Assembly (NCBI RefSeq): GCF_040938485.1
Contig: NW_027271582.1
Span: 248,001-312,000, forward strand
Length of the DNA stretch: 64,000 bases
Origin: Diadema antillarum
Taxonomy: Eukaryota
Direction of reading: 5' to 3'
The position numbers were made by a program, and so were the translations under genes. Shown here in pieces: positions 1-64,000 of the stretch. Under the pieces are notes generated by a model. The model saw only the letters and a program-made list of their open reading frames with translations. It did not search any database and was not told where the DNA came from. Position 1 is the first letter of the stretch; every line of letters begins with the position of its first letter.

Positions 1-120
1 TCTCCCACAAGTCCCACTTGAGTTTCAATTTCTCCTGCTCTAGCTGTGTGTCTTCACTTCAGACACATTTTCTCCGTTCAAAAATCAGCTTTCTCCCACA
101 AAGCTTAGCTTTGTCATATA

Positions 121-297
121 AAGTCAACCTTGCCTGAGTCAAATCTATTTGGACTGAAGAAATAGCTTCAACTTTAGAGGAAATTCAAGTTATGAGGAAT
201 TAAAATCAATAGAACATAAAGAGAAGAGGACTTGAAAAGACTTTCAACCTAGATGACTATTTGACTTATGCGAGATCGACTTAAGCGAGGTTGACTG
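121..297. mobile_element. TA-flanked MITE, pogo/Tigger-like (IS630-Tc1-mariner)
   Basis: TA|aagtcaaccttgcctgagtc ... gacttaagcgaggttgactg|TA imperfect TIRs. Confidence 0.6.
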
Positions 298-862
298 TAA
301 TATGTTAAGAAATAGAGCTAGAATAGCACCAGACAGCATTTACGATCCTGGAGCTAGAACCCTGGTCCCCAGTCACAAAGGATATTGCATTAAGCGCTTG
401 TGTAGTGAGCTACAGCGTGTACGCGCAGAAAAAAGTGTGGGCATGTTCGCGCAACTAGCCTCCAGTTTGCTAGGGGGTCCAGCTGCTTGGAGTTGGAGTC
501 TCAATTAAAAAAGGCAATGAAATGAGTTAAGGTACCCAGCCCAAAAGACAGATGTCTTGAGCCACCTGTCTCACTTCCTCAACGCCGGTCAAGTTCTCTA
601 TTTCTGAATTTGGGTTTGAATTATTGTTCGTTCACCTGGCTGCTAAATGGAAGAAATGAATGCTTGTACTAAAGCAAGCAACCACGGCATCTATTCTTCA
701 AATTCTATTTCCATCATAGTGCAGTTTAGCTGTAGTGAGAGTGAATTACTTCGACAAGTATCTCCCTTTCTCAAACAGAGGCCAAAACTCACTGACACAT
801 TTCCTTAATCCACACAATTCCATCATACTGTCAAAACTGGCCGGCTGTGTCCAAAGTCTCAC

Positions 863-1090
863 CTGTGTACATGGAGACGACCTCCCCGTTGAGTGGTGTG
901 TCCTGGTATGACCTGTCCACAGCTGCTCGGAAGCTGTCGTTGCAGATGCGACCCCTCCTGACCTTTGGCCTCGGCCGACCCGGGAAGTCGTCGCGGTGCT
1001 GCTGCTGGACGGTGGCCACGGCGACCTCCAGGCTCTCCAGGGAGCTTGACTTCTCCATGCCCAGACCCGGTCCCATGGGCTTGGCAGCAG
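863..1090 (-). CDS. PARD3: Par-3 exon 16/16: AAKPMGPGLGMEKSSSLESL...RPRPKVRRGRICNDSFRAAVDRSYQDTPLNGEVVSMYT
   Basis: cccttgcccctcag acceptor, G|gtgag donor, 228 nt, phase 1-1. Matches GPSLGLKKSSSLESL and [24 protein letters not shown]. Confidence 0.96.
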
Positions 1091-4000
1091 CTGAGGGGCA
1101 AGGGATGACAGAAGAGGGGGCATACATGAAATGAAGTATCTGGGTCTAAGGAAAACACTGTCTCCTGGCTGCATCCATACATACATACTACATTAGCAAT
1201 GGGAGCTCTTGAAGTCTTGCTTGCATGGGCATCTATCAAGATGAACATGTAATTGGGGCTTGATTTAGGTTATTGTGTACGAAATGCCTTCACACCACGA
1301 AAACTACATGTATGGTATAACTGGTACTACTGCCACCTCTGACGTGCAATTGCTATTTGTACTTATGAACAAAGACATCTTGGAGAACGCATGTTGTTGT
1401 TTTTTAATATCATATATCAAATAGCTCATTTAACACTAACAAGCAGTGACTGTCCCTCTGAATAGTCTGAGGAATGTTTATCTAGTCAGCTCAGACGTTC
1501 CTGCAAAGAGATGTCTTTTGTCTGTCTCCAGCTTCTGGCCATGTGCTACTTTGATTTGGCCACTATCAAAACATAAAGAGTTGCACTGGATACTTGATGC
1601 TTACATGTATAATTCATAATTTACAATAATGATGAATGAATAGAACGGGTCATGTTTATTGATAGGGTGCGTGCAGTGACATGGTATAATGATTGAAGGG
1701 AATCCATAATGTGCCAAAAACAACTTGAAGGATGCTTTTACTTATAACGAAAAATTACTTTTTATCTACTGAGACCAGTCAGGGCTCTGATTCATGTGTG
1801 CACATCATGAACAGATGATCCACAATAGAACACCAATCATCAAACCATTATTACTGTTATACAACAGAGCACATCATTTCCGGATTCATCACATGACATT
1901 TAGCTCGATGGATGTTAGCCCATACAGTGACAACATTGAAAGTGAGCTCATTTTTAAAAGCATTCACAATTCTCTACCATACGGAATACAGTTGATTGAA
2001 CATCTACTATGAACTATCAACTTTGTTCTAACATTCACATGTACAACATATACAATAAATTATTGATGCACCAGTAAACATTGACAGTATTACAATGGGG
2101 ATGTCCCCAGAAGCTTGCGATGCTTGGGGAAAATATTTTGATTGGATTTTAAAAAGTACCGCTGTTAGATAGTGGTGGATAGTGCTGGGATCTTGCAGTA
2201 CTTAAAATAGCTTGTGATTCTTACCTTGCAACATACAAATTGCATCAGTCTTACTTTCGTACTTTGGCTTTACACAGGTAATTTATTTGTAGTATGTGAT
2301 AACATACAGTATGCATCAGAGTAGGTACATGTACTGGCTTATGGTAGAAAATGTGGAAATAGTCTCAGCTCAAGACTGATGAAAATCCTTGCTGAGCAGA
2401 CAGAGAGGTGAGGAAAGCAGAAAGCAGCCTTGGAGTTAGGCTAAACACAGCTACACTTGTAAACAAGAGACTCTGATTGCACAGATGCCTATACGACTAT
2501 CAGAGCTGATCAGCAAACAGATTATGAGCATCATTTTTTTAAAGGAATTGAAAAATATGGAATAAGAGATTTTATTGGCAAAGCAAAAGAAAGTAGTGAT
2601 AGTGCATCTAACATCTCTATGATGTGTTGTTGCTAGCTTCTTGTTAGTAACATACCATACACCCCACATAACATACACATATCCGTACACACATTTACTT
2701 TAGAAAATGCTTTCAACACTAGTGCACAAAGTTTTCAGGCCACTCAGAAAATATGATTTGGCCAAGTACCACAATAACATAGATGTTAAGATTGACCTAA
2801 AATGTTAATGCTGCATCCTGTAAGGTTTGCATGAATAGGAATCAGAAAGAAGGGAGGAAAATATATGCAACTAAAAGTAAGTGTAACAAACATCACACAC
2901 AAACTGTGTTCTGTACAAAAGGAAATATGTACCGGTATATGAACATGAAACAAGGTATGGTAAATTATGCATTGAATCACGACCCTGTTGCACATACAGT
3001 ACCATCTGCACATCAAAGGATTAGAACATAGATAACAGGTATCACATAAATCAAACACACCCCACCTTCACTGATATTGAGATGGTAACAATCACGATAT
3101 TGTTTCTCTTTTTCCTCAGTGAGACATTTGACCACTCTTTCCCCCACACTTTCTTGCTCTAGTTTTACCTCAGGTACTGTACATGTACACTCCTCTAAAT
3201 ATACAAGTTTTCACTTTTGAATTTTAAGACATGCAAGCTCCTGGAATTTCTGGTGTCTTTTTTAAAACTTCTTATCTTTGTCCGCATGTAAAACAAAACT
3301 GTAACGGCCAAGACAGACAAAATCAAAGCATTGTACAATGGTGATGATTGCTCAGAGGAATATTTTAAGTATGGTGGACAAATTTCGATGGAAAAATTAT
3401 GGATTGCCTCTCTGTGACCAGGTAGTTGATAAAGAAAGTCCACAAGTCTCCACTCAACAGGATGAATGAGAATGAAATGTTTGAAGAGTGCGATAAGATA
3501 AACATTTGGTTGATAGGGAAGTACACAGAGATTCAATGGGTACCAATAAATATTGCGCGGGTTGAGAGTGTAGGTTGTGCAAGTGACAATGCGGAACAGA
3601 AAATGTGTGATTACTGAAAAAACTGCAGCCAAAAAGACATCAAGTACTTTTTGGTGTTAGAGTAGGTTAACTGAGATAGGTCATACAAATGTTGTAATTT
3701 GTTTTCAAGATATAATTGAGAATGTGATGCAGAAGGGATAATGATTCCATACAAAGAGAGGAAGTGATAAGAGCATTTCACTGTCTGCGTAGAAAGCACA
3801 AATGGAAGAGGTAATTGTGCTATAAACTTTATCAAACTACAAAATGCAGAAGTGCATTTATCCTGTTGGTAATTTACAAAGAGTATAACATATTAGATAT
3901 TTAAGTCAAATGTCACTCTATAGCTTCACTAGTAACATAAAGATGCTTTAAAAGCCTTCAAAGGAGAGAAAAAGAAGTGAAAAAAATCTTGACAATATAC

Positions 4001-4342
4001 AAGTAAGATATCATCTTCTGGGAAGTGCCTTCTGTGACGAGATGCTGAATTGATGCAGGAGAGTGTTTCCATGGCGATTAGAGCACGGCAAAGATGTAGC
4101 GGAGCACGGAGAGTAAGGATGGGATGCTGGAGGAGATGTACACGGCGTGTTTGAGAGAGTACATGGGAACGAGGCAAAAGTACTTCGAAGCACAGAGTAT
4201 GGGAGGAAAAGTGGAGGTGCATTAAAGTGCTTTGGATGGTTATGTAAGCAAGCAAAAAGAAAAGCAGGATTATTGTTGTTTTTGTTTTCCCCTCTGGTCC
4301 CACCCAAAGTCCACCAAGCGAGGGCGCCATGCCGTTACTTAC

Positions 4343-4438
4343 TCTCTTCTTCCGCTCGACTCATGCTTGGCTTTGAGTCGAGGAGCGAATCCATGGAGCT
4401 GGCCCGCAGGAGGCTGCTGGTGCTGGCGGCCACGTCTG
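4343..4438 (-). CDS. PARD3: Par-3 exon 15/16 (symmetric phase 1-1): (A)DVAASTSSLLRASSMDSLLDSKPSMSRAEEE
   Basis: Long C/T tract, then tandem acceptor aag/cag; A|gtaagt donor; 96 or 93 nt. RASSMD resembles vertebrate RKSKSMD. Confidence 0.8.
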
Positions 4439-5605
4439 CTTGGGAAGAGGAGGAGGGGGAGGGGGCGTGGTGGGTGCGGTCACAACGGGTGTCACAAACA
4501 TTTTTTGATGGTCACTCAAGACAGGCCACACTGTTAACATTGGCTTGATCTTGCTTATTATGCGCCCAACCCTGGTTTAATGTCACAATATTCAGTTCTT
4601 TCAAGTTTGGAGGAGCACACAACGGCAACAGTAAGCAGGGGATACTCAAGTGAAGCAACCACCAAGCATGTTTCACCTGAAACTTAGTTCAGCATGTCCA
4701 TATAAAAAATACCCGTCTTTAATCATTTCTTGCAAGGGGTGTTTCTTTTCTTTCTGTCAGCATTATCACACCAGGGGAAGGATTTACAGTCAATGATAGA
4801 AAAAGAATGAAAAAAGTTTCATACAGACTCTAAGTCTAGCAGCTTTACGATAACCACAAATCCACTATCTTATAATGTAAAATTTTCTTTCTGTTCGTCT
4901 TCATTCATGTGCAGTTCTCGTCCATTTCATTCAGCAAATGCATTTCTTGTCAGGCAAGGTCAGTTCAATCTGGCAGAAAGTTTTGCCCATGCAAAAACCG
5001 AGAAACGAGCAAGAAGCACATCCCAACAGAGACAAATGGATAGAAAAATCTGCTCTCCATTGGACATCCATTAACGCTATCTCTCAAGGTATGACTGCTG
5101 CTTAGGGGGGAAAAAAAATAGCAAAGTTGATTCCCGGCATAAAATTTCACAAAATCATCTGTAAAAGAAATCTGATGAAGATTTCCACTAAAATGACACA
5201 GGCATGAGAAGTCAGCATTTGTAAAGTAGCCCCCATTACCTGTATCAGATGGCTAACTGACAGTCAAACTAAATTCTTTAGAATAGCTACATTTGTGTTT
5301 GATTCATGTCAAACTTTCTCAACTCTTTTGCAGCAATTTTTGGGGATTTCACATCGATCAAAAACATGCCATTGACATCATGAAATTGCCAATTTGTGTT
5401 TCACTGATCGTAACTTCTACAAATCACAACTTTCTTCATAGTTTTGATTAAAACTTGCTGAAATGTTCGCACTGTCCTGTACCCCAAATTTGTTCTGCTT
5501 CTATCCACACAAACTAATTTTCAGCATGGACTTTAACCTTTAAGCAGACTCATCCTAACAGGTTTTACCCACAGCTCATACTCAGATGGGACCTACACTG
5601 TATAT

Positions 5606-6294
5606 GTGACCGTGCATCACAAAACGAACAAAAAGTCGCACCCCTTAATTTTACGTGAGGACTAAAAAAACGTGAAATGGGTCAACCGAGTCAATCTTAA
5701 GTTTTTCATATTTTCTGAAAGGACTATCCTTCTTCTACATTATTCTTTATTTTGGGATCTTAACATGAATGGGAAAGTGTGTTTTCAGCAGTTTTTCTAC
5801 AACCCTTTTTTTGAGGGGAGAGCAGAAAGATCAGGTATGTCTTAGAGGCTCCTTTTCATTTCTTGAAATCCTTTGCACACTCTTCACTTTCAAGTCTAAT
5901 ACAGATAACACTACTGCTTTGAAAGTTGGCATTAATCATGGACAGAATATGTTAATAAAACATGCTCAATTTCAGCTTAATCTGATAATCCCTTCATTGT
6001 TGATGCTCCGGTGGTTTACATCATGTGTTTTGTCCCATTCATACCACAGCTAGCACAGCTTGGTATAAAAGATTAAGCGCTTGAATAGACCCTGTACTTC
6101 AGAGCCTCTTTTCTCAGTTCACACTTTCCAGAGTGTGTGCTTTCTTTCCATTGTTTAGATACAGTTAGGTTAGGAGAGTCCATTTGAATTGAGTTATACA
6201 TCATTTTAAAACTTAGAGTCTGCTCTTTCAGAATCTGCCTTAACTAAAAATGCATGTCTGGCGACTTTTCATTGATTTTGTGATGCAGGGTCAT
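5606..6294. mobile_element. ~690-bp non-autonomous DNA transposon, Sola1-like, copy 1
   Basis: ~33-bp TIR GTGACCGTGCATCACAAAACGAACAAAAAGTCGC; ATAT on both flanks (AWWT TSD). Homologous along its length to 31947-32636 in the opposite orientation. Confidence 0.8.
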
Positions 6295-6564
6295 ATATAT
6301 ATTCATATACTGACAACATGACTACAAGGTGCAACAAACTTTTCACTTGCAAATATTCAGGAGCAGGTGCCACAAGAGAGCACAATGCCATCCAGGAATA
6401 TATATATATATATATATATCTGACTACGACATGCTAATAATAGGCTGATGTGACAATGAAACCAATACAGGTTTACACTAACAATCACACGATCTAGCAC
6501 AGCTCGAGTAACAAGTCGTAGTACGGCATGATGAACTCTGAGCACAATCATAGCAGGACTTTAA

Positions 6565-6779
6565 GGCCGCATTCACGAAGGTGGTTTAAATTTGAGCCAC
6601 AGTTTATACAAATTTCTCCTGCGCAAATACGATTGACAGATTGCGTACACCAATAGACGTCCAGTAACAAACGCATGTTGATATGTGCATATCAATGGTA
6701 TGACTATTTCATGCTTAATTTAGTCCATGGTCTAAATTTAAACCAGGGTCTAGATTTAAACCACCTTCATGTTTGGGCC
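6565..6779. mobile_element. Palindromic MITE, Harbinger-like termini (GGCC)
   Basis: ggccgcattcacgaaggtggtttaaat ... atttaaaccaccttcatgtttgggcc. Flanks taa/ttg do not match perfectly. Confidence 0.55.
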
Positions 6780-6930
6780 TTGATGTCTTGGTGTATGGTT
6801 CACTTCCATCGCAAACACTGATATAGAAACACAAAGAGGGACAATATCAATCAAGACGAGACTCGGTCCAGTGAGTTTGGAGAAATGCTGGGGGTAGGGT
6901 TGTGGGGAGGGATTTCCCCCTGTGAGTTAC

Positions 6931-7000
6931 CTTTCTGCGATACGTCGGTGGCTTGCTTCTTTGGTGTTGGCTCTCCCCTCGTCTTCTTGTACCATGCCAT
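6931..7000 (-). CDS. PARD3: Par-3 exon 14/16: MAWYKKTRGEPTPKKQATDVSQK
   Basis: ttttgctccgcag acceptor, G|gtaact donor, 70 nt, phase 0-1. Bridges the phase-0 end of exon 13 to the downstream phase-1 exons. Sequence is poorly conserved. Confidence 0.8.
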
Positions 7001-7914
7001 CTGCGGAGCAAAACCAGAGAGACAGATTAAAAACAGCAAACAAACAAACAAAACTCAGCGCAGTTTCTGGTTCCAGTGCTTTATGGGATTACATGATGCA
7101 AATTTGACAACCAGCACCATGGGTGGAGAAATATCTACTTCCTCTTTCACAATATTATCTTTTTCGGTCCTGTGCAGAATATGTTTGTATGTCTAGCAAT
7201 GGCACTTGGATTTTCAGGATGAGCATCCACTGAGGGTTAATCTGATGAAAACTATTCCCTTCTTTTCTTTTTTTTTAAATCAAATGACTGCACACTGAAT
7301 TCATCAGCTGGTCATACTGCACACTACACGTAACTTTCAGTTGAAATGTCTGTAGAGACAAAAATAAAAACAAAAAACCAACAACGTAAAGCCAAAAAAC
7401 CAAAAGAAAGAGCGAGAAAATAATGTAGGTTTTCTTTTTTCCTAAAGCCAATGATTGGTGTGGTGCAGTACATTTTTTTTTCAGTTATTCTCTTGGGATT
7501 CTGCTTTCTTCTGTTTTGCTTTCTCTACTTTTTCTTTCTCGGCAGAGGCAAAACGATTTTGCCATGCACTTCACTGCCTGTTCTGATTTCACAGCTTTCC
7601 AGTTTTCAAATATACTGAGTTTCAAAACTATCTTAGACCTACAAGTATCCCTACCCATGCCCAATAATTGTTCAACAATGAAAAAAAAAAAATTAAAGGA
7701 ATAACTCTTCTGTAAAGTAATTCATTTTTTTTTTTCGATTTTGTTTTCCTATAGTACCCAATAAGTGTTCTATCCAAAGAAGAGTTTAAAGGTCTTGATC
7801 CACCAACACCATCCCCTCCCCTCCGATCCCCCCCCCCCCCCCCGACCATTACACAGCATGGCGGATGACGGCAACATTGATGAAAATTAAGCAATAAAGG
7901 AGAAATGAAATCAC

Positions 7915-8020
7915 CTGTTTGGCATCCAGCGACCCACCCTGCCTCCTCTCCGAGAAGCTTGCCCTGGCGTAGCTGTCACGGTCAAACTGCTTGTCAGCGT
8001 CTGGAAGAGGACTCAGTTCC
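7915..8020 (-). CDS. PARD3: Par-3 exon 13/16 (CR3, aPKC-binding): ELSPLPDADKQFDRDSYARASFSERRQGGSLDAKQ
   Basis: ctttcctacatgatag acceptor, CAG|gtgatt donor, 106 nt, phase 2-0. Aligns to LSP.....FQREGFGRQSMSEKR. Confidence 0.93.
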
Positions 8021-8977
8021 CTATCATGTAGGAAAGCACACAGATTGAAAGTCTGTTCAAGCCGTGCACATCTTATCACTCAGGCCATATGGTCAATAAC
8101 CCGTGAGGACCTGATTGAAGGTCGTACATGCACCAGCTCTCATATAAAAAATCTCAGCGTGCTAAAATTACATTTTTCTATTCATTCACCTACAGTGTAT
8201 TTGTCTATTTTTGCAAAATAAAGCTGCTAAAAAAAGGAAAATAATAGAAAAATGTGAGATATTTTTGGTCATAACTTCAGGAATATTCCTTGTTATGTAA
8301 CAAGTGAGGTATAATTGGAAAGGATTTGTTTTGCTCCATCTCATGAGGGAATTATTTCAAAATGTTACAAGAGGCTTAAACCCATTTTGCAATCAAACTC
8401 TTCATATATTTCTTATAATCATTTTTCTTTTCCTTTCATTGCAAATGCTATTGTTCCCTCAACACACCAGATATATAACATCTCTCTTTGAATCATTATC
8501 TACGTCATACACAGAGATGCCAACTTTTTGACGTGGCGAAACAGATGGAATCCCCTAAAAAATCCGATTTTTTAGAGGAAAATCAGCTTTTCATGAAATC
8601 TTGACACGACTACTAGCCCATGGGCGCTGGGCCGGTATAATGTCAGTAAAACTGTTTCCCTGGTAAGGAAGGGCAAGTAAAATGGTGCTACTTCATCAAC
8701 ATCGATGAGAAAAATGTAAAGCATCCGCATATTTCCCGCCCATTTGGGCTCGTCATTCAAAGTTTTTGTACGAGTTGCAGGAATTTAGTGTTACATCTTT
8801 CTATGCGATGAAGCGGTTTTCTGCAGTTCATATTGGCTTCATTTTTTTCTTTGTTCGAAAGATGAAAAGGCATACATGTACTCTCAAGAGGTGATATCGT
8901 ATTTCACTCTGTTTATCGTACTAAATATTGGTTGGCATCTCTGCATACACAGTAAAGAAATGTGATCCAACACTCAC

Positions 8978-9108
8978 CCATCCTGTGCATTCTTTTCCCA
9001 ATCAAGGAGCCACTGGGGTGGTGATGGAGCCCTGGCGGAGGGGGAGCCGTGGATGGAGAGGTGGGATACAGGGCCCCCTGGACTGGTGGGTGGGTGACTG
9101 AGACGGGT
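8978..9108 (-). CDS. PARD3: Par-3 exon 12/16 (Pro/Ser linker): TRLSHPPTSPGG...PPQWLLDWEKNAQD(G)
   Basis: ttcccctccggcgtccag acceptor, GG|gtgagt donor, 131 nt, phase 0-2. This exon is needed to join the phase-0 end of exon 11 to the phase-2 start of exon 13. Confidence 0.87.
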
Positions 9109-9696
9109 CTGGACGCCGGAGGGGAAGAAAGGAAGAGCACATAAAATATTACTGGAAAACTTTGTTTCTGGACTCTTTTCTTCAGCCTTTTCTACATAAA
9201 AGAGAGGAATGAAAATATCACTTGCTTCTTCAAATATTGATATTTTATGATATGAGAAAAGTCCCTTGCAATTTGTCTTTGTGTTCTTCATTCCTGGAAC
9301 ACCTGAAACGATATGTTTTTACGTATTTCATGTATCGTCAGTACAAACAAAGTAGAGTTTGCATTACCATACCTGTGTAGAATCGTATCATATCAATATC
9401 AAATGTTGATTGTTACTGTAATTTTAAAAAATTGAATTCATTCACAATTTAATCACAGGATTTCTCCAGATCCTCTTTTGTTCTTTTCTCTACTTACAAA
9501 GTGCAAAGGGACTACATCTGTGGTGACATGCCCTATAGAAATGTGGTTTATCATTAATATTAGAATCATCATTATTACTATGTTTCCACTTCTCTGGTGT
9601 TTCATAAGATCATTGTATCAAAATCATGAGGCCACGACATCATGATGTTAAATCACAAGTGCGACTTTTTCCACACGTGTCTCCACAGTCCCTCAC

Positions 9697-10242
9697 CTGT
9701 GAATCAGCCATCATAACCATCTCCTCCCCTCCAGAGGGCAGTGTTTGACCGCCAGACGACCTGCGGTCTCTGGTGTACAAGTGTTCCTCGTCGTCCCCAG
9801 GATAGGTCACCTTGGCGCCGGGAGAGGCTCGCGAGGACGCGGCCTGCGGTTCGACGGATGCCCGCACCACGATCTCGTTGCCGCGTGGCACACCGCCGTT
9901 CTGTAGGTCGTGCCCCTCGAACTGTCCCTCCGACATCCTGTTCGACACCACGCCCACCGAGAAGCCGGCGTCGTTCTTGCCGACCGGCGAGGGGGACATG
10001 AGGCCGCTGTCCACGTTGCGATCGGCCGATGGACTCACAGTGGGCTTGCTGAGGTTGTTGGTATGCCCGCCCCCACCGTCCTGGTCGTTCCGACGTGCGA
10101 TGACCAGGGAGATGGTGGATCGCGGTGATTTTTCGTGCGACATGGCCAAGCGCAGCGTCTCCATGGCCTCACTGTTTGACATGTTGGCAAGCGAAGTGTC
10201 GTTGATGCAAAGTAGCTGATCGTTCGGGCGCAAGCGACCATC
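9697..10242 (-). CDS. PARD3: Par-3 exon 11/16 (PDZ3 C-half plus linker): DGRLRPNDQLLCIND...TISLVIARR...MMADSQ
   Basis: ttttgtttcag acceptor, CAG|gtgag donor, 546 nt, phase 0-0. Confidence 0.96.
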
Positions 10243-10483
10243 CTGAAACAAAAAAAGTGATTTTCAGATAAGTATTTTTAAGGACAAATGCATGGGATGA
10301 TTTCATTCAAAATGACATCGGCTAAGTCTGATACTATACTAACTATCAGCTATATAATACCATTGGTGGAGACCTAGAGGGTGTGTCAAGATTGCAGCAA
10401 ATCTGAAATTAAAGAACACCAGACCTTAAAATGAAAATACAACACATTTTCACAATTCTTGCTGTAAAAATTTGCTGAGCTAC

Positions 10484-10681
10484 CTTTGAGGCTGCTCCGC
10501 CGTGGATCACCGATTTGATGAAGATTCCGAGGTCACGCGTCTCCTGGTCCTCCGTGGCCCCGCTCTTGCCCTTGACGCTGACCCCGAGACCCGCCGACCC
10601 CGTGTCATTCAGGGGTATGTCAAAGGTCAGCACGGTGCGATTGACATTGGATATCTGTTCCTCCACTGCTGTTTCCTCGGG
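10484..10681 (-). CDS. PARD3: Par-3 exon 10/16 (PDZ3 N-half): PEETAVEEQ...[21 protein letters not shown]...DLGIFIKSVIHGGAASK
   Basis: attaacccag acceptor, AAG|gtagct donor, 198 nt, phase 0-0. Near-identical to vertebrate [21 protein letters not shown]. Confidence 0.97.
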
Positions 10682-11290
10682 CTGGGTTAATATAATAAAA
10701 AAAAACAGATATTAAAATCAGGGGACACTAATCGAAAAGCTTTACAGAACAACAAATGACAGGTATCATTTGCAAACGCATAATAAATGTGACCCTGTTT
10801 TTGGATGAAAGGAGGAATCACGCTGCTTCATATGTTTTTCCACAAGATTTCACTTTCTACGTACAATGGAACTTAAATGTGAAATAGGTAAACCAGCAAA
10901 TGGATTACAGATACCAACTGATACATGCCCTGCAAGGAACTTGGATTCACGACAGCTTTATGTTCAATTTGTCTCATTATTTGTGATACTATTACTTCAT
11001 GAATATGAATACTTAAAAATATGAGGTATGGCTACCTCAAAACAATGCAAAAAAAATAATAATAATCAGGTTCACCTTTACTTTATATTTTCAGCAAAAA
11101 TAAAGTCAAACTACAATATATCAATTATGCTGATTTTCCCTGGAGGGGTAATTCCAAAAGTCTCAAAAAGTTACGGCAGGTTTGCCAGTACAATTGACAA
11201 TACAAAGGTCACAAATATGTCATGATCCCTTCTATCACTTTTTTCTCTCCATTTTATTGCAAACTCAGAGTCTAATGACGGGAGATTTAC

Positions 11291-11425
11291 CAGTTGTCTT
11301 GGAACCATCTTGACAGGCGAATCCTGTCGGGAGACGACCAGGTTGACCACACCCCCTAGTTTCACGCTGCGCAGAATGGACACGGCTTCGCTCTGGCTCT
11401 TTCCTGTCATCTCAATGCCATTCAC
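11291..11425 (-). CDS. PARD3: Par-3 exon 9/16 (end of PDZ2): VNGIEMTGKSQSEAVSILRSVKLGGVVNLVVSRQDSPVKMVPRQL
   Basis: cttgtttgtag acceptor, CTG|gtaaat donor, 135 nt, phase 0-0. Confidence 0.96.
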
Positions 11426-11997
11426 CTACAAACAAGATTTTCAGAAAACACAGGTGTGCATACAGATGTAGATATCAAATAGATTGATAAATAGATGATA
11501 TATAAATGGATAGATTGGTAAATAATAGATAGATAGAAAGAGAGAGAGAGAGATGGGAAGGAAGATACATTGTATATAGAGGGAGATATATAGACAGAAA
11601 GACAAATAGGTAAATGAATATATGTACAAAAAATAACAAAGCATTAGCACAAACTTTATTTCCCAATGGGTATATGTTTGTCCAACCTGTCTGTGGATGC
11701 AGTGAACACAGACAAACTAGCGAGATATTCAGTGAAAGTCTGAGGAAAATCAGTCTACGTATGTGAAAGTTGTGGATTGCATCGATCGCCTTGTCCAGGT
11801 TGGAACTCAACACAACAATTTGTGATGTCATATGAGTACACGGATGTTCAGGAAATATGAGCAGAATCATTAACATTTTTTCAGTCTATTGATAGATCAC
11901 ACTACCAGCTCGTAGAGGAGGTATACAGGCTTTTTAAATAATATTATTTGTCAGGAAAAAAAAATCATGGTTACAACGAGGGAAGGTGCACTTTTCA

Positions 11998-12372
<375 letters not shown>

Positions 12373-12754
12373 TCATCTGCATAGCACTGTGGAGGGTCCC
12401 AAACATAAATTTATGTCCATCATGAACTACAATAATGGCTTACCCTGTAAATATGTCACGCTTGATTAATGGTCATGTCATCACAACAGCTTTTGAAATC
12501 TGATATCCTTTTGTTCTGCAGCAAACCAAAATAGGCTGCTGGAATCCATATAAAAACATACAAACAACAAAGCTTATACACAACAAAATTTATATATATC
12601 GGTACCGGCAAGAGGAGGTTTCTTTTACACTGTCAAATGAGAGTGAGTTCTATCTCACATTTTACAAATGCTGCACTCATGTTTGGTGAACATACGAGAT
12701 AGAAAGAAATCACTGCCTCCAGTACCCCCTGGGGTGAACACATAAACACTGTTG

Positions 12755-13060
12755 TTATTGTTATTTCAATACCATCATCCCCATATCAGCATCATTGGCA
12801 TCACCTTCATTAACATTATCATCATTCTCAACATCATTATCATCATTTCCACATCACGACAACCACCACCACCATCATCATCCTCACCATTGCCATTACA
12901 ACCATCATTATCATCCTCATCATCATCACCATCATCATCATCTATCCCATATCACAATCATCATCATCACTATCATTATGACTGTCGTCATCATCCCAAT
13001 CAAAACCATCTATATCACTATCATCATCCAAACATTAAAATCACCATCATTCAAGAATTC
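12755..13060. repeat. Cryptic (ATC/CAT)n low-complexity tract
   Basis: Runs of catcatcat/caccat; explains the spurious His-, Ser- and Ile-rich ORFs. Confidence 0.9.
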
Positions 13061-13368
13061 GAGAAGTCAAACTAAGAGGGTATGTACTTAATTTCTGCAT
13101 CTCTGCCTCTGTTTCTCTGTTCATCACACTTTCTCTCTCTCTCTACTTCTTGAATTCATTTTATGTTCAGCTCATCATAATTGCTTGTGTCATAAAACCC
13201 CATCAAAAACTACGCCCCAACAAACCTGCACGAATCACCCAAAAGTCAACCACCTATTTCCCTACCCCACCAATGCGACACAACTCAATTTCTCGAGCAG
13301 CGAACTGCACGGGTTCGAAATCTACGCCACATATTTTCACAACCCACGCGAGCACAATCTCTAACAGT

Positions 13369-13385
13369 TACACACACACTCACTC

Positions 13386-13426
<41 letters not shown>
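13369..13426. repeat. (CA)n microsatellite
   Basis: Direct reading. Confidence 0.95.
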
Positions 13427-13428
<2 letters not shown>

Positions 13429-14127
13429 ACTGACATGACAATCCTCCCGGATATCAACTCCTGTCACATGCATTTAGAACAGGTCTATATCACACACAGC
13501 CCATGCCCACTGGGACACCCATTTTTCTGCTCTTGTTTATTTTTCTTCTTCTTTTTTATTTTCTCACGATATGATATGATACGCCATTGTCAAGGGCCCA
13601 TGAAAACCAGAGACAGGCCTATCACATCACGACTGGTCACGAGGGTCATTTACTATTAACTCAAGGACATCACCCCAAGTGATAAATTGTGGGCGTCTGT
13701 GAGTAAGCTGTCAAGGCCATAGGAATGCATGTGTGCCAGTGTGGAGTTTTTACGATCCTGAAACATCATTTTCTCTTTTCTAAATGTGCAGCTATGGTCC
13801 TTAGGCAGTACAGCTCTGTTTCTGTTTTTTTCTTTTTGTTTTTCAATGACTGCATTATGAGGCAAAAATTTGATCAAGCTCACTACCTGTATCTTGGCAC
13901 TTTTTACTATTTCATACTGTTTATTTAGTACTATATCATAATTGATATTTCACTGACTAAATATTGGCTTTAAAGCATCCACACAGATATAAACAAAACA
14001 ATTTGAATTTATCTAAATATCAGGCCCTAAAAATATCAACCACATGTTCATCAGGCCCAGTGTCATTTTATCATGAGTACTTTCAAGAGGGTGTTCGTGT
14101 GACATTACCTTAGAATGTAGTAATATA

Positions 14128-14366
14128 CTGTATACGCCACATTATTTAGCCAGTCTAATTTTTGGCGAATTAGGACTTCGCGACAACTTTGTGAGTGGTT
14201 AAATTCGCGGTCGTGGAGTGCAGTACAAATGGAGAATTGTATAAGTGTATGTCAAATTCATGTCGGGATTAGAGTCAATATTTTTGTGTTTCTTTAATTT
14301 TGCGCATAGCACCTGACTTGCGAAATCGCGAGAGTAAAAACCTTGTGCACTATTTGGCGTGTACAG
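14128..14366. mobile_element. TA-flanked MITE of the CTGTA...TACAG, TTCGCG-rich family
   Basis: TA|ctgtatacgcca ... tggcgtgtacag|TA. Confidence 0.7.
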
Positions 14367-15737
14367 TACACACACACATATACACTGTACATAGGGTATA
14401 TAATTTGTACATATACACGTAGTCAAACCTGTCTAGACGACCTGTAGCTACCACCCACGGGAGGCGAAAAAGTGATCATTACGGACAGGTGGCCATTAAG
14501 GAAGGTGATTGCGTAATGGTTTGTTTTATCATAAAAGTGTTGCATGATTCTTCTTTTCTTTTGGAAAACCCCATAACTCTCATCGCTCCCTCTTCACAAA
14601 TCAATTAATCACACTCATGTGCCTACTCCACTGAAACTCGCTGTGACTGAGATGGTATCACGTAATTGCACAATCCCCCATCTAAATGGCCTTCATGTGG
14701 GACTGTTGTACTATTCAACCAAAGTATCTCTATCTTACACGATGGCCAATTTGGGATGGGGACCATCAAATGAGTCCCTATAAAGTCGCAAATTCTAATC
14801 AAGTGCAAGGAGATGGACAGGGTTTAGTTCCCCTTTCATTTTATTTGCTTTCTTGTGTAAAGCATTTCTATTCTTGTTCAACTCTGCGAAGCCATCAGGA
14901 TCGATGACCACAAGAAATTGAGACCGAAAGAGGAAGCTAACCTCCACTCGACACCAGGATACAGTTATTTGACAGACAAACGGGATGTTACTATTGATAC
15001 AACCATGACATTTGCGCACCATTGGATGAAAAGCTGAGATTTATGAATGGTACCACTGATCATACTATGGTGTGTGTTTCATTTTTTGTCTGCCTTATGA
15101 CCAATGTGTAGTACTGGAGGTGCAGACACATGACTATTCGTTACCTGCCGTGCATCAGCGCTCATGGATATAGGAATTGTGTAACCTTGGGTCATAATAA
15201 CTGCTCTCTGCTTTGTTGAGTCCTGTGTAATTGCTATTGTTTTGTGGGAAATCCCTTCATTCACAAACAAATAGCAATCTATCCACAAAATATTTGGAGT
15301 AAGAAAGTCACAAGATTATGCCTTGCTTGAAGGTTTTGCATGGTGAAGTAAATGAGAAAGAAAGCTTTGCATATAATCTCTTCCTCGATCATCATCGCCA
15401 CAAGATGCCCTCGCTTGTCTCCCACAGACTGTGCAACCTAGAACTATCTCTCGGACCGTAGACTCTCATGAAATGTGGTGATCGGGCATTCTGACTGCTT
15501 GCACAGATGCTTTGGAATAAATGGGGGAAAACTGAGTGTATGCTGTGATACTAGACATTTCATCCTTGCACTATGAGTTGGCATACTGTAAGCTATCCAA
15601 AAGAAACATGAGTACATGTTGCCACTATCATAACAAAGACTACAATTCAATGGTCCCCCTGTAAACCTACTTGTTTTCATGCTCAGACAGGTGAAATGAA
15701 TTTCATGTGCTTTTGATTCCATGGAATCAAAGAGATA

Positions 15738-15973
15738 CTGTATTCACCGTATACTCGTGAGTTTTTCTTTTTTTGTGTGATTTTTGGGAGTCGGGTACTA
15801 TTTGCAAATATAAAAACATGCGAAAATATTAACTCTGATTCCGACAAGAATGTCACATGCATGCCTTATCTTTCCGTTCAGTACCGTACGCCGCCACACT
15901 TGTGTGAATTCAACCAGTCATGAAGTTGCCCGATTCGCAAAAATTAGACTCGTGAAATTTATGGCATATACAG
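15738..15973. mobile_element. TA-flanked MITE (CTGTA...TACAG family), 80 bp from the exon 7 donor
   Basis: TA|ctgtatt ... atatacag|TA with internal cgcaaaaatt/cgtgaaattt motifs. Confidence 0.6.
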
Positions 15974-16052
15974 TAAAACATTACATATTACAAGCAAGAA
16001 TATTCCCGCACTTTTATTTTCACGCTAGTTTCAAAAATGTTGAGTGTCTCAC

Positions 16053-16381
16053 CTTTCATCAGCTGGATGTAGAGCTTCCTGCCTATTCTCCGGGCACTCG
16101 TCGGCGCGATGAGTTTCTTGCTAGGCGTCTTGTCTCCCGACGTGGCCGGCGGGGAAGAGAGCGCTGTCGTCGGCGAGCGGACCGGAATGGTGGGAGGGAC
16201 CTTCCCGTTCGGCGACTTGCCGGGAATGGTGATTTCCAGGTGGCCGTTCTCGCGGGGCGATGTCGCCGTCGTGGCAGCCGAGGTCGGGAGGATCGCGTCG
16301 GAGGACAGGGCATTCCGCTCCCGCTGCACCGTCAGCTTTACGGTGGGGTTACGCATGGCTTCTCTCAGCATCTCTTGCGCT
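16053..16381 (-). CDS. PARD3: Par-3 exon 7/16 (end of PDZ1, Pro/Ser linker, start of PDZ2): (R)AQEMLREAMR...RRIGRKLYIQLMK
   Basis: tttgtgcacag acceptor, G|gtgag donor, 329 nt, phase 2-1. Lies within ORF 15988..16416. Confidence 0.95.
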
Positions 16382-17068
16382 CTGTGCACAAAGCCATACC
16401 AATGAGAGTTAAACATTACCTACTGAGAATGCTGATTTCAGCAGTACCGTGCAATCTACGCAGACAAACAGTCAATATTTTAAACCACAGGCCCTACAAT
16501 TCTTGTTTTCACATCTGTTTTGCTTCACGTTTGTTTTTACACACTGGATTCGGTCAATATTGAACATTCAGCTGATGTGACAAAGGTAGGCAAAGGCCAG
16601 CTGAAAAATGTGTGTTGTGAATATTGACATGGTGCACACTTTTGGGTATCACATTACTTGATGTGTTTGTTCCAATAAGAGAGCTGCAAATTTGCCATAT
16701 ACTGTATGTAAAAGAAATGAAAAATATTCACAGAAGTCTGGAACACATTACCTCGCGTCATTACCTTCCATTCAACTCCAGAAAATGGCATGAAGACGAA
16801 CCAATATATGGGAACATGAACCAATATATGGCCTGTAACTATTCCATAGAAAAACAAAAAACGAACAAAAAACCTGATGCATTCCTCTTTGGCATACACT
16901 TTCCAGATCAGCGACACAACATGCAAGTACATGTGATACACATCAAAGTCAGCATGGTTCCAAAGAGGGACCTGTGAGATGTATTTTACATGCATCTCAG
17001 TGGGCAAAGATAATTCCCAAACCAGGAAGATTTCACATTTTCTTGTAAGGCCTTGAAGAAATAATGAA

Positions 17069-17577
17069 CTCTTTATGTGCCACGTTCACACGTTGATTCA
17101 GTTGATGGCATGCCAAGTTCGCATATTCTGTTCAAACACACAAACCCACCCAAACTGATTGATAAATCACAAAATGTCACATTACATCAAAAGCATTTCT
17201 TGCAATTTCGTTCCTGTCACATGTAGCTAGCATTTTATGTAGTGATTGGCTTCATTGCGTCATGTGGTGTAATGGATTTGCGAGTCAATTTTCAGTTTCT
17301 GTCATTGTTTTGTGTGCAAAAGTCATGCCTCTACAATAATCTACCTAGTTGTCATTTGACCGAAAAACAAATCATAGATTTACATGTATCATACAATTTA
17401 CATCAAAGCAAAGCTTTTCTCTGCAACGTTGGCCAAGATATGTCCAGTGTAACAAAAATCTATAAAAGTTACATAGATTTGAAAACAAGAATGATTTCAA
17501 CAAACATAACTACATATCATGTTGCTGTCTTAGAATAATGTGACAATAACGGGATTTACACCATGGCGCATAAAGAG
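17069..17577 (-). mobile_element. ~505-bp piggyBac-like non-autonomous element, copy inverted relative to 26645 and 38020
   Basis: TIR ctctttatgtgcca ... tggcgcataaagag|TTAA. Internal sequence is reverse-complementary to 38020-38524. Confidence 0.75.
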
Positions 17578-17738
17578 TTAATTTGTCAGCAAGCCTTCTG
17601 CAGAATTAGGTAAGACAGCACTTGCTTCGTACACATCCAGTGGACTTTGCCAAAAGCATCACACTCAGGGTATTAAAACAACCTTTTTCTCAAGGGGGGG
17701 GGGGGGGGGGGGGGGGGGTGGTAAAAGGGGTTCCTCAC

Positions 17739-17864
17739 CTGTTGAATGTGTGGAGGGAGATGTCGGAACCGTTGATCTGGATGATGTAGTCACCGGGCCT
17801 CAGACGTCCATCCCTGGCGGCTCTTCCTCCGGCCTCGATCTGGTGAACTACAATTCCAAAGGCA
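17739..17864 (-). CDS. PARD3: Par-3 exon 6/16 (PDZ1): (S)AFGIVVHQIEAGGRAARDGRLRPGDYIIQINGSDISLHTFN
   Basis: ttttctcccag acceptor, AG|gtgag donor, 126 nt, phase 2-2. Carries the PDZ signature GRL.PGD.I..ING. Confidence 0.95.
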
Positions 17865-19788
17865 CTGGGAGAAAAGGGGGGGGGGGGCGGTGCGATGGAA
17901 AAGTTTATTATATACAGTGTTATGCGTAAAATAATTGCAGGGTTCTGTAACGGTGATCAAATTACTCTTGTGGGTATTTGTCGCTGTGCTTTAAATCTGC
18001 GTCGGTCTACATCTATGTGTGTTTGTGTCTATGTCGGGATGTATATTTGTGTCCTTGAGCTCATGAACTTGCCTTCAGATAAAGGATGCCAGCACATGCC
18101 ACCAAGACATGTCTGTCAACGGTGGAGCAGTGCGGAAAACAGGCACCCTCCAAGCTATGAGTCTGATATACCTACATTGTATGTATATTTTCCACAAAGG
18201 TTACACTTGATTTCGGTCAATGTATGTTGAGTCTACACACATGTATACACCAGCTGATTGTTTCATTACTTCATTGTTCTTTGTGCCCGGGGCCTGTTGT
18301 AATTTCTGGCATGAAGTTGCAGACAGCATCAAAACAAAATAGGCCTACAACTTTGGGGCATTCAAAATAAAGCATACGAATGAAACAATGGCAAGTCATA
18401 TCATACAAACAGTGAATGTGATGTTGTATGTTTGTATGTATGTTTGTCTGTCTGTGTTTGCACACCAACATTGCAAGTGATGTCATCCTGCCACAGTGGA
18501 AAACAATGTGCTTTGGCAGTGATCGACGGGTACTTTCAATCAGCTCCATGATGTATTTTGGTGGGACTAAAGTGGGACATGCAGGGCTCACACCCAGACA
18601 ACCTTGTGAGGTCAGCTGCTTCATCAGGAGACAAACTATCATGCTAGCCTTATTCAACTCTTTTTGAAAGCATTTTCAGCAACATGCCTTTCCACTCGCA
18701 TCAATGAGAACTTCTGCAAACCTTTAAAGTTATCAATAGCTACCCCGGCTCTCATGTTAAACTTTGTTACTTTCAGCTGTATTTATAAAGCTTACAGAGT
18801 TGTACCTCCAGCTCAAGTACAAAACTGTACTTCTTGTACACGACTAGCTATCAATCATCTACTATGCAAATTCTAATGTACTCTACACTCAAAATCACTA
18901 CCACTATCACTACGTATCAGCTCACATCTAATTATGGCACACAGGTTCCAGATTAGTTTGTAAGCCACTGCCCAAAAGGAATAGATAAAACCCTAAAAGA
19001 AGCATTACAATCAATGTTCCCAATGTCTAATAGTTTTGAATAAAAAACTTGAATTATTAACTATAAATTTTTAAAGAAAATGTGTATGATGACAATAAAT
19101 GCTAATATGATATGAGCACTTCAAAGAATTTTGCCTCGTGCCTCTCAAGCCAACCTTTTCCTTTCATGCAATAGTTTTCCTTTTGGATATCAGAAGCCCA
19201 AAATCCATGTTTGCTTGAAAAAGGCTAACCACTCCAGGCCATAGCATTTGGACAGGTGTACTTGATGGCTTACTTCATTTCTCACATGTCGAGCTCAGAC
19301 AGTTTGACCCCTGTTTTGTCTCCCCCCCCCCCCCTTTTACTTCAATTCTTGCTCTTTTTTAAAGTCTCTCTCAAACCCAAACAGGTAGCAAACGTCCTTT
19401 AGCCTTAACACATCGGAAGAAAAAAAGGCAGCATGCCTGTTGTATGATTTGTCAATGACAGTTGTCTGAGCATGTCTGCACTTACTCTGATCATCACTGA
19501 GGAGGGGGAGATAAAGAAATGATAGATTCCTAACTGTGTGAATACTGAAGCTTTTGTTTTGGTTTACCCTACATTGCTTCAGGAAAAAGGGAAAGATTCT
19601 CCCATCACGTCATAAGAAGATACAGGAAAAAATTTCATATTTTTGGGTAGTTACAAGTCAACGTACCAAGTGAGGTATCACTGGAAGCTTTTACTCTATT
19701 TGATGATGAGCTATTGTACTTTAAAATGTTTAGAAATGGCATTTCGCCCACTTTGCGATTTTAAAAACTCAATTGGATGCCCTCTCAC

Positions 19789-19922
19789 CTCCCGTCCCCA
19801 TGCTCGATCTTGCTGATGATGTGGACCCCCAGCGGAGTGCCGTCGTTGGTCAGCACGATGTCATCGATGTCTGCATCCATCTCGCCCTCAGTCACGACGT
19901 CGGGGCCTCGCTCTGCGTTGAC
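19789..19922 (-). CDS. PARD3: Par-3 exon 5/16 (start of PDZ1): VNAERGPD...LTNDGTPLGVHIISKIEHGDG
   Basis: aaaacag acceptor, AG|gtgag donor, 134 nt, phase 0-2. NDGTPLGVHI is the PDZ1 carboxylate loop (vertebrate NDGGPLGIHV). Confidence 0.93.
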
Positions 19923-20809
19923 CTGTTTTGGACAAGACATACGAGGAAAGGAGAGGTCACGTTAGATCTAAGCACAGTGGGCAAAGGAGTAGGTCTTTTT
20001 CAGGACTACATGCATCAAAGAAAGAATCTATGTGATGCACCACACACCAGCATATCCAGAACCATTTGCGTCCCTTCAAAACTATCACCTTACAACATGG
20101 CTGTAGTGATGAATCATATTTTCCGGAAGAGAGTGCTTCCATGATTACTGGTAGTACATACAAATGTACATCCCCTGTAGGGCAATATTTTGCACCTTGA
20201 CGTTAAGACTGAAATTGTAGAAATCAAAGGAGCACATCCACAAAAGTTTTCACAAAAATTAGACCATCTTTAATGTTTCTAGATGAGTTGTTTTTGATGT
20301 TTTGGTCTACCAAGTACCTACCTAGTAACATGTATTGAAAGAGAATGCACAGATTAAGAAATCAGAAACAACTCTGCTACAAACATTTGAGATTCTAATA
20401 CACAAGTGTGATTCTCAATTAGGAAAAGTGGAATAAAACATGAGTTTTTTTATTTTTGTATTTAATAGTCTAAAGGAGTCTGCTGTCAGAGGGGATGGGA
20501 CAGGGAGCGGATTATATGTGCGATAACATAATATCTCTTGTAATTCATTGCTTCTCTTTTGTTAAGCAGAAGCACGGAGAAAATTCATATCACTTGCAAG
20601 AAAAAATGTGAAGTCAATGACATTTGTGCTAATTCCAAAAAGTGTCATAAGCACACGACACTGTAAATACAAAGTTGTTTTACCAGTCTCAATCTAACAC
20701 TATAGTAAGAGTATCTTTCAGGGGATGTCTCTTCATTAGCCCTCCCCTCCCCCCTTTCATTCTTCCATAATCCCTATAAGTCAGTTATTAGTGTTTATAT
20801 CACACTCAC

Positions 20810-20968
20810 ATTGTTTTCAGCTTTCTGCTGGGCGTCCGTCCACTTGTTCATGCTCGGATGGGCGCTGGACAGCGACTGGCGCGCAGAGTCGCGGCCAAAG
20901 CGGGAGAAGGCACTGTTAAGCTCATCACGACTGCCCCTGCGTGACCGTGGTTTATCGGATGAATTGGT
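20810..20968 (-). CDS. PARD3: Par-3 exon 4/16: TNSSDKPRSRRGSRDELNSAFSRFGRDSARQSLSSAHPSMNKWTDAQQKAENN
   Basis: cccctcttctag acceptor, gtgagt donor, 159 nt, phase 0-0. Resembles vertebrate SRDANRSSLSASHPMVGKW. Not in the ORF track because it is under 60 aa. Confidence 0.92.
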
Positions 20969-21789
20969 CTAGAAGAGGGGATGAGGACATTGAGTAGTGG
21001 GACAGACAGATGAAGATAAAGGGGAAAAGGACAAAATTGAGAGTGTGAGAGATGTCAGGAAATAGCCATGCAGACTATTATATAAAAGATGTCATATACA
21101 TCTTGTACACGTACATCACACATTTTCTTCTCCCTCCCCTTTGGTTTTCATGATTTCTCTTGAAAACTGTATTTCATGTGAACAAAAATCCTTACATTGC
21201 ATACAAGATCTATACTGAATAACTCATGTAGGATAAATGAGGAACATCCCATCAAGATAAATGTCATAAAGCAACATAAACAGTATTTTCTCATAATCAC
21301 ATGTCAGAGACAGGTACATACATCCAGAATGAAATGGTCTTGATGGAAATATAAAACTTGAGGAATCCATGGCTGACAACAGTATGGTCAGACCACAATA
21401 TTTGTTTGCACAGAAAGTATGACACACTATTGTGTCTCTGTACATCATTTGCATGCGTCAAACACACAATGTGTACCTATCAAACATTCAGTGCACATAG
21501 GGGACAGGCATTATGCATATTTCACATATACTTGCATTTCAAATGTCACCCTATCACAACATTCTGATGCCTTTTCTCGCCTCTGCCTTGAACGTTATTC
21601 CGCAGAGGACCAACCAAGATGTAAAAAGTACCATCCCGCTCCTACGTGACAGCAAGTTTCCATAGCAACCCCCTGGATCCCATGTGTTTGTGAGAGTTTG
21701 TGTGACCAAAGATCACAGCACTAATGTTTCACTGAATGCAGATCAGCAGTTCTGCATGGGTAACTTCTGTTCTGTGCTCATCATGTGAT

Positions 21790-22790
21790 TGGGGAGAGGG
21801 GTGAAGAAGAGGGGTGAAGGAGAAGGGGGAGACGGGAGGGAGAAGAGAGGGACAGGGTGGAGGAGAAGGGTGGAAGAGAAGGGTGGAAGAGAGGGGTGGA
21901 AGAGAGGGGTGGAAGAGAGGGGTGGAAGAGAGGGGTGGAAGAGACGGGTGGAAGAGAGGGGCGGAAGAGACGGGTGGAAGAGAGGAGTGGGAGAGGGGTG
22001 GAGCAGAGGGGCAGAGGAGATGGGTGGAAGAAGGATAGAAGAGACACACGGAGGAGAGGGGTGGAAGAGGACAGAAGAGAAGGGGTGAGAGAATGGTTTA
22101 GAAGAGGGGGAGAGGAGAGGGGTGGAGAAGGGTGGAAAAAAGGGGTAGAAGAGGGGTGGAAGAGGGGTGAAAAGGGTGGAAGATTGGGTGGAGGAGAGGA
22201 GTGGTGGAGATGGGTGGAGGAGAACGGTGGAGGAGAGGGGTGGAGGAGAACGGTGGAGGAGAGGGGTGGAAGAGAGGAGTGGAAGAAATGGTGGGAAGAG
22301 AGGATGGAGGAGATAGTTAGGAGAGAAAGTTGGAGGAAATGGTTGGAATGGAGGGGTAGAGGAGAGGGGTGGAAGACAGGGCAGAACAGAGGTGTGGAAG
22401 AGATGGGTGGAGGAAAGGGGTGGAGGAGGTGGTTGGAAGAAAGGGGTGGAGGAGACCGTTGGAAAGAGAGGTGTGGACGAGAGGGATGGAAGGGAAGAGT
22501 GGGAGAGGGATAGAAGAAGAGAGGGGTGGAAGAGGGGTAGAAAAGAGAGATGAAGGAAAGGGGTGGAGGAGAGGGGTGGAGGAGACAGGTGGAGGAGAGG
22601 GATGGAAGACAGTGTGGAAGAGAGGGGTGGATGAGAGGTAGGGTCAAAGGAAACAGGGCGGAAAGGAAAGGAAGTGGTTTGGGAATTGGGTACTAGTGAT
22701 GGGGGATGAAGAGGGTGGGGATGGATGATAGGGATAGAAGTCAAAAAGGGGTGGGAGATAGGGATGGAGATAGGGGAAGGTGAGAGAAGA
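21790..22790 (+). repeat. ~1-kb polypurine tract built on a 13-bp unit GGGTGGAAGAGAG, degenerating rightwards
   Basis: Near-perfect 13-mer tandem at ~21865-21985; + strand almost purely G/A with periodic T. Confidence 0.92.
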
Positions 22791-23985
22791 CCGGTGGTAG
22801 CCTTGGAACTTCATCTTTTCAGATGTCGGCAACTTGTTCAGCCTAGTTACAACTATGCCTGTAATTTGCAAAACTGGGTAACGGTCCTATGGATGACAGC
22901 TATGACAAATAGGCCATTGAACTCTTCCAGTCCAGACAAACCTTTCTGCTCAGTTAACTTCTCTTTCACTTGATATTATTTTGTTTCATTTCTCCTCATA
23001 TATGCCATCTCTCTCTCTGCTAGGTAGTTTGTACAAAGGTTGTATGTTTTGTGTCTGCCTGCTGGTATTCATTTCTTTCTCTGATCCCCCGGTCACACGT
23101 TGCAAGTCGGGCCATAAAGAGAGGGCACTAGGGACAGAAATCAGCCCAATGAGAGTGATTCAGGGGGACATTTTACAGACCAGCAACAAGTGCAAACCAT
23201 GTTCAGATACTTGGAAGTTCCACCAATGACCTCTTAATCTCTATGATGTCTGAATGTCAGGCCCTCCAAATACTATTAAATGGCAAGCATGGATGTGACC
23301 ACTTGTTCCATAGTGAGTGATAAATCACGCTACAGGGGCCTTGACTGCAATGAGTTTGTGGGTCTTTGCACTTCACTTCTACTACAGTATAGGGCCTACA
23401 CTTGTTGTAAAATTCAGAAGCACATAGACGGTACACATACAATTGTAGATGGACATTTCTTTTTAAAGTACCCCACCATTCATATGACTTTGCAGGTACA
23501 AACTGGAATTTGGCACATGGATACAATCACTTGTCTTTTTGACAACACATTTGATACAATGTATTGTATGTTGCATATAAAACATTTGTTGTGGTACAAT
23601 AATGCGACTTCTGGTTGAGGTTGTTGTTTTTTTCAATTTTTTTAACTGCACTCATCCAAGTCTAGGTAAACATGGAGCAGAAAAGCTCTTCAAAGGTGAG
23701 GGAGGATGATAGGGAGAGAAAAAAGACATGTGAGGAAAGATACAGATAGATTGTGGAGTCCAGTGCGATGCCTGATTGAATTGAAACAATTAACTACATG
23801 TAAATGGCTCTCAGCAGGCAAATCGGGTGGCGTATACCTGGACTATTTTCAAGGATATCTTATTAGATTGGCTCCCATGGTTGATCTTCCGGCGTCACGT
23901 CTAAAGAGTGCTACATGCAGAGCTCTCCATAGACAATGCTCTTGTCATAAATCCAACAGCTTTATAACAAGCTCCAATCTCCTTG

Positions 23986-24140
23986 TTAAGGACAAGTTCA
24001 TCTTCAATACACATGTGGATTGAGTGAGGAAAATCAGACAATCCATTCAAAAGTTATGATTTTTGAAGTTACTGTGAAGCCATAGCTGAGTGAGGAGACT
24101 ACTGCACAGTTCTTTGATTATGATGTCACATAATGTGTAC
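23986..24140. mobile_element. Internally deleted fragment of the long-TIR Kolobok-type family (cf. 48152-48693)
   Basis: ttaaggacaagttcatcttcaatacacatgtggattgag...gacaatccattcaaaagttatg matches that TIR. Confidence 0.6.
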
Positions 24141-24555
24141 AATGATCAGACTTTCACTGATCAAGTTCTACCTGATCTAATGGTGTTGCATTCACTCAAT
24201 CCATAGGCCTACATATATCCTACAGGTACAGGTGAACTTATACTTTAATACAATATGGTACCTTCTCAGGCAATAAAGGGGAGTTCTTGTTTTATAATTA
24301 TATTACACATTCCATCATGGCATCTAGTTCACCCAAGTTATACAATGCCCACCCAACAGCTTGACCTTAATTACATAACATGCAGCTACAATGTAATTAT
24401 CTCTTCGTACAGCATCTACACTTACACTGTCACTAAATACGAACATGTTCATTATAAAAAGATGAAGACACTAATGGCTGGAACTTAGAGTATTATACCC
24501 TAAAGAAGGGAAGATCTACATTATATTTCATTCTTCCCTGAACCACAAAAAGGTA

Positions 24556-24764
24556 CTGTAAAAGTGGATATTTTCGCGCGACTAATTTTTCGCACTTGGC
24601 CGGATAAGAAGAATTTCGCATGTTTTTAGTTCCATGGAATCAAGATATCAACTACTGGAACATATGGCACACAAAAATATTCGCATGCTTTTCTTTTCGC
24701 GCTAGCTTCTGGTTGCGCGAAATGCATGAAAATTTCAACACCGCGAAAATTCCCACTTTTAGAG
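24556..24764. mobile_element. TA-flanked MITE (CTGTA family), degraded right end
   Basis: TA|ctgtaaaagtggatattttcgcg ... cgcgaaaattcccacttttagag. Confidence 0.6.
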
Positions 24765-25189
24765 TCAGTAGCTGAACCAGACATCTGGTATAGGCTTTCA
24801 ATGCTTTACCTGAAGACAGACAAAATATGACAAATTTTGTGACAAACAAGTTGTAGGCTTACATCCTCATTCATCTCTGAAAGCACTAGGTCATCATTGA
24901 TTGAAGTCATCCCCTCACATTATCGTCATAAAAGCCTATAAAGATGTTAAGATAAGTTTTGACATGTCACCTTCTCGGGTCTGCCAACATTCCCACATCC
25001 AAATCAGGGAGATTACACACAGCAATCAGGGAGATATCTGTGTGTTACATGCATTTCAATGGGTGAAAGTAATTCCCAAATCTGGGAGATTTTAATATTC
25101 TCTTATTTAGACATGAACAGATTTTGACATTTTCAGGGAGACTCCTGTAGAATCAGGGAGATTTGGCAGCTCTGCCTTCTTGCTTCAGA

Positions 25190-26110
25190 GCTTTCTTGTC
25201 CTGAGCGGGACACCTGATGTGTAGTAAAGAGTCAGCCTCTTGTCCTAAACAACTTATCCTGAACAAGGTAGGCCTACCTGGTACCATGCGAGGTTTAAAG
25301 AGTCGCCTTGTTATCCTGAACAAGGCACCATGTGAGTCTTGAAGAGTCACCTTGTTATCCTGAACAAGGCACCATGTGAGTCTTGACGAGTCACCTTCTT
25401 TATCCTGAACAAGGCACCATGTGAGTCTTGAAGAGTCACCTTCTTATCCTGAACAAGGCACCATGTGAGTTTTGAGGAGTCAACTTCTCATCCTGAACAA
25501 GGCACCTATGAGTTTTGAAGAGTCACCTTCTTTGTCCTGAACAAGGTATGTGGTGAGTTTTGCAAAATGACTTTCTTGTCCTGAACAAAGTACTTTAAAG
25601 GCGCATAGTCCTGTTAGAGTAGAGGGCGCTCTTGATAATACTGCCGATCACCATTAGCATTGATACGAAGATTGCCGAAGTTAAGCTGTCATCAAGAGTA
25701 AAGCGCGTAGGTGTTGGTAAGTAACGTTGCCTTCGTTGTCTTCTCTGCGCATCAGCAGTCTGCAGTAATGCCAGGGTGCGTGGATATGTGCTTGCTATTT
25801 ATGACATCACAAAAGAAGTTTGCTAAAGCTGTCATCCCACTCAGCCGAATCATGAGCCGAACTGTGATCGGACCACTGGCTACAGTGGATTGGACTTCTT
25901 CGGACTCTGGGTCACAGCGTAAGCACTAAAGAGGAGTCGATAGCATAGGTCTCTATAGGAAACTTGCGCCATGCGCCCGCGTACGCATTTGACTAAACCA
26001 CCGGGAACGTGTGCCTTTAATAGTGGATAGCAAAGAGTCACCTTCTCATCCTTAAACAAGGCACCTCATTACTAGTTTTGAAGAATAACTTTTTCATCCT
26101 GAACAGGATG
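25190..26110. repeat. 44-bp minisatellite TCCTGAACAAGGCACCATGTGAGTCTTGAAGAGTCACCTTGTTA, ~10 units, interrupted by a MITE
   Basis: Unit starts at 25257, 25314, 25358, 25403, 25447, 25491, 25535, 25579, then 26050 and 26097. Confidence 0.9.
25599..26016. mobile_element. Kolobok-type MITE inserted into a 44-bp minisatellite
   Basis: TTAA|aggcgcatagtcc ... gggaacgtgtgcct|TTAA (TTAA TSD, RR...YY termini). The minisatellite resumes after it. Confidence 0.7.
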
Positions 26111-26644
26111 CCACAGCAAAATTTGAAAAAGTTGCCTTTTCTGTCACCATGCATCAAACCTCCTACCTGCCTAGACACGGACACATCACGACAAGAAGCA
26201 CCCCCTCCATTGAGACTCTCTGAAGCCCTATTAAAGACTGCTCCCTTCCTCATTGGGTACCTCCCTTCCAATAATCCACTAGCCCACTGCCAACACAAGA
26301 CAGTCCTGCCCTAAGCATGAACTACTGGTTGCAGTCTGGGGTCATATTCAAGAGATTTATGTGGGTGAACTGCCCATAACTCCACTTACACAAATGCAAA
26401 CCACTGCCTTGAGGCTTTGATTTATTTGATCCATCCTGGGGGATTTCTTTTTCTTCTCCTTTCTCTGTCACCTTTTCCAATCAACACACGAAGAAAACAA
26501 CATACACAACTACACTATGATGACATTAAAATGTCAAAGGTGATGGTTGCGTCAGTCCAATCCTTGTACCCATACTGTGCTGCAAAGGTACTAAAATATG
26601 CATAATATATGAACACCCCCACTGCACCTGCTATTATTTTTTAA

Positions 26645-27123
26645 ATCTTTATGTGCCATGGTGGAAACTCCCTATATGCCACATTATTCTGAGATACCAA
26701 ATGGGTAGTCATGCCTTGAGAAAACATTCTGTTTTTCAAATCTATTCTGTTAAGTTGGACATGTAGTGAGCAGAGTTGTAGAGAAAATGCGAAGCTTTGC
26801 TTTGACATATTAATTGTATGACAAATCTATGAGTCTTTTTCTGTCAAATGACCAGTAGCCACATTACTGTAAAGGCATGACTTTTGCACACAAAAAAACA
26901 GAAACTTGTAATTTACACGCAAATTGAGTAGGGTAACACCACTTGCTAGTCATTTACCATAATGCAAGCTATTGAGAGGAACGGAATCGCGAAAAATGCT
27001 TCATTGTACTGTGGCATTTGGCAACTTATCGATCGGTTTGGGCGGGTTTGTGCGTTTAAGCAGAATATGTGAAGTTGTCACGCTGTCCATTGAGTCAGGC
27101 GTGCGAACATGGCATGTGACGAG
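26645..27123 (+). mobile_element. piggyBac-like non-autonomous element (same family as 38020-38524), degraded termini
   Basis: Shared blocks gtgccacattattctgaga, acattctgtttttcaaatct and cattgtactg.ggcatttggc...gatcggtttgggcgggtttgtgcgttt. Confidence 0.75.
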
Positions 27124-27143
27124 TAAGGGATAGGGCCTACATT

Positions 27144-27949
27144 CTTTTCTTTTTTTTACTTTTTATTGGATGTAAACCAACAGGTAAACAACATATTTAC
27201 AATATTTACAAAAGGTACACATAAAGTCAATATCAGCAAGGTCAACATATCACATGCTAAGTATACAGAATATTAATTATACAGAAGTTTTAGGTGTCAA
27301 TATCTTGTGGGGAATTGGGTGTTATTTATAAAATTATCAAATATTACAATAAATCATCTCATAAAACGGGCATACAATTAAAAAAAAAAATAGCAAACAT
27401 TATGGAGGGTTAAGTTGGATTGTCCATTTATTGAAATGGTTCGGTAATTTGTCTTTCTTTTCTGCAATTTTCTTTTCAATATTTTGTTTCATTTTTGCAA
27501 AAAACCAGAAATGCCTCAAAAGTTGGATGGCGATCTTGAAATTTGCACACATAGGCCCCTATATGAAATACTTCAAACATAAAAACACAAAATTGATACA
27601 TGTCTTATGTTTTGTTTCCTCATCAATACCAAACATTAGATGAAATGATGAAAAATCCTCATTCATACCAGTTTCTTTTGAAATAAAAAAAATCAAATTA
27701 TGCCAAAGCTGTTTAACTTTATAGCAATTGACAAACAAATGATCCAAGGTTTCAGGATGTTCATTGCAAAAAGAGCAATTTGGTGAATTCTTCTTTTTAA
27801 TCTTAAAAAGGAAACTATTGATCCCGATTGCATTATGAAACATTTTAAAGTAAAATGCTCATAGCTGAGTCTCTATTGTACACCTGAAATTGTTGGTATG
27901 ATAAATAGTCCAATCTACCTCCTTTAAGTCCTCTCCTTCCTCTTGAAAT
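27144..27949 (-). mobile_element. 5'-truncated L1/Tx1-clade non-LTR retrotransposon (ORF2 C-terminal zinc knuckle, 3' UTR, A-tail)
   Basis: DWTIY..CTIETQL*AFYFKMFH..N..L......CSFCNEHPETLDHLFVNC (C-x2-C-x8-H-x4-C) ...IEKKIA..K...HFNKW. AATAAA at 27167-27162, then an A-rich tail. 13-bp TSD tagggcctacatt at 27131-27143 and 27950-27962. Confidence 0.9.
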
Positions 27950-28623
27950 TAGGGCCTACATTTTAGACGACAAGTGCTGTAAACAGTCTTGTCCCCCTTT
28001 TACAAGGAAATTTCATGGAAAACATAAAAAAGAAGCAGAGGTTGAGCAAAGATAAAGAGAAATGCTCTGAGTCATATCCATTCCTTTACTAGAAAAAATG
28101 GGGAAAAAACAAACAAACAAACAAACCCACATAGAGGCCTAACCATACCTGACGAATATCCATAAAATTTGTATCTCTGACTTAAAATTAACCAGGTAAA
28201 GATATCCAAGCTTGGCAATACAGGTGATACCCACAGAACCCTCCTACCCATTCCAACATCCTCTGAATCCCCATCACCCCCCCCCCCCAAAAAAAAAAAA
28301 CACCCCCACACACACACATGCTTATGGAGATGCCTCAGCACAAGGTGTGCCCCCTGTCTCCAGGTGCCTGCTCTCCCCTGCCACCTAATTACAAGCGACA
28401 ACACTTCAGTGCGCCGTAATTAGCCACATCAGTACACCCTCCTCTGCCAAGCTTCTTTTTTTCTTTTTGTTCTCCTTTTACGAGGGATGCGGAGACATCG
28501 GGGATGGAGCGCAAACTTGGGAGAGGATGAGGGGGTGGAAGATCTACTGACAGCACTGGGGATTGCAACCAAGGAGAAGATCTGGTCACGGAAATCATCT
28601 TCAATCTGCATGACTGAGGTGTG

Positions 28624-28628
<5 letters not shown>

Positions 28629-28665
<37 letters not shown>
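28629..28665. repeat. (TG)n microsatellite
   Basis: Direct reading. Confidence 0.95.
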
Positions 28666-28667
<2 letters not shown>

Positions 28668-29466
28668 GGAGTTTGTGTGTGTGTATGTAAGTATTGGGGG
28701 GGGGGGGACAATTGAATAGCACTGGCATTAAAAATGGTATTGGACCCTACAGTTCTGGCTGCATAATATCAATGACTTTTTAATTCGAAAAAAATAATAT
28801 AATGATGATAAAGAATATGATTTTGCAATGTAACTAAGAGGGATTAGGAAGGTCAGGGTATCACACAATTTCCAGAAAAAAAGCTATCTAGAGTATACGA
28901 AACATGTTCTTTTGGGTAATGATAAAGACTGAAAGAAAAAGACTGAAAAAAGGTTGTGCAGTGCTCAAGGGAAAAAGTGTGGCGCTGCATGATTAAGATT
29001 ATAGCACCCATTCATCAATTAGATTTCATAGTCTAATCTCAGAACAGGATAGTGTCTGATCATTTCAAAAAGGAAAAGAACAGTACCATATTTTAGCACA
29101 AAGGCATAAAAAGAGGGCAAAAATGTCAAAGACAGCCAAAAGAAAGAGCACATCTTTGTGTCACATATTGACACAATGTGACATTTGGCATATTTCAGAG
29201 AGGAGTCCCTCCCCATTTTTGTCAACTGCATCTCAAATCAACATACAAATTTGACAAGTTATGTGCTCCTTGCACCCCAACTTTTATGAACCACAAGATG
29301 GAGTTCATTACTGCCATTTCCATCAAATTTTGTAGCACTTACAATGAGTGATTAGGTTGCCCTCTATGTCTCTGACCTAATATCTTGGCCATTCTTGGAG
29401 GAGTTATATGTTGTTTAAATGTTCTGGCAGGGATCTAATGTGGGATGGTCTGTATTGGCTGTCTCA

Positions 29467-29890
29467 GGCTGCATTTATCAACTTTCCAACGTTTGAAATG
29501 GTTTCACTAACCACTATCAAAACATGTTTGCAAACGTCAAGTCTGTCGTGAGTTGATTGGGAAGCGTTGTCACTCTGCAGCTCCACTGCACAGTTTAACC
29601 TGTGAAGCAGAGATGTGTAGAACTTCGGCAGTGGTTGGAGTGGGCAGGCCTGGGCTATAATAGGTTTGAAAACGGCTTTGCATTTATCAACTCTACAGAA
29701 ACGCATTTCTGGCTCAAATGTATATTGCAATCACCCTTTTTTTTTTTTTTTTTTGCATTTCAGAAACATGATTCTAACCCCAAAATCGAAACAGCTTTTA
29801 ATATTACCCTACTTTTATCAACTGCCCAAAAACTCCCTGAAAGTCGCCAGCAGTGAGCTGATAACTGCAACCTCGGAAAACAGACATGCC
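29467..29890. mobile_element. Partial Harbinger-like element (GGCTGCATTTATC family); related fragment at ~44470-44600
   Basis: Starts ggctgcatttatcaac. The block gcatttatcaactctacagaaacg...ttctaacccc is shared with ~36215-36330 and ~44480-44590. Confidence 0.55.
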
Positions 29891-31946
29891 AAGAAGACAA
29901 TTAACGAGGGGTGGGGGGGAGACATCTGACAGAGGTAATGAGCAGTTGTCGTGGTCTGGGAAGCATGGAATTGTAAGCTCCATGTGACTGCCATACCGAT
30001 GATGACCAAATATAGCACACAATATGAATACATACAATATATAAGGCACCGGTTTCTTCCGAGCGTGTGGTGTGGGCTTTTTCCATTCTCTTTCCCTCTT
30101 AGCACACAATTGCCGTAGGTGTGGGAAAGCTGCCAAAGAATGTTTACTGCGGTAGCCAACTTTGCATTTCGCTTTCTCTTTATCAAAGACCATCCATTTT
30201 TGTTACTTTGTAGAAAATACTTTTTTGTTGTTTTCGCTTCCTGTATACCGTCCTCAACTATGTCAATTAAGCATGACTAACCAATGCTCACAGTTTTCCA
30301 ATCACATTTCATATAAACAGCCCAAATTCCTCGCTTGAAGGAAATCTAACAAAACCCCGGCCTTGGTGGTTGTTTACAGCAACCCTCGTTAGACAACAAC
30401 CGAAAAATTGTGGCACATCAGCTGTCAAGCTTTGGAAAGTCTCGCCTGGGTTACCCTGACTGTACGAGATAGGGCATTTATAGGTCACCTAATACGGCAA
30501 AGCTGATCTACGATGCTTTTGTCTAGATGGTAGCTGGAAGAAAGAAATAAAGAATGTTACAGAGTACACCTACATATTCCTCTTTCTAGCAATAACAAAG
30601 CAACAATACATCCAGGCTACATATCAGCTAGCAATTCCATATCCTACATCGCATCAATTCTTTCCAAATGTGCGTGAATGGAACAACTGGTTGAAAAGCA
30701 TAGGAGGCACTCTTTTCAACGAAACCCTCCTCCTCTTCCTCCTCCTCTTCGAACCTTCCTACATCTGCTGCTGGTACTACATGTGTACATGTGAGTACGT
30801 GATGCCACGAGGTTAGGTGTAGGTGTTTTTACTTCCAGTGAGAAGCTGTTATCTAATTTAGCACCAATATCCTGCCTACTTCCAGAAGATGTAAGCTATG
30901 CTGCTCGGAGTATTACATGTAGATGACTTTTCTACCACAGAAGCCATCCCTTCCCAATCCCTCTCCCAATCCCAACCCCAGAGATACAGTGCACTCCCGT
31001 TACACGACTTTAACAAAATTCCGGTTACAACAAAGCAAAAATTCAGATCACAACATCATCCGCTTCATGTTTTTTATTGTTTAGTTATTTGGTTTACAAC
31101 GAAAACTTCAATACAATGAAGAAAGAAAATGCCGGTTCTGAGGACTTTGTTACAACAGGCCAGTGCTGTATACAAATTGTTAATATATTTTGTGGCAACA
31201 CAATTGTTTCTTTAATGCAACAGTGCTCTTTCTAGCTTTCACTTGAAAGAATTCGCAAACTCAGGAGATTTTGACCTCAAGAAGAGAGAAATGATGGAGG
31301 ATATTTGCAGGGAGTGAAGGGCAAACAGCTTTTGAGGTTCCACTACATCCATATCATACGATGATAATCTCCCCTTTATTCAGCCACACCATGGGATTGT
31401 GAGAATCTGTCTCAAACCAACAGCATTGTAAACAACCTTCCTGTTTTTTTCTGGATTGCAGTAATTATGACATCAAGAATCAACAGGACACCTGACATGA
31501 TGACACTGCTATAAAAAGACCCTGCTCAGGGCAACATTACACAAGAGTTCAAGTAACATGACCAATGTTTCAAAAAAATGAGGACATAAGGCATTGTATT
31601 CTCACTGTGTACAGATGTTCAGGCTGTACTACAGTGGTAAATAATAAACCATGGGCATTCTACAAAATTGTCAAATCTTCATGCCCCTGGACTCATACAT
31701 ATCTCCCACGTACAATGTATGTTACATCTAGCATTAGTTCTATACCATGAAAAATTATGCAATTTTTTTTTCCAGGCCGTAGTGAGGGCAACTGCATCTG
31801 CAACAGTAAGCCTGTATAAGCAGCAACATAGACTGCAACTTTTTAACAACAAACGAAGTTGAATACAGTGGATCTATAATAATAATGGTAAACTCCTAAA
31901 TCAAAATATCAATTTCGAGAATACACTACCAAAGACTTCTCCAAAT

Positions 31947-32636
31947 GTGACCCTGCACCTCAAAACAAACAAAAAGTCGCCAGACATGAATTTTTAGTTA
32001 AAATCATATTCTGAAAGAGCAGACTTTAAGCTTTAAAATGATGTATAACTCAAATCAAATGGACTCTCCTAACCAATCTAAATATTGGAAAGAAAGCACA
32101 AACTCAGGAAAAGTGTGAACTGAGAAAAGAGGCTCTGAAATACAGTGTCTATTCAAGCGCTTAATCTTTACCAAACCGTGCTGGCTGTGCAATGAATGGG
32201 ACAAAAAAACAGGAAGTAAACCACCAGAGTAACAACAATGAAGGGATTATCAGATTGAACTGAAATTAAGCATGCCTCATTAACACATTCTGTCCATAAT
32301 TAATGCCAACTTTCAAAGCAGTAGCACTACCCTTTCAAAAGTTATGAGTTGAAAGTGAAGAGTGTGGACAAGGTTTTTCAGAAATGAAAAAGGGATTCTA
32401 AAGACACACCTAAATCACACCATTCTACCAAAAATGTTGGAGATAAACTGCTAAAAAAAACACATTTTCCTGCCCGTTTTATGATACCAAATTTTAGCAT
32501 AATGTAAAAGAAGACCCGCTCTTTCAGAAAATATGAAAAAGTCAAGATCGGCTAGGTTGACCCATTTCACTTATTTTCAGTCCTCACGCAAAATCAGTGT
32601 GTGCGACTTTATGTTCGTTTTGAGGTGCACGGTCAC
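31947..32636. mobile_element. ~690-bp Sola1-like non-autonomous DNA transposon, copy 2 (inverted relative to copy 1)
   Basis: AAAT|GTGACC...GGTCAC|AAAT; AWWT TSD; same TIR and body as 5606-6294. Confidence 0.82.
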
Positions 32637-33659
32637 AAATAACCTTTATGTCCAGTGCATTGAATACCCTTGTGTAGTCACCATCCAATTCTCTATGTGG
32701 CTGAGGTATACAATTTTTGGTTAAATGAAGGATACAATTCAGGCCTACCTTTATGCTAAAAGCACATCAGAACAGTTTCCTTAATCATCACATAATAGAA
32801 CTGGGTCATATGATTTCATAAAGCAAGCCACATCATGTGTTGTGAGCATGCCTTTCTATTCACACAGGAAGTAACACAACACCCAATACCATCACAAAGT
32901 TAATTCATAAACATCAACAGAATTATAAATCGAATGAATGAGTACATTAGCTTAAGTGGGAGCTATTACTGTAAATGTGTAATTCTGACTACACACAAGT
33001 CTAGACAGGGTTCAAAATAAGTGTGCATCACTAGATAGGCTTATCACAATATGAGGTGATGAGCTGACGCGAGCCGGAGGGCGCAGTTGCGGGCACATTT
33101 ATGCCATAAAAAGTATTTAAACCACCTGACTGGAGTTGAGGCTACATTCACTTTTGCCAACACACCTGACATTATCGCACCTTTTACTCTCACCTGGCTG
33201 GCATAAGATTACTGGCGGGTGGGGGTGGGGTGGCGGGTGGGGGTGGGGTGGCATGGGGGGGGGGGGGGGGGGAGGCAGTATTTGGGGTACAGGCTTTCAA
33301 TGGTCCAGCATTACATCCATGCACCAAGTACAGCAAGCGTGCCAAGAATAGCCCTACTCTTGCATCCTCCGACACTAGACACTCCGCGCTTTTGCAAAGC
33401 ACCCTGGGGTCATTCTAAAAACAGCGTGATCTCCCTCAGCACATTACCCAATAAACACTGGAGTTGTGGCGCTGCATTTATATAGATCTTTACGCTCCTC
33501 TATTCACGTCTCCGGGAGCGAGAAATGAAACTTTGATCTGCTACACCAAAGCAGCTCATCTTAGGCAGGAACTGATATCTACAAACCTCATGTCTGCAGA
33601 ACAATCATTCTGCTCTGCCAAGCATGGTCATGCTGTGACTGAACTGGTGATACTAAACT

Positions 33660-34070
33660 GGTGATCTATCACTTAGTCTACTCCCACTTCGTCTAATAGC
33701 CATTTAGTCTCAACCCACATGGTACTAATCCTGCTTCGTCTACAACCAGCTCGTCTATGACCATTTAGTCCAATTGCCACTTTAGAATAGCCTCATTACC
33801 AGGTGGTCTACTTCCAGATGGGCTATGCCCGCTTCATCTAATACCCACAGTTGATTAGACAAAATGGGAAAAAGTCCAAGGAGACAAAACTGCACTTAGA
33901 CTATCTGGTCATTAGACGAAACAACAAGTAGCCAAACCAAGGAAGAAGTAGAGCAAAAATGGGCATTAGACGAAATTGACAGTAGACCAAGTGAGTTTAG
34001 CCGTAGTGGTGTTACTGTTAGACGAACTGGGAAGTAGACCATCTGATAGTAGACCAAGTGGCAATAAACC
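33660..34070. mobile_element. Foldback-like element with repeated GTCTA motifs, possible Merlin-like, abutting the exon 3 donor
   Basis: GGT...ACC termini. The left half (cacttagtctact, cttcgtcta) is mirrored by the right half (tagacgaa, agtagaccaagtg). Flanking 8-mers actaaact/actaaaca match at 7/8. Confidence 0.65.
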
Positions 34071-34081
34071 ACTAAACATAC

Positions 34082-34200
34082 CTTGGCAGGCAACGTGTTG
34101 GCATTCTTGTCGATGACCGCGTTTTGGCCGCTGTCCGTCATACCTGGCTTGGACATGTTGATAATTGGGTCACTCCCTCTTCGAACTTGCAACTTGGAAT
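34082..34200 (-). CDS. PARD3: Par-3 exon 3/16: (H)SKLQVRRGSDPIINMSKPG...NTLPAK
   Basis: ccccgctag acceptor, AAG|gtatgt donor, 119 nt, phase 1-0. RRGSDP corresponds to the conserved RRSSDP Par-1/14-3-3 site. Confidence 0.93.
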
Positions 34201-34390
34201 CTAGCGGGGATGACCATACAAGAGGAACAGTATGACACAGATTAGAAAAGTTGCAAATCATTGATTTTTAGGCTATAAGTTGTAAAACATTTATTATTAA
34301 AAGTATCCGAAAGTTTCGCAACTAGAGTCTCAAATCAGCTCTATTCAGTACTGCGAAAATTTTGCTATTATAGGCCTACAGGTGGACCTG

Positions 34391-34574
34391 GGCCCCATTT
34401 CATAAAAGATATTAGGATGGCAACTCTTGCTGGCATGGCAACTTCCAAAAGCAACAGCCAATGAAGAAGCTGGATTCTTGTCATTGTCATGACAATTGCC
34501 ATTACAGCAACAATGGCCATTCAAATGGCCATTACAGCCACTGCCATTATACCAACTTTTTATGAAACGGGACC
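34391..34574. mobile_element. MITE with 3-bp CTG TSD (PIF/Harbinger-related)
   Basis: CTG|ggccccatttcataaaag ... ctttttatgaaacgggacc|CTG. Confidence 0.7.
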
Positions 34575-35984
34575 CTGGTTTTTCAAACAAAAATTGGCTA
34601 GTCTGACAGGGGTTAGACCTTTCACGACTTTCACACGACTAGAAAAATAAATATTCTTGTTTATCATCATCACTGTTTCAGAACTGCAATTCTGATTGTC
34701 TCCAGACATAGGAAACATTTAAGACAGCAGAATGACTTCCTGTGAAAAGATTCTTTAAAACTGCTGATAACATTCCATACATAGTCATAAGCCCTGCAGC
34801 ACACATCATAGCCCGACAATCGAATAAACAGCTCCCCCATTACACATTCATATTGCTGTCATAATGTACACATGCACATCTCAAATCTCAAGCGGTGACG
34901 TGCATTTAGGTCTTAGCTTTTACGCTTCACCTCCGAGAAACATGTTTTAGAGATCAAACCTTTCAGCTTTTTGTGGTACACCACAAATCCAGTGAAAAAT
35001 TGCTTTAAGATATATAGTCATAAATGTCCCTCCAGAAAATGAAAAACTAGTGGTTGAATGTAACTTGAGAACCAAGTTCCAAGAGTTGCAATCATGGAGA
35101 AACAGGATTCATGGTTTCCTGGAGAGTTACAAAATTCCTCTGATTAGCATAAAATGCATTTCATGAAGGTTTACAGACATGCTTCTGCAAATCTGAAAGG
35201 GCCTCCAAGATGCCAGTCACAATGCCATTAGGTACAACCATGGAACTCCAGTACGTCCATGGTGCGACTATTTAAAAAAAAAAAAATAAAAATAGGCCAG
35301 ACAACATACACATTCCTTCAGCTACAGGTTATAAGAGTTCCTGCCAACTTTGTATCAGATTTGAGTATAAAACATTAGACAGCTACAAACAACTCCATAG
35401 CAGACTGTGTTTAATAAACAATCCTTTATTCTTCACTCCAGCTGTTAGTGCTGCAAAGCTTTTGCCTCCATTACAGAATAACCTTCAAGCAAAGCTGTTA
35501 CTCCATTCCCCCTGGTTAATTTGTTTGGATGCTTATAAACAGCTTGGGTTGTATCAACCATTTGGAGCCACTGACCACCAATTTCAACTCATTTCTTCTG
35601 GGACAACATACAGTTGATTTATGGTGTTGCAAGCTGGCTGTTTAACAAAGAAAGAAAAAAAAAAAACACATACACACACAGAAAAAAAAAACATGAAAAA
35701 TTCCCAAGATGGTCAGTCTTCCTTTATTATGCATGAAAGTTCAACCTAAAACCTTGCCACACATTCCTTTTCAAATAACACCAAACAAAAGTTTATGTTC
35801 AGCCAAACCGGGAAGGGAGATGAGATCACGATGTTTTCTGTAAAGTGGGCAGAGTCTTTTTTTTTCTCTCCCCCTCCCCTTTTTAAAGTATTATTATGGA
35901 ATACTGTGATTTCTGATCATATTTATTTCTGTTATGCAACTGTTATGAAAATCATTAAAGACATTAAAAAAAAGAGTCTTCAAG

Positions 35985-37445
35985 GGCTGCATTTATCATT
36001 TTTCCAATGTGTGAAACAAGTTTCAGTACCCACTATCAACACGTGCATATGTAAAAAAGCCTTTCTCGGCTTGCATTTCCCTAGCTATGTTTATCATCTC
36101 TCCGAGTCAAGAGGAACTCCTTCTCATTGCGCGGCTCCAATGCGCTGTTTGACCCAAGGAGCAGAGATCGTGTAGTTGGCATGGGTAGGTGCGAGCGATA
36201 AACACACTTCAAAATGACTTTGCTTTTATCATCTCTACAGAAACGTGTTTCTGGTTCAAATGCACTTGAGATTACACTTTTTTCAGCATTTCAGAGAGGC
36301 ATTTCTAACCCCATGATCAAAAGTTTTACATTTATCTACTGCCCATATCTCCCTGGACTTTGTTTGAAAACTCAATTCTATGCCAGGAGTGAGCTGATAA
36401 AGAAACATAGCACCTCACTATTTTCTTGCGTATGTTGTTGTTGTTGGGGGGGGGGGGGGGGGGGGGTAAATGTATGCAGTTGCTCGTGTTCAGATATCCA
36501 GATTTGGCAATCCTGCAGGTGTCATAGACGACTTTTGGGTTTTGAGAAGAAGTCAGCCAGGTAATGGCGGATATCACAAAGCAGTGAATCCATGTCGAGA
36601 TTATGTCTGAAGCTCCGCAGATTCGAGAGATTTCTTTTTAAAAGGCTGCGATCACCCAGGCCAAAATGCAGATCTGGTAGCTCCGAGAATCTCTGAAAGC
36701 CTGCATGGTAGACTGCAATCACTGTCACCTGTTCGCCTCATCTCCAGTCAGTCCACCAGGCAAAGAGCAACAAACAAACAGACACCAAAGCCTGTCTGGT
36801 GAAGTCCTCCTCGCATCAAATATGACTTTGGAAGTCGTACTGTTTAACATCTCACACCTACAGAGCACATTTTGATCTCTCCCCGACAGAAAAGGGGGGG
36901 GGGGAGATGGAACCCTTTCATACTGATTTATAAGGGACTTGTTCGAAAACCTGTATAGAAGCACTTTACTGTAATAAATCTGTCAGACATGTTTTGTATG
37001 AAGTCCAAAGGCAAACTGGAATCCAGTATCTCCTCCAAACTCATTTCACATAAATCATGTTTTGCCAATCATGGTTTCCAGTCCTGCTTCTACGCTTGAT
37101 CAAAGATGCATTTCAGAAACAATCTTAAGGCAGAATCATGATCCTATCCACGTTTGAGGCATTTTCGGGGGTTACAGATAAATGCAACCGTGTTTTCTGG
37201 TTGTGTTTTCTACCCATTATATGTGTGTGAATGATGAGGCACGTTTGGTGGTATACAGTTGACCTTTACTTCCCAGGTCCAACGGCGCAAAGCAGCTATG
37301 CAGTAACAACATTTCAATCGCGAATGTATGATGGTAAGATAAACGCTGCACCCTGAGAATTGCGTTTCAAACCACGTTTTAACAGACACCATTCCAAACG
37401 CATTTTGAAACATGATTCTCTCTCTCAAGTGAGATAAATGCAGCC
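35985..37445. mobile_element. ~1.46-kb composite Harbinger-like non-autonomous element
   Basis: TIR ggctgcatttatc ... gataaatgcagcc, plus an internal copy gataaatgcaacc at 37177. No transposase-like ORF recognised. Confidence 0.55.
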
Positions 37446-38019
37446 TAAATGACTAAAGAGAAGACATATTAGCAGTCTGAAAGCAGATAGCAAGACAGAG
37501 AGGGAGAAAGAGAGAGATGGGGGGGGGGGGAAGAGAGGAGGAGACAAGGAGATAGAAGAGGTGGAGGGGAAATGAAGGTGTTTCTAGAGGCGCTATATTC
37601 ATGCTCCACCACGCTGAAGTGCAACGTGCCATGACATAACTTCCGCCAGCTCGAACAAGTTCCAAGAACACTTTCAACATTCTGGTCGAAGGAAAAATAG
37701 CGATGAAAAAAGCGGGGAATAATTGCCAGGACAAGCTCGTACCGAACGAATTAAAACACCATCAGACAGGATTCCATGCGAAATCATGACTCCATCTATG
37801 GTATCACTAACGCATCTTGAAGATAATTAGCGAGAAAATATTCTAATGATTGGCGCATTGGGGAAGAAGGTCCTCTGTCTTCTACACTGAAAGAACCAAA
37901 AATTAGTATCACTTATTTTTTTTTTGGCAGATGCAATGACCTTGGGGAGCCAGTTGTAAAAACTCTTTCTCATGTTCACATGTCATCAAAAGTTTGCAAA
38001 TTTCCATACATATGTTTAA

Positions 38020-38524
38020 CTCTTTATGTGCCATAGTGTAAACCCTCCTGTGTGCCACATTATTCTGAGACTGCAACATAGTTATGCTTTGGAATTTTAA
38101 ACATTCTGTTTTTCAAATCTGAGTAGCCTTTACAGATTGTTGTTACCCTAGACATGGTAAGGAGCAAAGTTAGAGAGGAAACGCCACTGTTTGTTTTTGA
38201 TGTAAACTGTACGACAAAAATGTGTGATGGCTTCGCCAGGTAGCTACATTCTTGAAGAGGCATGACTTTTGCATACAAAATAGAAACAGACACTTATTAT
38301 CTACTTGCAAATCCAGGAGGGAACTCCCCTTGATAGTCAATCACTACATTAAACGCAAGATACATGTGATTTGAATGGAATCGTGAGAAACGCGTTCATT
38401 GTACTGCGGCATTTGGCTATTTATTGATCGGTTTGGGCGGGTTTGTGCGTTTGACTTTGAGCAGACTATGCCAAGTTGGTACGCCGTTGACAGAGTCGGG
38501 CGTGTGAACATGGCACATAAAGAG
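38020..38524 (+). mobile_element. Intact ~505-bp piggyBac-like non-autonomous element
   Basis: TTAA|ctctttatgtgccat ... atggcacataaagag|TTAA: perfect 15-bp TIR and TTAA TSD. Confidence 0.85.
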
Positions 38525-39378
38525 TTAACAAAGTGTTGCTGATCTGGTTGCATGAATACATCCTCATGTTTGAAAGTGCTCTCGTTCATTCTATTCATTG
38601 CCTTGGAGGACAGAACATATTCTGGATGAAAATGGCACGAGCGACAAAAGCTGCGCCCCTATTCCAGGGGACTGTGAATTTACACTGTGATGGGGGTTGC
38701 AGCACTATTCTTTGCGATGACATAACAGATACCATAGATATAGAGATGGTGTTGCTGGGGAATGAAGGAGAGCTGGAGCGGAAGTACCATCACGTGAGAG
38801 AAGGAAGTATTTGAAGTCGCGTTAATGTTGCCATTTATCATCCTCGGGTCAAATGGAAGGCCTCCTAACGAGGTAATGCTCTCGCGCTGATGCGACGACT
38901 GGAAAGCGACTTCAGACAGCTTGAGCTTGATGCGTTTTCATGGTGGTGGTATCGAAAGAGAAAGTCTTTTGAAGTCATGTTGCAATAGGCCATGATAGTT
39001 TGGATGTCCCGTCTAATCAAGTCAAGGGCTTGCCATCTCTGATCTACGGGTCAATACAAAAAAAAAAGTGTCTTAATGGGTTCACACGTCACAGGTTTTG
39101 CCAGCACAGGTCGTCACTATAATGCTAGGTGACAGCTCTTGTTATGGAAGGGGATTTACCATGAGGGGCTGAGTTATTTCTCTGAATTCTAAGGTGCACT
39201 ATAAGAGCTTTAGATCAGTGAAAATCTGAGCAGAATGTCACATATGACGTGACATCACCACCACCTGAGCCAAGACAGCATTCCATTAGAAGATGCTCTC
39301 ATTCTCATAGTACAACAAAGTTCTTCATACTATCTATCATATGATAGAAATGTTCCTATGAATGCATAGGCCTACAAT

Positions 39379-39416
<38 letters not shown>

Positions 39417-39417
39417 G
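39379..39417. repeat. (TTG)n microsatellite
   Basis: Direct reading. Confidence 0.95.
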
Positions 39418-39609
39418 GTTTTTTTTTTTTTTGGTTGGTTGTTTTGGTTGTTGGAGGGGGTGGGGAGACATATCAGTTGCAAAAAAAAAAAAAAAATAAT
39501 ATTCAAGAAGTTTTCATTAACATCACCCTTCACATGGTCCACCCCATCACTGATCGACCTGAAGGAAAAAATAATCACATTAAAGACAATTTTTCAAAGC
39601 TAAAAAAAA

Positions 39610-40501
39610 ACTAGAAATGTCGCTACAGCGACTGGTTATACCCCCGTCAAACAACATTTCATAAGCTTTGGTCAAAACAATATTTGATAAGCTTTGGTCA
39701 AAAAACTGAGGAAGTAGTTAAATCCGCAAGATCTTTCCTTGATCTTCTGCCATTAATATGCCGTTACCATGGCAACGTACTTTCGGGTACTGTCGAAAAA
39801 TGTGTCTTGCACATCTACAACCAAAGGCACACGTCTGTACCAAGTTTCATGGAAATTGGGCAAAAACTGAGAAAGTAGTTTGCAACACAAAATTTTCCAT
39901 CATTTTGGCTCATAATATGTGAGCTGTTACCATGGCAACATACTTTTTGTCACTGTCAAGAAATGTGTCATGCTGACCTATATCCTAAGACAAACATTCA
40001 ATATGAATTCCATGAGAATTGGAAGAACACTGATGAAGCAGTTTTGCCATGAAGCATTTTGCCCTATATTTTACCAATAACATGCCGTTACCATGGCAAC
40101 GCACTTTTTGCCACTGCGGAAATATGTGTCTTGCACATTAACATATTCAGATGAACATCTGTACCTAATTTCATAAAAATTGATCAAAAACTGTGGGAGG
40201 AGTTCGCGACGCAAGATTTGTACCCATTTTTGCCCATAATATGCCGTTACCATGGCAACGTACTTTTGGGTACTGTCAAAAAATACGTCTTGCACATCTA
40301 CAACCCAAGGCACACATCTGTGCCAAGTTTTATGGGAATCGGTTGAAAACTGAGGAAGTAGTTCGCGACGCAAGATTTGCAACGGACCGACCGCCCGACC
40401 GACCGCCCGACCGCCCGACCGCCCGACCGCCCGACCGACCGCCCGCCCGACCGTCCGCTGATTCCTATATACCCCCTTCAAACTTCGTTTGGCGGGGGTA
40501 T
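39610..40501 (-). mobile_element. Non-autonomous Helentron-associated element (HINE; DINE-1/pearl/Tsp-like architecture)
   Basis: On the minus strand: T-run|ATACCCCCGCCAAAC sub-TIR with adjacent short IR, (GGTC/GGGC)n microsatellite 40384-40455, four ~160-bp tandem cores (gccgttaccatggcaac at 39760, 39923, 40084, 40243), 3' sub-TIR GTTTGACGGGGGTAT, stem-loop GTCGC-TGTA-GCGAC, then CTAGT|T-run. Confidence 0.82.
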
Positions 40502-40552
40502 AAAAAAAGCCTGGTGCATAAGGCTACCACTGTAGCTGCACTTTGTACTCAC

Positions 40553-40808
40553 GAGATTCTTCGCCAGTAACTACGACATCCATTTCGTTGTCCTCGTCAA
40601 GTACGCCATTGTTGTTGGCGTGGCCCAGGTGGTGGTGGTGCATGTGGTGCGTCTTGTTGTTGCTGTTGTTGATGTGGTTCATGTCCGAGAAGTTGATGGG
40701 GCTGGCGGTGCCCACCGAGCTGGCGCAGGTACTGGTGCCGTCGCCATGGAAATGGTTGCTAACAACATGGGCCCTGGAGGGATCTTGCTCTTCAAAATGT
40801 GCTGTCAA
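40553..40808 (-). CDS. PARD3: Par-3 exon 2/16 (end of CR1 plus His/Asn-rich linker): LTAHFEEQDP...HGDGTSTCASSVGTASP...DVVVTGEES
   Basis: ttttctccccctcag acceptor, gtgagt donor, 256 nt, phase 0-1. Matches LVAVFDEQDP..GDGTSASSTGTQSP. Confidence 0.95.
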
Positions 40809-43800
40809 CTGAGGGGGAGAAAACACACAGAGGAAAAGTGATGATAGTTGAAACTCATTAGATTTAAATTCTGCATTGAAAGACAAAAGCATGAACCCAC
40901 ACACGGATACATTCAGAAAACTATTAAAGTGAATGATTAGTCTGACTTCAAGGTGTTTGTATGCCCCCAACCAAAAGGCCCGTCTCACTTTGAGTGTGTA
41001 GGGAGATACTGCGAGTCTGAAATGGAGACTACCCATATCAAGGTGTTACCGAAGCAGTGACTAACACAGTCTGCACATAAAGACACCATGTAAGACATGC
41101 AAGGGGTACGAGAAAATGGATACTTCATAATTATCAAGTCTAATGAATGAAGGCGTCACACAGGGAGATGCAGACAATGACATAACAACCAGCGTGGATA
41201 TTTCTTCAGCACTGGTTGGGGTGGGGAAGGAGATGTGACATTTTAGCGGAGAACTAGACAACCCGTCTCTCCCTTCACCCACCTTCCGGAGTTGGTACAG
41301 TTCCATGCGTAGTTAACATTCCCTATTGTTTTGATTGATGACCCTATTACCACGGAGAAATTTGATCAGCTAATGGTGACGGGGAATGGGAAGGAGGTGA
41401 GGGGTGGGTGGGGCAGACGGGAGGTAGTAAACCAAAGTGTGTCACATTTATTGTCAGTTTGCCAACGAAATTAACTCACACATCACCTCACAGTTCTTTT
41501 AAAACACAAATATGTTTCTCTTTCACATCACAAAATCCAAAGGCTTTCAAAAAAATACTGGGCATCACTTCTGTCCTCGCCTGTCAGTCTAGAAGCAATA
41601 ATACTATCAGAAGGAGAGACCATTCAAGATGTTATACTCCTGTATTTCATCTCAAAATGCCCGCGATCTCCATCCACGTTGCCAGGGAGGCTCTTATCTC
41701 TCTGTGGGGTTGAAATTCGTCACAAATTTGTCACTAAACCCAACGTCGGAATGTCGATGCTGGAGCGCCCAATTTTCAACACGTTCTCATACCCACGGTG
41801 GAAGAAATCGATTCCCTCAAGCAGCTCTCCCCGAACCCCGTATTACACCCCAAAGTTTCCCCTCCCCCCTCCCTTCCCAACTCCCTCTCCTCAGTTGACA
41901 CAATAAATTAGGTAGCCAGCTGAAAGATACACCATTCTATTTCAGGCATCCCTCCCCTGCAATGTACAATGTGTTCATTATTCATCACCTGCAGCAAACA
42001 AGGTCTTATCAGTAGGTTCCATCAGGCAACATTTTGCCCTCTTCCTCTCGCCCTGTCTCTTCAAGGCAAGAGCCCTACATTTCCCAGCCCTCAAAAAAAA
42101 TAATACTGACAATAACAATAATTAAAAAAATAAAAAGATAAAAAAATCCATCTCATTTTCTCGTCAGCAAATTGCCATTTTTTATTAGGTGAAGACGTAT
42201 GCAAGTTCACATCCATTCCTTTGTTTTAATATCATTAGTGCTTCATTGAATGTAAACCACTACACCTTGTAGGCCTACATGTATCTTCCTTCCAGCCTTC
42301 TGATGCCAATTATTTGATTTTAATCAATACTTTTGAAGGTAGTACAGCTTTCGATTCATAGACTTATTTTCCTCCATTTGTATTTATCAGCAAGCCACTG
42401 AAAAAAAAATATATATATATATAAAGGGTATTACAGACCTTTACAGTACAACTGCTTTTTCACACTACCTTTGCATTTTGTTTGTCCAGGTTGATATCAC
42501 ATACCAAACATGATCTTTTATACTTCAATGTCATAAATCTTACACGAGCCACATTCTGCTGCTGAGGCTATTAAAAAAAAAAAGGATAACTTTTAAAAAA
42601 TGCCATAACCTAACCTTGAAGAGTTTATTTACAATTGCCAAAGATTGATGGAAACAACAGGTGGTATTCCAGCAATTGTTCATTTTAATAACAGCACATA
42701 AACAAATGGGTAGATTTGCTCCATAAATTCATACTGTGATGCAACAGAATTTATCAATATGGTCCTTTGGGCAGGGACTGCATATTTTCTTTATTAAAGG
42801 ACAAGTACTTGGTCTTTGTACTGGCCCATCACTGGAATTTAGTTGCCCTCAAGCAAATGGGGTTGTAATACCCTGACAAAAGAATAAAAAAAAAAAAAAT
42901 TGCAAAATTATCCCTGCAGAAGAATCACGTTTTTCACAAGTCAGTTGGGCTAGACTATAAAGAGCAGCATTTCAAGTGTACAAATTCATACATACTTTCA
43001 GCTCTGTTGTGACCTTGTGTACAACAGCATCTTCCTACAGTTTATGTCCAGTTCCTGTGTGTACAGGCTCCATTATACCTTGTAATAGTTGTAATTCTTC
43101 CCCCTCCCCCCTCCCCCCTTGCCATTTGAGACTGAAATAATTCACTCCAAATTGGTCATTGTGTGACTGACATGGCACATTGTTATGCGACCTCAAGGCC
43201 AAGGAGATCAGATTCTTGACTTTGCCTTTCGGAGGATTTTCTTCTTTTTTTTTCGGAGGGGGGGGGGCATTGTTGTTCCTTAAACTGAAGCCATGGTGTA
43301 CCACTCTCGGCACAATTGAATCTACCCTTCAAACCTACAAGAAGTACCCCCCCCCCCTCAAAAAAAAAAAGGCACTATAATATTCGTAGAGTTTGAACAC
43401 AAGAGTACTTCATCATACATTCATATTCATATCGAAAAATTAAGGAGTCCCTATGAATTTCAAAAAATGACCATCATCACATTATACGACATTGCTTTTG
43501 AATACCACAATATTGATTCAATTGGTTGCGCCAAGTATAACAGAGTAATATGCCAGGAGTAACAATTTACATACATTGATTAATTTGTCCTTTTCTGTGA
43601 AGACCAAGCAAAAAGCCAGCCTTTTCAGTTCACATGTTTGTACTGGCTACCTGTTAATACTCAGGATCTAGTTTGCATGCATTACTTGTTGCTATGTTGG
43701 GCAACCTATGACACATTTCCTCACTGCCGAGAACAACCTATCTGAACATGTAACATGAAATATGAATTTCATATTTGCGTAATTGATATTATAACCTGTG

Positions 43801-43892
43801 ACTCCAGAGAAGAGAACAAAAGAACAACAAACTCTTAAAATCCACTGATTTACAATTGTAAAATTAACTTTGATACAAACAGCTCCCTGATA

Positions 43893-44098
43893 CTGCAAAA
43901 CCAGAAATTTTCACAAACATGAAACTTTCATGAATTTCTTGAGGAGCCACGAGTCATAAAAATATAATGCACACCAAAGTGTTTTTCTACACATTGCATT
44001 GAATGCCAGCGGCAATTCGTGAAAGTTTCATGCCACGAAAAAAGCCTGCGGCTCTAACTCGCGAAAGTTTCATGCCACGAATGTTTCTGATTTTACAG
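43893..44098. mobile_element. TA-flanked MITE (CTGTA family)
   Basis: TA|ctgcaaaaccagaaatt ... tgtttctgattttacag|TA; internal repeated gaaagtttcatgccacgaa. Confidence 0.65.
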
Positions 44099-45672
44099 TA
44101 GTTATGGATGTGTGTGGATGCAGTCTTGGCTAAAACAGAGTTAAAAAAATGCTATTGTAAACTCTGCACAAGGCTTTCTGTCATCATCAGGATAAATTTG
44201 CAATCCTCAGAGAGATGGGGTGGGGGACTATATGGGAGGGGGAGGGGCTAGTAGCAGAGCCCGATTTGTGAAGAGTCCTGAAAAATAAACAAGAATGTGA
44301 TGAAATTTTGGCTCAAAACTGAAGCCGCCACCACGTGGGGGAGACTCCCTCTCGTCCCTTTGCACACTCCACGTACTCTTGCTCAGCGTTCTCAGGAGTA
44401 CACATGTATTTGAGATTGGTATGGCAGTGGTTTGTGTGAGCAGGTCCAAGCTATGAACGCATTTCAAAACAGCTTTGCATATATATCATTCAACTCTACA
44501 GAAACGTGTTTGCGATCTTATTTTCAGCATTTCAGAAACACCTTCTAACTCCACGATCAAAATAGCTTTGCCTTCTTATAAACTGCCCAAACTCCCTGAA
44601 AGTTGGTTGGAAACCTTAACCCCTTGGAGACGAGTCCTCAGAATACTCGGGCAGGTGTCTATGGGAAATGTCTGTTGGTATAGCAAAATCAGTCCGTTCT
44701 CAACGGGTTAATTCTTGAGTGGGAAGTGAGTTGATAAACGCACCCAATACTCGTATCTCATCAAGATATGAAGAAGAGAGTCAGCAGAAATGTCTATAGG
44801 CATTCAGCCCTTGTTGAGTCCCTAAAAATCACCCATGGCTGCCCTTGTGTGTGTATGTGTATGTGTGTGTCTTGTGTGGTATATGTGTGATTTGTGTGTG
44901 TGGGGGGGGGGGGGAGGTGGGTGCACTTGTGGGAGTGAGTTGCGTATTAAAAAAACTTGAGTAGGGCCTATGCCTTTGCCTGGTCCATATCATTCCTTGT
45001 ATTGCCCTGCTGTGCAATATAATTCCATATTAGTACATATCAATTCATCTCCACCCATGCAGAATAGTAGGCATTTTCTGCAGTCAGAAGAGTAAACATT
45101 GGCAGAACAAGAGGCCCCTTTCTGGTTCCATGGAGTTAAGGAATTAAAATGTCATCAACTTTTTGGCATATTTATCCACTTTCACGGACCTACCCCTCTT
45201 TTTAAATATGTCACTACTTTAATGGTACGTAAAACTTTTTCATTCTTTTTCTTTTTCATTCTTACAGCAATTGTCCTACAAGGGTTATCTCCGTTTGTGT
45301 TATTCATTGGGTTATTTGAAGCCCACTGACACATCACAGCGCGCTTGGGCAGTGTCTATTATCACCTCGTATCTTGACAAGATTCAACTCATCACTTATC
45401 GCTCACACACATATAAACAACTGAGGTATGTCAAAATAGCCAGTGACAGTAAAGAGAGGGAAATTCAGAGGACATTCTATTGCCATACCCCCAGAGCGCC
45501 AAGAGGTAACAATTACTGTCAAATCAGACGACTTTTCTTGCCCTTCATTATTCCATTCAAGGACGCGAGGAGACCGTTTACATTTGTCAGCAAAAAATCA
45601 AATCTGGATCTGTTTTGTTTTGTTTTGTTTTTTGGTTCCTGGCATTCTGCACTTTTGTTGAGATTTACTAGA

Positions 45673-46216
45673 GGGCTTTTTACACTTGTGTTTCTTAACC
45701 CCGGACTTTCTCTGACCCAGGACTATCGTTAGTCCCGTACCAATTTTTTCAGCTTTTTACACTCGCCAATTAGTCCCGTACTATCTCTTGTCCGGGGCTA
45801 AGGAGAAAACTGACCTTTTTACACTCGTATTTCTTAGCCCCGGACTTTCCAAACCACATGAATATTCATAATTACGCTGTGTACTGTACACGTACACGCA
45901 CGCACCGGCAGCACTCGATTACCTCGTTTCTGATTGGTCAGTGAGGGTCGGACTTCGTCTCCGTCGCTTAGCCCAGGATTATTTTATCGTTCTGTTTACA
46001 CTCACTTGCTTGGCACCGCAATTGCGGTGCTAACCCCTGCTATTTTGCAGGGCCAGATAGTACTGTACTATCGGTGGGGCTAGCCCACTTTGGCAAAAAC
46101 GAGTGTAAACAGAAAGTGGGCTAAGGATAGTCCCGTACCAACGGTGGGGCTAAGGCCCCCCCTTAGCCCCACCATTGGTCCGGGGCTAAGCAAAAATTTA
46201 CAAGTGTAAAAAGCCC
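45673..46216. mobile_element. Palindromic Harbinger-like MITE with internal CTTAGCCCC/GGGGCTAAG repeats
   Basis: gggctttttacacttgt...ccccggac mirrored by gtccgggg...acaagtgtaaaaagccc. TSD unclear. Confidence 0.65.
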
Positions 46217-46399
46217 TTATGTGAGTATTCATACATTCCATGCAAAGAATGAAAACCCATTTCTGAAGCACATGTTTGAAACTCTATTAGTCCTTTGCTA
46301 TTTGATTGCTTAGTCCTGGTTTCTTTTGGACAATGATGTATATACTTATTGATTGAAATTCAAGGTTTTGGTAAAAAGACTCTCCCGAATATATAACAT

Positions 46400-46500
46400 A
46401 TCGTCATGATATATTATATTATATCATATCATATTATATCATATTATATATTATATCATATCATATCATATAGGCCTATCATATATCATATCATATTTAC
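46400..46500. repeat. (ATATC/ATATT)n pentamer satellite with an embedded TAGGCCTA
   Basis: atatcatatcatattatatc... interrupted at 46471 by taggccta. Confidence 0.85.
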
Positions 46501-47089
46501 ATTACATATGGGCATTATATAACATTATACAATATAAAATATAAAATATAATATGTAAGCATAAATTACAAAGTGCTTGAAAATATACGGATCACATGTA
46601 GGAAGGAAGAAAGACAGAAAGAAAGAAGATATAGGCCTGTACAGACAAATAAAGAAGACAAAGAGAACAGAAGAGATATATATTATATTCAGCACTGGGG
46701 TAACCTCACTAACGAAAAGGCTATGAGAGTATGACATTTGAAGTCACTGTCATGGACACACTACTAGTACCTTACGTATGACTCTCCTCTGGAAGCATGC
46801 AGTCGCCATTCAAACTTGGCATTTCCATGACCTACAAAATAGGGATGCCTTGCCACTTCACTGCTCATACACAAAAATAAAAGAGCAAAACAAAATAGAA
46901 ACTCCCCCTCGAGCTGCTTTCTGGCCCAATTCTTTGTCCAAAGGTATTTCGCCCCCCTTGACTAGCGTGGATATATCATCAATGATAAGGATATGGCAAC
47001 ATTGTTGTTTCCCTGGATACAATAACGGGTTGCATGTCTGTAATTTAGAGGTCACCATCTTCTATGGCTGTCGGGGTATGGGTTCTTAA

Positions 47090-47460
47090 AGGTACTGTAT
47101 ACCATTGGGAACAGGGATTTTAAATATGTTTGAGATATCACATTTGATGCCTACAACCCTGTATGTCTAGGTCAGTTGTATCGCAAAACATCCCACCGTA
47201 TAAATATTTTGCAATACAGCCTAAAATATAAGGATATATCATTATTTTCCTCAATAAACCATAACTGAAGACGGTTTAGTCTAGAAACATTCTTCTTATA
47301 TCTACTGTTTACATTTTGTATATTTTACAATATTTAACATTGATTAAATTGCTTCAAATTTTTACAGTGGTTGTTTCTATCCCTAACTCACATTTTAGAT
47401 CTATTTTGAAGCACCATAAAGCTGGGTTTTTGTTTCATCTGCAAATGGTAAATTATGCCT
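47090..47460 (+). mobile_element. Kolobok-type non-autonomous element (~370 bp), copy 1
   Basis: TTAA|aggtactgtataccatt ... aatggtaaattatgcct|TTAA. Homologous to 50872-51230. Confidence 0.8.
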
Positions 47461-47634
47461 TTAAATCCTCCTTTTCTCCTAGCGAAAAATGATACAGGTT
47501 GCACCTTGATACAGAATCCCTCTCTTCCCTTTACCTAGCATGGTTTTTCTGTTGCAGGTGAAGAGACAGCGATAATTCACTGCAGCCTAACAATGCACAC
47601 CTGCCAAAAGACAGGCACCTCTCTAATCACTCAC

Positions 47635-47646
47635 CTGCCTAATTTC
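47635..47646 (-). CDS. PARD3: Candidate alternatively spliced 12-nt microexon (GAA ATT AGG CAG = EIRQ) within CR1
   Basis: tgtgcttctgtgtatcttgtctgtctctgacag|GAAATTAGGCAG|gtgagt. Perfect donor consensus, frame-preserving in a phase-0 intron, no stop. No transcript evidence available. Confidence 0.45.
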
Positions 47647-48151
47647 CTGTCAGAGACAGACAAGATACACAGAAGCACACGGGGATACATACACAAACAC
47701 ACGTACACACGGTGTACACACACTCGAAGAGAGAAATAATATTGTATTACAGAATCGCAAAGTTTCATTTTCCACATATCATTGAGATCTTGTCAGATAT
47801 TACTGTTTGTGTGTGTGTGTGTGTGTGTGGCTTTCATATGTCATAAAAAAGGCACAAAATTAATGCAGAAAGCTTCACAGAAGCTGGAAGATATTCCATC
47901 AAAAACTCAAAACTAGGTACAACCCAAAGTACAGTGTACTTTGATAACAAAATAAATACCATTGCTATCATTATTATCACTATCATCATTATCATATCAC
48001 TGTCATTATAAGTATCATCATTATCATTACTAATACATGTACTACTATTAGATCAAATACTAGATGGTATTATATCACTGGCATCATATTTGTGTAAAAT
48101 GAGGCAAGAAAATGGAGTAATTCAGTAAAGCCACAAAGTCTGAACAATTAA

Positions 48152-48693
48152 AGGACAAGTCCACCTTCACAGACATAAGGATTGAGAGAATGCAGCAATA
48201 TAGTAGAACACATCACTGAAAGTTTGAGGAAAATTGGACAATCCGTTCAAAAGTTACGAATATTTTATGTATCTGCGCAGTCACTGCTAGAAGAGAAGAC
48301 TACTACAGTGTATGATGTCACATGCGTACATAAGGAAAATAAAAAGAGAAATTCACTTTTTGAATAAAGTGCACAGTTCTTCGACTTGCTACTGACGTAT
48401 GTTAAGGGTAATATAATTCCCCCTGCCATCTGAAAGAGAGAAGTCGAGTGTTGTTTTGTTATGGGAGAAAAATGGAAATATGTTGAATTTTCTTTATTCC
48501 TTCTTTATATCGTTGTACTCATGTGACATCACAAGCTATAGTAGTCTTTTCATCCAGCCGTGACTGAGCAGAAACTTCAAAAATTCATAACTTTTTAACG
48601 GATTGTCCGATTTTGCTCAAACTCTCATTGATGTGTTCTACTAATATTGCTGCATTCACTCAACCCACATGTCTATGAAGGTGAACTTGTCCT
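48152..48693. mobile_element. Kolobok-type element with ~110-bp TIRs
   Basis: TTAA|aggacaagtccaccttca...aaaagttacgaa mirrored by ttcataacttttt...tgaaggtgaacttgtcct|TTAA. Confidence 0.85.
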
Positions 48694-50118
48694 TTAAGTC
48701 AGAGTGAGTAAAAGGGCTTTCTGCTTCTTCCTCCTGCTTTTCCTCTTCTTCCTCCTCCCTCTCCTCCTTCTTCTCCCTTCCTTCATCCCCATTCACTATT
48801 GATTTCCACTGATACCCAATTGCCCTTTTTTCTGTATGAAAGAAAAAAGAAATAACGGGAGGCTGTTGTGTATATTTGGATAGGAGAGTTGAGAGACAGC
48901 CAGTGCAGATCACTGTTTTGACAATCAATCAGCTCCCAACATTAGATGCTGACAAAGATCCCTCGCAATGTTTTAGCGTCATGTCACCCAATGATGGTGT
49001 GTTTGTGTATTCGTCTATGCCAAAACCACTGTAATTTTCCCACATTATGAAGCCAGACCTCATACTTGGGACAATTCAACGCTGCAAGAGTCTTGTAGTC
49101 CCTTCTGCAAGTCATTCAGTCTTTCTTTGCCCTTCAAATACTATCCCCGAACATTCAACACGGCAAGTTGCAATGTGCCCAATCAATGCCCCCCTCCCCT
49201 ATCCCCACCCCCTTGTATGACGCTACACCTGTAACAAGTTGTCATTACCAATCAATTACCTACATTCATGAATGTTTGTGGATGTTATCCCACTGATAGA
49301 AATGATGTTATTAATTTCGATTTGTCTGTATTTTTCATCATATATAGTCTCTGAAAGGCCTCAATCCAGTTTCTGGTGTTATCATCGCTTAATGGCATAA
49401 TTTGCAATATTAACATTCATATCATTCACAGCATTTAGCCTACGTCATTTGTTTCTTTCCGCGTTATCTTCAAAAGGTCTTGAGTCATATTTTTGCGCAA
49501 TGATTATCTAATAATTTGCATCACAACCAGGCTTTTATCTGGCAAAGGGAGATGCCTAGAAACAAATGTTCACACATCTCTCTGGTCAGCATTATTTGGA
49601 GACAATTACACGTCTTCAGAGTTGAATAATTCATCCAAGAAAACAACTCCCTTTATGGTTCAGGGTTTGCTCTTTACAATATATCTTTTAAAAATATCAA
49701 GGCAAGATGGGCCTCTTGTATGGCAGGGGAGAGGAAGAACAGAAAGACAGCCATATTAAGACATACACTGTAAGTACAACAAACCTTACTTTATGATCAT
49801 CTTTCTGCAATGTTTAAAGCTAGAAATAGAATTTGACTCTGTCTCTGTTGAAATGACAAGGTCACCAAATACACTATAAATTATCAATTTGAAGACAGTC
49901 TTTCTTATTAAGATGAATTGACTGGAGATGGCCTGTACAATCATTGGATTAGATTGCTCCTACATATTAAAGCACTGCTTCATTTCCATTATTCAGAACC
50001 ATTTTGGCCTTTGATCACTACTGGATCATTATTAAAGCAGATGCCTCCGTGTCCTTTATACAGAGGCACACAGACACAAAGTGGGTGACCCATCTATTTC
50101 TGACCTTGTCAACAACAA

Positions 50119-50257
50119 NNNNNNNNNNNNNNNNNNNNNNNNNNNNNNNNNNNNNNNNNNNNNNNNNNNNNNNNNNNNNNNNNNNNNNNNNNNNNNNNNN
50201 NNNNNNNNNNNNNNNNNNNNNNNNNNNNNNNNNNNNNNNNNNNNNNNNNNNNNNNNN
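50119..50257. other. Assembly gap (139 N)
   Basis: Run of N. Confidence 0.99.
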
Positions 50258-50871
50258 TCCCAAAAGACAGTATGCCCCTGCAATACTTGCTGCAAGCCAA
50301 CATGTAGAAATGTACAACTGGCTGAGCTCCACATATCTCACGAGTCAGCCCGCAAGAAGTAGTGGGCTTTACCTTCCTCCTGTACAGCAAGCGGCAAATT
50401 TGCTCCCTGGTCATTTCAATTACTCCAATTATTCAGGCACTAAGTCAATTGCTTTCCCCAGGCAAGAAAGTCAACGCACGTGATGTAAATCTTTTTTTCT
50501 TCTTCTTCTTTGCATTGGGTTTAGAAGACAGAATATTCATCCTGCTGGCTCTTTACACTTAAAGGGAAACTGTACCCACAGGTTCAATTTGACAACAACT
50601 TATTATATGAAATCCCTTATAGTGTCCTAATTGAACCAAGAAGAAACTTCCTCTTTTTTATCTTTGACACTGCCATACACTCATAATTTGAGAGATTTTA
50701 GCAAATGCCTTACAATAATACATCTGAGAGGAGTTTAATCACACAAATTCAATATGATTTTGCACATCATAAGACAGAGTCCAGATAAATATGAAATTAT
50801 GTAGGCCTAAATGCACTTTAAAGCTCATTAGCAGTGTTACGCTTGAGGAAAATAAAACATTTTGTGATTAA

Positions 50872-51230
50872 AGGTCTTGTTTACCTTTGTGAACAGTGAT
50901 TTAAAAAATGTTCAAGATATCACATTGGATGCATATGTGTAGGTCCGTTGTATCACAAAACATCCTACCATATAACATTTCTGCAATAAAGCCTAAAATA
51001 TAAGGAGATATCAGTATTTTTCTCATTAAACCATAACTGTAGACGGTTTAGTCTGGCAACATTTTTATTATAACTACTGTTTACATTTTGTGCATTTAAA
51101 AATACTTAACATTGATTATACGGATTCACATTTTTACGGTGATTGTTTCTATCCCAAACTCATATTTTGGAACTATTTTAAAGCACTAATGCTGGATTTT
51201 TGTTTCATCTGCAAATGGTAAATTATGCCT
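50872..51230 (+). mobile_element. Kolobok-type non-autonomous element (~360 bp), copy 2, same orientation as 47090
   Basis: TTAA|aggtcttgtttacc ... ctgcaaatggtaaattatgcct|TTAA; collinear with copy 1. Confidence 0.8.
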
Positions 51231-53252
51231 TTAATGTTTTAAAGATGATTCTTCATACTCACACTAATCTGGCATATTAAAGTGATTTGTACAAAACAGG
51301 GAACAGATTGTACTATTCTTCTTGGGGACGGGCAGCCAAACATTATGACAAATGGCCTGGATGGGAGGGGGGGGGGGGGTGTGAAGGATTTATTCTCTAC
51401 TTCAAACAACATCTACTCAGGAAATGGATGCATCTGGAATCCATGATTCACATTAATATGGGGCCGGAATTGGTTCACAGTCCTCAAAAGACAAATTGCC
51501 CATCTACAAGAATATCATGTTATGTACAAGGCGGGCAGCGCTTTAATTCGATGTAACAGGATAGGAACAGATGGAGTGTTTCCCAGTTCCACATGTGACC
51601 TTCCACCCAACTGGACTGAACAGGGAACAGGAGATGTTGCAATTTGTGGCACAAATGAGCGAGCCCTGCCTGGTAAACACATACCATGCACTGGGCACAT
51701 GAATGTCAGTCTTGCAACGCATTAATAGGCCATTAGAGGTGAAACACTTTGAGAAGTGTAGGACCACCACCTACGGATGAAAAGTCTAGATACAGCTTGC
51801 GCATCACCTGGGAGCGGTAAACCAAGAGTTCAATCCTGGGCTAATATTTGGCATACCTATGGTTTTGGGGGCCACTTGATCAAATATTTGCTCAGTCAAT
51901 AATGCCATATGTGGCAGGTACAGTGTGCATGAGGGCACAATTTATACAAAGTAGGACATTCCCTACGGGGTTGATTCCTTGTTCCTAACTGGAAGACAAC
52001 CTGCATGTCCTGACATTCATGGTCCAGAAAAAGCTACAGTTCAGAGTAATTGGTAGACATTTAGCCTCGTTTCCCAGCCCTAACCCACCCACAAGTGGGG
52101 GGGGGGGGGGGGAGCCCTCGGATAGACTAGCAAGTATTGGTGCAACATCAATGGGCGAGTGGGAAATGCTCTTCACTTTGGGAATATTTTTGTGTAAAAA
52201 GATTAATAAATAATCAAGCAACTAAAGAAAAAAAATGATAGGGCCTACATGAAAAACTAAATGAAATAATAATAATAAAGAGAGATAAAAAAGTACAATA
52301 AAATAAAATTTAACAATCCTAACATGTACTACTAGTGATAGTGATACATGTTATCTAAGATCATGATGTACGTGAACAAAATTGGAATGTTACTAAGGAG
52401 CAGTATAAATTTCTACAATACAGAGTGTAGGCCTACAACATTGTAGGCCTACATGTAGCTTTTCGTAAATGTTTGTCCATCACAGTAAACACTGCATACA
52501 TAGTAGTTTACATCTTTACCAGTCCCACCTCACCCCCCCCCCCCCCAACCTTCAAGGAAACGAAGGCTGTTGAAGAGCATTTGGAGCCTGACGCGCACAA
52601 ATCGATGACTGTTTACCACCAAGCGGCCAGCGAAAGAGGCATTTTCGGGGCGAGGTCCCCCGGTTTGGTATAAGTGGGGCCACTTGGGGTCACCTGCAAG
52701 CCCTCCGTGGCGGCTGGCCTAGGGGACACCAAGAAGTGGTGATGACAGTATGTTGGCAGCCTGTATCAAAACACAGGCGGCTACCCTGTCACTGGCGACA
52801 GCTCACATTATACACACTCTCAAGACCAATACAGGGGGGGGGGGGGGGAAAGAATAGGATAGAAATTCTTCTCTACAGCTAAAGAAAATGCCATTCCCCA
52901 TCACCAGAAAGACAGTCACGCAATCAACAGGCCCCTACCAATATTTATTTTCGTCCCTTCATTATCAATTCCTTTCTTCTACCTTTAATTCTTGCCTTGT
53001 CACAAGTCACAAAGATGGATCTGAGTGTAAAGCCTCAACTTGTGTGTATTATCTATCATTCCCCATACACGCAAAGGCCTCTTTGGCACTGGTATCTGTC
53101 ATTGGCTCAGAAGTTGCAGGCACATGTTACAGTTGCTTAGTTCAAGTGTGCGTGGTGTTCTATTGCAAGAAACAATGGATTTTACAGATCATCTATTTGT
53201 AACTAGGCTTATATGTTTGAGTGCTGAGAATGCATTAAAATCATGAGGACTA

Positions 53253-53783
53253 CTGTATACGCTATAATTTTCGCGTACATAAATTTTCGCGAATTACCGC
53301 TGTCACACATTTTCGCGAGTGGTTAAATTCGCGATTGGGGGACCAGAGAAAATATGAAGTGGCAAAGAAAGTGTAAATTTTCAACTTACTAGCAAATAAG
53401 AATGATACTACAGTGTAGTTATACACTGCATGAAAAAAACTTACCAAACTCTGCGAACTAGTAAGTTAGAATTCAACATTTTTGAAGTGGTTAAGTCCAT
53501 CGCGCTAGATTTCTGATGAGTGGTCCCCTTGCGATAATGGATTGGCTCTCTACAGTATTCATGGTAGACGTGAACGTGCGTAAACAAGCTTTTAATAGTC
53601 AGTATGGTCTGTTCGGTAAGTCGTGACATGGTATACTAGTACTGAAATGTTCGTATCATCAAGGCAAGGGATTCCTTTTGGAAGGTAATATTTTCGCGTG
53701 TTGTTAATTTCGCGAATAGCTCCGGACTCGCGAAATTCACGAAAATAAAACCCCCGCGAAATATACATGTATAGCGTATACAG
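53253..53783. mobile_element. TA-flanked MITE (CTGTA family), 531 bp, well preserved
   Basis: Perfect 14-bp TIR TA|ctgtatacgctata ... tatagcgtatacag|TA; many TTCGCG/CGCGAA subterminal motifs. Confidence 0.8.
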
Positions 53784-53987
53784 TATTCTTATTCAGTTGT
53801 GATACAAATGCCGAGTGTACATCTGCATTCATAAGATTACAGAGTTTAAATTTAGCTGAGCTGACAAAAAATGTCTGCTTGAGATTTGAACACCCATCCT
53901 TGCATCTTTTCAAATCAAATGCAACTCATTTTCTCCTCACATTCCCTACAAATTAAGATTTTTCAATCACTTTTTTTTTCCAACTAG

Positions 53988-54160
53988 TTTCCTTGAATTA
54001 CTATCTAGATTAATACAGTACAGAGAACAGAATTACATAGAGTAAGAGAATGGAATTACATGGAGTAAGAGAAAAAGTTTCCTTGAATTACCATCTAGAT
54101 TCAAACAGGACAGAGAACGGAAGTACATAAAGTAGAAAGAGAAAAAGTTAAAGCACTTGT
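53988..54160. repeat. 90-bp tandem duplication containing an inner ~22-bp duplication
   Basis: tttccttgaatta.atctagatt at 53988 and 54078; gaattacat.gagtaagagaa twice in the first unit. Confidence 0.75.
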
Positions 54161-55884
54161 AATACTTCAGTAGGAAAGAGGGTGATTGTGGTATGTTTGG
54201 TTTTTGTTTATATGCTTGAGTTGTGTGTTCCTCCAGTTTTTTGAGTGACACAAACTTGGCAGAGATGCGTGTGACTGAATTCCAAACACCAAATCAGCAA
54301 CTTGTTAGAATCTTGAGCTCGCCCAATTTACCAACATTTACGATTGCCATAACAACACTTCACTAGAGGTTGAGGGATTAATTGGTATCCCAGGAGACTC
54401 TGATTGGTCAGGGGGCAGCCGAGGTCAAGCAAAGGTCAAGGGTTAGGGAAGAATCCTCCCTCATCTTCCAGCCACACCTACGGAAGGATCATGTTTCTAT
54501 TAAAATTCTATACACACCTTGGGCACAAATTTGCAACAATGCTGCATGTCACAGGGTAGAGATGCTACCACAACTCAACACACCCTGAACTGGTAAACAC
54601 GCCTCCAGGGAGTAATCATAAAGACCTCACGTCACCAATCTTCACTTAACAAGGTCTTCTTCCATTTTTCCCTCTTTTTTTATCAAAATATACATTGGCT
54701 GCACCACAAAGAAAAAAAGAAAACCGGGGTTGTTCTTCTCTGCACCATATTTTGTACAGCCAATGAAAAGTACAGAAATGTGATTCTCCTACACTGATGC
54801 ACCTCTGGTCAAATCCTTTCTTTCATACCATTGTAATCGATAGTATTTGAAGTATACAACATTGCAGATCTCAAAATACACTTCATACTAAGTGTACATC
54901 GTGTGTGCAAAAATATCATTTTGTCTGTTTCATTTGCCTTTATTTTTTTCTTGTTAATTCAAGAAGGCACACATGGTAAAGCAGAAATGGCAGCTGCATA
55001 CAACTCTATGCAGCCATACTGAGCATAACTTGGGCAACCTACAGAGCTGATAATATGTTTGTAGTTCAATCAAGTCTTCTCATGGCATAATTAATAAATT
55101 CTTTCTCCATCTCTGAAAACACAGAGAACAAATGTTGCAGTGAGAAAAGAGCATGTCTCATATACACATGTAGCTAGGACTGCCCTTCTACAAGGAAAAC
55201 TTTAATATTATGGAGCAGATACTCATGAGAAGGGCTTAAAAAGTTACACCAACATCATTGAGCGTCATTATCCACTCTAGACAAAGAGTACTCAGTTCAT
55301 TCCGTGGTCCAATGGTGTACCCTGTGCTCTGAATTACAATAAAATGGCTGCATACAGAGTTTATAGACGGACACTATCTACAACAGGCAACTCCACACAC
55401 AGCACTGTACTTGTACATATATGTAAAAAGCATGAGTACTTTTCAACCATCCTCAGGAAAGGAAGCATTCTCACACAACCACCAGGATTGCTCAACTTTT
55501 GCACCAAATGATATGCCTTAATGTTACATTATATCCCCAACAGGAAGTGCTATGCAATAATAAAGGCGGTTCCTTAACCCAATCTCTACCGAATTCTGCA
55601 ATCCCTAGATACACTTTTGAACATGACTAATCCATCCCCCCCCCCCCCCCCCCCCCATATCGCTGCTGGCAATGAGTGAACGAATAGAAAATGAGGGATA
55701 CGCTGACTTACTTAAAAATCAGGGCGGAGACAGGTGAACCCAGGTAGGAAATGAATCTGTCAATTTGAACCAAATTTCGGGCCAGACAGGGGCGGACCGC
55801 TTAAATGGTCGGCAAGCTGGCTGGCTGGCTGGCCGGCTGGCAGAGTGGTAGAGATGCAATCCTGAAAGATTTTATTGATTTACG

Positions 55885-55959
55885 AACTTGCCCCAGACTC
55901 TCCCCCTGATAGGAGCAGGAATTCCTGCCACTAGTTTGCCCATGACGAGCATCTGAACT
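55885..55959 (+). repeat. Left arm of a 75-bp inverted repeat (partner 58848-58922)
   Basis: 73/75 identical to the reverse complement of 58848-58922. Confidence 0.92.
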
Positions 55960-58576
55960 CGGGGAGGGTTTAATGAATGGAATATGGAGTGCACCAATGA
56001 AGGATTCCTCAGAGGGCATAATGAGCCCAATTACCGGCAATGACCCCAATTACGACGGGCCATGAGTTGATCTCCATTCATTTATTTACGGCACTATGGG
56101 CCGGGATATTTCTCCATCTTCCCCTCCCCCTTCTCATCTCATTTTGATAGCATCACCAAGAGTCAATTTTATAGCTTCATCACTGCCAAGTTTAACTAAA
56201 ACTACCAAGCACTGACTGTATCCCTTTCCGAATTAAATACAAAAATCAGTTTCTTTCCTTTTTTAATTTGGATGGCCATGATTTTTTTTTCCATCTTCAT
56301 TGTCATAATTAATTAAATCTTTGCAAAACAGCAAATATCAATTCTTCAGAGAGAATGACATTCATCAGACCTCCTCCCTCCCCCTTGATTAACATGTCTG
56401 AATAGTCAGTCATTAGGAACCAATATCTGTAGCATCCTCACGTGGGTAAATTCATAGATTCTTGGTGCTTCAAAACCACTAGACCACTAGTCGAGGGAAC
56501 AAAGAGCATAAAATTAATGGACATCTGCCGAACAAAAATACAGGACCCTTTATAGCTGATACCTATTCAGGAACATGAGAGAAAATTTGTTCTTCTAAGT
56601 GCCATGACATTATAACTTTCTGTGATCCAACCCTATTTCAAACAGCACATCATGGGAGATACATCATGTATCTTTAATATCAGGGACAATTGTATTTCAT
56701 AAAAAATAGTGAAATGACAAGCCACAAAAGTTTCTACACCAAGAATACACCATTAATCATTGCTTCTCCAATCACATCCTGCCCTGGCATTTTCATTTCA
56801 GTTTACAATATGATGACAGAAACATTACTTCATTGCCCTGAAAATGACATCACTTGGGGTATCTAATAGCTCGTCCAGAGACTACTAAATGCACCATAAA
56901 TTACTGCAAACTAGGCCGTTTCTTCAGAGGGCAAACATTTTGACAAATTATACCACTTAATTTGAGTAAACTGCTCTGTACTATGATACGGGCGGGGCTT
57001 TTGAACAATTTGTACAGTTGTCTTGGTTGAACTCCAATTGAAAATGTCTTGGTGGTACATGTATATATGTAGTAAAGTGAACTTATTGCACATGTCATTT
57101 TTGTCTGTGTTTATATACATTGATAGCTACGATCTTGGAGCTGCAACAACATTGATTTTCACAATTCTTATTTAAAGAAGAATTAAACATCTTTTACTCC
57201 TATACTTTGTCACAAAAATATTCCCACACTAGGACAGCTAAAAGAGACATAATTTCTAATACTTTTTAATTTCCATTGTAACTGTAAATGGGCTTAAATG
57301 GGGATTTTTTTTTTTCTTTAAGATTGCTGGGGGGCATGTTAGGGAGCTCAGGCAGTCACGACTCCACAGCAAATGATGCTTTAGACTTATGATTGATCAC
57401 AAGCGAAATGTAACGGCTCATTGACTAATCTCCAGGGAGCAGCAGTACAGACCTTGTTGAAGGATATAGGCCTAGACCAATGCAAAACAAAACGACACAA
57501 AAGAACAGAAAAAATGAGAAAGCAGTATAAACAAAAACAAGGAATAAATGCAGTCTCCCTGTCGCTGGTTTATTTAAGGAGTCATGATCGAGAATTTCTG
57601 CAAGATGAAGAAGTTCAGGGCAACAATTAGGAGGGTGTGGTACCTCTATGTGTGATGACAGCCATGGTAGGCCAGAAAGAAGGTAGTTTTATACTGTGAA
57701 GATCATTTTCCCTATGTGACTACACATACTTGCACAGCATTGAGAGTTAGAGGCCTATCTCAATGGAGAAGACATTGCCTCAACTGCCATGACTGATCAG
57801 TTGCGGCCACTCGTGCAACTCGAAGGATCAAAACATGGCTTGCGCTCTCGCCTAGAAAGCGACTCCAGGGCGACATCCAAGACGTCTCCCAACAAGCTGA
57901 AAAAGTATTTGCCCGGAAATCGCAGGGACGTCACCGTGACATCTCTGAGAAGTCTTCCTAGAGCAGTTGCGGACACATATCCGCAACGTTTCTACATCGG
58001 CACCAATAGCATGCCATGGCGTCTCCACAAGGTTGCAGACACGTCTCAGAGTCATCGCTTACATCAGTCTCCACAATGCAGCCACAACTATAAAGGGGAT
58101 GTCACAGAGATGTCGCACAGATATCTCCAAGACCAGCTGGAGTCTAGGAAAAGTTTCTGAATAAAATTGAACAAATTTGATTCTCCAGTGACTCCCACCA
58201 GACCCAGCTAGTTTCCAGGAGAAGTTACCGAGACATCTCCGCAACCAGCAAGACTTCAGTCGCCACCAGGTCGTAACTTAGTCTCGGAGTCCATGAGGGT
58301 ACCTACTTTAGCTCCTCAACTTTTACCTTACTACAAGAGCACCTTTCCCATGCAGCGCAATAACAAAATTAATAGGAACCACACGTATCAACTATCAGTG
58401 AATTGTCAATTACAACAACAGATATTACTATCTGGGCGATGACAAACAACAAAAATTATAAGGAAATCATGATGATGATGATGATGGAGATAATGATCAC
58501 AGCCAATGACACATACAATAATAATGATGATGACATTTTTATGACATTTGACAGCAATGGTGAAAATTATACTGAA

Positions 58577-58599
58577 GATGTTGATGTTGATGTTGATGT

Positions 58600-58638
<39 letters not shown>
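58577..58638. repeat. (GATGTT)4 plus (GAT)n microsatellite
   Basis: Direct reading; source of the poly-Asp and poly-Ile ORFs. Confidence 0.95.
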
Positions 58639-58847
58639 GGATGACATTGATAAGGAAGATATTTGCTTGGAGAGAGAAATTGAACAACAGATTTACATGA
58701 ATATAAATTGGAGGATTGGGTTGCACACCAGTGTTAGGCGATGTGAATTAAATCTAAACGCAGAAGTCATTTGAGTTAAGTCCTTCCACCAAATCCATGA
58801 GAAAATGACAGGGAAGTGATAAGAAAAGGTCAATGGCATGGGGGGGA

Positions 58848-58922
58848 AGTTCAGATGCTCGTCATGGGCAACCTAGTGGCAGGAATTCCTGCTCGTATCA
58901 GGGGGAGAGTCTGGGGCAAGTT
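58848..58922 (-). repeat. Right arm of a 75-bp inverted repeat (partner 55885-55959), 100 nt from the donor at 59021
   Basis: agttcagatgctcgtcatgggcaacctagtggcaggaattcctgctcgtatcagggggagagtctggggcaagtt. Confidence 0.92.
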
Positions 58923-59021
58923 TATTCTGAAATCAACCCCCTGGACTCCAAGTCATCTCTTAATTCCTGCAGATCAAGCTGCTTCAATTGGGGTAAAGCC
59001 TAAGTTGCTCTGGGCTCTTAC

Positions 59022-59126
59022 CTTTTCCCGGTCGTCTACGACATCGCACACGACATCATCAACGTCCAGTATTCCGCCCTCGTTCTGACTTGACAGGCTG
59101 TGGACATGCACCCAGTATTCAGCACC
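59022..59126 (-). CDS. PARD3: Par-3 exon 1/16 in window (CR1 domain middle): GAEYWVHVHSLSSQNEGGILDVDDVVCDVVDDREK
   Basis: ttttgcag acceptor, AAG|gtaag donor, 105 nt, phase 0-0. Matches vertebrate Par3 [28 protein letters not shown]. Confidence 0.96.
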
Positions 59127-60569
59127 CTGCAAAACATGATGGAATATTCAAATCAAACCCGTGCACTGTACAATTAATCAATCTTACGCATGCTTTTAAT
59201 GGCAGAAAATAGGCCATCAAAATTACATACAATTTGTACATTGAACTCTCGCCAAGAAAAAGAAAGGGGAGGGGGGCTTTAATGCTTGCTAGTATACGAG
59301 CATTGCTGAATTACCTCAAGGAAATGAATATACATGGTACATATTAATATTCTTAGGGAAGTTATTGACTACTGTACAGTAGTTACAACAGTTCAGAGAA
59401 TTCATGTTTTTCACACATTCTTTCACATCTTCACGTATTTCACCTGAGCACACTTTCAAACCAATCACAAAGTTACAAAACTTCATTTTGTGAAAGCTGT
59501 TACCAGTTATAAAAAAAAAACAAAAACAAAAACAAGCAAACCATTATAAACTTCAATAATGTTCACTGGTATAAAATTCACACTATAGCTGAGGAAAGTG
59601 CCCTCTATAGCACAATGATGGCACCTTACAATATAATTAGCAAATCTAGATGTCAACTGGCTTTGGTATTTGGGCATAATGCATGGTGAGTGAAATAACT
59701 TAGAGGCTACTTACATTGTAGCACTAGCATTTGATATGGCATGTGCTTCAGTGGAACATGGCCTGCATTTGAGTCATAAGATGTACAAGGCTGTATCACT
59801 TGACATCACTCTAATGCACTACAGCAAGCTACATTGTATGCCAAGCTTGCGCCCCCCCCCCCCCCCCCCCCCCACCCCACCCAACCCCCCTTCGGGGTTT
59901 AAAGTAAAAGGCAATACAAAGAATATACTGCTACAGATGTACATGTATCACTTGAGCATGAAATGAGGCTTCGCTGACCAAGACCATCAGTCCAAAGTTA
60001 TTCCACATTACTGCATTGACACGTCAGATGGCACATTTCTATGGTCCATTCTTCATAACACCGTATAGGTTGTCCCGATTCCTTCTACTGTGGTCATTGC
60101 CTGTACATACAGTGCATTCAGTCATTTTAGTGAGAGCGAACATACTGTACATATCCAGGCTCAGTCAACCAAGCATCAATACACACAGATTTCTCAATCT
60201 ATGGTGCCAATCAAACCGGCAAGCAGAACGGACATTTTGATGGTTGATGACCAATTCAGATTGTACTGTCAAATCTACATGCACTAAACACCATACATGT
60301 GTTGTATGTTTGATATGTGCCCAGTTCAGCCTATCCTAGGCCTACAGGGTGTAGTTTTACAATGATTAACATCCACATTGACATAAAGTTTGGAGTTTTC
60401 TGGAGTGTCATTGAGTAAAGAGCCCAGAAAGGAAAGTCTTTTGCAAAACAAAACCTTCATTATGGATACTCCTACCCCTTATGGTTTGTTATCTTTGTTT
60501 GTTTGCTTGTTTGTTGTTAATATCAGATGGTCCCCCCCGACTCCCCCGCCTTCCAAGCCTATCAGATTG

Positions 60570-61200
60570 CAGACATGCATCCAGAATCACGTAAAACTGG
60601 ATTGGGAAAAAATACATTTGTGAAGTGTGATTGGCATGGGATCTTAAATGTGTTTCTAAAACACGCTGTGAGACAAGTTTTTTCATGCCAATCCGTAAAA
60701 GGGGTCATTGACTTTTTTTTTTCCAGCGCACATCCAGAATCATGTAAAACTGTAAAAATTGGAAAAAATATATTTGTGAAGTGTGATTGGCACAGGTTCC
60801 TTTCACACTTAAACCCATTGAGGTCCGTTTGATTTTGCTACAACACGTATTTCCCATAGACACCTGCCCCATATCCAGGCAATTACCCCAAGCATATTGC
60901 AAAACACAATATTTTCGCGGCACAAAATTTTCGCGAGTTGCCTCTAACATTCAATGCATAGGACCTATAGTGTAGACAAGAACTTGCGCATGCATTAATT
61001 TCATGAATTTTGGCTCTGGGGAAATTTGCGAAATTCAAATGCATGCAAACATTCCTCATTTTTCAGAACTCGGGACTCGTCCTCGACGGGTTAACAAAAG
61101 TAACTCATAAAGTAATAAATGTGTTTCCTAAACATGCTTACAGAGACAAGTTCTTGTTCTGAAAGGGGTCATTTACTTTTTGTGTTTTTCCAGTGTACAA
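60570..61200. repeat. ~153-bp tandem repeat (2-3 degenerate units) split by nested MITEs
   Basis: catccagaatca at 60578 and 60731; taaatgtgtttc...gagacaagtt...aaaggggtcatt at ~60645 and ~61117. Confidence 0.7.
60814..61090. mobile_element. piggyBac-like MITE with a nested degraded CTGTA-family MITE (~60898-61066)
   Basis: ttaa(a)cccattgaggtc ... gtcctcgacggg|ttaa; the inner part has ttttcgcg motifs and tattgcaaaa/ttttcagaa ends. Confidence 0.5.
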
Positions 61201-62990
61201 CTGGAAAACACTTCCTCCTTAACATCACAACCTCCCTCCCCTTCCTGATAGTGAAAATCACATAATGAATGCTTTTTCCAAGAAAGAGAGCTATGAGTCA
61301 CACTAGAGACTTGTTGCTATGATACCACTTCAGTATCCGGTATCACGGGCGTGGACCCATCACCAGTCGTGTCGATTCATATTAAGGTTTTGAATATAAG
61401 GAAAACCTCATCGCAAAAACACTTATCGCATGAGGGTTAATGGGTTCGGTTTAGGGAGTCAAGGCTGTTTACTCCTGAGCAAAATGTGATCTTAAAGTGC
61501 CATTCACATTTGAATTCTATTCTTAATTTTCCGATCATGAATCATGACACATGCATGTTTATCACAGAGGATAAATTTGATGTAGCCTTGTAGATAAACA
61601 GTCACTTTTTATTCACAATATCAGCTCTGGATGAACTACAACAATTAACATCTTCCATGTTTCAAAATTCAGTATAATCAAGTAGAGCAATAACCTCTCA
61701 CATTTTCAGTTCATCCATTACCAAGTAGCCATTTGAAGCAATTTGAAAATATCTTTTTTATTATTATTTGTAATGCTCCAGTTGTAAAAAGGGACAGGGT
61801 ATCATTTTGATGCATTTTGCATTTTTTCCCCAAAAGCCACTTCTTGATTATGAATATTGTACAATGTGAAAAGGGTCCTGGCCAGGGGTCAATTCACCCA
61901 TGTGCAGATTAGACAGTGACAGTGCTTTCTATACACATTCACCCCAAGTTTAGAACCAGATGGATGATACACGTAGGACGTGAAATTTCACTCATGTGTA
62001 ATGATGACAGTACACTTTTGCACAACTGCACCACTAGAAAATCCATGTGTAAATACATTTGTACATTACATGCGTATGTCAGAACAACAACCCAACAACA
62101 GTATGGTACCTATTCTAGTATTCTAATCAAATGAAAGACTATGGTCTTTTTGCAAATACAACATTTCTTGTGAACCACAAACAAAGCAGAGCCCCCCCCC
62201 CCCCCCAAGAAAAATAATTTTTTTCAGCGAAACCAAGTAGATAACTCCTCGGCGAAACATTCAACGCAGCAGCCTTCTAAGTGTACACACAGGACCAAAT
62301 GACAAGATTATGATCCAGGATCCAAGTAGACTCAATCGTAGCATTTTCCACTGAGTTCACTAGAGATGTACAGACCTCTTCGCCACTTAAATGATGTACA
62401 ACGCTGGCGTCAAAAGAAGCTGGTGCACATTCATTCAAAATCCCATGTCTATTGTGCCAAACACAAAATGACTCAAAGACCAGATTATGAATCTGGACTC
62501 ATGTGCATACGCTGAGCACAACAAAGCCTTTCCTTCGAGATTCACATGAATATAACAATCCCGAATGCACACTATTCCAGTATGAAGTCAGAATGGTACC
62601 ACAACTACGCACTGGGAGTAATGGAGTGAATACAAACCCAGATAGCGTTACTGATTCTTGTGGTATACTGAGTATTATACACAAAAAGATCACCTTGGGT
62701 TTCAAGGGGGCGGACAGAGGATCCTATGACCAATAAAAACGTCTTTTACTCGTTGGGGGTTAATAAGATGGAAGCTCTTCGTTCTTGTTTACTATTCTTG
62801 TTTACTATTCCCCAGCAGAGGTCAATTAACGGTGATTCACACTGGACTTTGTTTACATTTTCAAGCTGCCCTCTCACAGTCCTTTTGCAACTGACCACAA
62901 CAAAGACCCATAGCGAAGTGAGTGGATATGAAAGTACACTCTAAATGCAATTCCCAAGAAGGAGCTAACGGAACCCATATTTCACCTTAC

Positions 62991-62996
62991 ATGAAT
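62991..62996 (-). CDS. Weaker candidate 6-nt microexon (ATT CAT = IH) upstream of the first in-window exon
   Basis: ccttttgtgcactgtccacag|ATTCAT|gtaagg. Frame-preserving, with TGC close to the 3' splice site. Could be chance. Confidence 0.22.
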
Positions 62997-64000
62997 CTGT
63001 GGACAGTGCACAAAAGGCCCATTCGCATGCAAGAGTTATTGACAGTCTTTGAATTGCATAGTAAAACTCAGTTTTACTTTAAATAAACAACCATTCACAC
63101 ATGGCCACAGAAATCATTCTTTTGCAATCGAAGGCTGCTGGCAGTTTTTTTCAGTGTGTGTGCCTAAAAAATGGCCAGATCATGACTCCAGGCACCCTAA
63201 TATGTGAACCTACATGTAGTGTGGTGAGTGGCATTATGGGATTTAAAAACAAAACAAACAAACAAACAGAGTGAAAGGTGTTTTTTTTTAACTGTGTGCC
63301 ATTCACACACACTGCATTAGACATATTGGACAGTTTAAAAAAGAATCACAAATGGAATGATTTTTGCAACATGATGCTGATCACAGATCTACAGATCAGA
63401 AGAAATGAATTCTTTGGTGTCCACACACAAAACTATAATAGCAGACTTTGAATCGCACTACAAATACAAATTTTTGAAAACATTAATTTTGGGTGGGTGA
63501 TGATAATGAGAAAGGGACAAAATGTTGTATTCCAGAGTAGAACAGTCTGAGCACGCTGACAGATGTGCATTGCTTCTACAGTTGTACTGTGCAATATTTC
63601 AACTGCAATTTATATTCAGTATTCAGTGCAGCTTGATGTTGCAGGCACAAAGAAGACATGGTATCACACACTATCATACATCGTAAGCAAGTTCTGAAAC
63701 CCTATCCCCAGCTGTCCTCCTCCATCTCAGAAACACTTCCTGCTTGCCTGAAATGCAATTCATACGCCTTATCTGGTCCAGCCAGAGACACAAACACAGA
63801 ATATACACTAAAGTGGTATACTGCACTGCATACACTGTACATCCGTGATCAGTCATTACAATTTCAGATACAATTACACAAATACTGTACCAGTGGGAAT
63901 TGCTAACATAAAAACATACAGCTGTACCACATTTATGATTTATGGCACCTCGGGAGGTGTTTACAATGGACTTCATGGCAGTTTACTCTGTACTGGATGC

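Follow-up and report, generated by a model that had tools for sequence, protein, structure and literature searches.

Two palindromic words, TA-GGCC-TA (TAGGCCTA) and TA-CATG-TA (TACATGTA), recur throughout a stretch of 64,000 nucleotides of Diadema antillarum DNA (contig NW_027271582.1, positions 248,001 to 312,000; the window), and the question is by which process they came to stand there. A sequence-only reading had listed TAGGCCTA 12 times, TACATGTA 15 times and TAGGGCCTA five times, with a concatenated 15-mer at 42269 and 52443. All of these coordinates and counts were correct (Table 1); its GC content of ~37% has to be replaced by 40.7%. One further variant, TAGGCCCCTA, is present at 27552. 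Markov models of orders 0 to 4 predict 0.85, 0.49, 0.34, 0.31 and 1.2 occurrences of TAGGCCTA in the window (0.3-1.2) and 1.8, 1.4, 2.9, 2.9 and 2.7 of TACATGTA (1.4-2.9), each per strand-collapsed site, and the over-representation claimed earlier survives all of these models. Ranked by z-score, TAGGCCTA is second among the 8-mers of the window, behind poly-C, and thus the top non-simple 8-mer. It is again the top non-simple 8-mer in an independent sample of 200 kb drawn from 20 other contigs (18 against ~1.2 expected; TACATGTA, 38 against ~9.5). The whole genome holds 128,068 TAGGCCTA sites, i.e. 73 per Mb, compared with 188 per Mb in the window. Among the 136 strand-collapsed TA-NNNN-TA words, palindromes make up six of the seven most enriched (hypergeometric P ~7e-6), and the enriched words are nearly all palindromic (GGCC, CCGG, GATC, CTAG, CATG). 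Words were counted separately on each side of the assembly gap at 50119-50257; even the nearest motifs, at 48034 and 50802, are more than 500 bp away, and the finding is independent of this gap.

Table 1 Motif sites and associated repeat copies in the window
Position	Strand	Feature	Basis
1305..1312	.	TACATGTA	exact word match
1602..1609	.	TACATGTA	exact word match
2326..2333	.	TACATGTA	exact word match
3180..3187	.	TACATGTA	exact word match
6160..6167	+	TA-CAGT-TA, 6-bp insertion	comparison with paralog
8873..8880	.	TACATGTA	exact word match
17381..17388	.	TACATGTA	4-6 bp missing here in two distant window paralogs
18340..18347	.	TAGGCCTA	exact word match
23390..23398	+	TAGGGCCTA variant, in both haplotypes	word match, haplotype comparison
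23795..23802	.	TACATGTA, in both haplotypes	word match, haplotype comparison
24204..24211	.	TAGGCCTA, in both haplotypes	word match, haplotype comparison
24554..24765	+	MITE copy, ~212 bp, CTGTAAAAGTGG... ends	
25269..25283	+	putative double scar TA-GGCC-TA-CCTGG-TA, 13-bp insertion	local paralog; haplotig identical
27131..27143	+	TAGGGCCTA + CATT, left copy of 13-bp target duplication	
27552..27561	+	TAGGCCCCTA variant	
27950..27962	+	TAGGGCCTA + CATT, right copy of the duplication begun at 27131	
30914..30921	.	TACATGTA	exact word match
34371..34378	.	TAGGCCTA	exact word match
39367..39374	.	TAGGCCTA	exact word match
42270..42283	.	chain TA-GGCC-TA-CATG-TA	
44962..44970	+	TAGGGCCTA variant	word match
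46471..46478	.	TAGGCCTA within AT-rich microsatellite-like stretch	
47152..47163	+	TA-CAACCCTG-TA, 10-bp insertion	comparison with paralogs
48034..48041	.	TACATGTA	exact word match
50802..50809	.	TAGGCCTA	exact word match
52239..52247	+	TAGGGCCTA variant	word match
52428..52457	.	chain TA-GGCC-TA-CAACATTG-TA-GGCC-TA-CATG-TA	
53253..53783	+	young TA-flanked MITE copy, ~518 bp, CTGTATACGC... ends (CT..AG)	
53409..53417	+	TA-CAGTG-TA, private 7-bp insertion in MITE copy 53253..53783	absent from 8/8 paralogs
53764..53771	.	TACATGTA, private 6-bp insertion at TA of 518-bp MITE	absent from 8/8 aligned paralogs
57056..57063	.	TACATGTA	exact word match
57467..57474	.	TAGGCCTA	exact word match
59940..59947	.	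TACATGTA	exact word match
60337..60344	.	TAGGCCTA	exact word match
63211..63218	.	TACATGTA	exact word match

The direction of change is given by comparison of paralogous repeat copies. The words originate by insertion with duplication of a TA: the additional letters are bordered on both sides by TA, as in a retained target duplication. This bears out the earlier proposal of TA-directed insertion as opposed to point substitution or base composition. The 518-bp MITE serves both as a donor-type element and as the family that records the insertion spectrum, and for the sites at 53764 and 53409 within it the single-TA empty state, present in all eight paralogs, is ancestral. In the family of the 212-bp MITE at 24554..24765, the copy L001:2964 carries TAGGCCTA as a derived insertion where 80 of the 100 listed copies (625 matches in total) have a plain TA. 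Within TATACTAGTA, a TA-rich stretch of 10 bp in the 518-bp MITE, 68 copies have 3-12 extra bp compared with 628 copies of exact consensus sequence, i.e. ~10% of the anchor-intact copies, and 55 of these 68 have the form TA-X-TA. X is CAG, CTG, CATG, CAGCTG, CAGTG, CCGG and similar, most often CAG or CTG; CACTG also occurs, and the related forms TA-GGC-TA and TA-GGCA-TA are present in the family. A second, older repeat family behaves alike (357 matches; ~30 clear TA-X-TA cases among 100 listed). GGCC is absent from the ~85 TA-X-TA events of these two families, in which CATG appears ~8 times. All-against-all alignments show an excess of 6-bp indels, and their TA-duplicating insertions are CAG, CTG, CATG, CAGT, GGCC, ACGT, CAGTG and CAGCCTG. 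Small insertions at TA sites typically comprise 5-8 letters. All four sites in the 3.5 kb compared with the second haplotype are common to both haplotypes, and no allelic series of empty, filled and scarred states was seen there.

TA-flanked elements that end in CA..TG or CT..AG are abundant in this genome. MITEs of the donor type TA|CA..TG|TA are present, TA flanks were found in 10 of 10 copies of a TA|CT..AG|TA family, and for both classes the inserted letters are the terminal letters of resident TA-flanked elements. The CA-ended, TA-targeting elements postulated from the sequence are thus well represented, together with the full known spectrum of Tc1/mariner-type footprints. From the MITE insertion spectrum and the abundance of such elements, TACATGTA and its relatives are identified as Tc1/mariner-type excision footprints.

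We consider it likely that the enriched words in general were left behind, and became fixed, when cut-and-paste transposons with TA as insertion target excised. Insertion of the Tc1/mariner type duplicates the TA. On excision, cleavage of the non-transferred strand by the transposase falls 2-3 nt within the element, so that both flanks are left with their TA and, beyond it, with a few terminal letters of the element as a 3' overhang. End joining then closes the break to give TA-X-TA. In this genome, X is dominated by CA..TG strings and palindromic tetramers. The tetramers (CATG, GGCC, CTAG, GATC, CCGG, ACGT) may be formed in two ways, either by joining of two letters kept from each end or by annealing of two 3-nt overhangs through a self-complementary dinucleotide. 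The footprints of Tc1/Tc3, Sleeping Beauty and mariner consist of TA, 2-3 terminal nucleotides and TA, and CAG-ended elements leave the canonical footprint TAC(A/T)GTA. Insertion at TA, duplication of the TA and TA-flanked CA..TG donors are common to those systems and the present one. In contrast to the known footprints, the scars described here are fixed in the germline at about one per kb (~1 in 70 TA sites, roughly 1.4%) and reorder the word frequencies of the genome, and their strongest class, GGCC, comes without a known donor. What is unusual is the scale, not the mechanism, which is known. In literature, 3-nt 3' overhangs and footprints made by end joining have been described (PMC7827188), as has the persistence of the target duplication and of end letters after the loss of Mariner/Stowaway elements (PMC4561436). 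We found nothing relevant in literature on the words themselves or on genome-wide footprint enrichment, and no description of fixed scars dense enough to reorder word frequencies. A comparison of two rice species documented only 94 excisions, mostly with deletions and filler DNA (PMC4423477), whereas clean TA-X-TA scars, in the hundreds of thousands, dominate here.

The origin of the GGCC class is less clear-cut. We assume, with less confidence, that TAGGCCTA would stem from the excision of an older family of TA-targeting elements, nowadays rare or extinct, whose ends would begin with GG or GGC, possibly GGCCTAYA; local movement of this family would have produced the roughly 128,000 scars of the assembly. 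The earlier reading had inferred GG-ended TA-targeting elements as well, and in this part it did not hold: the ~300 kb searched contained no TA-flanked element that ends in GG..CC, and the GG-ended families that were found make TTA/TAA duplications. The one GG-ended candidate family, L009:8398-8852 (1,713 terminus matches), was rejected on account of such duplications, which are of the Harbinger type. L015:2683-7994 was discarded since the repeat continues past its apparent end, and the pair 39367/42277 since its match is limited to the motif plus CAA. Harbinger-type elements are reported to excise precisely. No TTA-GGCC-TTA or TAA-GGCC-TAA scar occurs among 562 GGCC sites, and T before or A after TAGGCCTA is found in only 17% of cases, at variance with the TWA duplication of PIF/Harbinger. 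The contrast between Stowaway/Mariner and Tourist/PIF-Harbinger elements in plants (PMC4561436) holds here: TA-duplicating elements leave scars, whereas the Harbinger-type GG-ended MITEs of this genome leave no visible GGCC scars of the TTA/TAA-flanked form. ISL2EU was likewise dismissed as a TA-duplicating GG-ended group because it duplicates AT; ISL2EU and other PHIS groups have target duplications of AT, ANT, CWG, TNA or none (PMC4482050), in contrast to the TA found here. An origin from the telomere repeat (TTAGGG) was rejected, as the flanks do not match it. Footprints of the P/hAT type resemble the present scars as short palindromes at former transposon sites, but they go with target duplications of 7-8 bp and longer palindromes, whereas here TA is duplicated and the constant tetramer is not copied from the flank; a hairpin-type hAT/P footprint was therefore rejected, the core being constant and the flanks unrelated.

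GG-type sites are clustered (nine gaps of <=300 bp against 2.5 expected, P = 0.0005), and genome-wide 1,532 TAGGCCTA pairs lie within 30 bp of each other (~290 expected), which fits local hopping. At several loci, some of the close pairs are found again as identical units, so that a minority of pairs travels inside repeats. GG-type scars also occur in chains with CA-type scars. In the paralog-bearing 17.8% of the sample, none of 44 GG-type sites and two of 53 TACATGTA sites were found; age, constraint or a different origin could each explain the absence of GG sites from repeats. The GG scars are missing from young repeats and look older. The 3+3 product TAGGGCCCTA does not occur, even though TAGGGCCTA is frequent. 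Tentatively, TAGGCCTA may be the trace of an undescribed cut-and-paste lineage directed at TA, or of a domesticated enzyme descended from such a lineage; the ends would begin with GGC, perhaps GGCCTAYA, and conservative, local movement would have produced ~10^5 scars and almost no copies. If so, this lineage would be a transposon known solely through its footprints.

The fallback of the earlier reading, an uncharacterised TA-directed insertion process, is kept as an option for the GGCC class only, because a GG-ended TA donor was missing from the ~300 kb and Harbinger-type scars are absent. In this alternative, which we regard as unlikely, TAGGCCTA alone would stem from micro-insertion independent of excision, through a TA-cutting host or domesticated nuclease with templated fill-in or a tiny palindromic mobile unit. 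The lack of GGCC in the spectra of the two repeat families agrees with it, as do the G-run variants GGGCC and GGGGCC, which occur without GGGCCC, and the recurrence of perfect nested palindromes such as TAGGCCTA-CATG-TAGGCCTA and TAGGCCTATAGGCCTA. However, TAGGCCTA shares the TA-duplication signature with proven scars and belongs to a TA-palindrome-TA set in which CATG and CTAG match resident element ends. A conservative cut-and-paste element can, moreover, leave far more scars than copies, and the decay of neighbour words suggests old events (~7% divergence).

Less probable again is the idea that many TAGGCCTA sites mark elements decayed in place, the duplicated TA being followed by the six outermost letters of a short inverted repeat (GGCCTAYA...); this would account for the pairing of sites. 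YA follows TAGGCCTA in 47% of cases compared with 19% after any TA, sites cluster at <=300 bp, and motif-bracketed palindromic units exist, some at several loci. Against this stand the lack of a flank consensus past +2, the independence of the two sides (GTAGGCCTAC accounts for 22,499 sites genome-wide, 17.6%), nearby pairs without an inverted-repeat match beyond the motif, the 0/44 sites in detectable repeats and two polarised cases that are clean 6-bp insertions. Selected protein-binding sites, for which the palindromic form suited to dimeric proteins and the clustering and repeat avoidance of GG-type sites would speak, or by-products of base composition or CpG decay (which can turn TACGTGTA and TACACGTA into TACATGTA) are very improbable, given counts that Markov models up to order 4 leave unexplained, private insertions inside neutral MITE copies, 128,068 copies and the neutral-looking transition decay of single-substitution neighbours.

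With excision footprints as the preferred reading, the departure of transposons, not only their arrival, would be, in quantitative terms, one of the major sources of small insertions in this genome; in the TA-rich 10-bp MITE stretch, scarring and point substitution are of similar order of magnitude. Such scars distort word statistics and indel spectra, and past transposon activity would be datable from them, also that of the otherwise vanished GGCC family.

A flank-anchored pattern search for the site at 25269 gave no match other than this site and its haplotig. Read mapping over 22500-28499, a region covered by a related species, showed no indel at motif sites among the best-supported indels listed and also gave repeat boundaries. 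The TAGGGCCTA sites at 27131 and 27950 represent one older site, duplicated as the 13-bp target of an insertion of ~806 bp, and as copies of one target duplication they were counted as one event. The interval 27131-27950 was accordingly rejected as a motif-bounded element, the insertion being unrelated and having a T-rich start; contigs of paralogous copies end at 27949, directly before the right 13-bp copy. A self-search of 13.7 kb was dominated by one MITE family.

All motif positions listed in the sequence-only reading proved exact on recount, and its claim that both words are over-represented is borne out against Markov backgrounds of orders 0 to 4, in the window (G000:C694:248001-312000, G000 being the assembly and C its contigs) as well as in an independent sample of 200 kb drawn from 20 other contigs. 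The window has a G+C content of 40.7%, with CpG at 0.47 and TpA at 0.71 of expectation. It contains the TA-GGCC-TA word TAGGCCTA 12 times, against 0.85, 0.49, 0.34, 0.31 and 1.2 expected at orders 0 to 4, and the TA-CATG-TA word TACATGTA 15 times, against 1.8, 1.4, 2.9, 2.9 and 2.7; backgrounds of orders 5-6 come near the observed counts only because they are fitted on sub-words of the motif itself. When the 8-mers of the window are ranked by deviance, TAGGCCTA is second after poly-C. The flanks of the sites are mutually unrelated, hence the words do not belong to a long repeat. Since counting was done separately on either side of the single gap and all motif sites lie more than 500 bp away from it, the gap has no bearing on the result. 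The 200-kb sample holds 18 copies of TAGGCCTA (~1.2 expected), which is again its top non-simple 8-mer, and 38 copies of TACATGTA (~9.5 expected). Throughout the 1.75 Gb assembly, TAGGCCTA occurs 128,068 times and GTAGGCCTAC 22,499 times; the window is a rich region, with 188 TAGGCCTA sites per Mb versus 73 per Mb in the genome.

The observation of enriched TA palindromes is thereby confirmed, and the enrichment extends beyond these two to a whole class. In the strand-collapsed set of 136 TA-NNNN-TA words the highest values are those of TAGGCCTA (19.7x), TACCGGTA (7.3x), TAGATCTA (5.7x), TACTAGTA (5.6x) and TACATGTA (4.3x), next to the microsatellite words TATATATA (8.2x) and TACTACTA (4.5x); the remaining ten palindromes of the set range from ~0.5x to 2.2x. 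Longer relatives (TACAGTA, TACAATGTA, TACACTGTA, TACAATTGTA, TAGGGCCTA, TAGGGGCCTA) are likewise enriched. TA..TA flanks are present at 34 of 562 GGCC sites, and the runner-up flank pairs, with at most 9 sites, are the G-run variants. Summed over the clean scar classes (TACAGTA, TACATGTA, TAGGCCTA, TACTAGTA, TAGATCTA, TACCGGTA, TACAATGTA, TACACTGTA, TAGGCCCTA, plus a few longer classes), the excess amounts to ~250 sites in 264 kb, i.e. ~1.4% of 18,279 TA sites or ~1 per kb, a figure that is approximate because the TACAGTA count includes intact element ends.

That such words arise by insertion with duplication of TA, as had been proposed, is supported by private insertions and by polarised paralog cases. 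The window copy of a ~518-bp MITE carries three private insertions in comparison to 8 other copies, and two of the three duplicate TA. In an all-against-all alignment of ~300 kb, 6-bp indels are in excess; the TA-duplicating insertions carry CAG, CTG, ATT, CATG, CAGT, GGCC, ACGT, CAGTG, CAGCCTG and CAACCCTG. One TAGGCCTA site lies within a MITE family, and among the 100 listed of 625 matches to its anchored pattern, 80 have a plain TA, 16 a point variant and 4 the form TA-X-TA, with AT, G, CACA and GGCC as the insert X. The other polarised case of the GGCC class is the 13-bp insertion at window 25269, which contains a TA-GGCC-TA unit.

Insertion spectra were read in two recorder families, this 518-bp MITE and a ~550-bp foldback family. 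In the MITE we chose a TA-rich stretch (consensus TATACTAGTA), anchored the pattern to its left and right and sought 3-12 extra bases, which were present in 68 copies versus 628 with the exact consensus; ~10% of the anchor-intact copies are therefore affected. The 68 copies comprise ~45 distinct sequences, since some are haplotype pairs or inherited variants. By our reading 55 of the 68 have the TA-X-TA form, the remainder being tandem duplications or 3-bp changes. The commonest X is CAG; CATG accounts for 6 rows, and CTG, CAGCTG, CAGTG, CACTG, CAATG, CATTG, CATTTG, CTAG, CCGG, GATC, CGG, GGC, GGCA, ATT, CAA and CAAG were also found. The older foldback family gave 357 matches, with similar X in ~30 of the 100 listed. 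The MITE is young; its self-search returned 13,240 first-look candidates at ~94% identity.

Excision footprints are a textbook mechanism, and Tc1 and Tc3 cut 2 nt inside the element. The transposases of SB and mariner nick 3 nt inside the element, whose letters stay as 3' overhangs on the donor flanks and are converted to footprints by end joining (PMC7827188). Mariner/Stowaway excision retains the target duplication plus end letters, and Tourist/Harbinger excision is precise (PMC4561436). The observed spectrum of X is the one expected for Tc1/mariner-type footprints from the published chemistry. The footprint interpretation is supported for TA-duplicating insertion generally and for the CA class (CA..TG letters) as scars of CA-ended TA-targeting elements, donors of which are abundant: TA-flanked CA..TG elements are common, with several MITE families, and a nested CA..TG copy has its empty site in 7 paralogs. 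The 518-bp family reads TA-CTGTATACGC...GCGTATACAG-TA in 10/10 copies with unrelated flanks, and is a CT..AG donor that fits the TACTAGTA scar.

The corresponding proposal for TAGGCCTA, an origin from GG-ended TA-targeting elements, did not hold up in the same way: no donor was found in the ~300 kb examined, and the GG-ended families present are Harbinger-type. A ~455-bp MITE with ends GGCTGCGTTCACA... is preceded by TAA or TTA; these proper 3-bp duplications assign it to the Harbinger/Tourist type, and it was rejected as GG donor. Its family yielded 1,482 first-look candidates; across the genome its termini are matched 1,713 times, in part by copies that stand head-to-tail in arrays (C270, C1249, C1584). 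Another family with GG ends (GGGCAAGTCC...) is flanked by TTA/TTTA. The scars expected from families with TTA/TAA or TTA/TTTA flanks were absent from the 562 GGCC sites.

The GGCC class differs in behaviour from the CA class. In the recorder families, GGCC accounts for 0 and CATG for ~8 of ~85 TA-X-TA events, and 0/44 GG-type sites lie in the paralog-bearing 17.8% of the sample. The excess of single-transition neighbours gives, by our own rough arithmetic, a mean age of ~7% divergence for TAGGCCTA versus ~3.5% for TACATGTA. GG-type sites are clustered (9 gaps of at most 300 bp versus 2.5 expected, P = 0.0005), and TACATGTA sites showed no clustering in the same gap test. Genome-wide, 1,532 TAGGCCTA pairs lie within 30 bp versus ~290 expected at site density, among them TAGGCCTAGGCCTA, TAGGCCTATAGGCCTA, TAGGCCTA-TG-TAGGCCTA and TAGGCCTA-CATG-TAGGCCTA. 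The motif is followed by YA at 47% of its sites, compared with 19% after any TA; its two sides act independently, since GTAGGCCTAC makes up 17.6% of sites. The close pairs may be chains of scars left at adjacent TAs, or a single inverted repeat starting GGCCTACA may have been retained at 5+5 to 8+8. The source of TAGGCCTA that we favour is an older family, directed to TA and with GG(C) termini, whose movement would have been conservative and local. A GGC overhang of 3 nt that self-anneals through GC would yield exactly TA-GGCC-TA, and TA-GGC-TA, seen in the MITE spectrum, would be an alternative product of such overhangs. For the GGCC class the explanation is partial.

Coordinates of features (L, loci outside the window)
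Feature	Position	Remarks
Single gap	window 50119-50257	
518-bp MITE copy	window 53253-53783	
TA-duplicating private insertions in this copy	window 53764; 53409	TACATG; TACAGTG
13-bp insertion	window 25269	parses TA-GGCC-TA-CCTGG-TA
TAGGCCTA site in MITE family	L001:2964	TCAAC-TAGGCCTA-CTGG
Foldback element, ~550 bp	window 48148-48697	aligns with own reverse complement (~72%); TTAA-like flanking letters; at least 9 copies in ~300 kb
GG-ended MITE, ~455 bp	L009:8398-8852 (G000:C82)	
TAGGCCTA hot spot or array	G000:C1:734284-737019	13 TAGGCCTA sites in 2.7 kb, overlapping twice as TAGGCCTAGGCCTA
Second haplotype	window 22564-26052; G000:C318:807062-810548 (L030)	99.2% identity
Insertion, ~806 bp	window 27144-27949	T-rich start; perfect 13-bp direct repeat TAGGGCCTACATT at both bounds
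Strong strand asymmetry	window 22000-24000	GC skew +0.42; G-rich GGGTGG/GGGATGG-like repeats
Strong strand asymmetry	window 12000-14000	GC skew -0.29
Tandem array	L021:5860-6730 (G000:C23)	period ~66 bp (TAGGAGCCCGATTCACAT...); 10 or more units

Where a second haplotype matches the window, 4/4 motif sites are common to both; a TGTAT of 5 bp and a GTT repeat-unit indel of 3 bp are among the differences. As the assembly contains this second haplotype, its 1.75 Gb probably represent roughly two haploid genomes.

In a literature search of an incomplete library, no paper was found in which scars are so dense that they dominate the word statistics. The present analysis adds quantitative insertion spectra and a polarity proof for one GGCC event. 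It also identifies the resident GG-ended families as Harbinger-type elements, not donors, and shows that GGCC sites cluster, are older and avoid repeats.

The ~806-bp insertion resembles a LINE-mediated retrocopy in reverse orientation whose landing site was an already present scar, and the read contigs of its paralogs end at 27949. The most over-represented words of the window are poly-C/G 8-mers.
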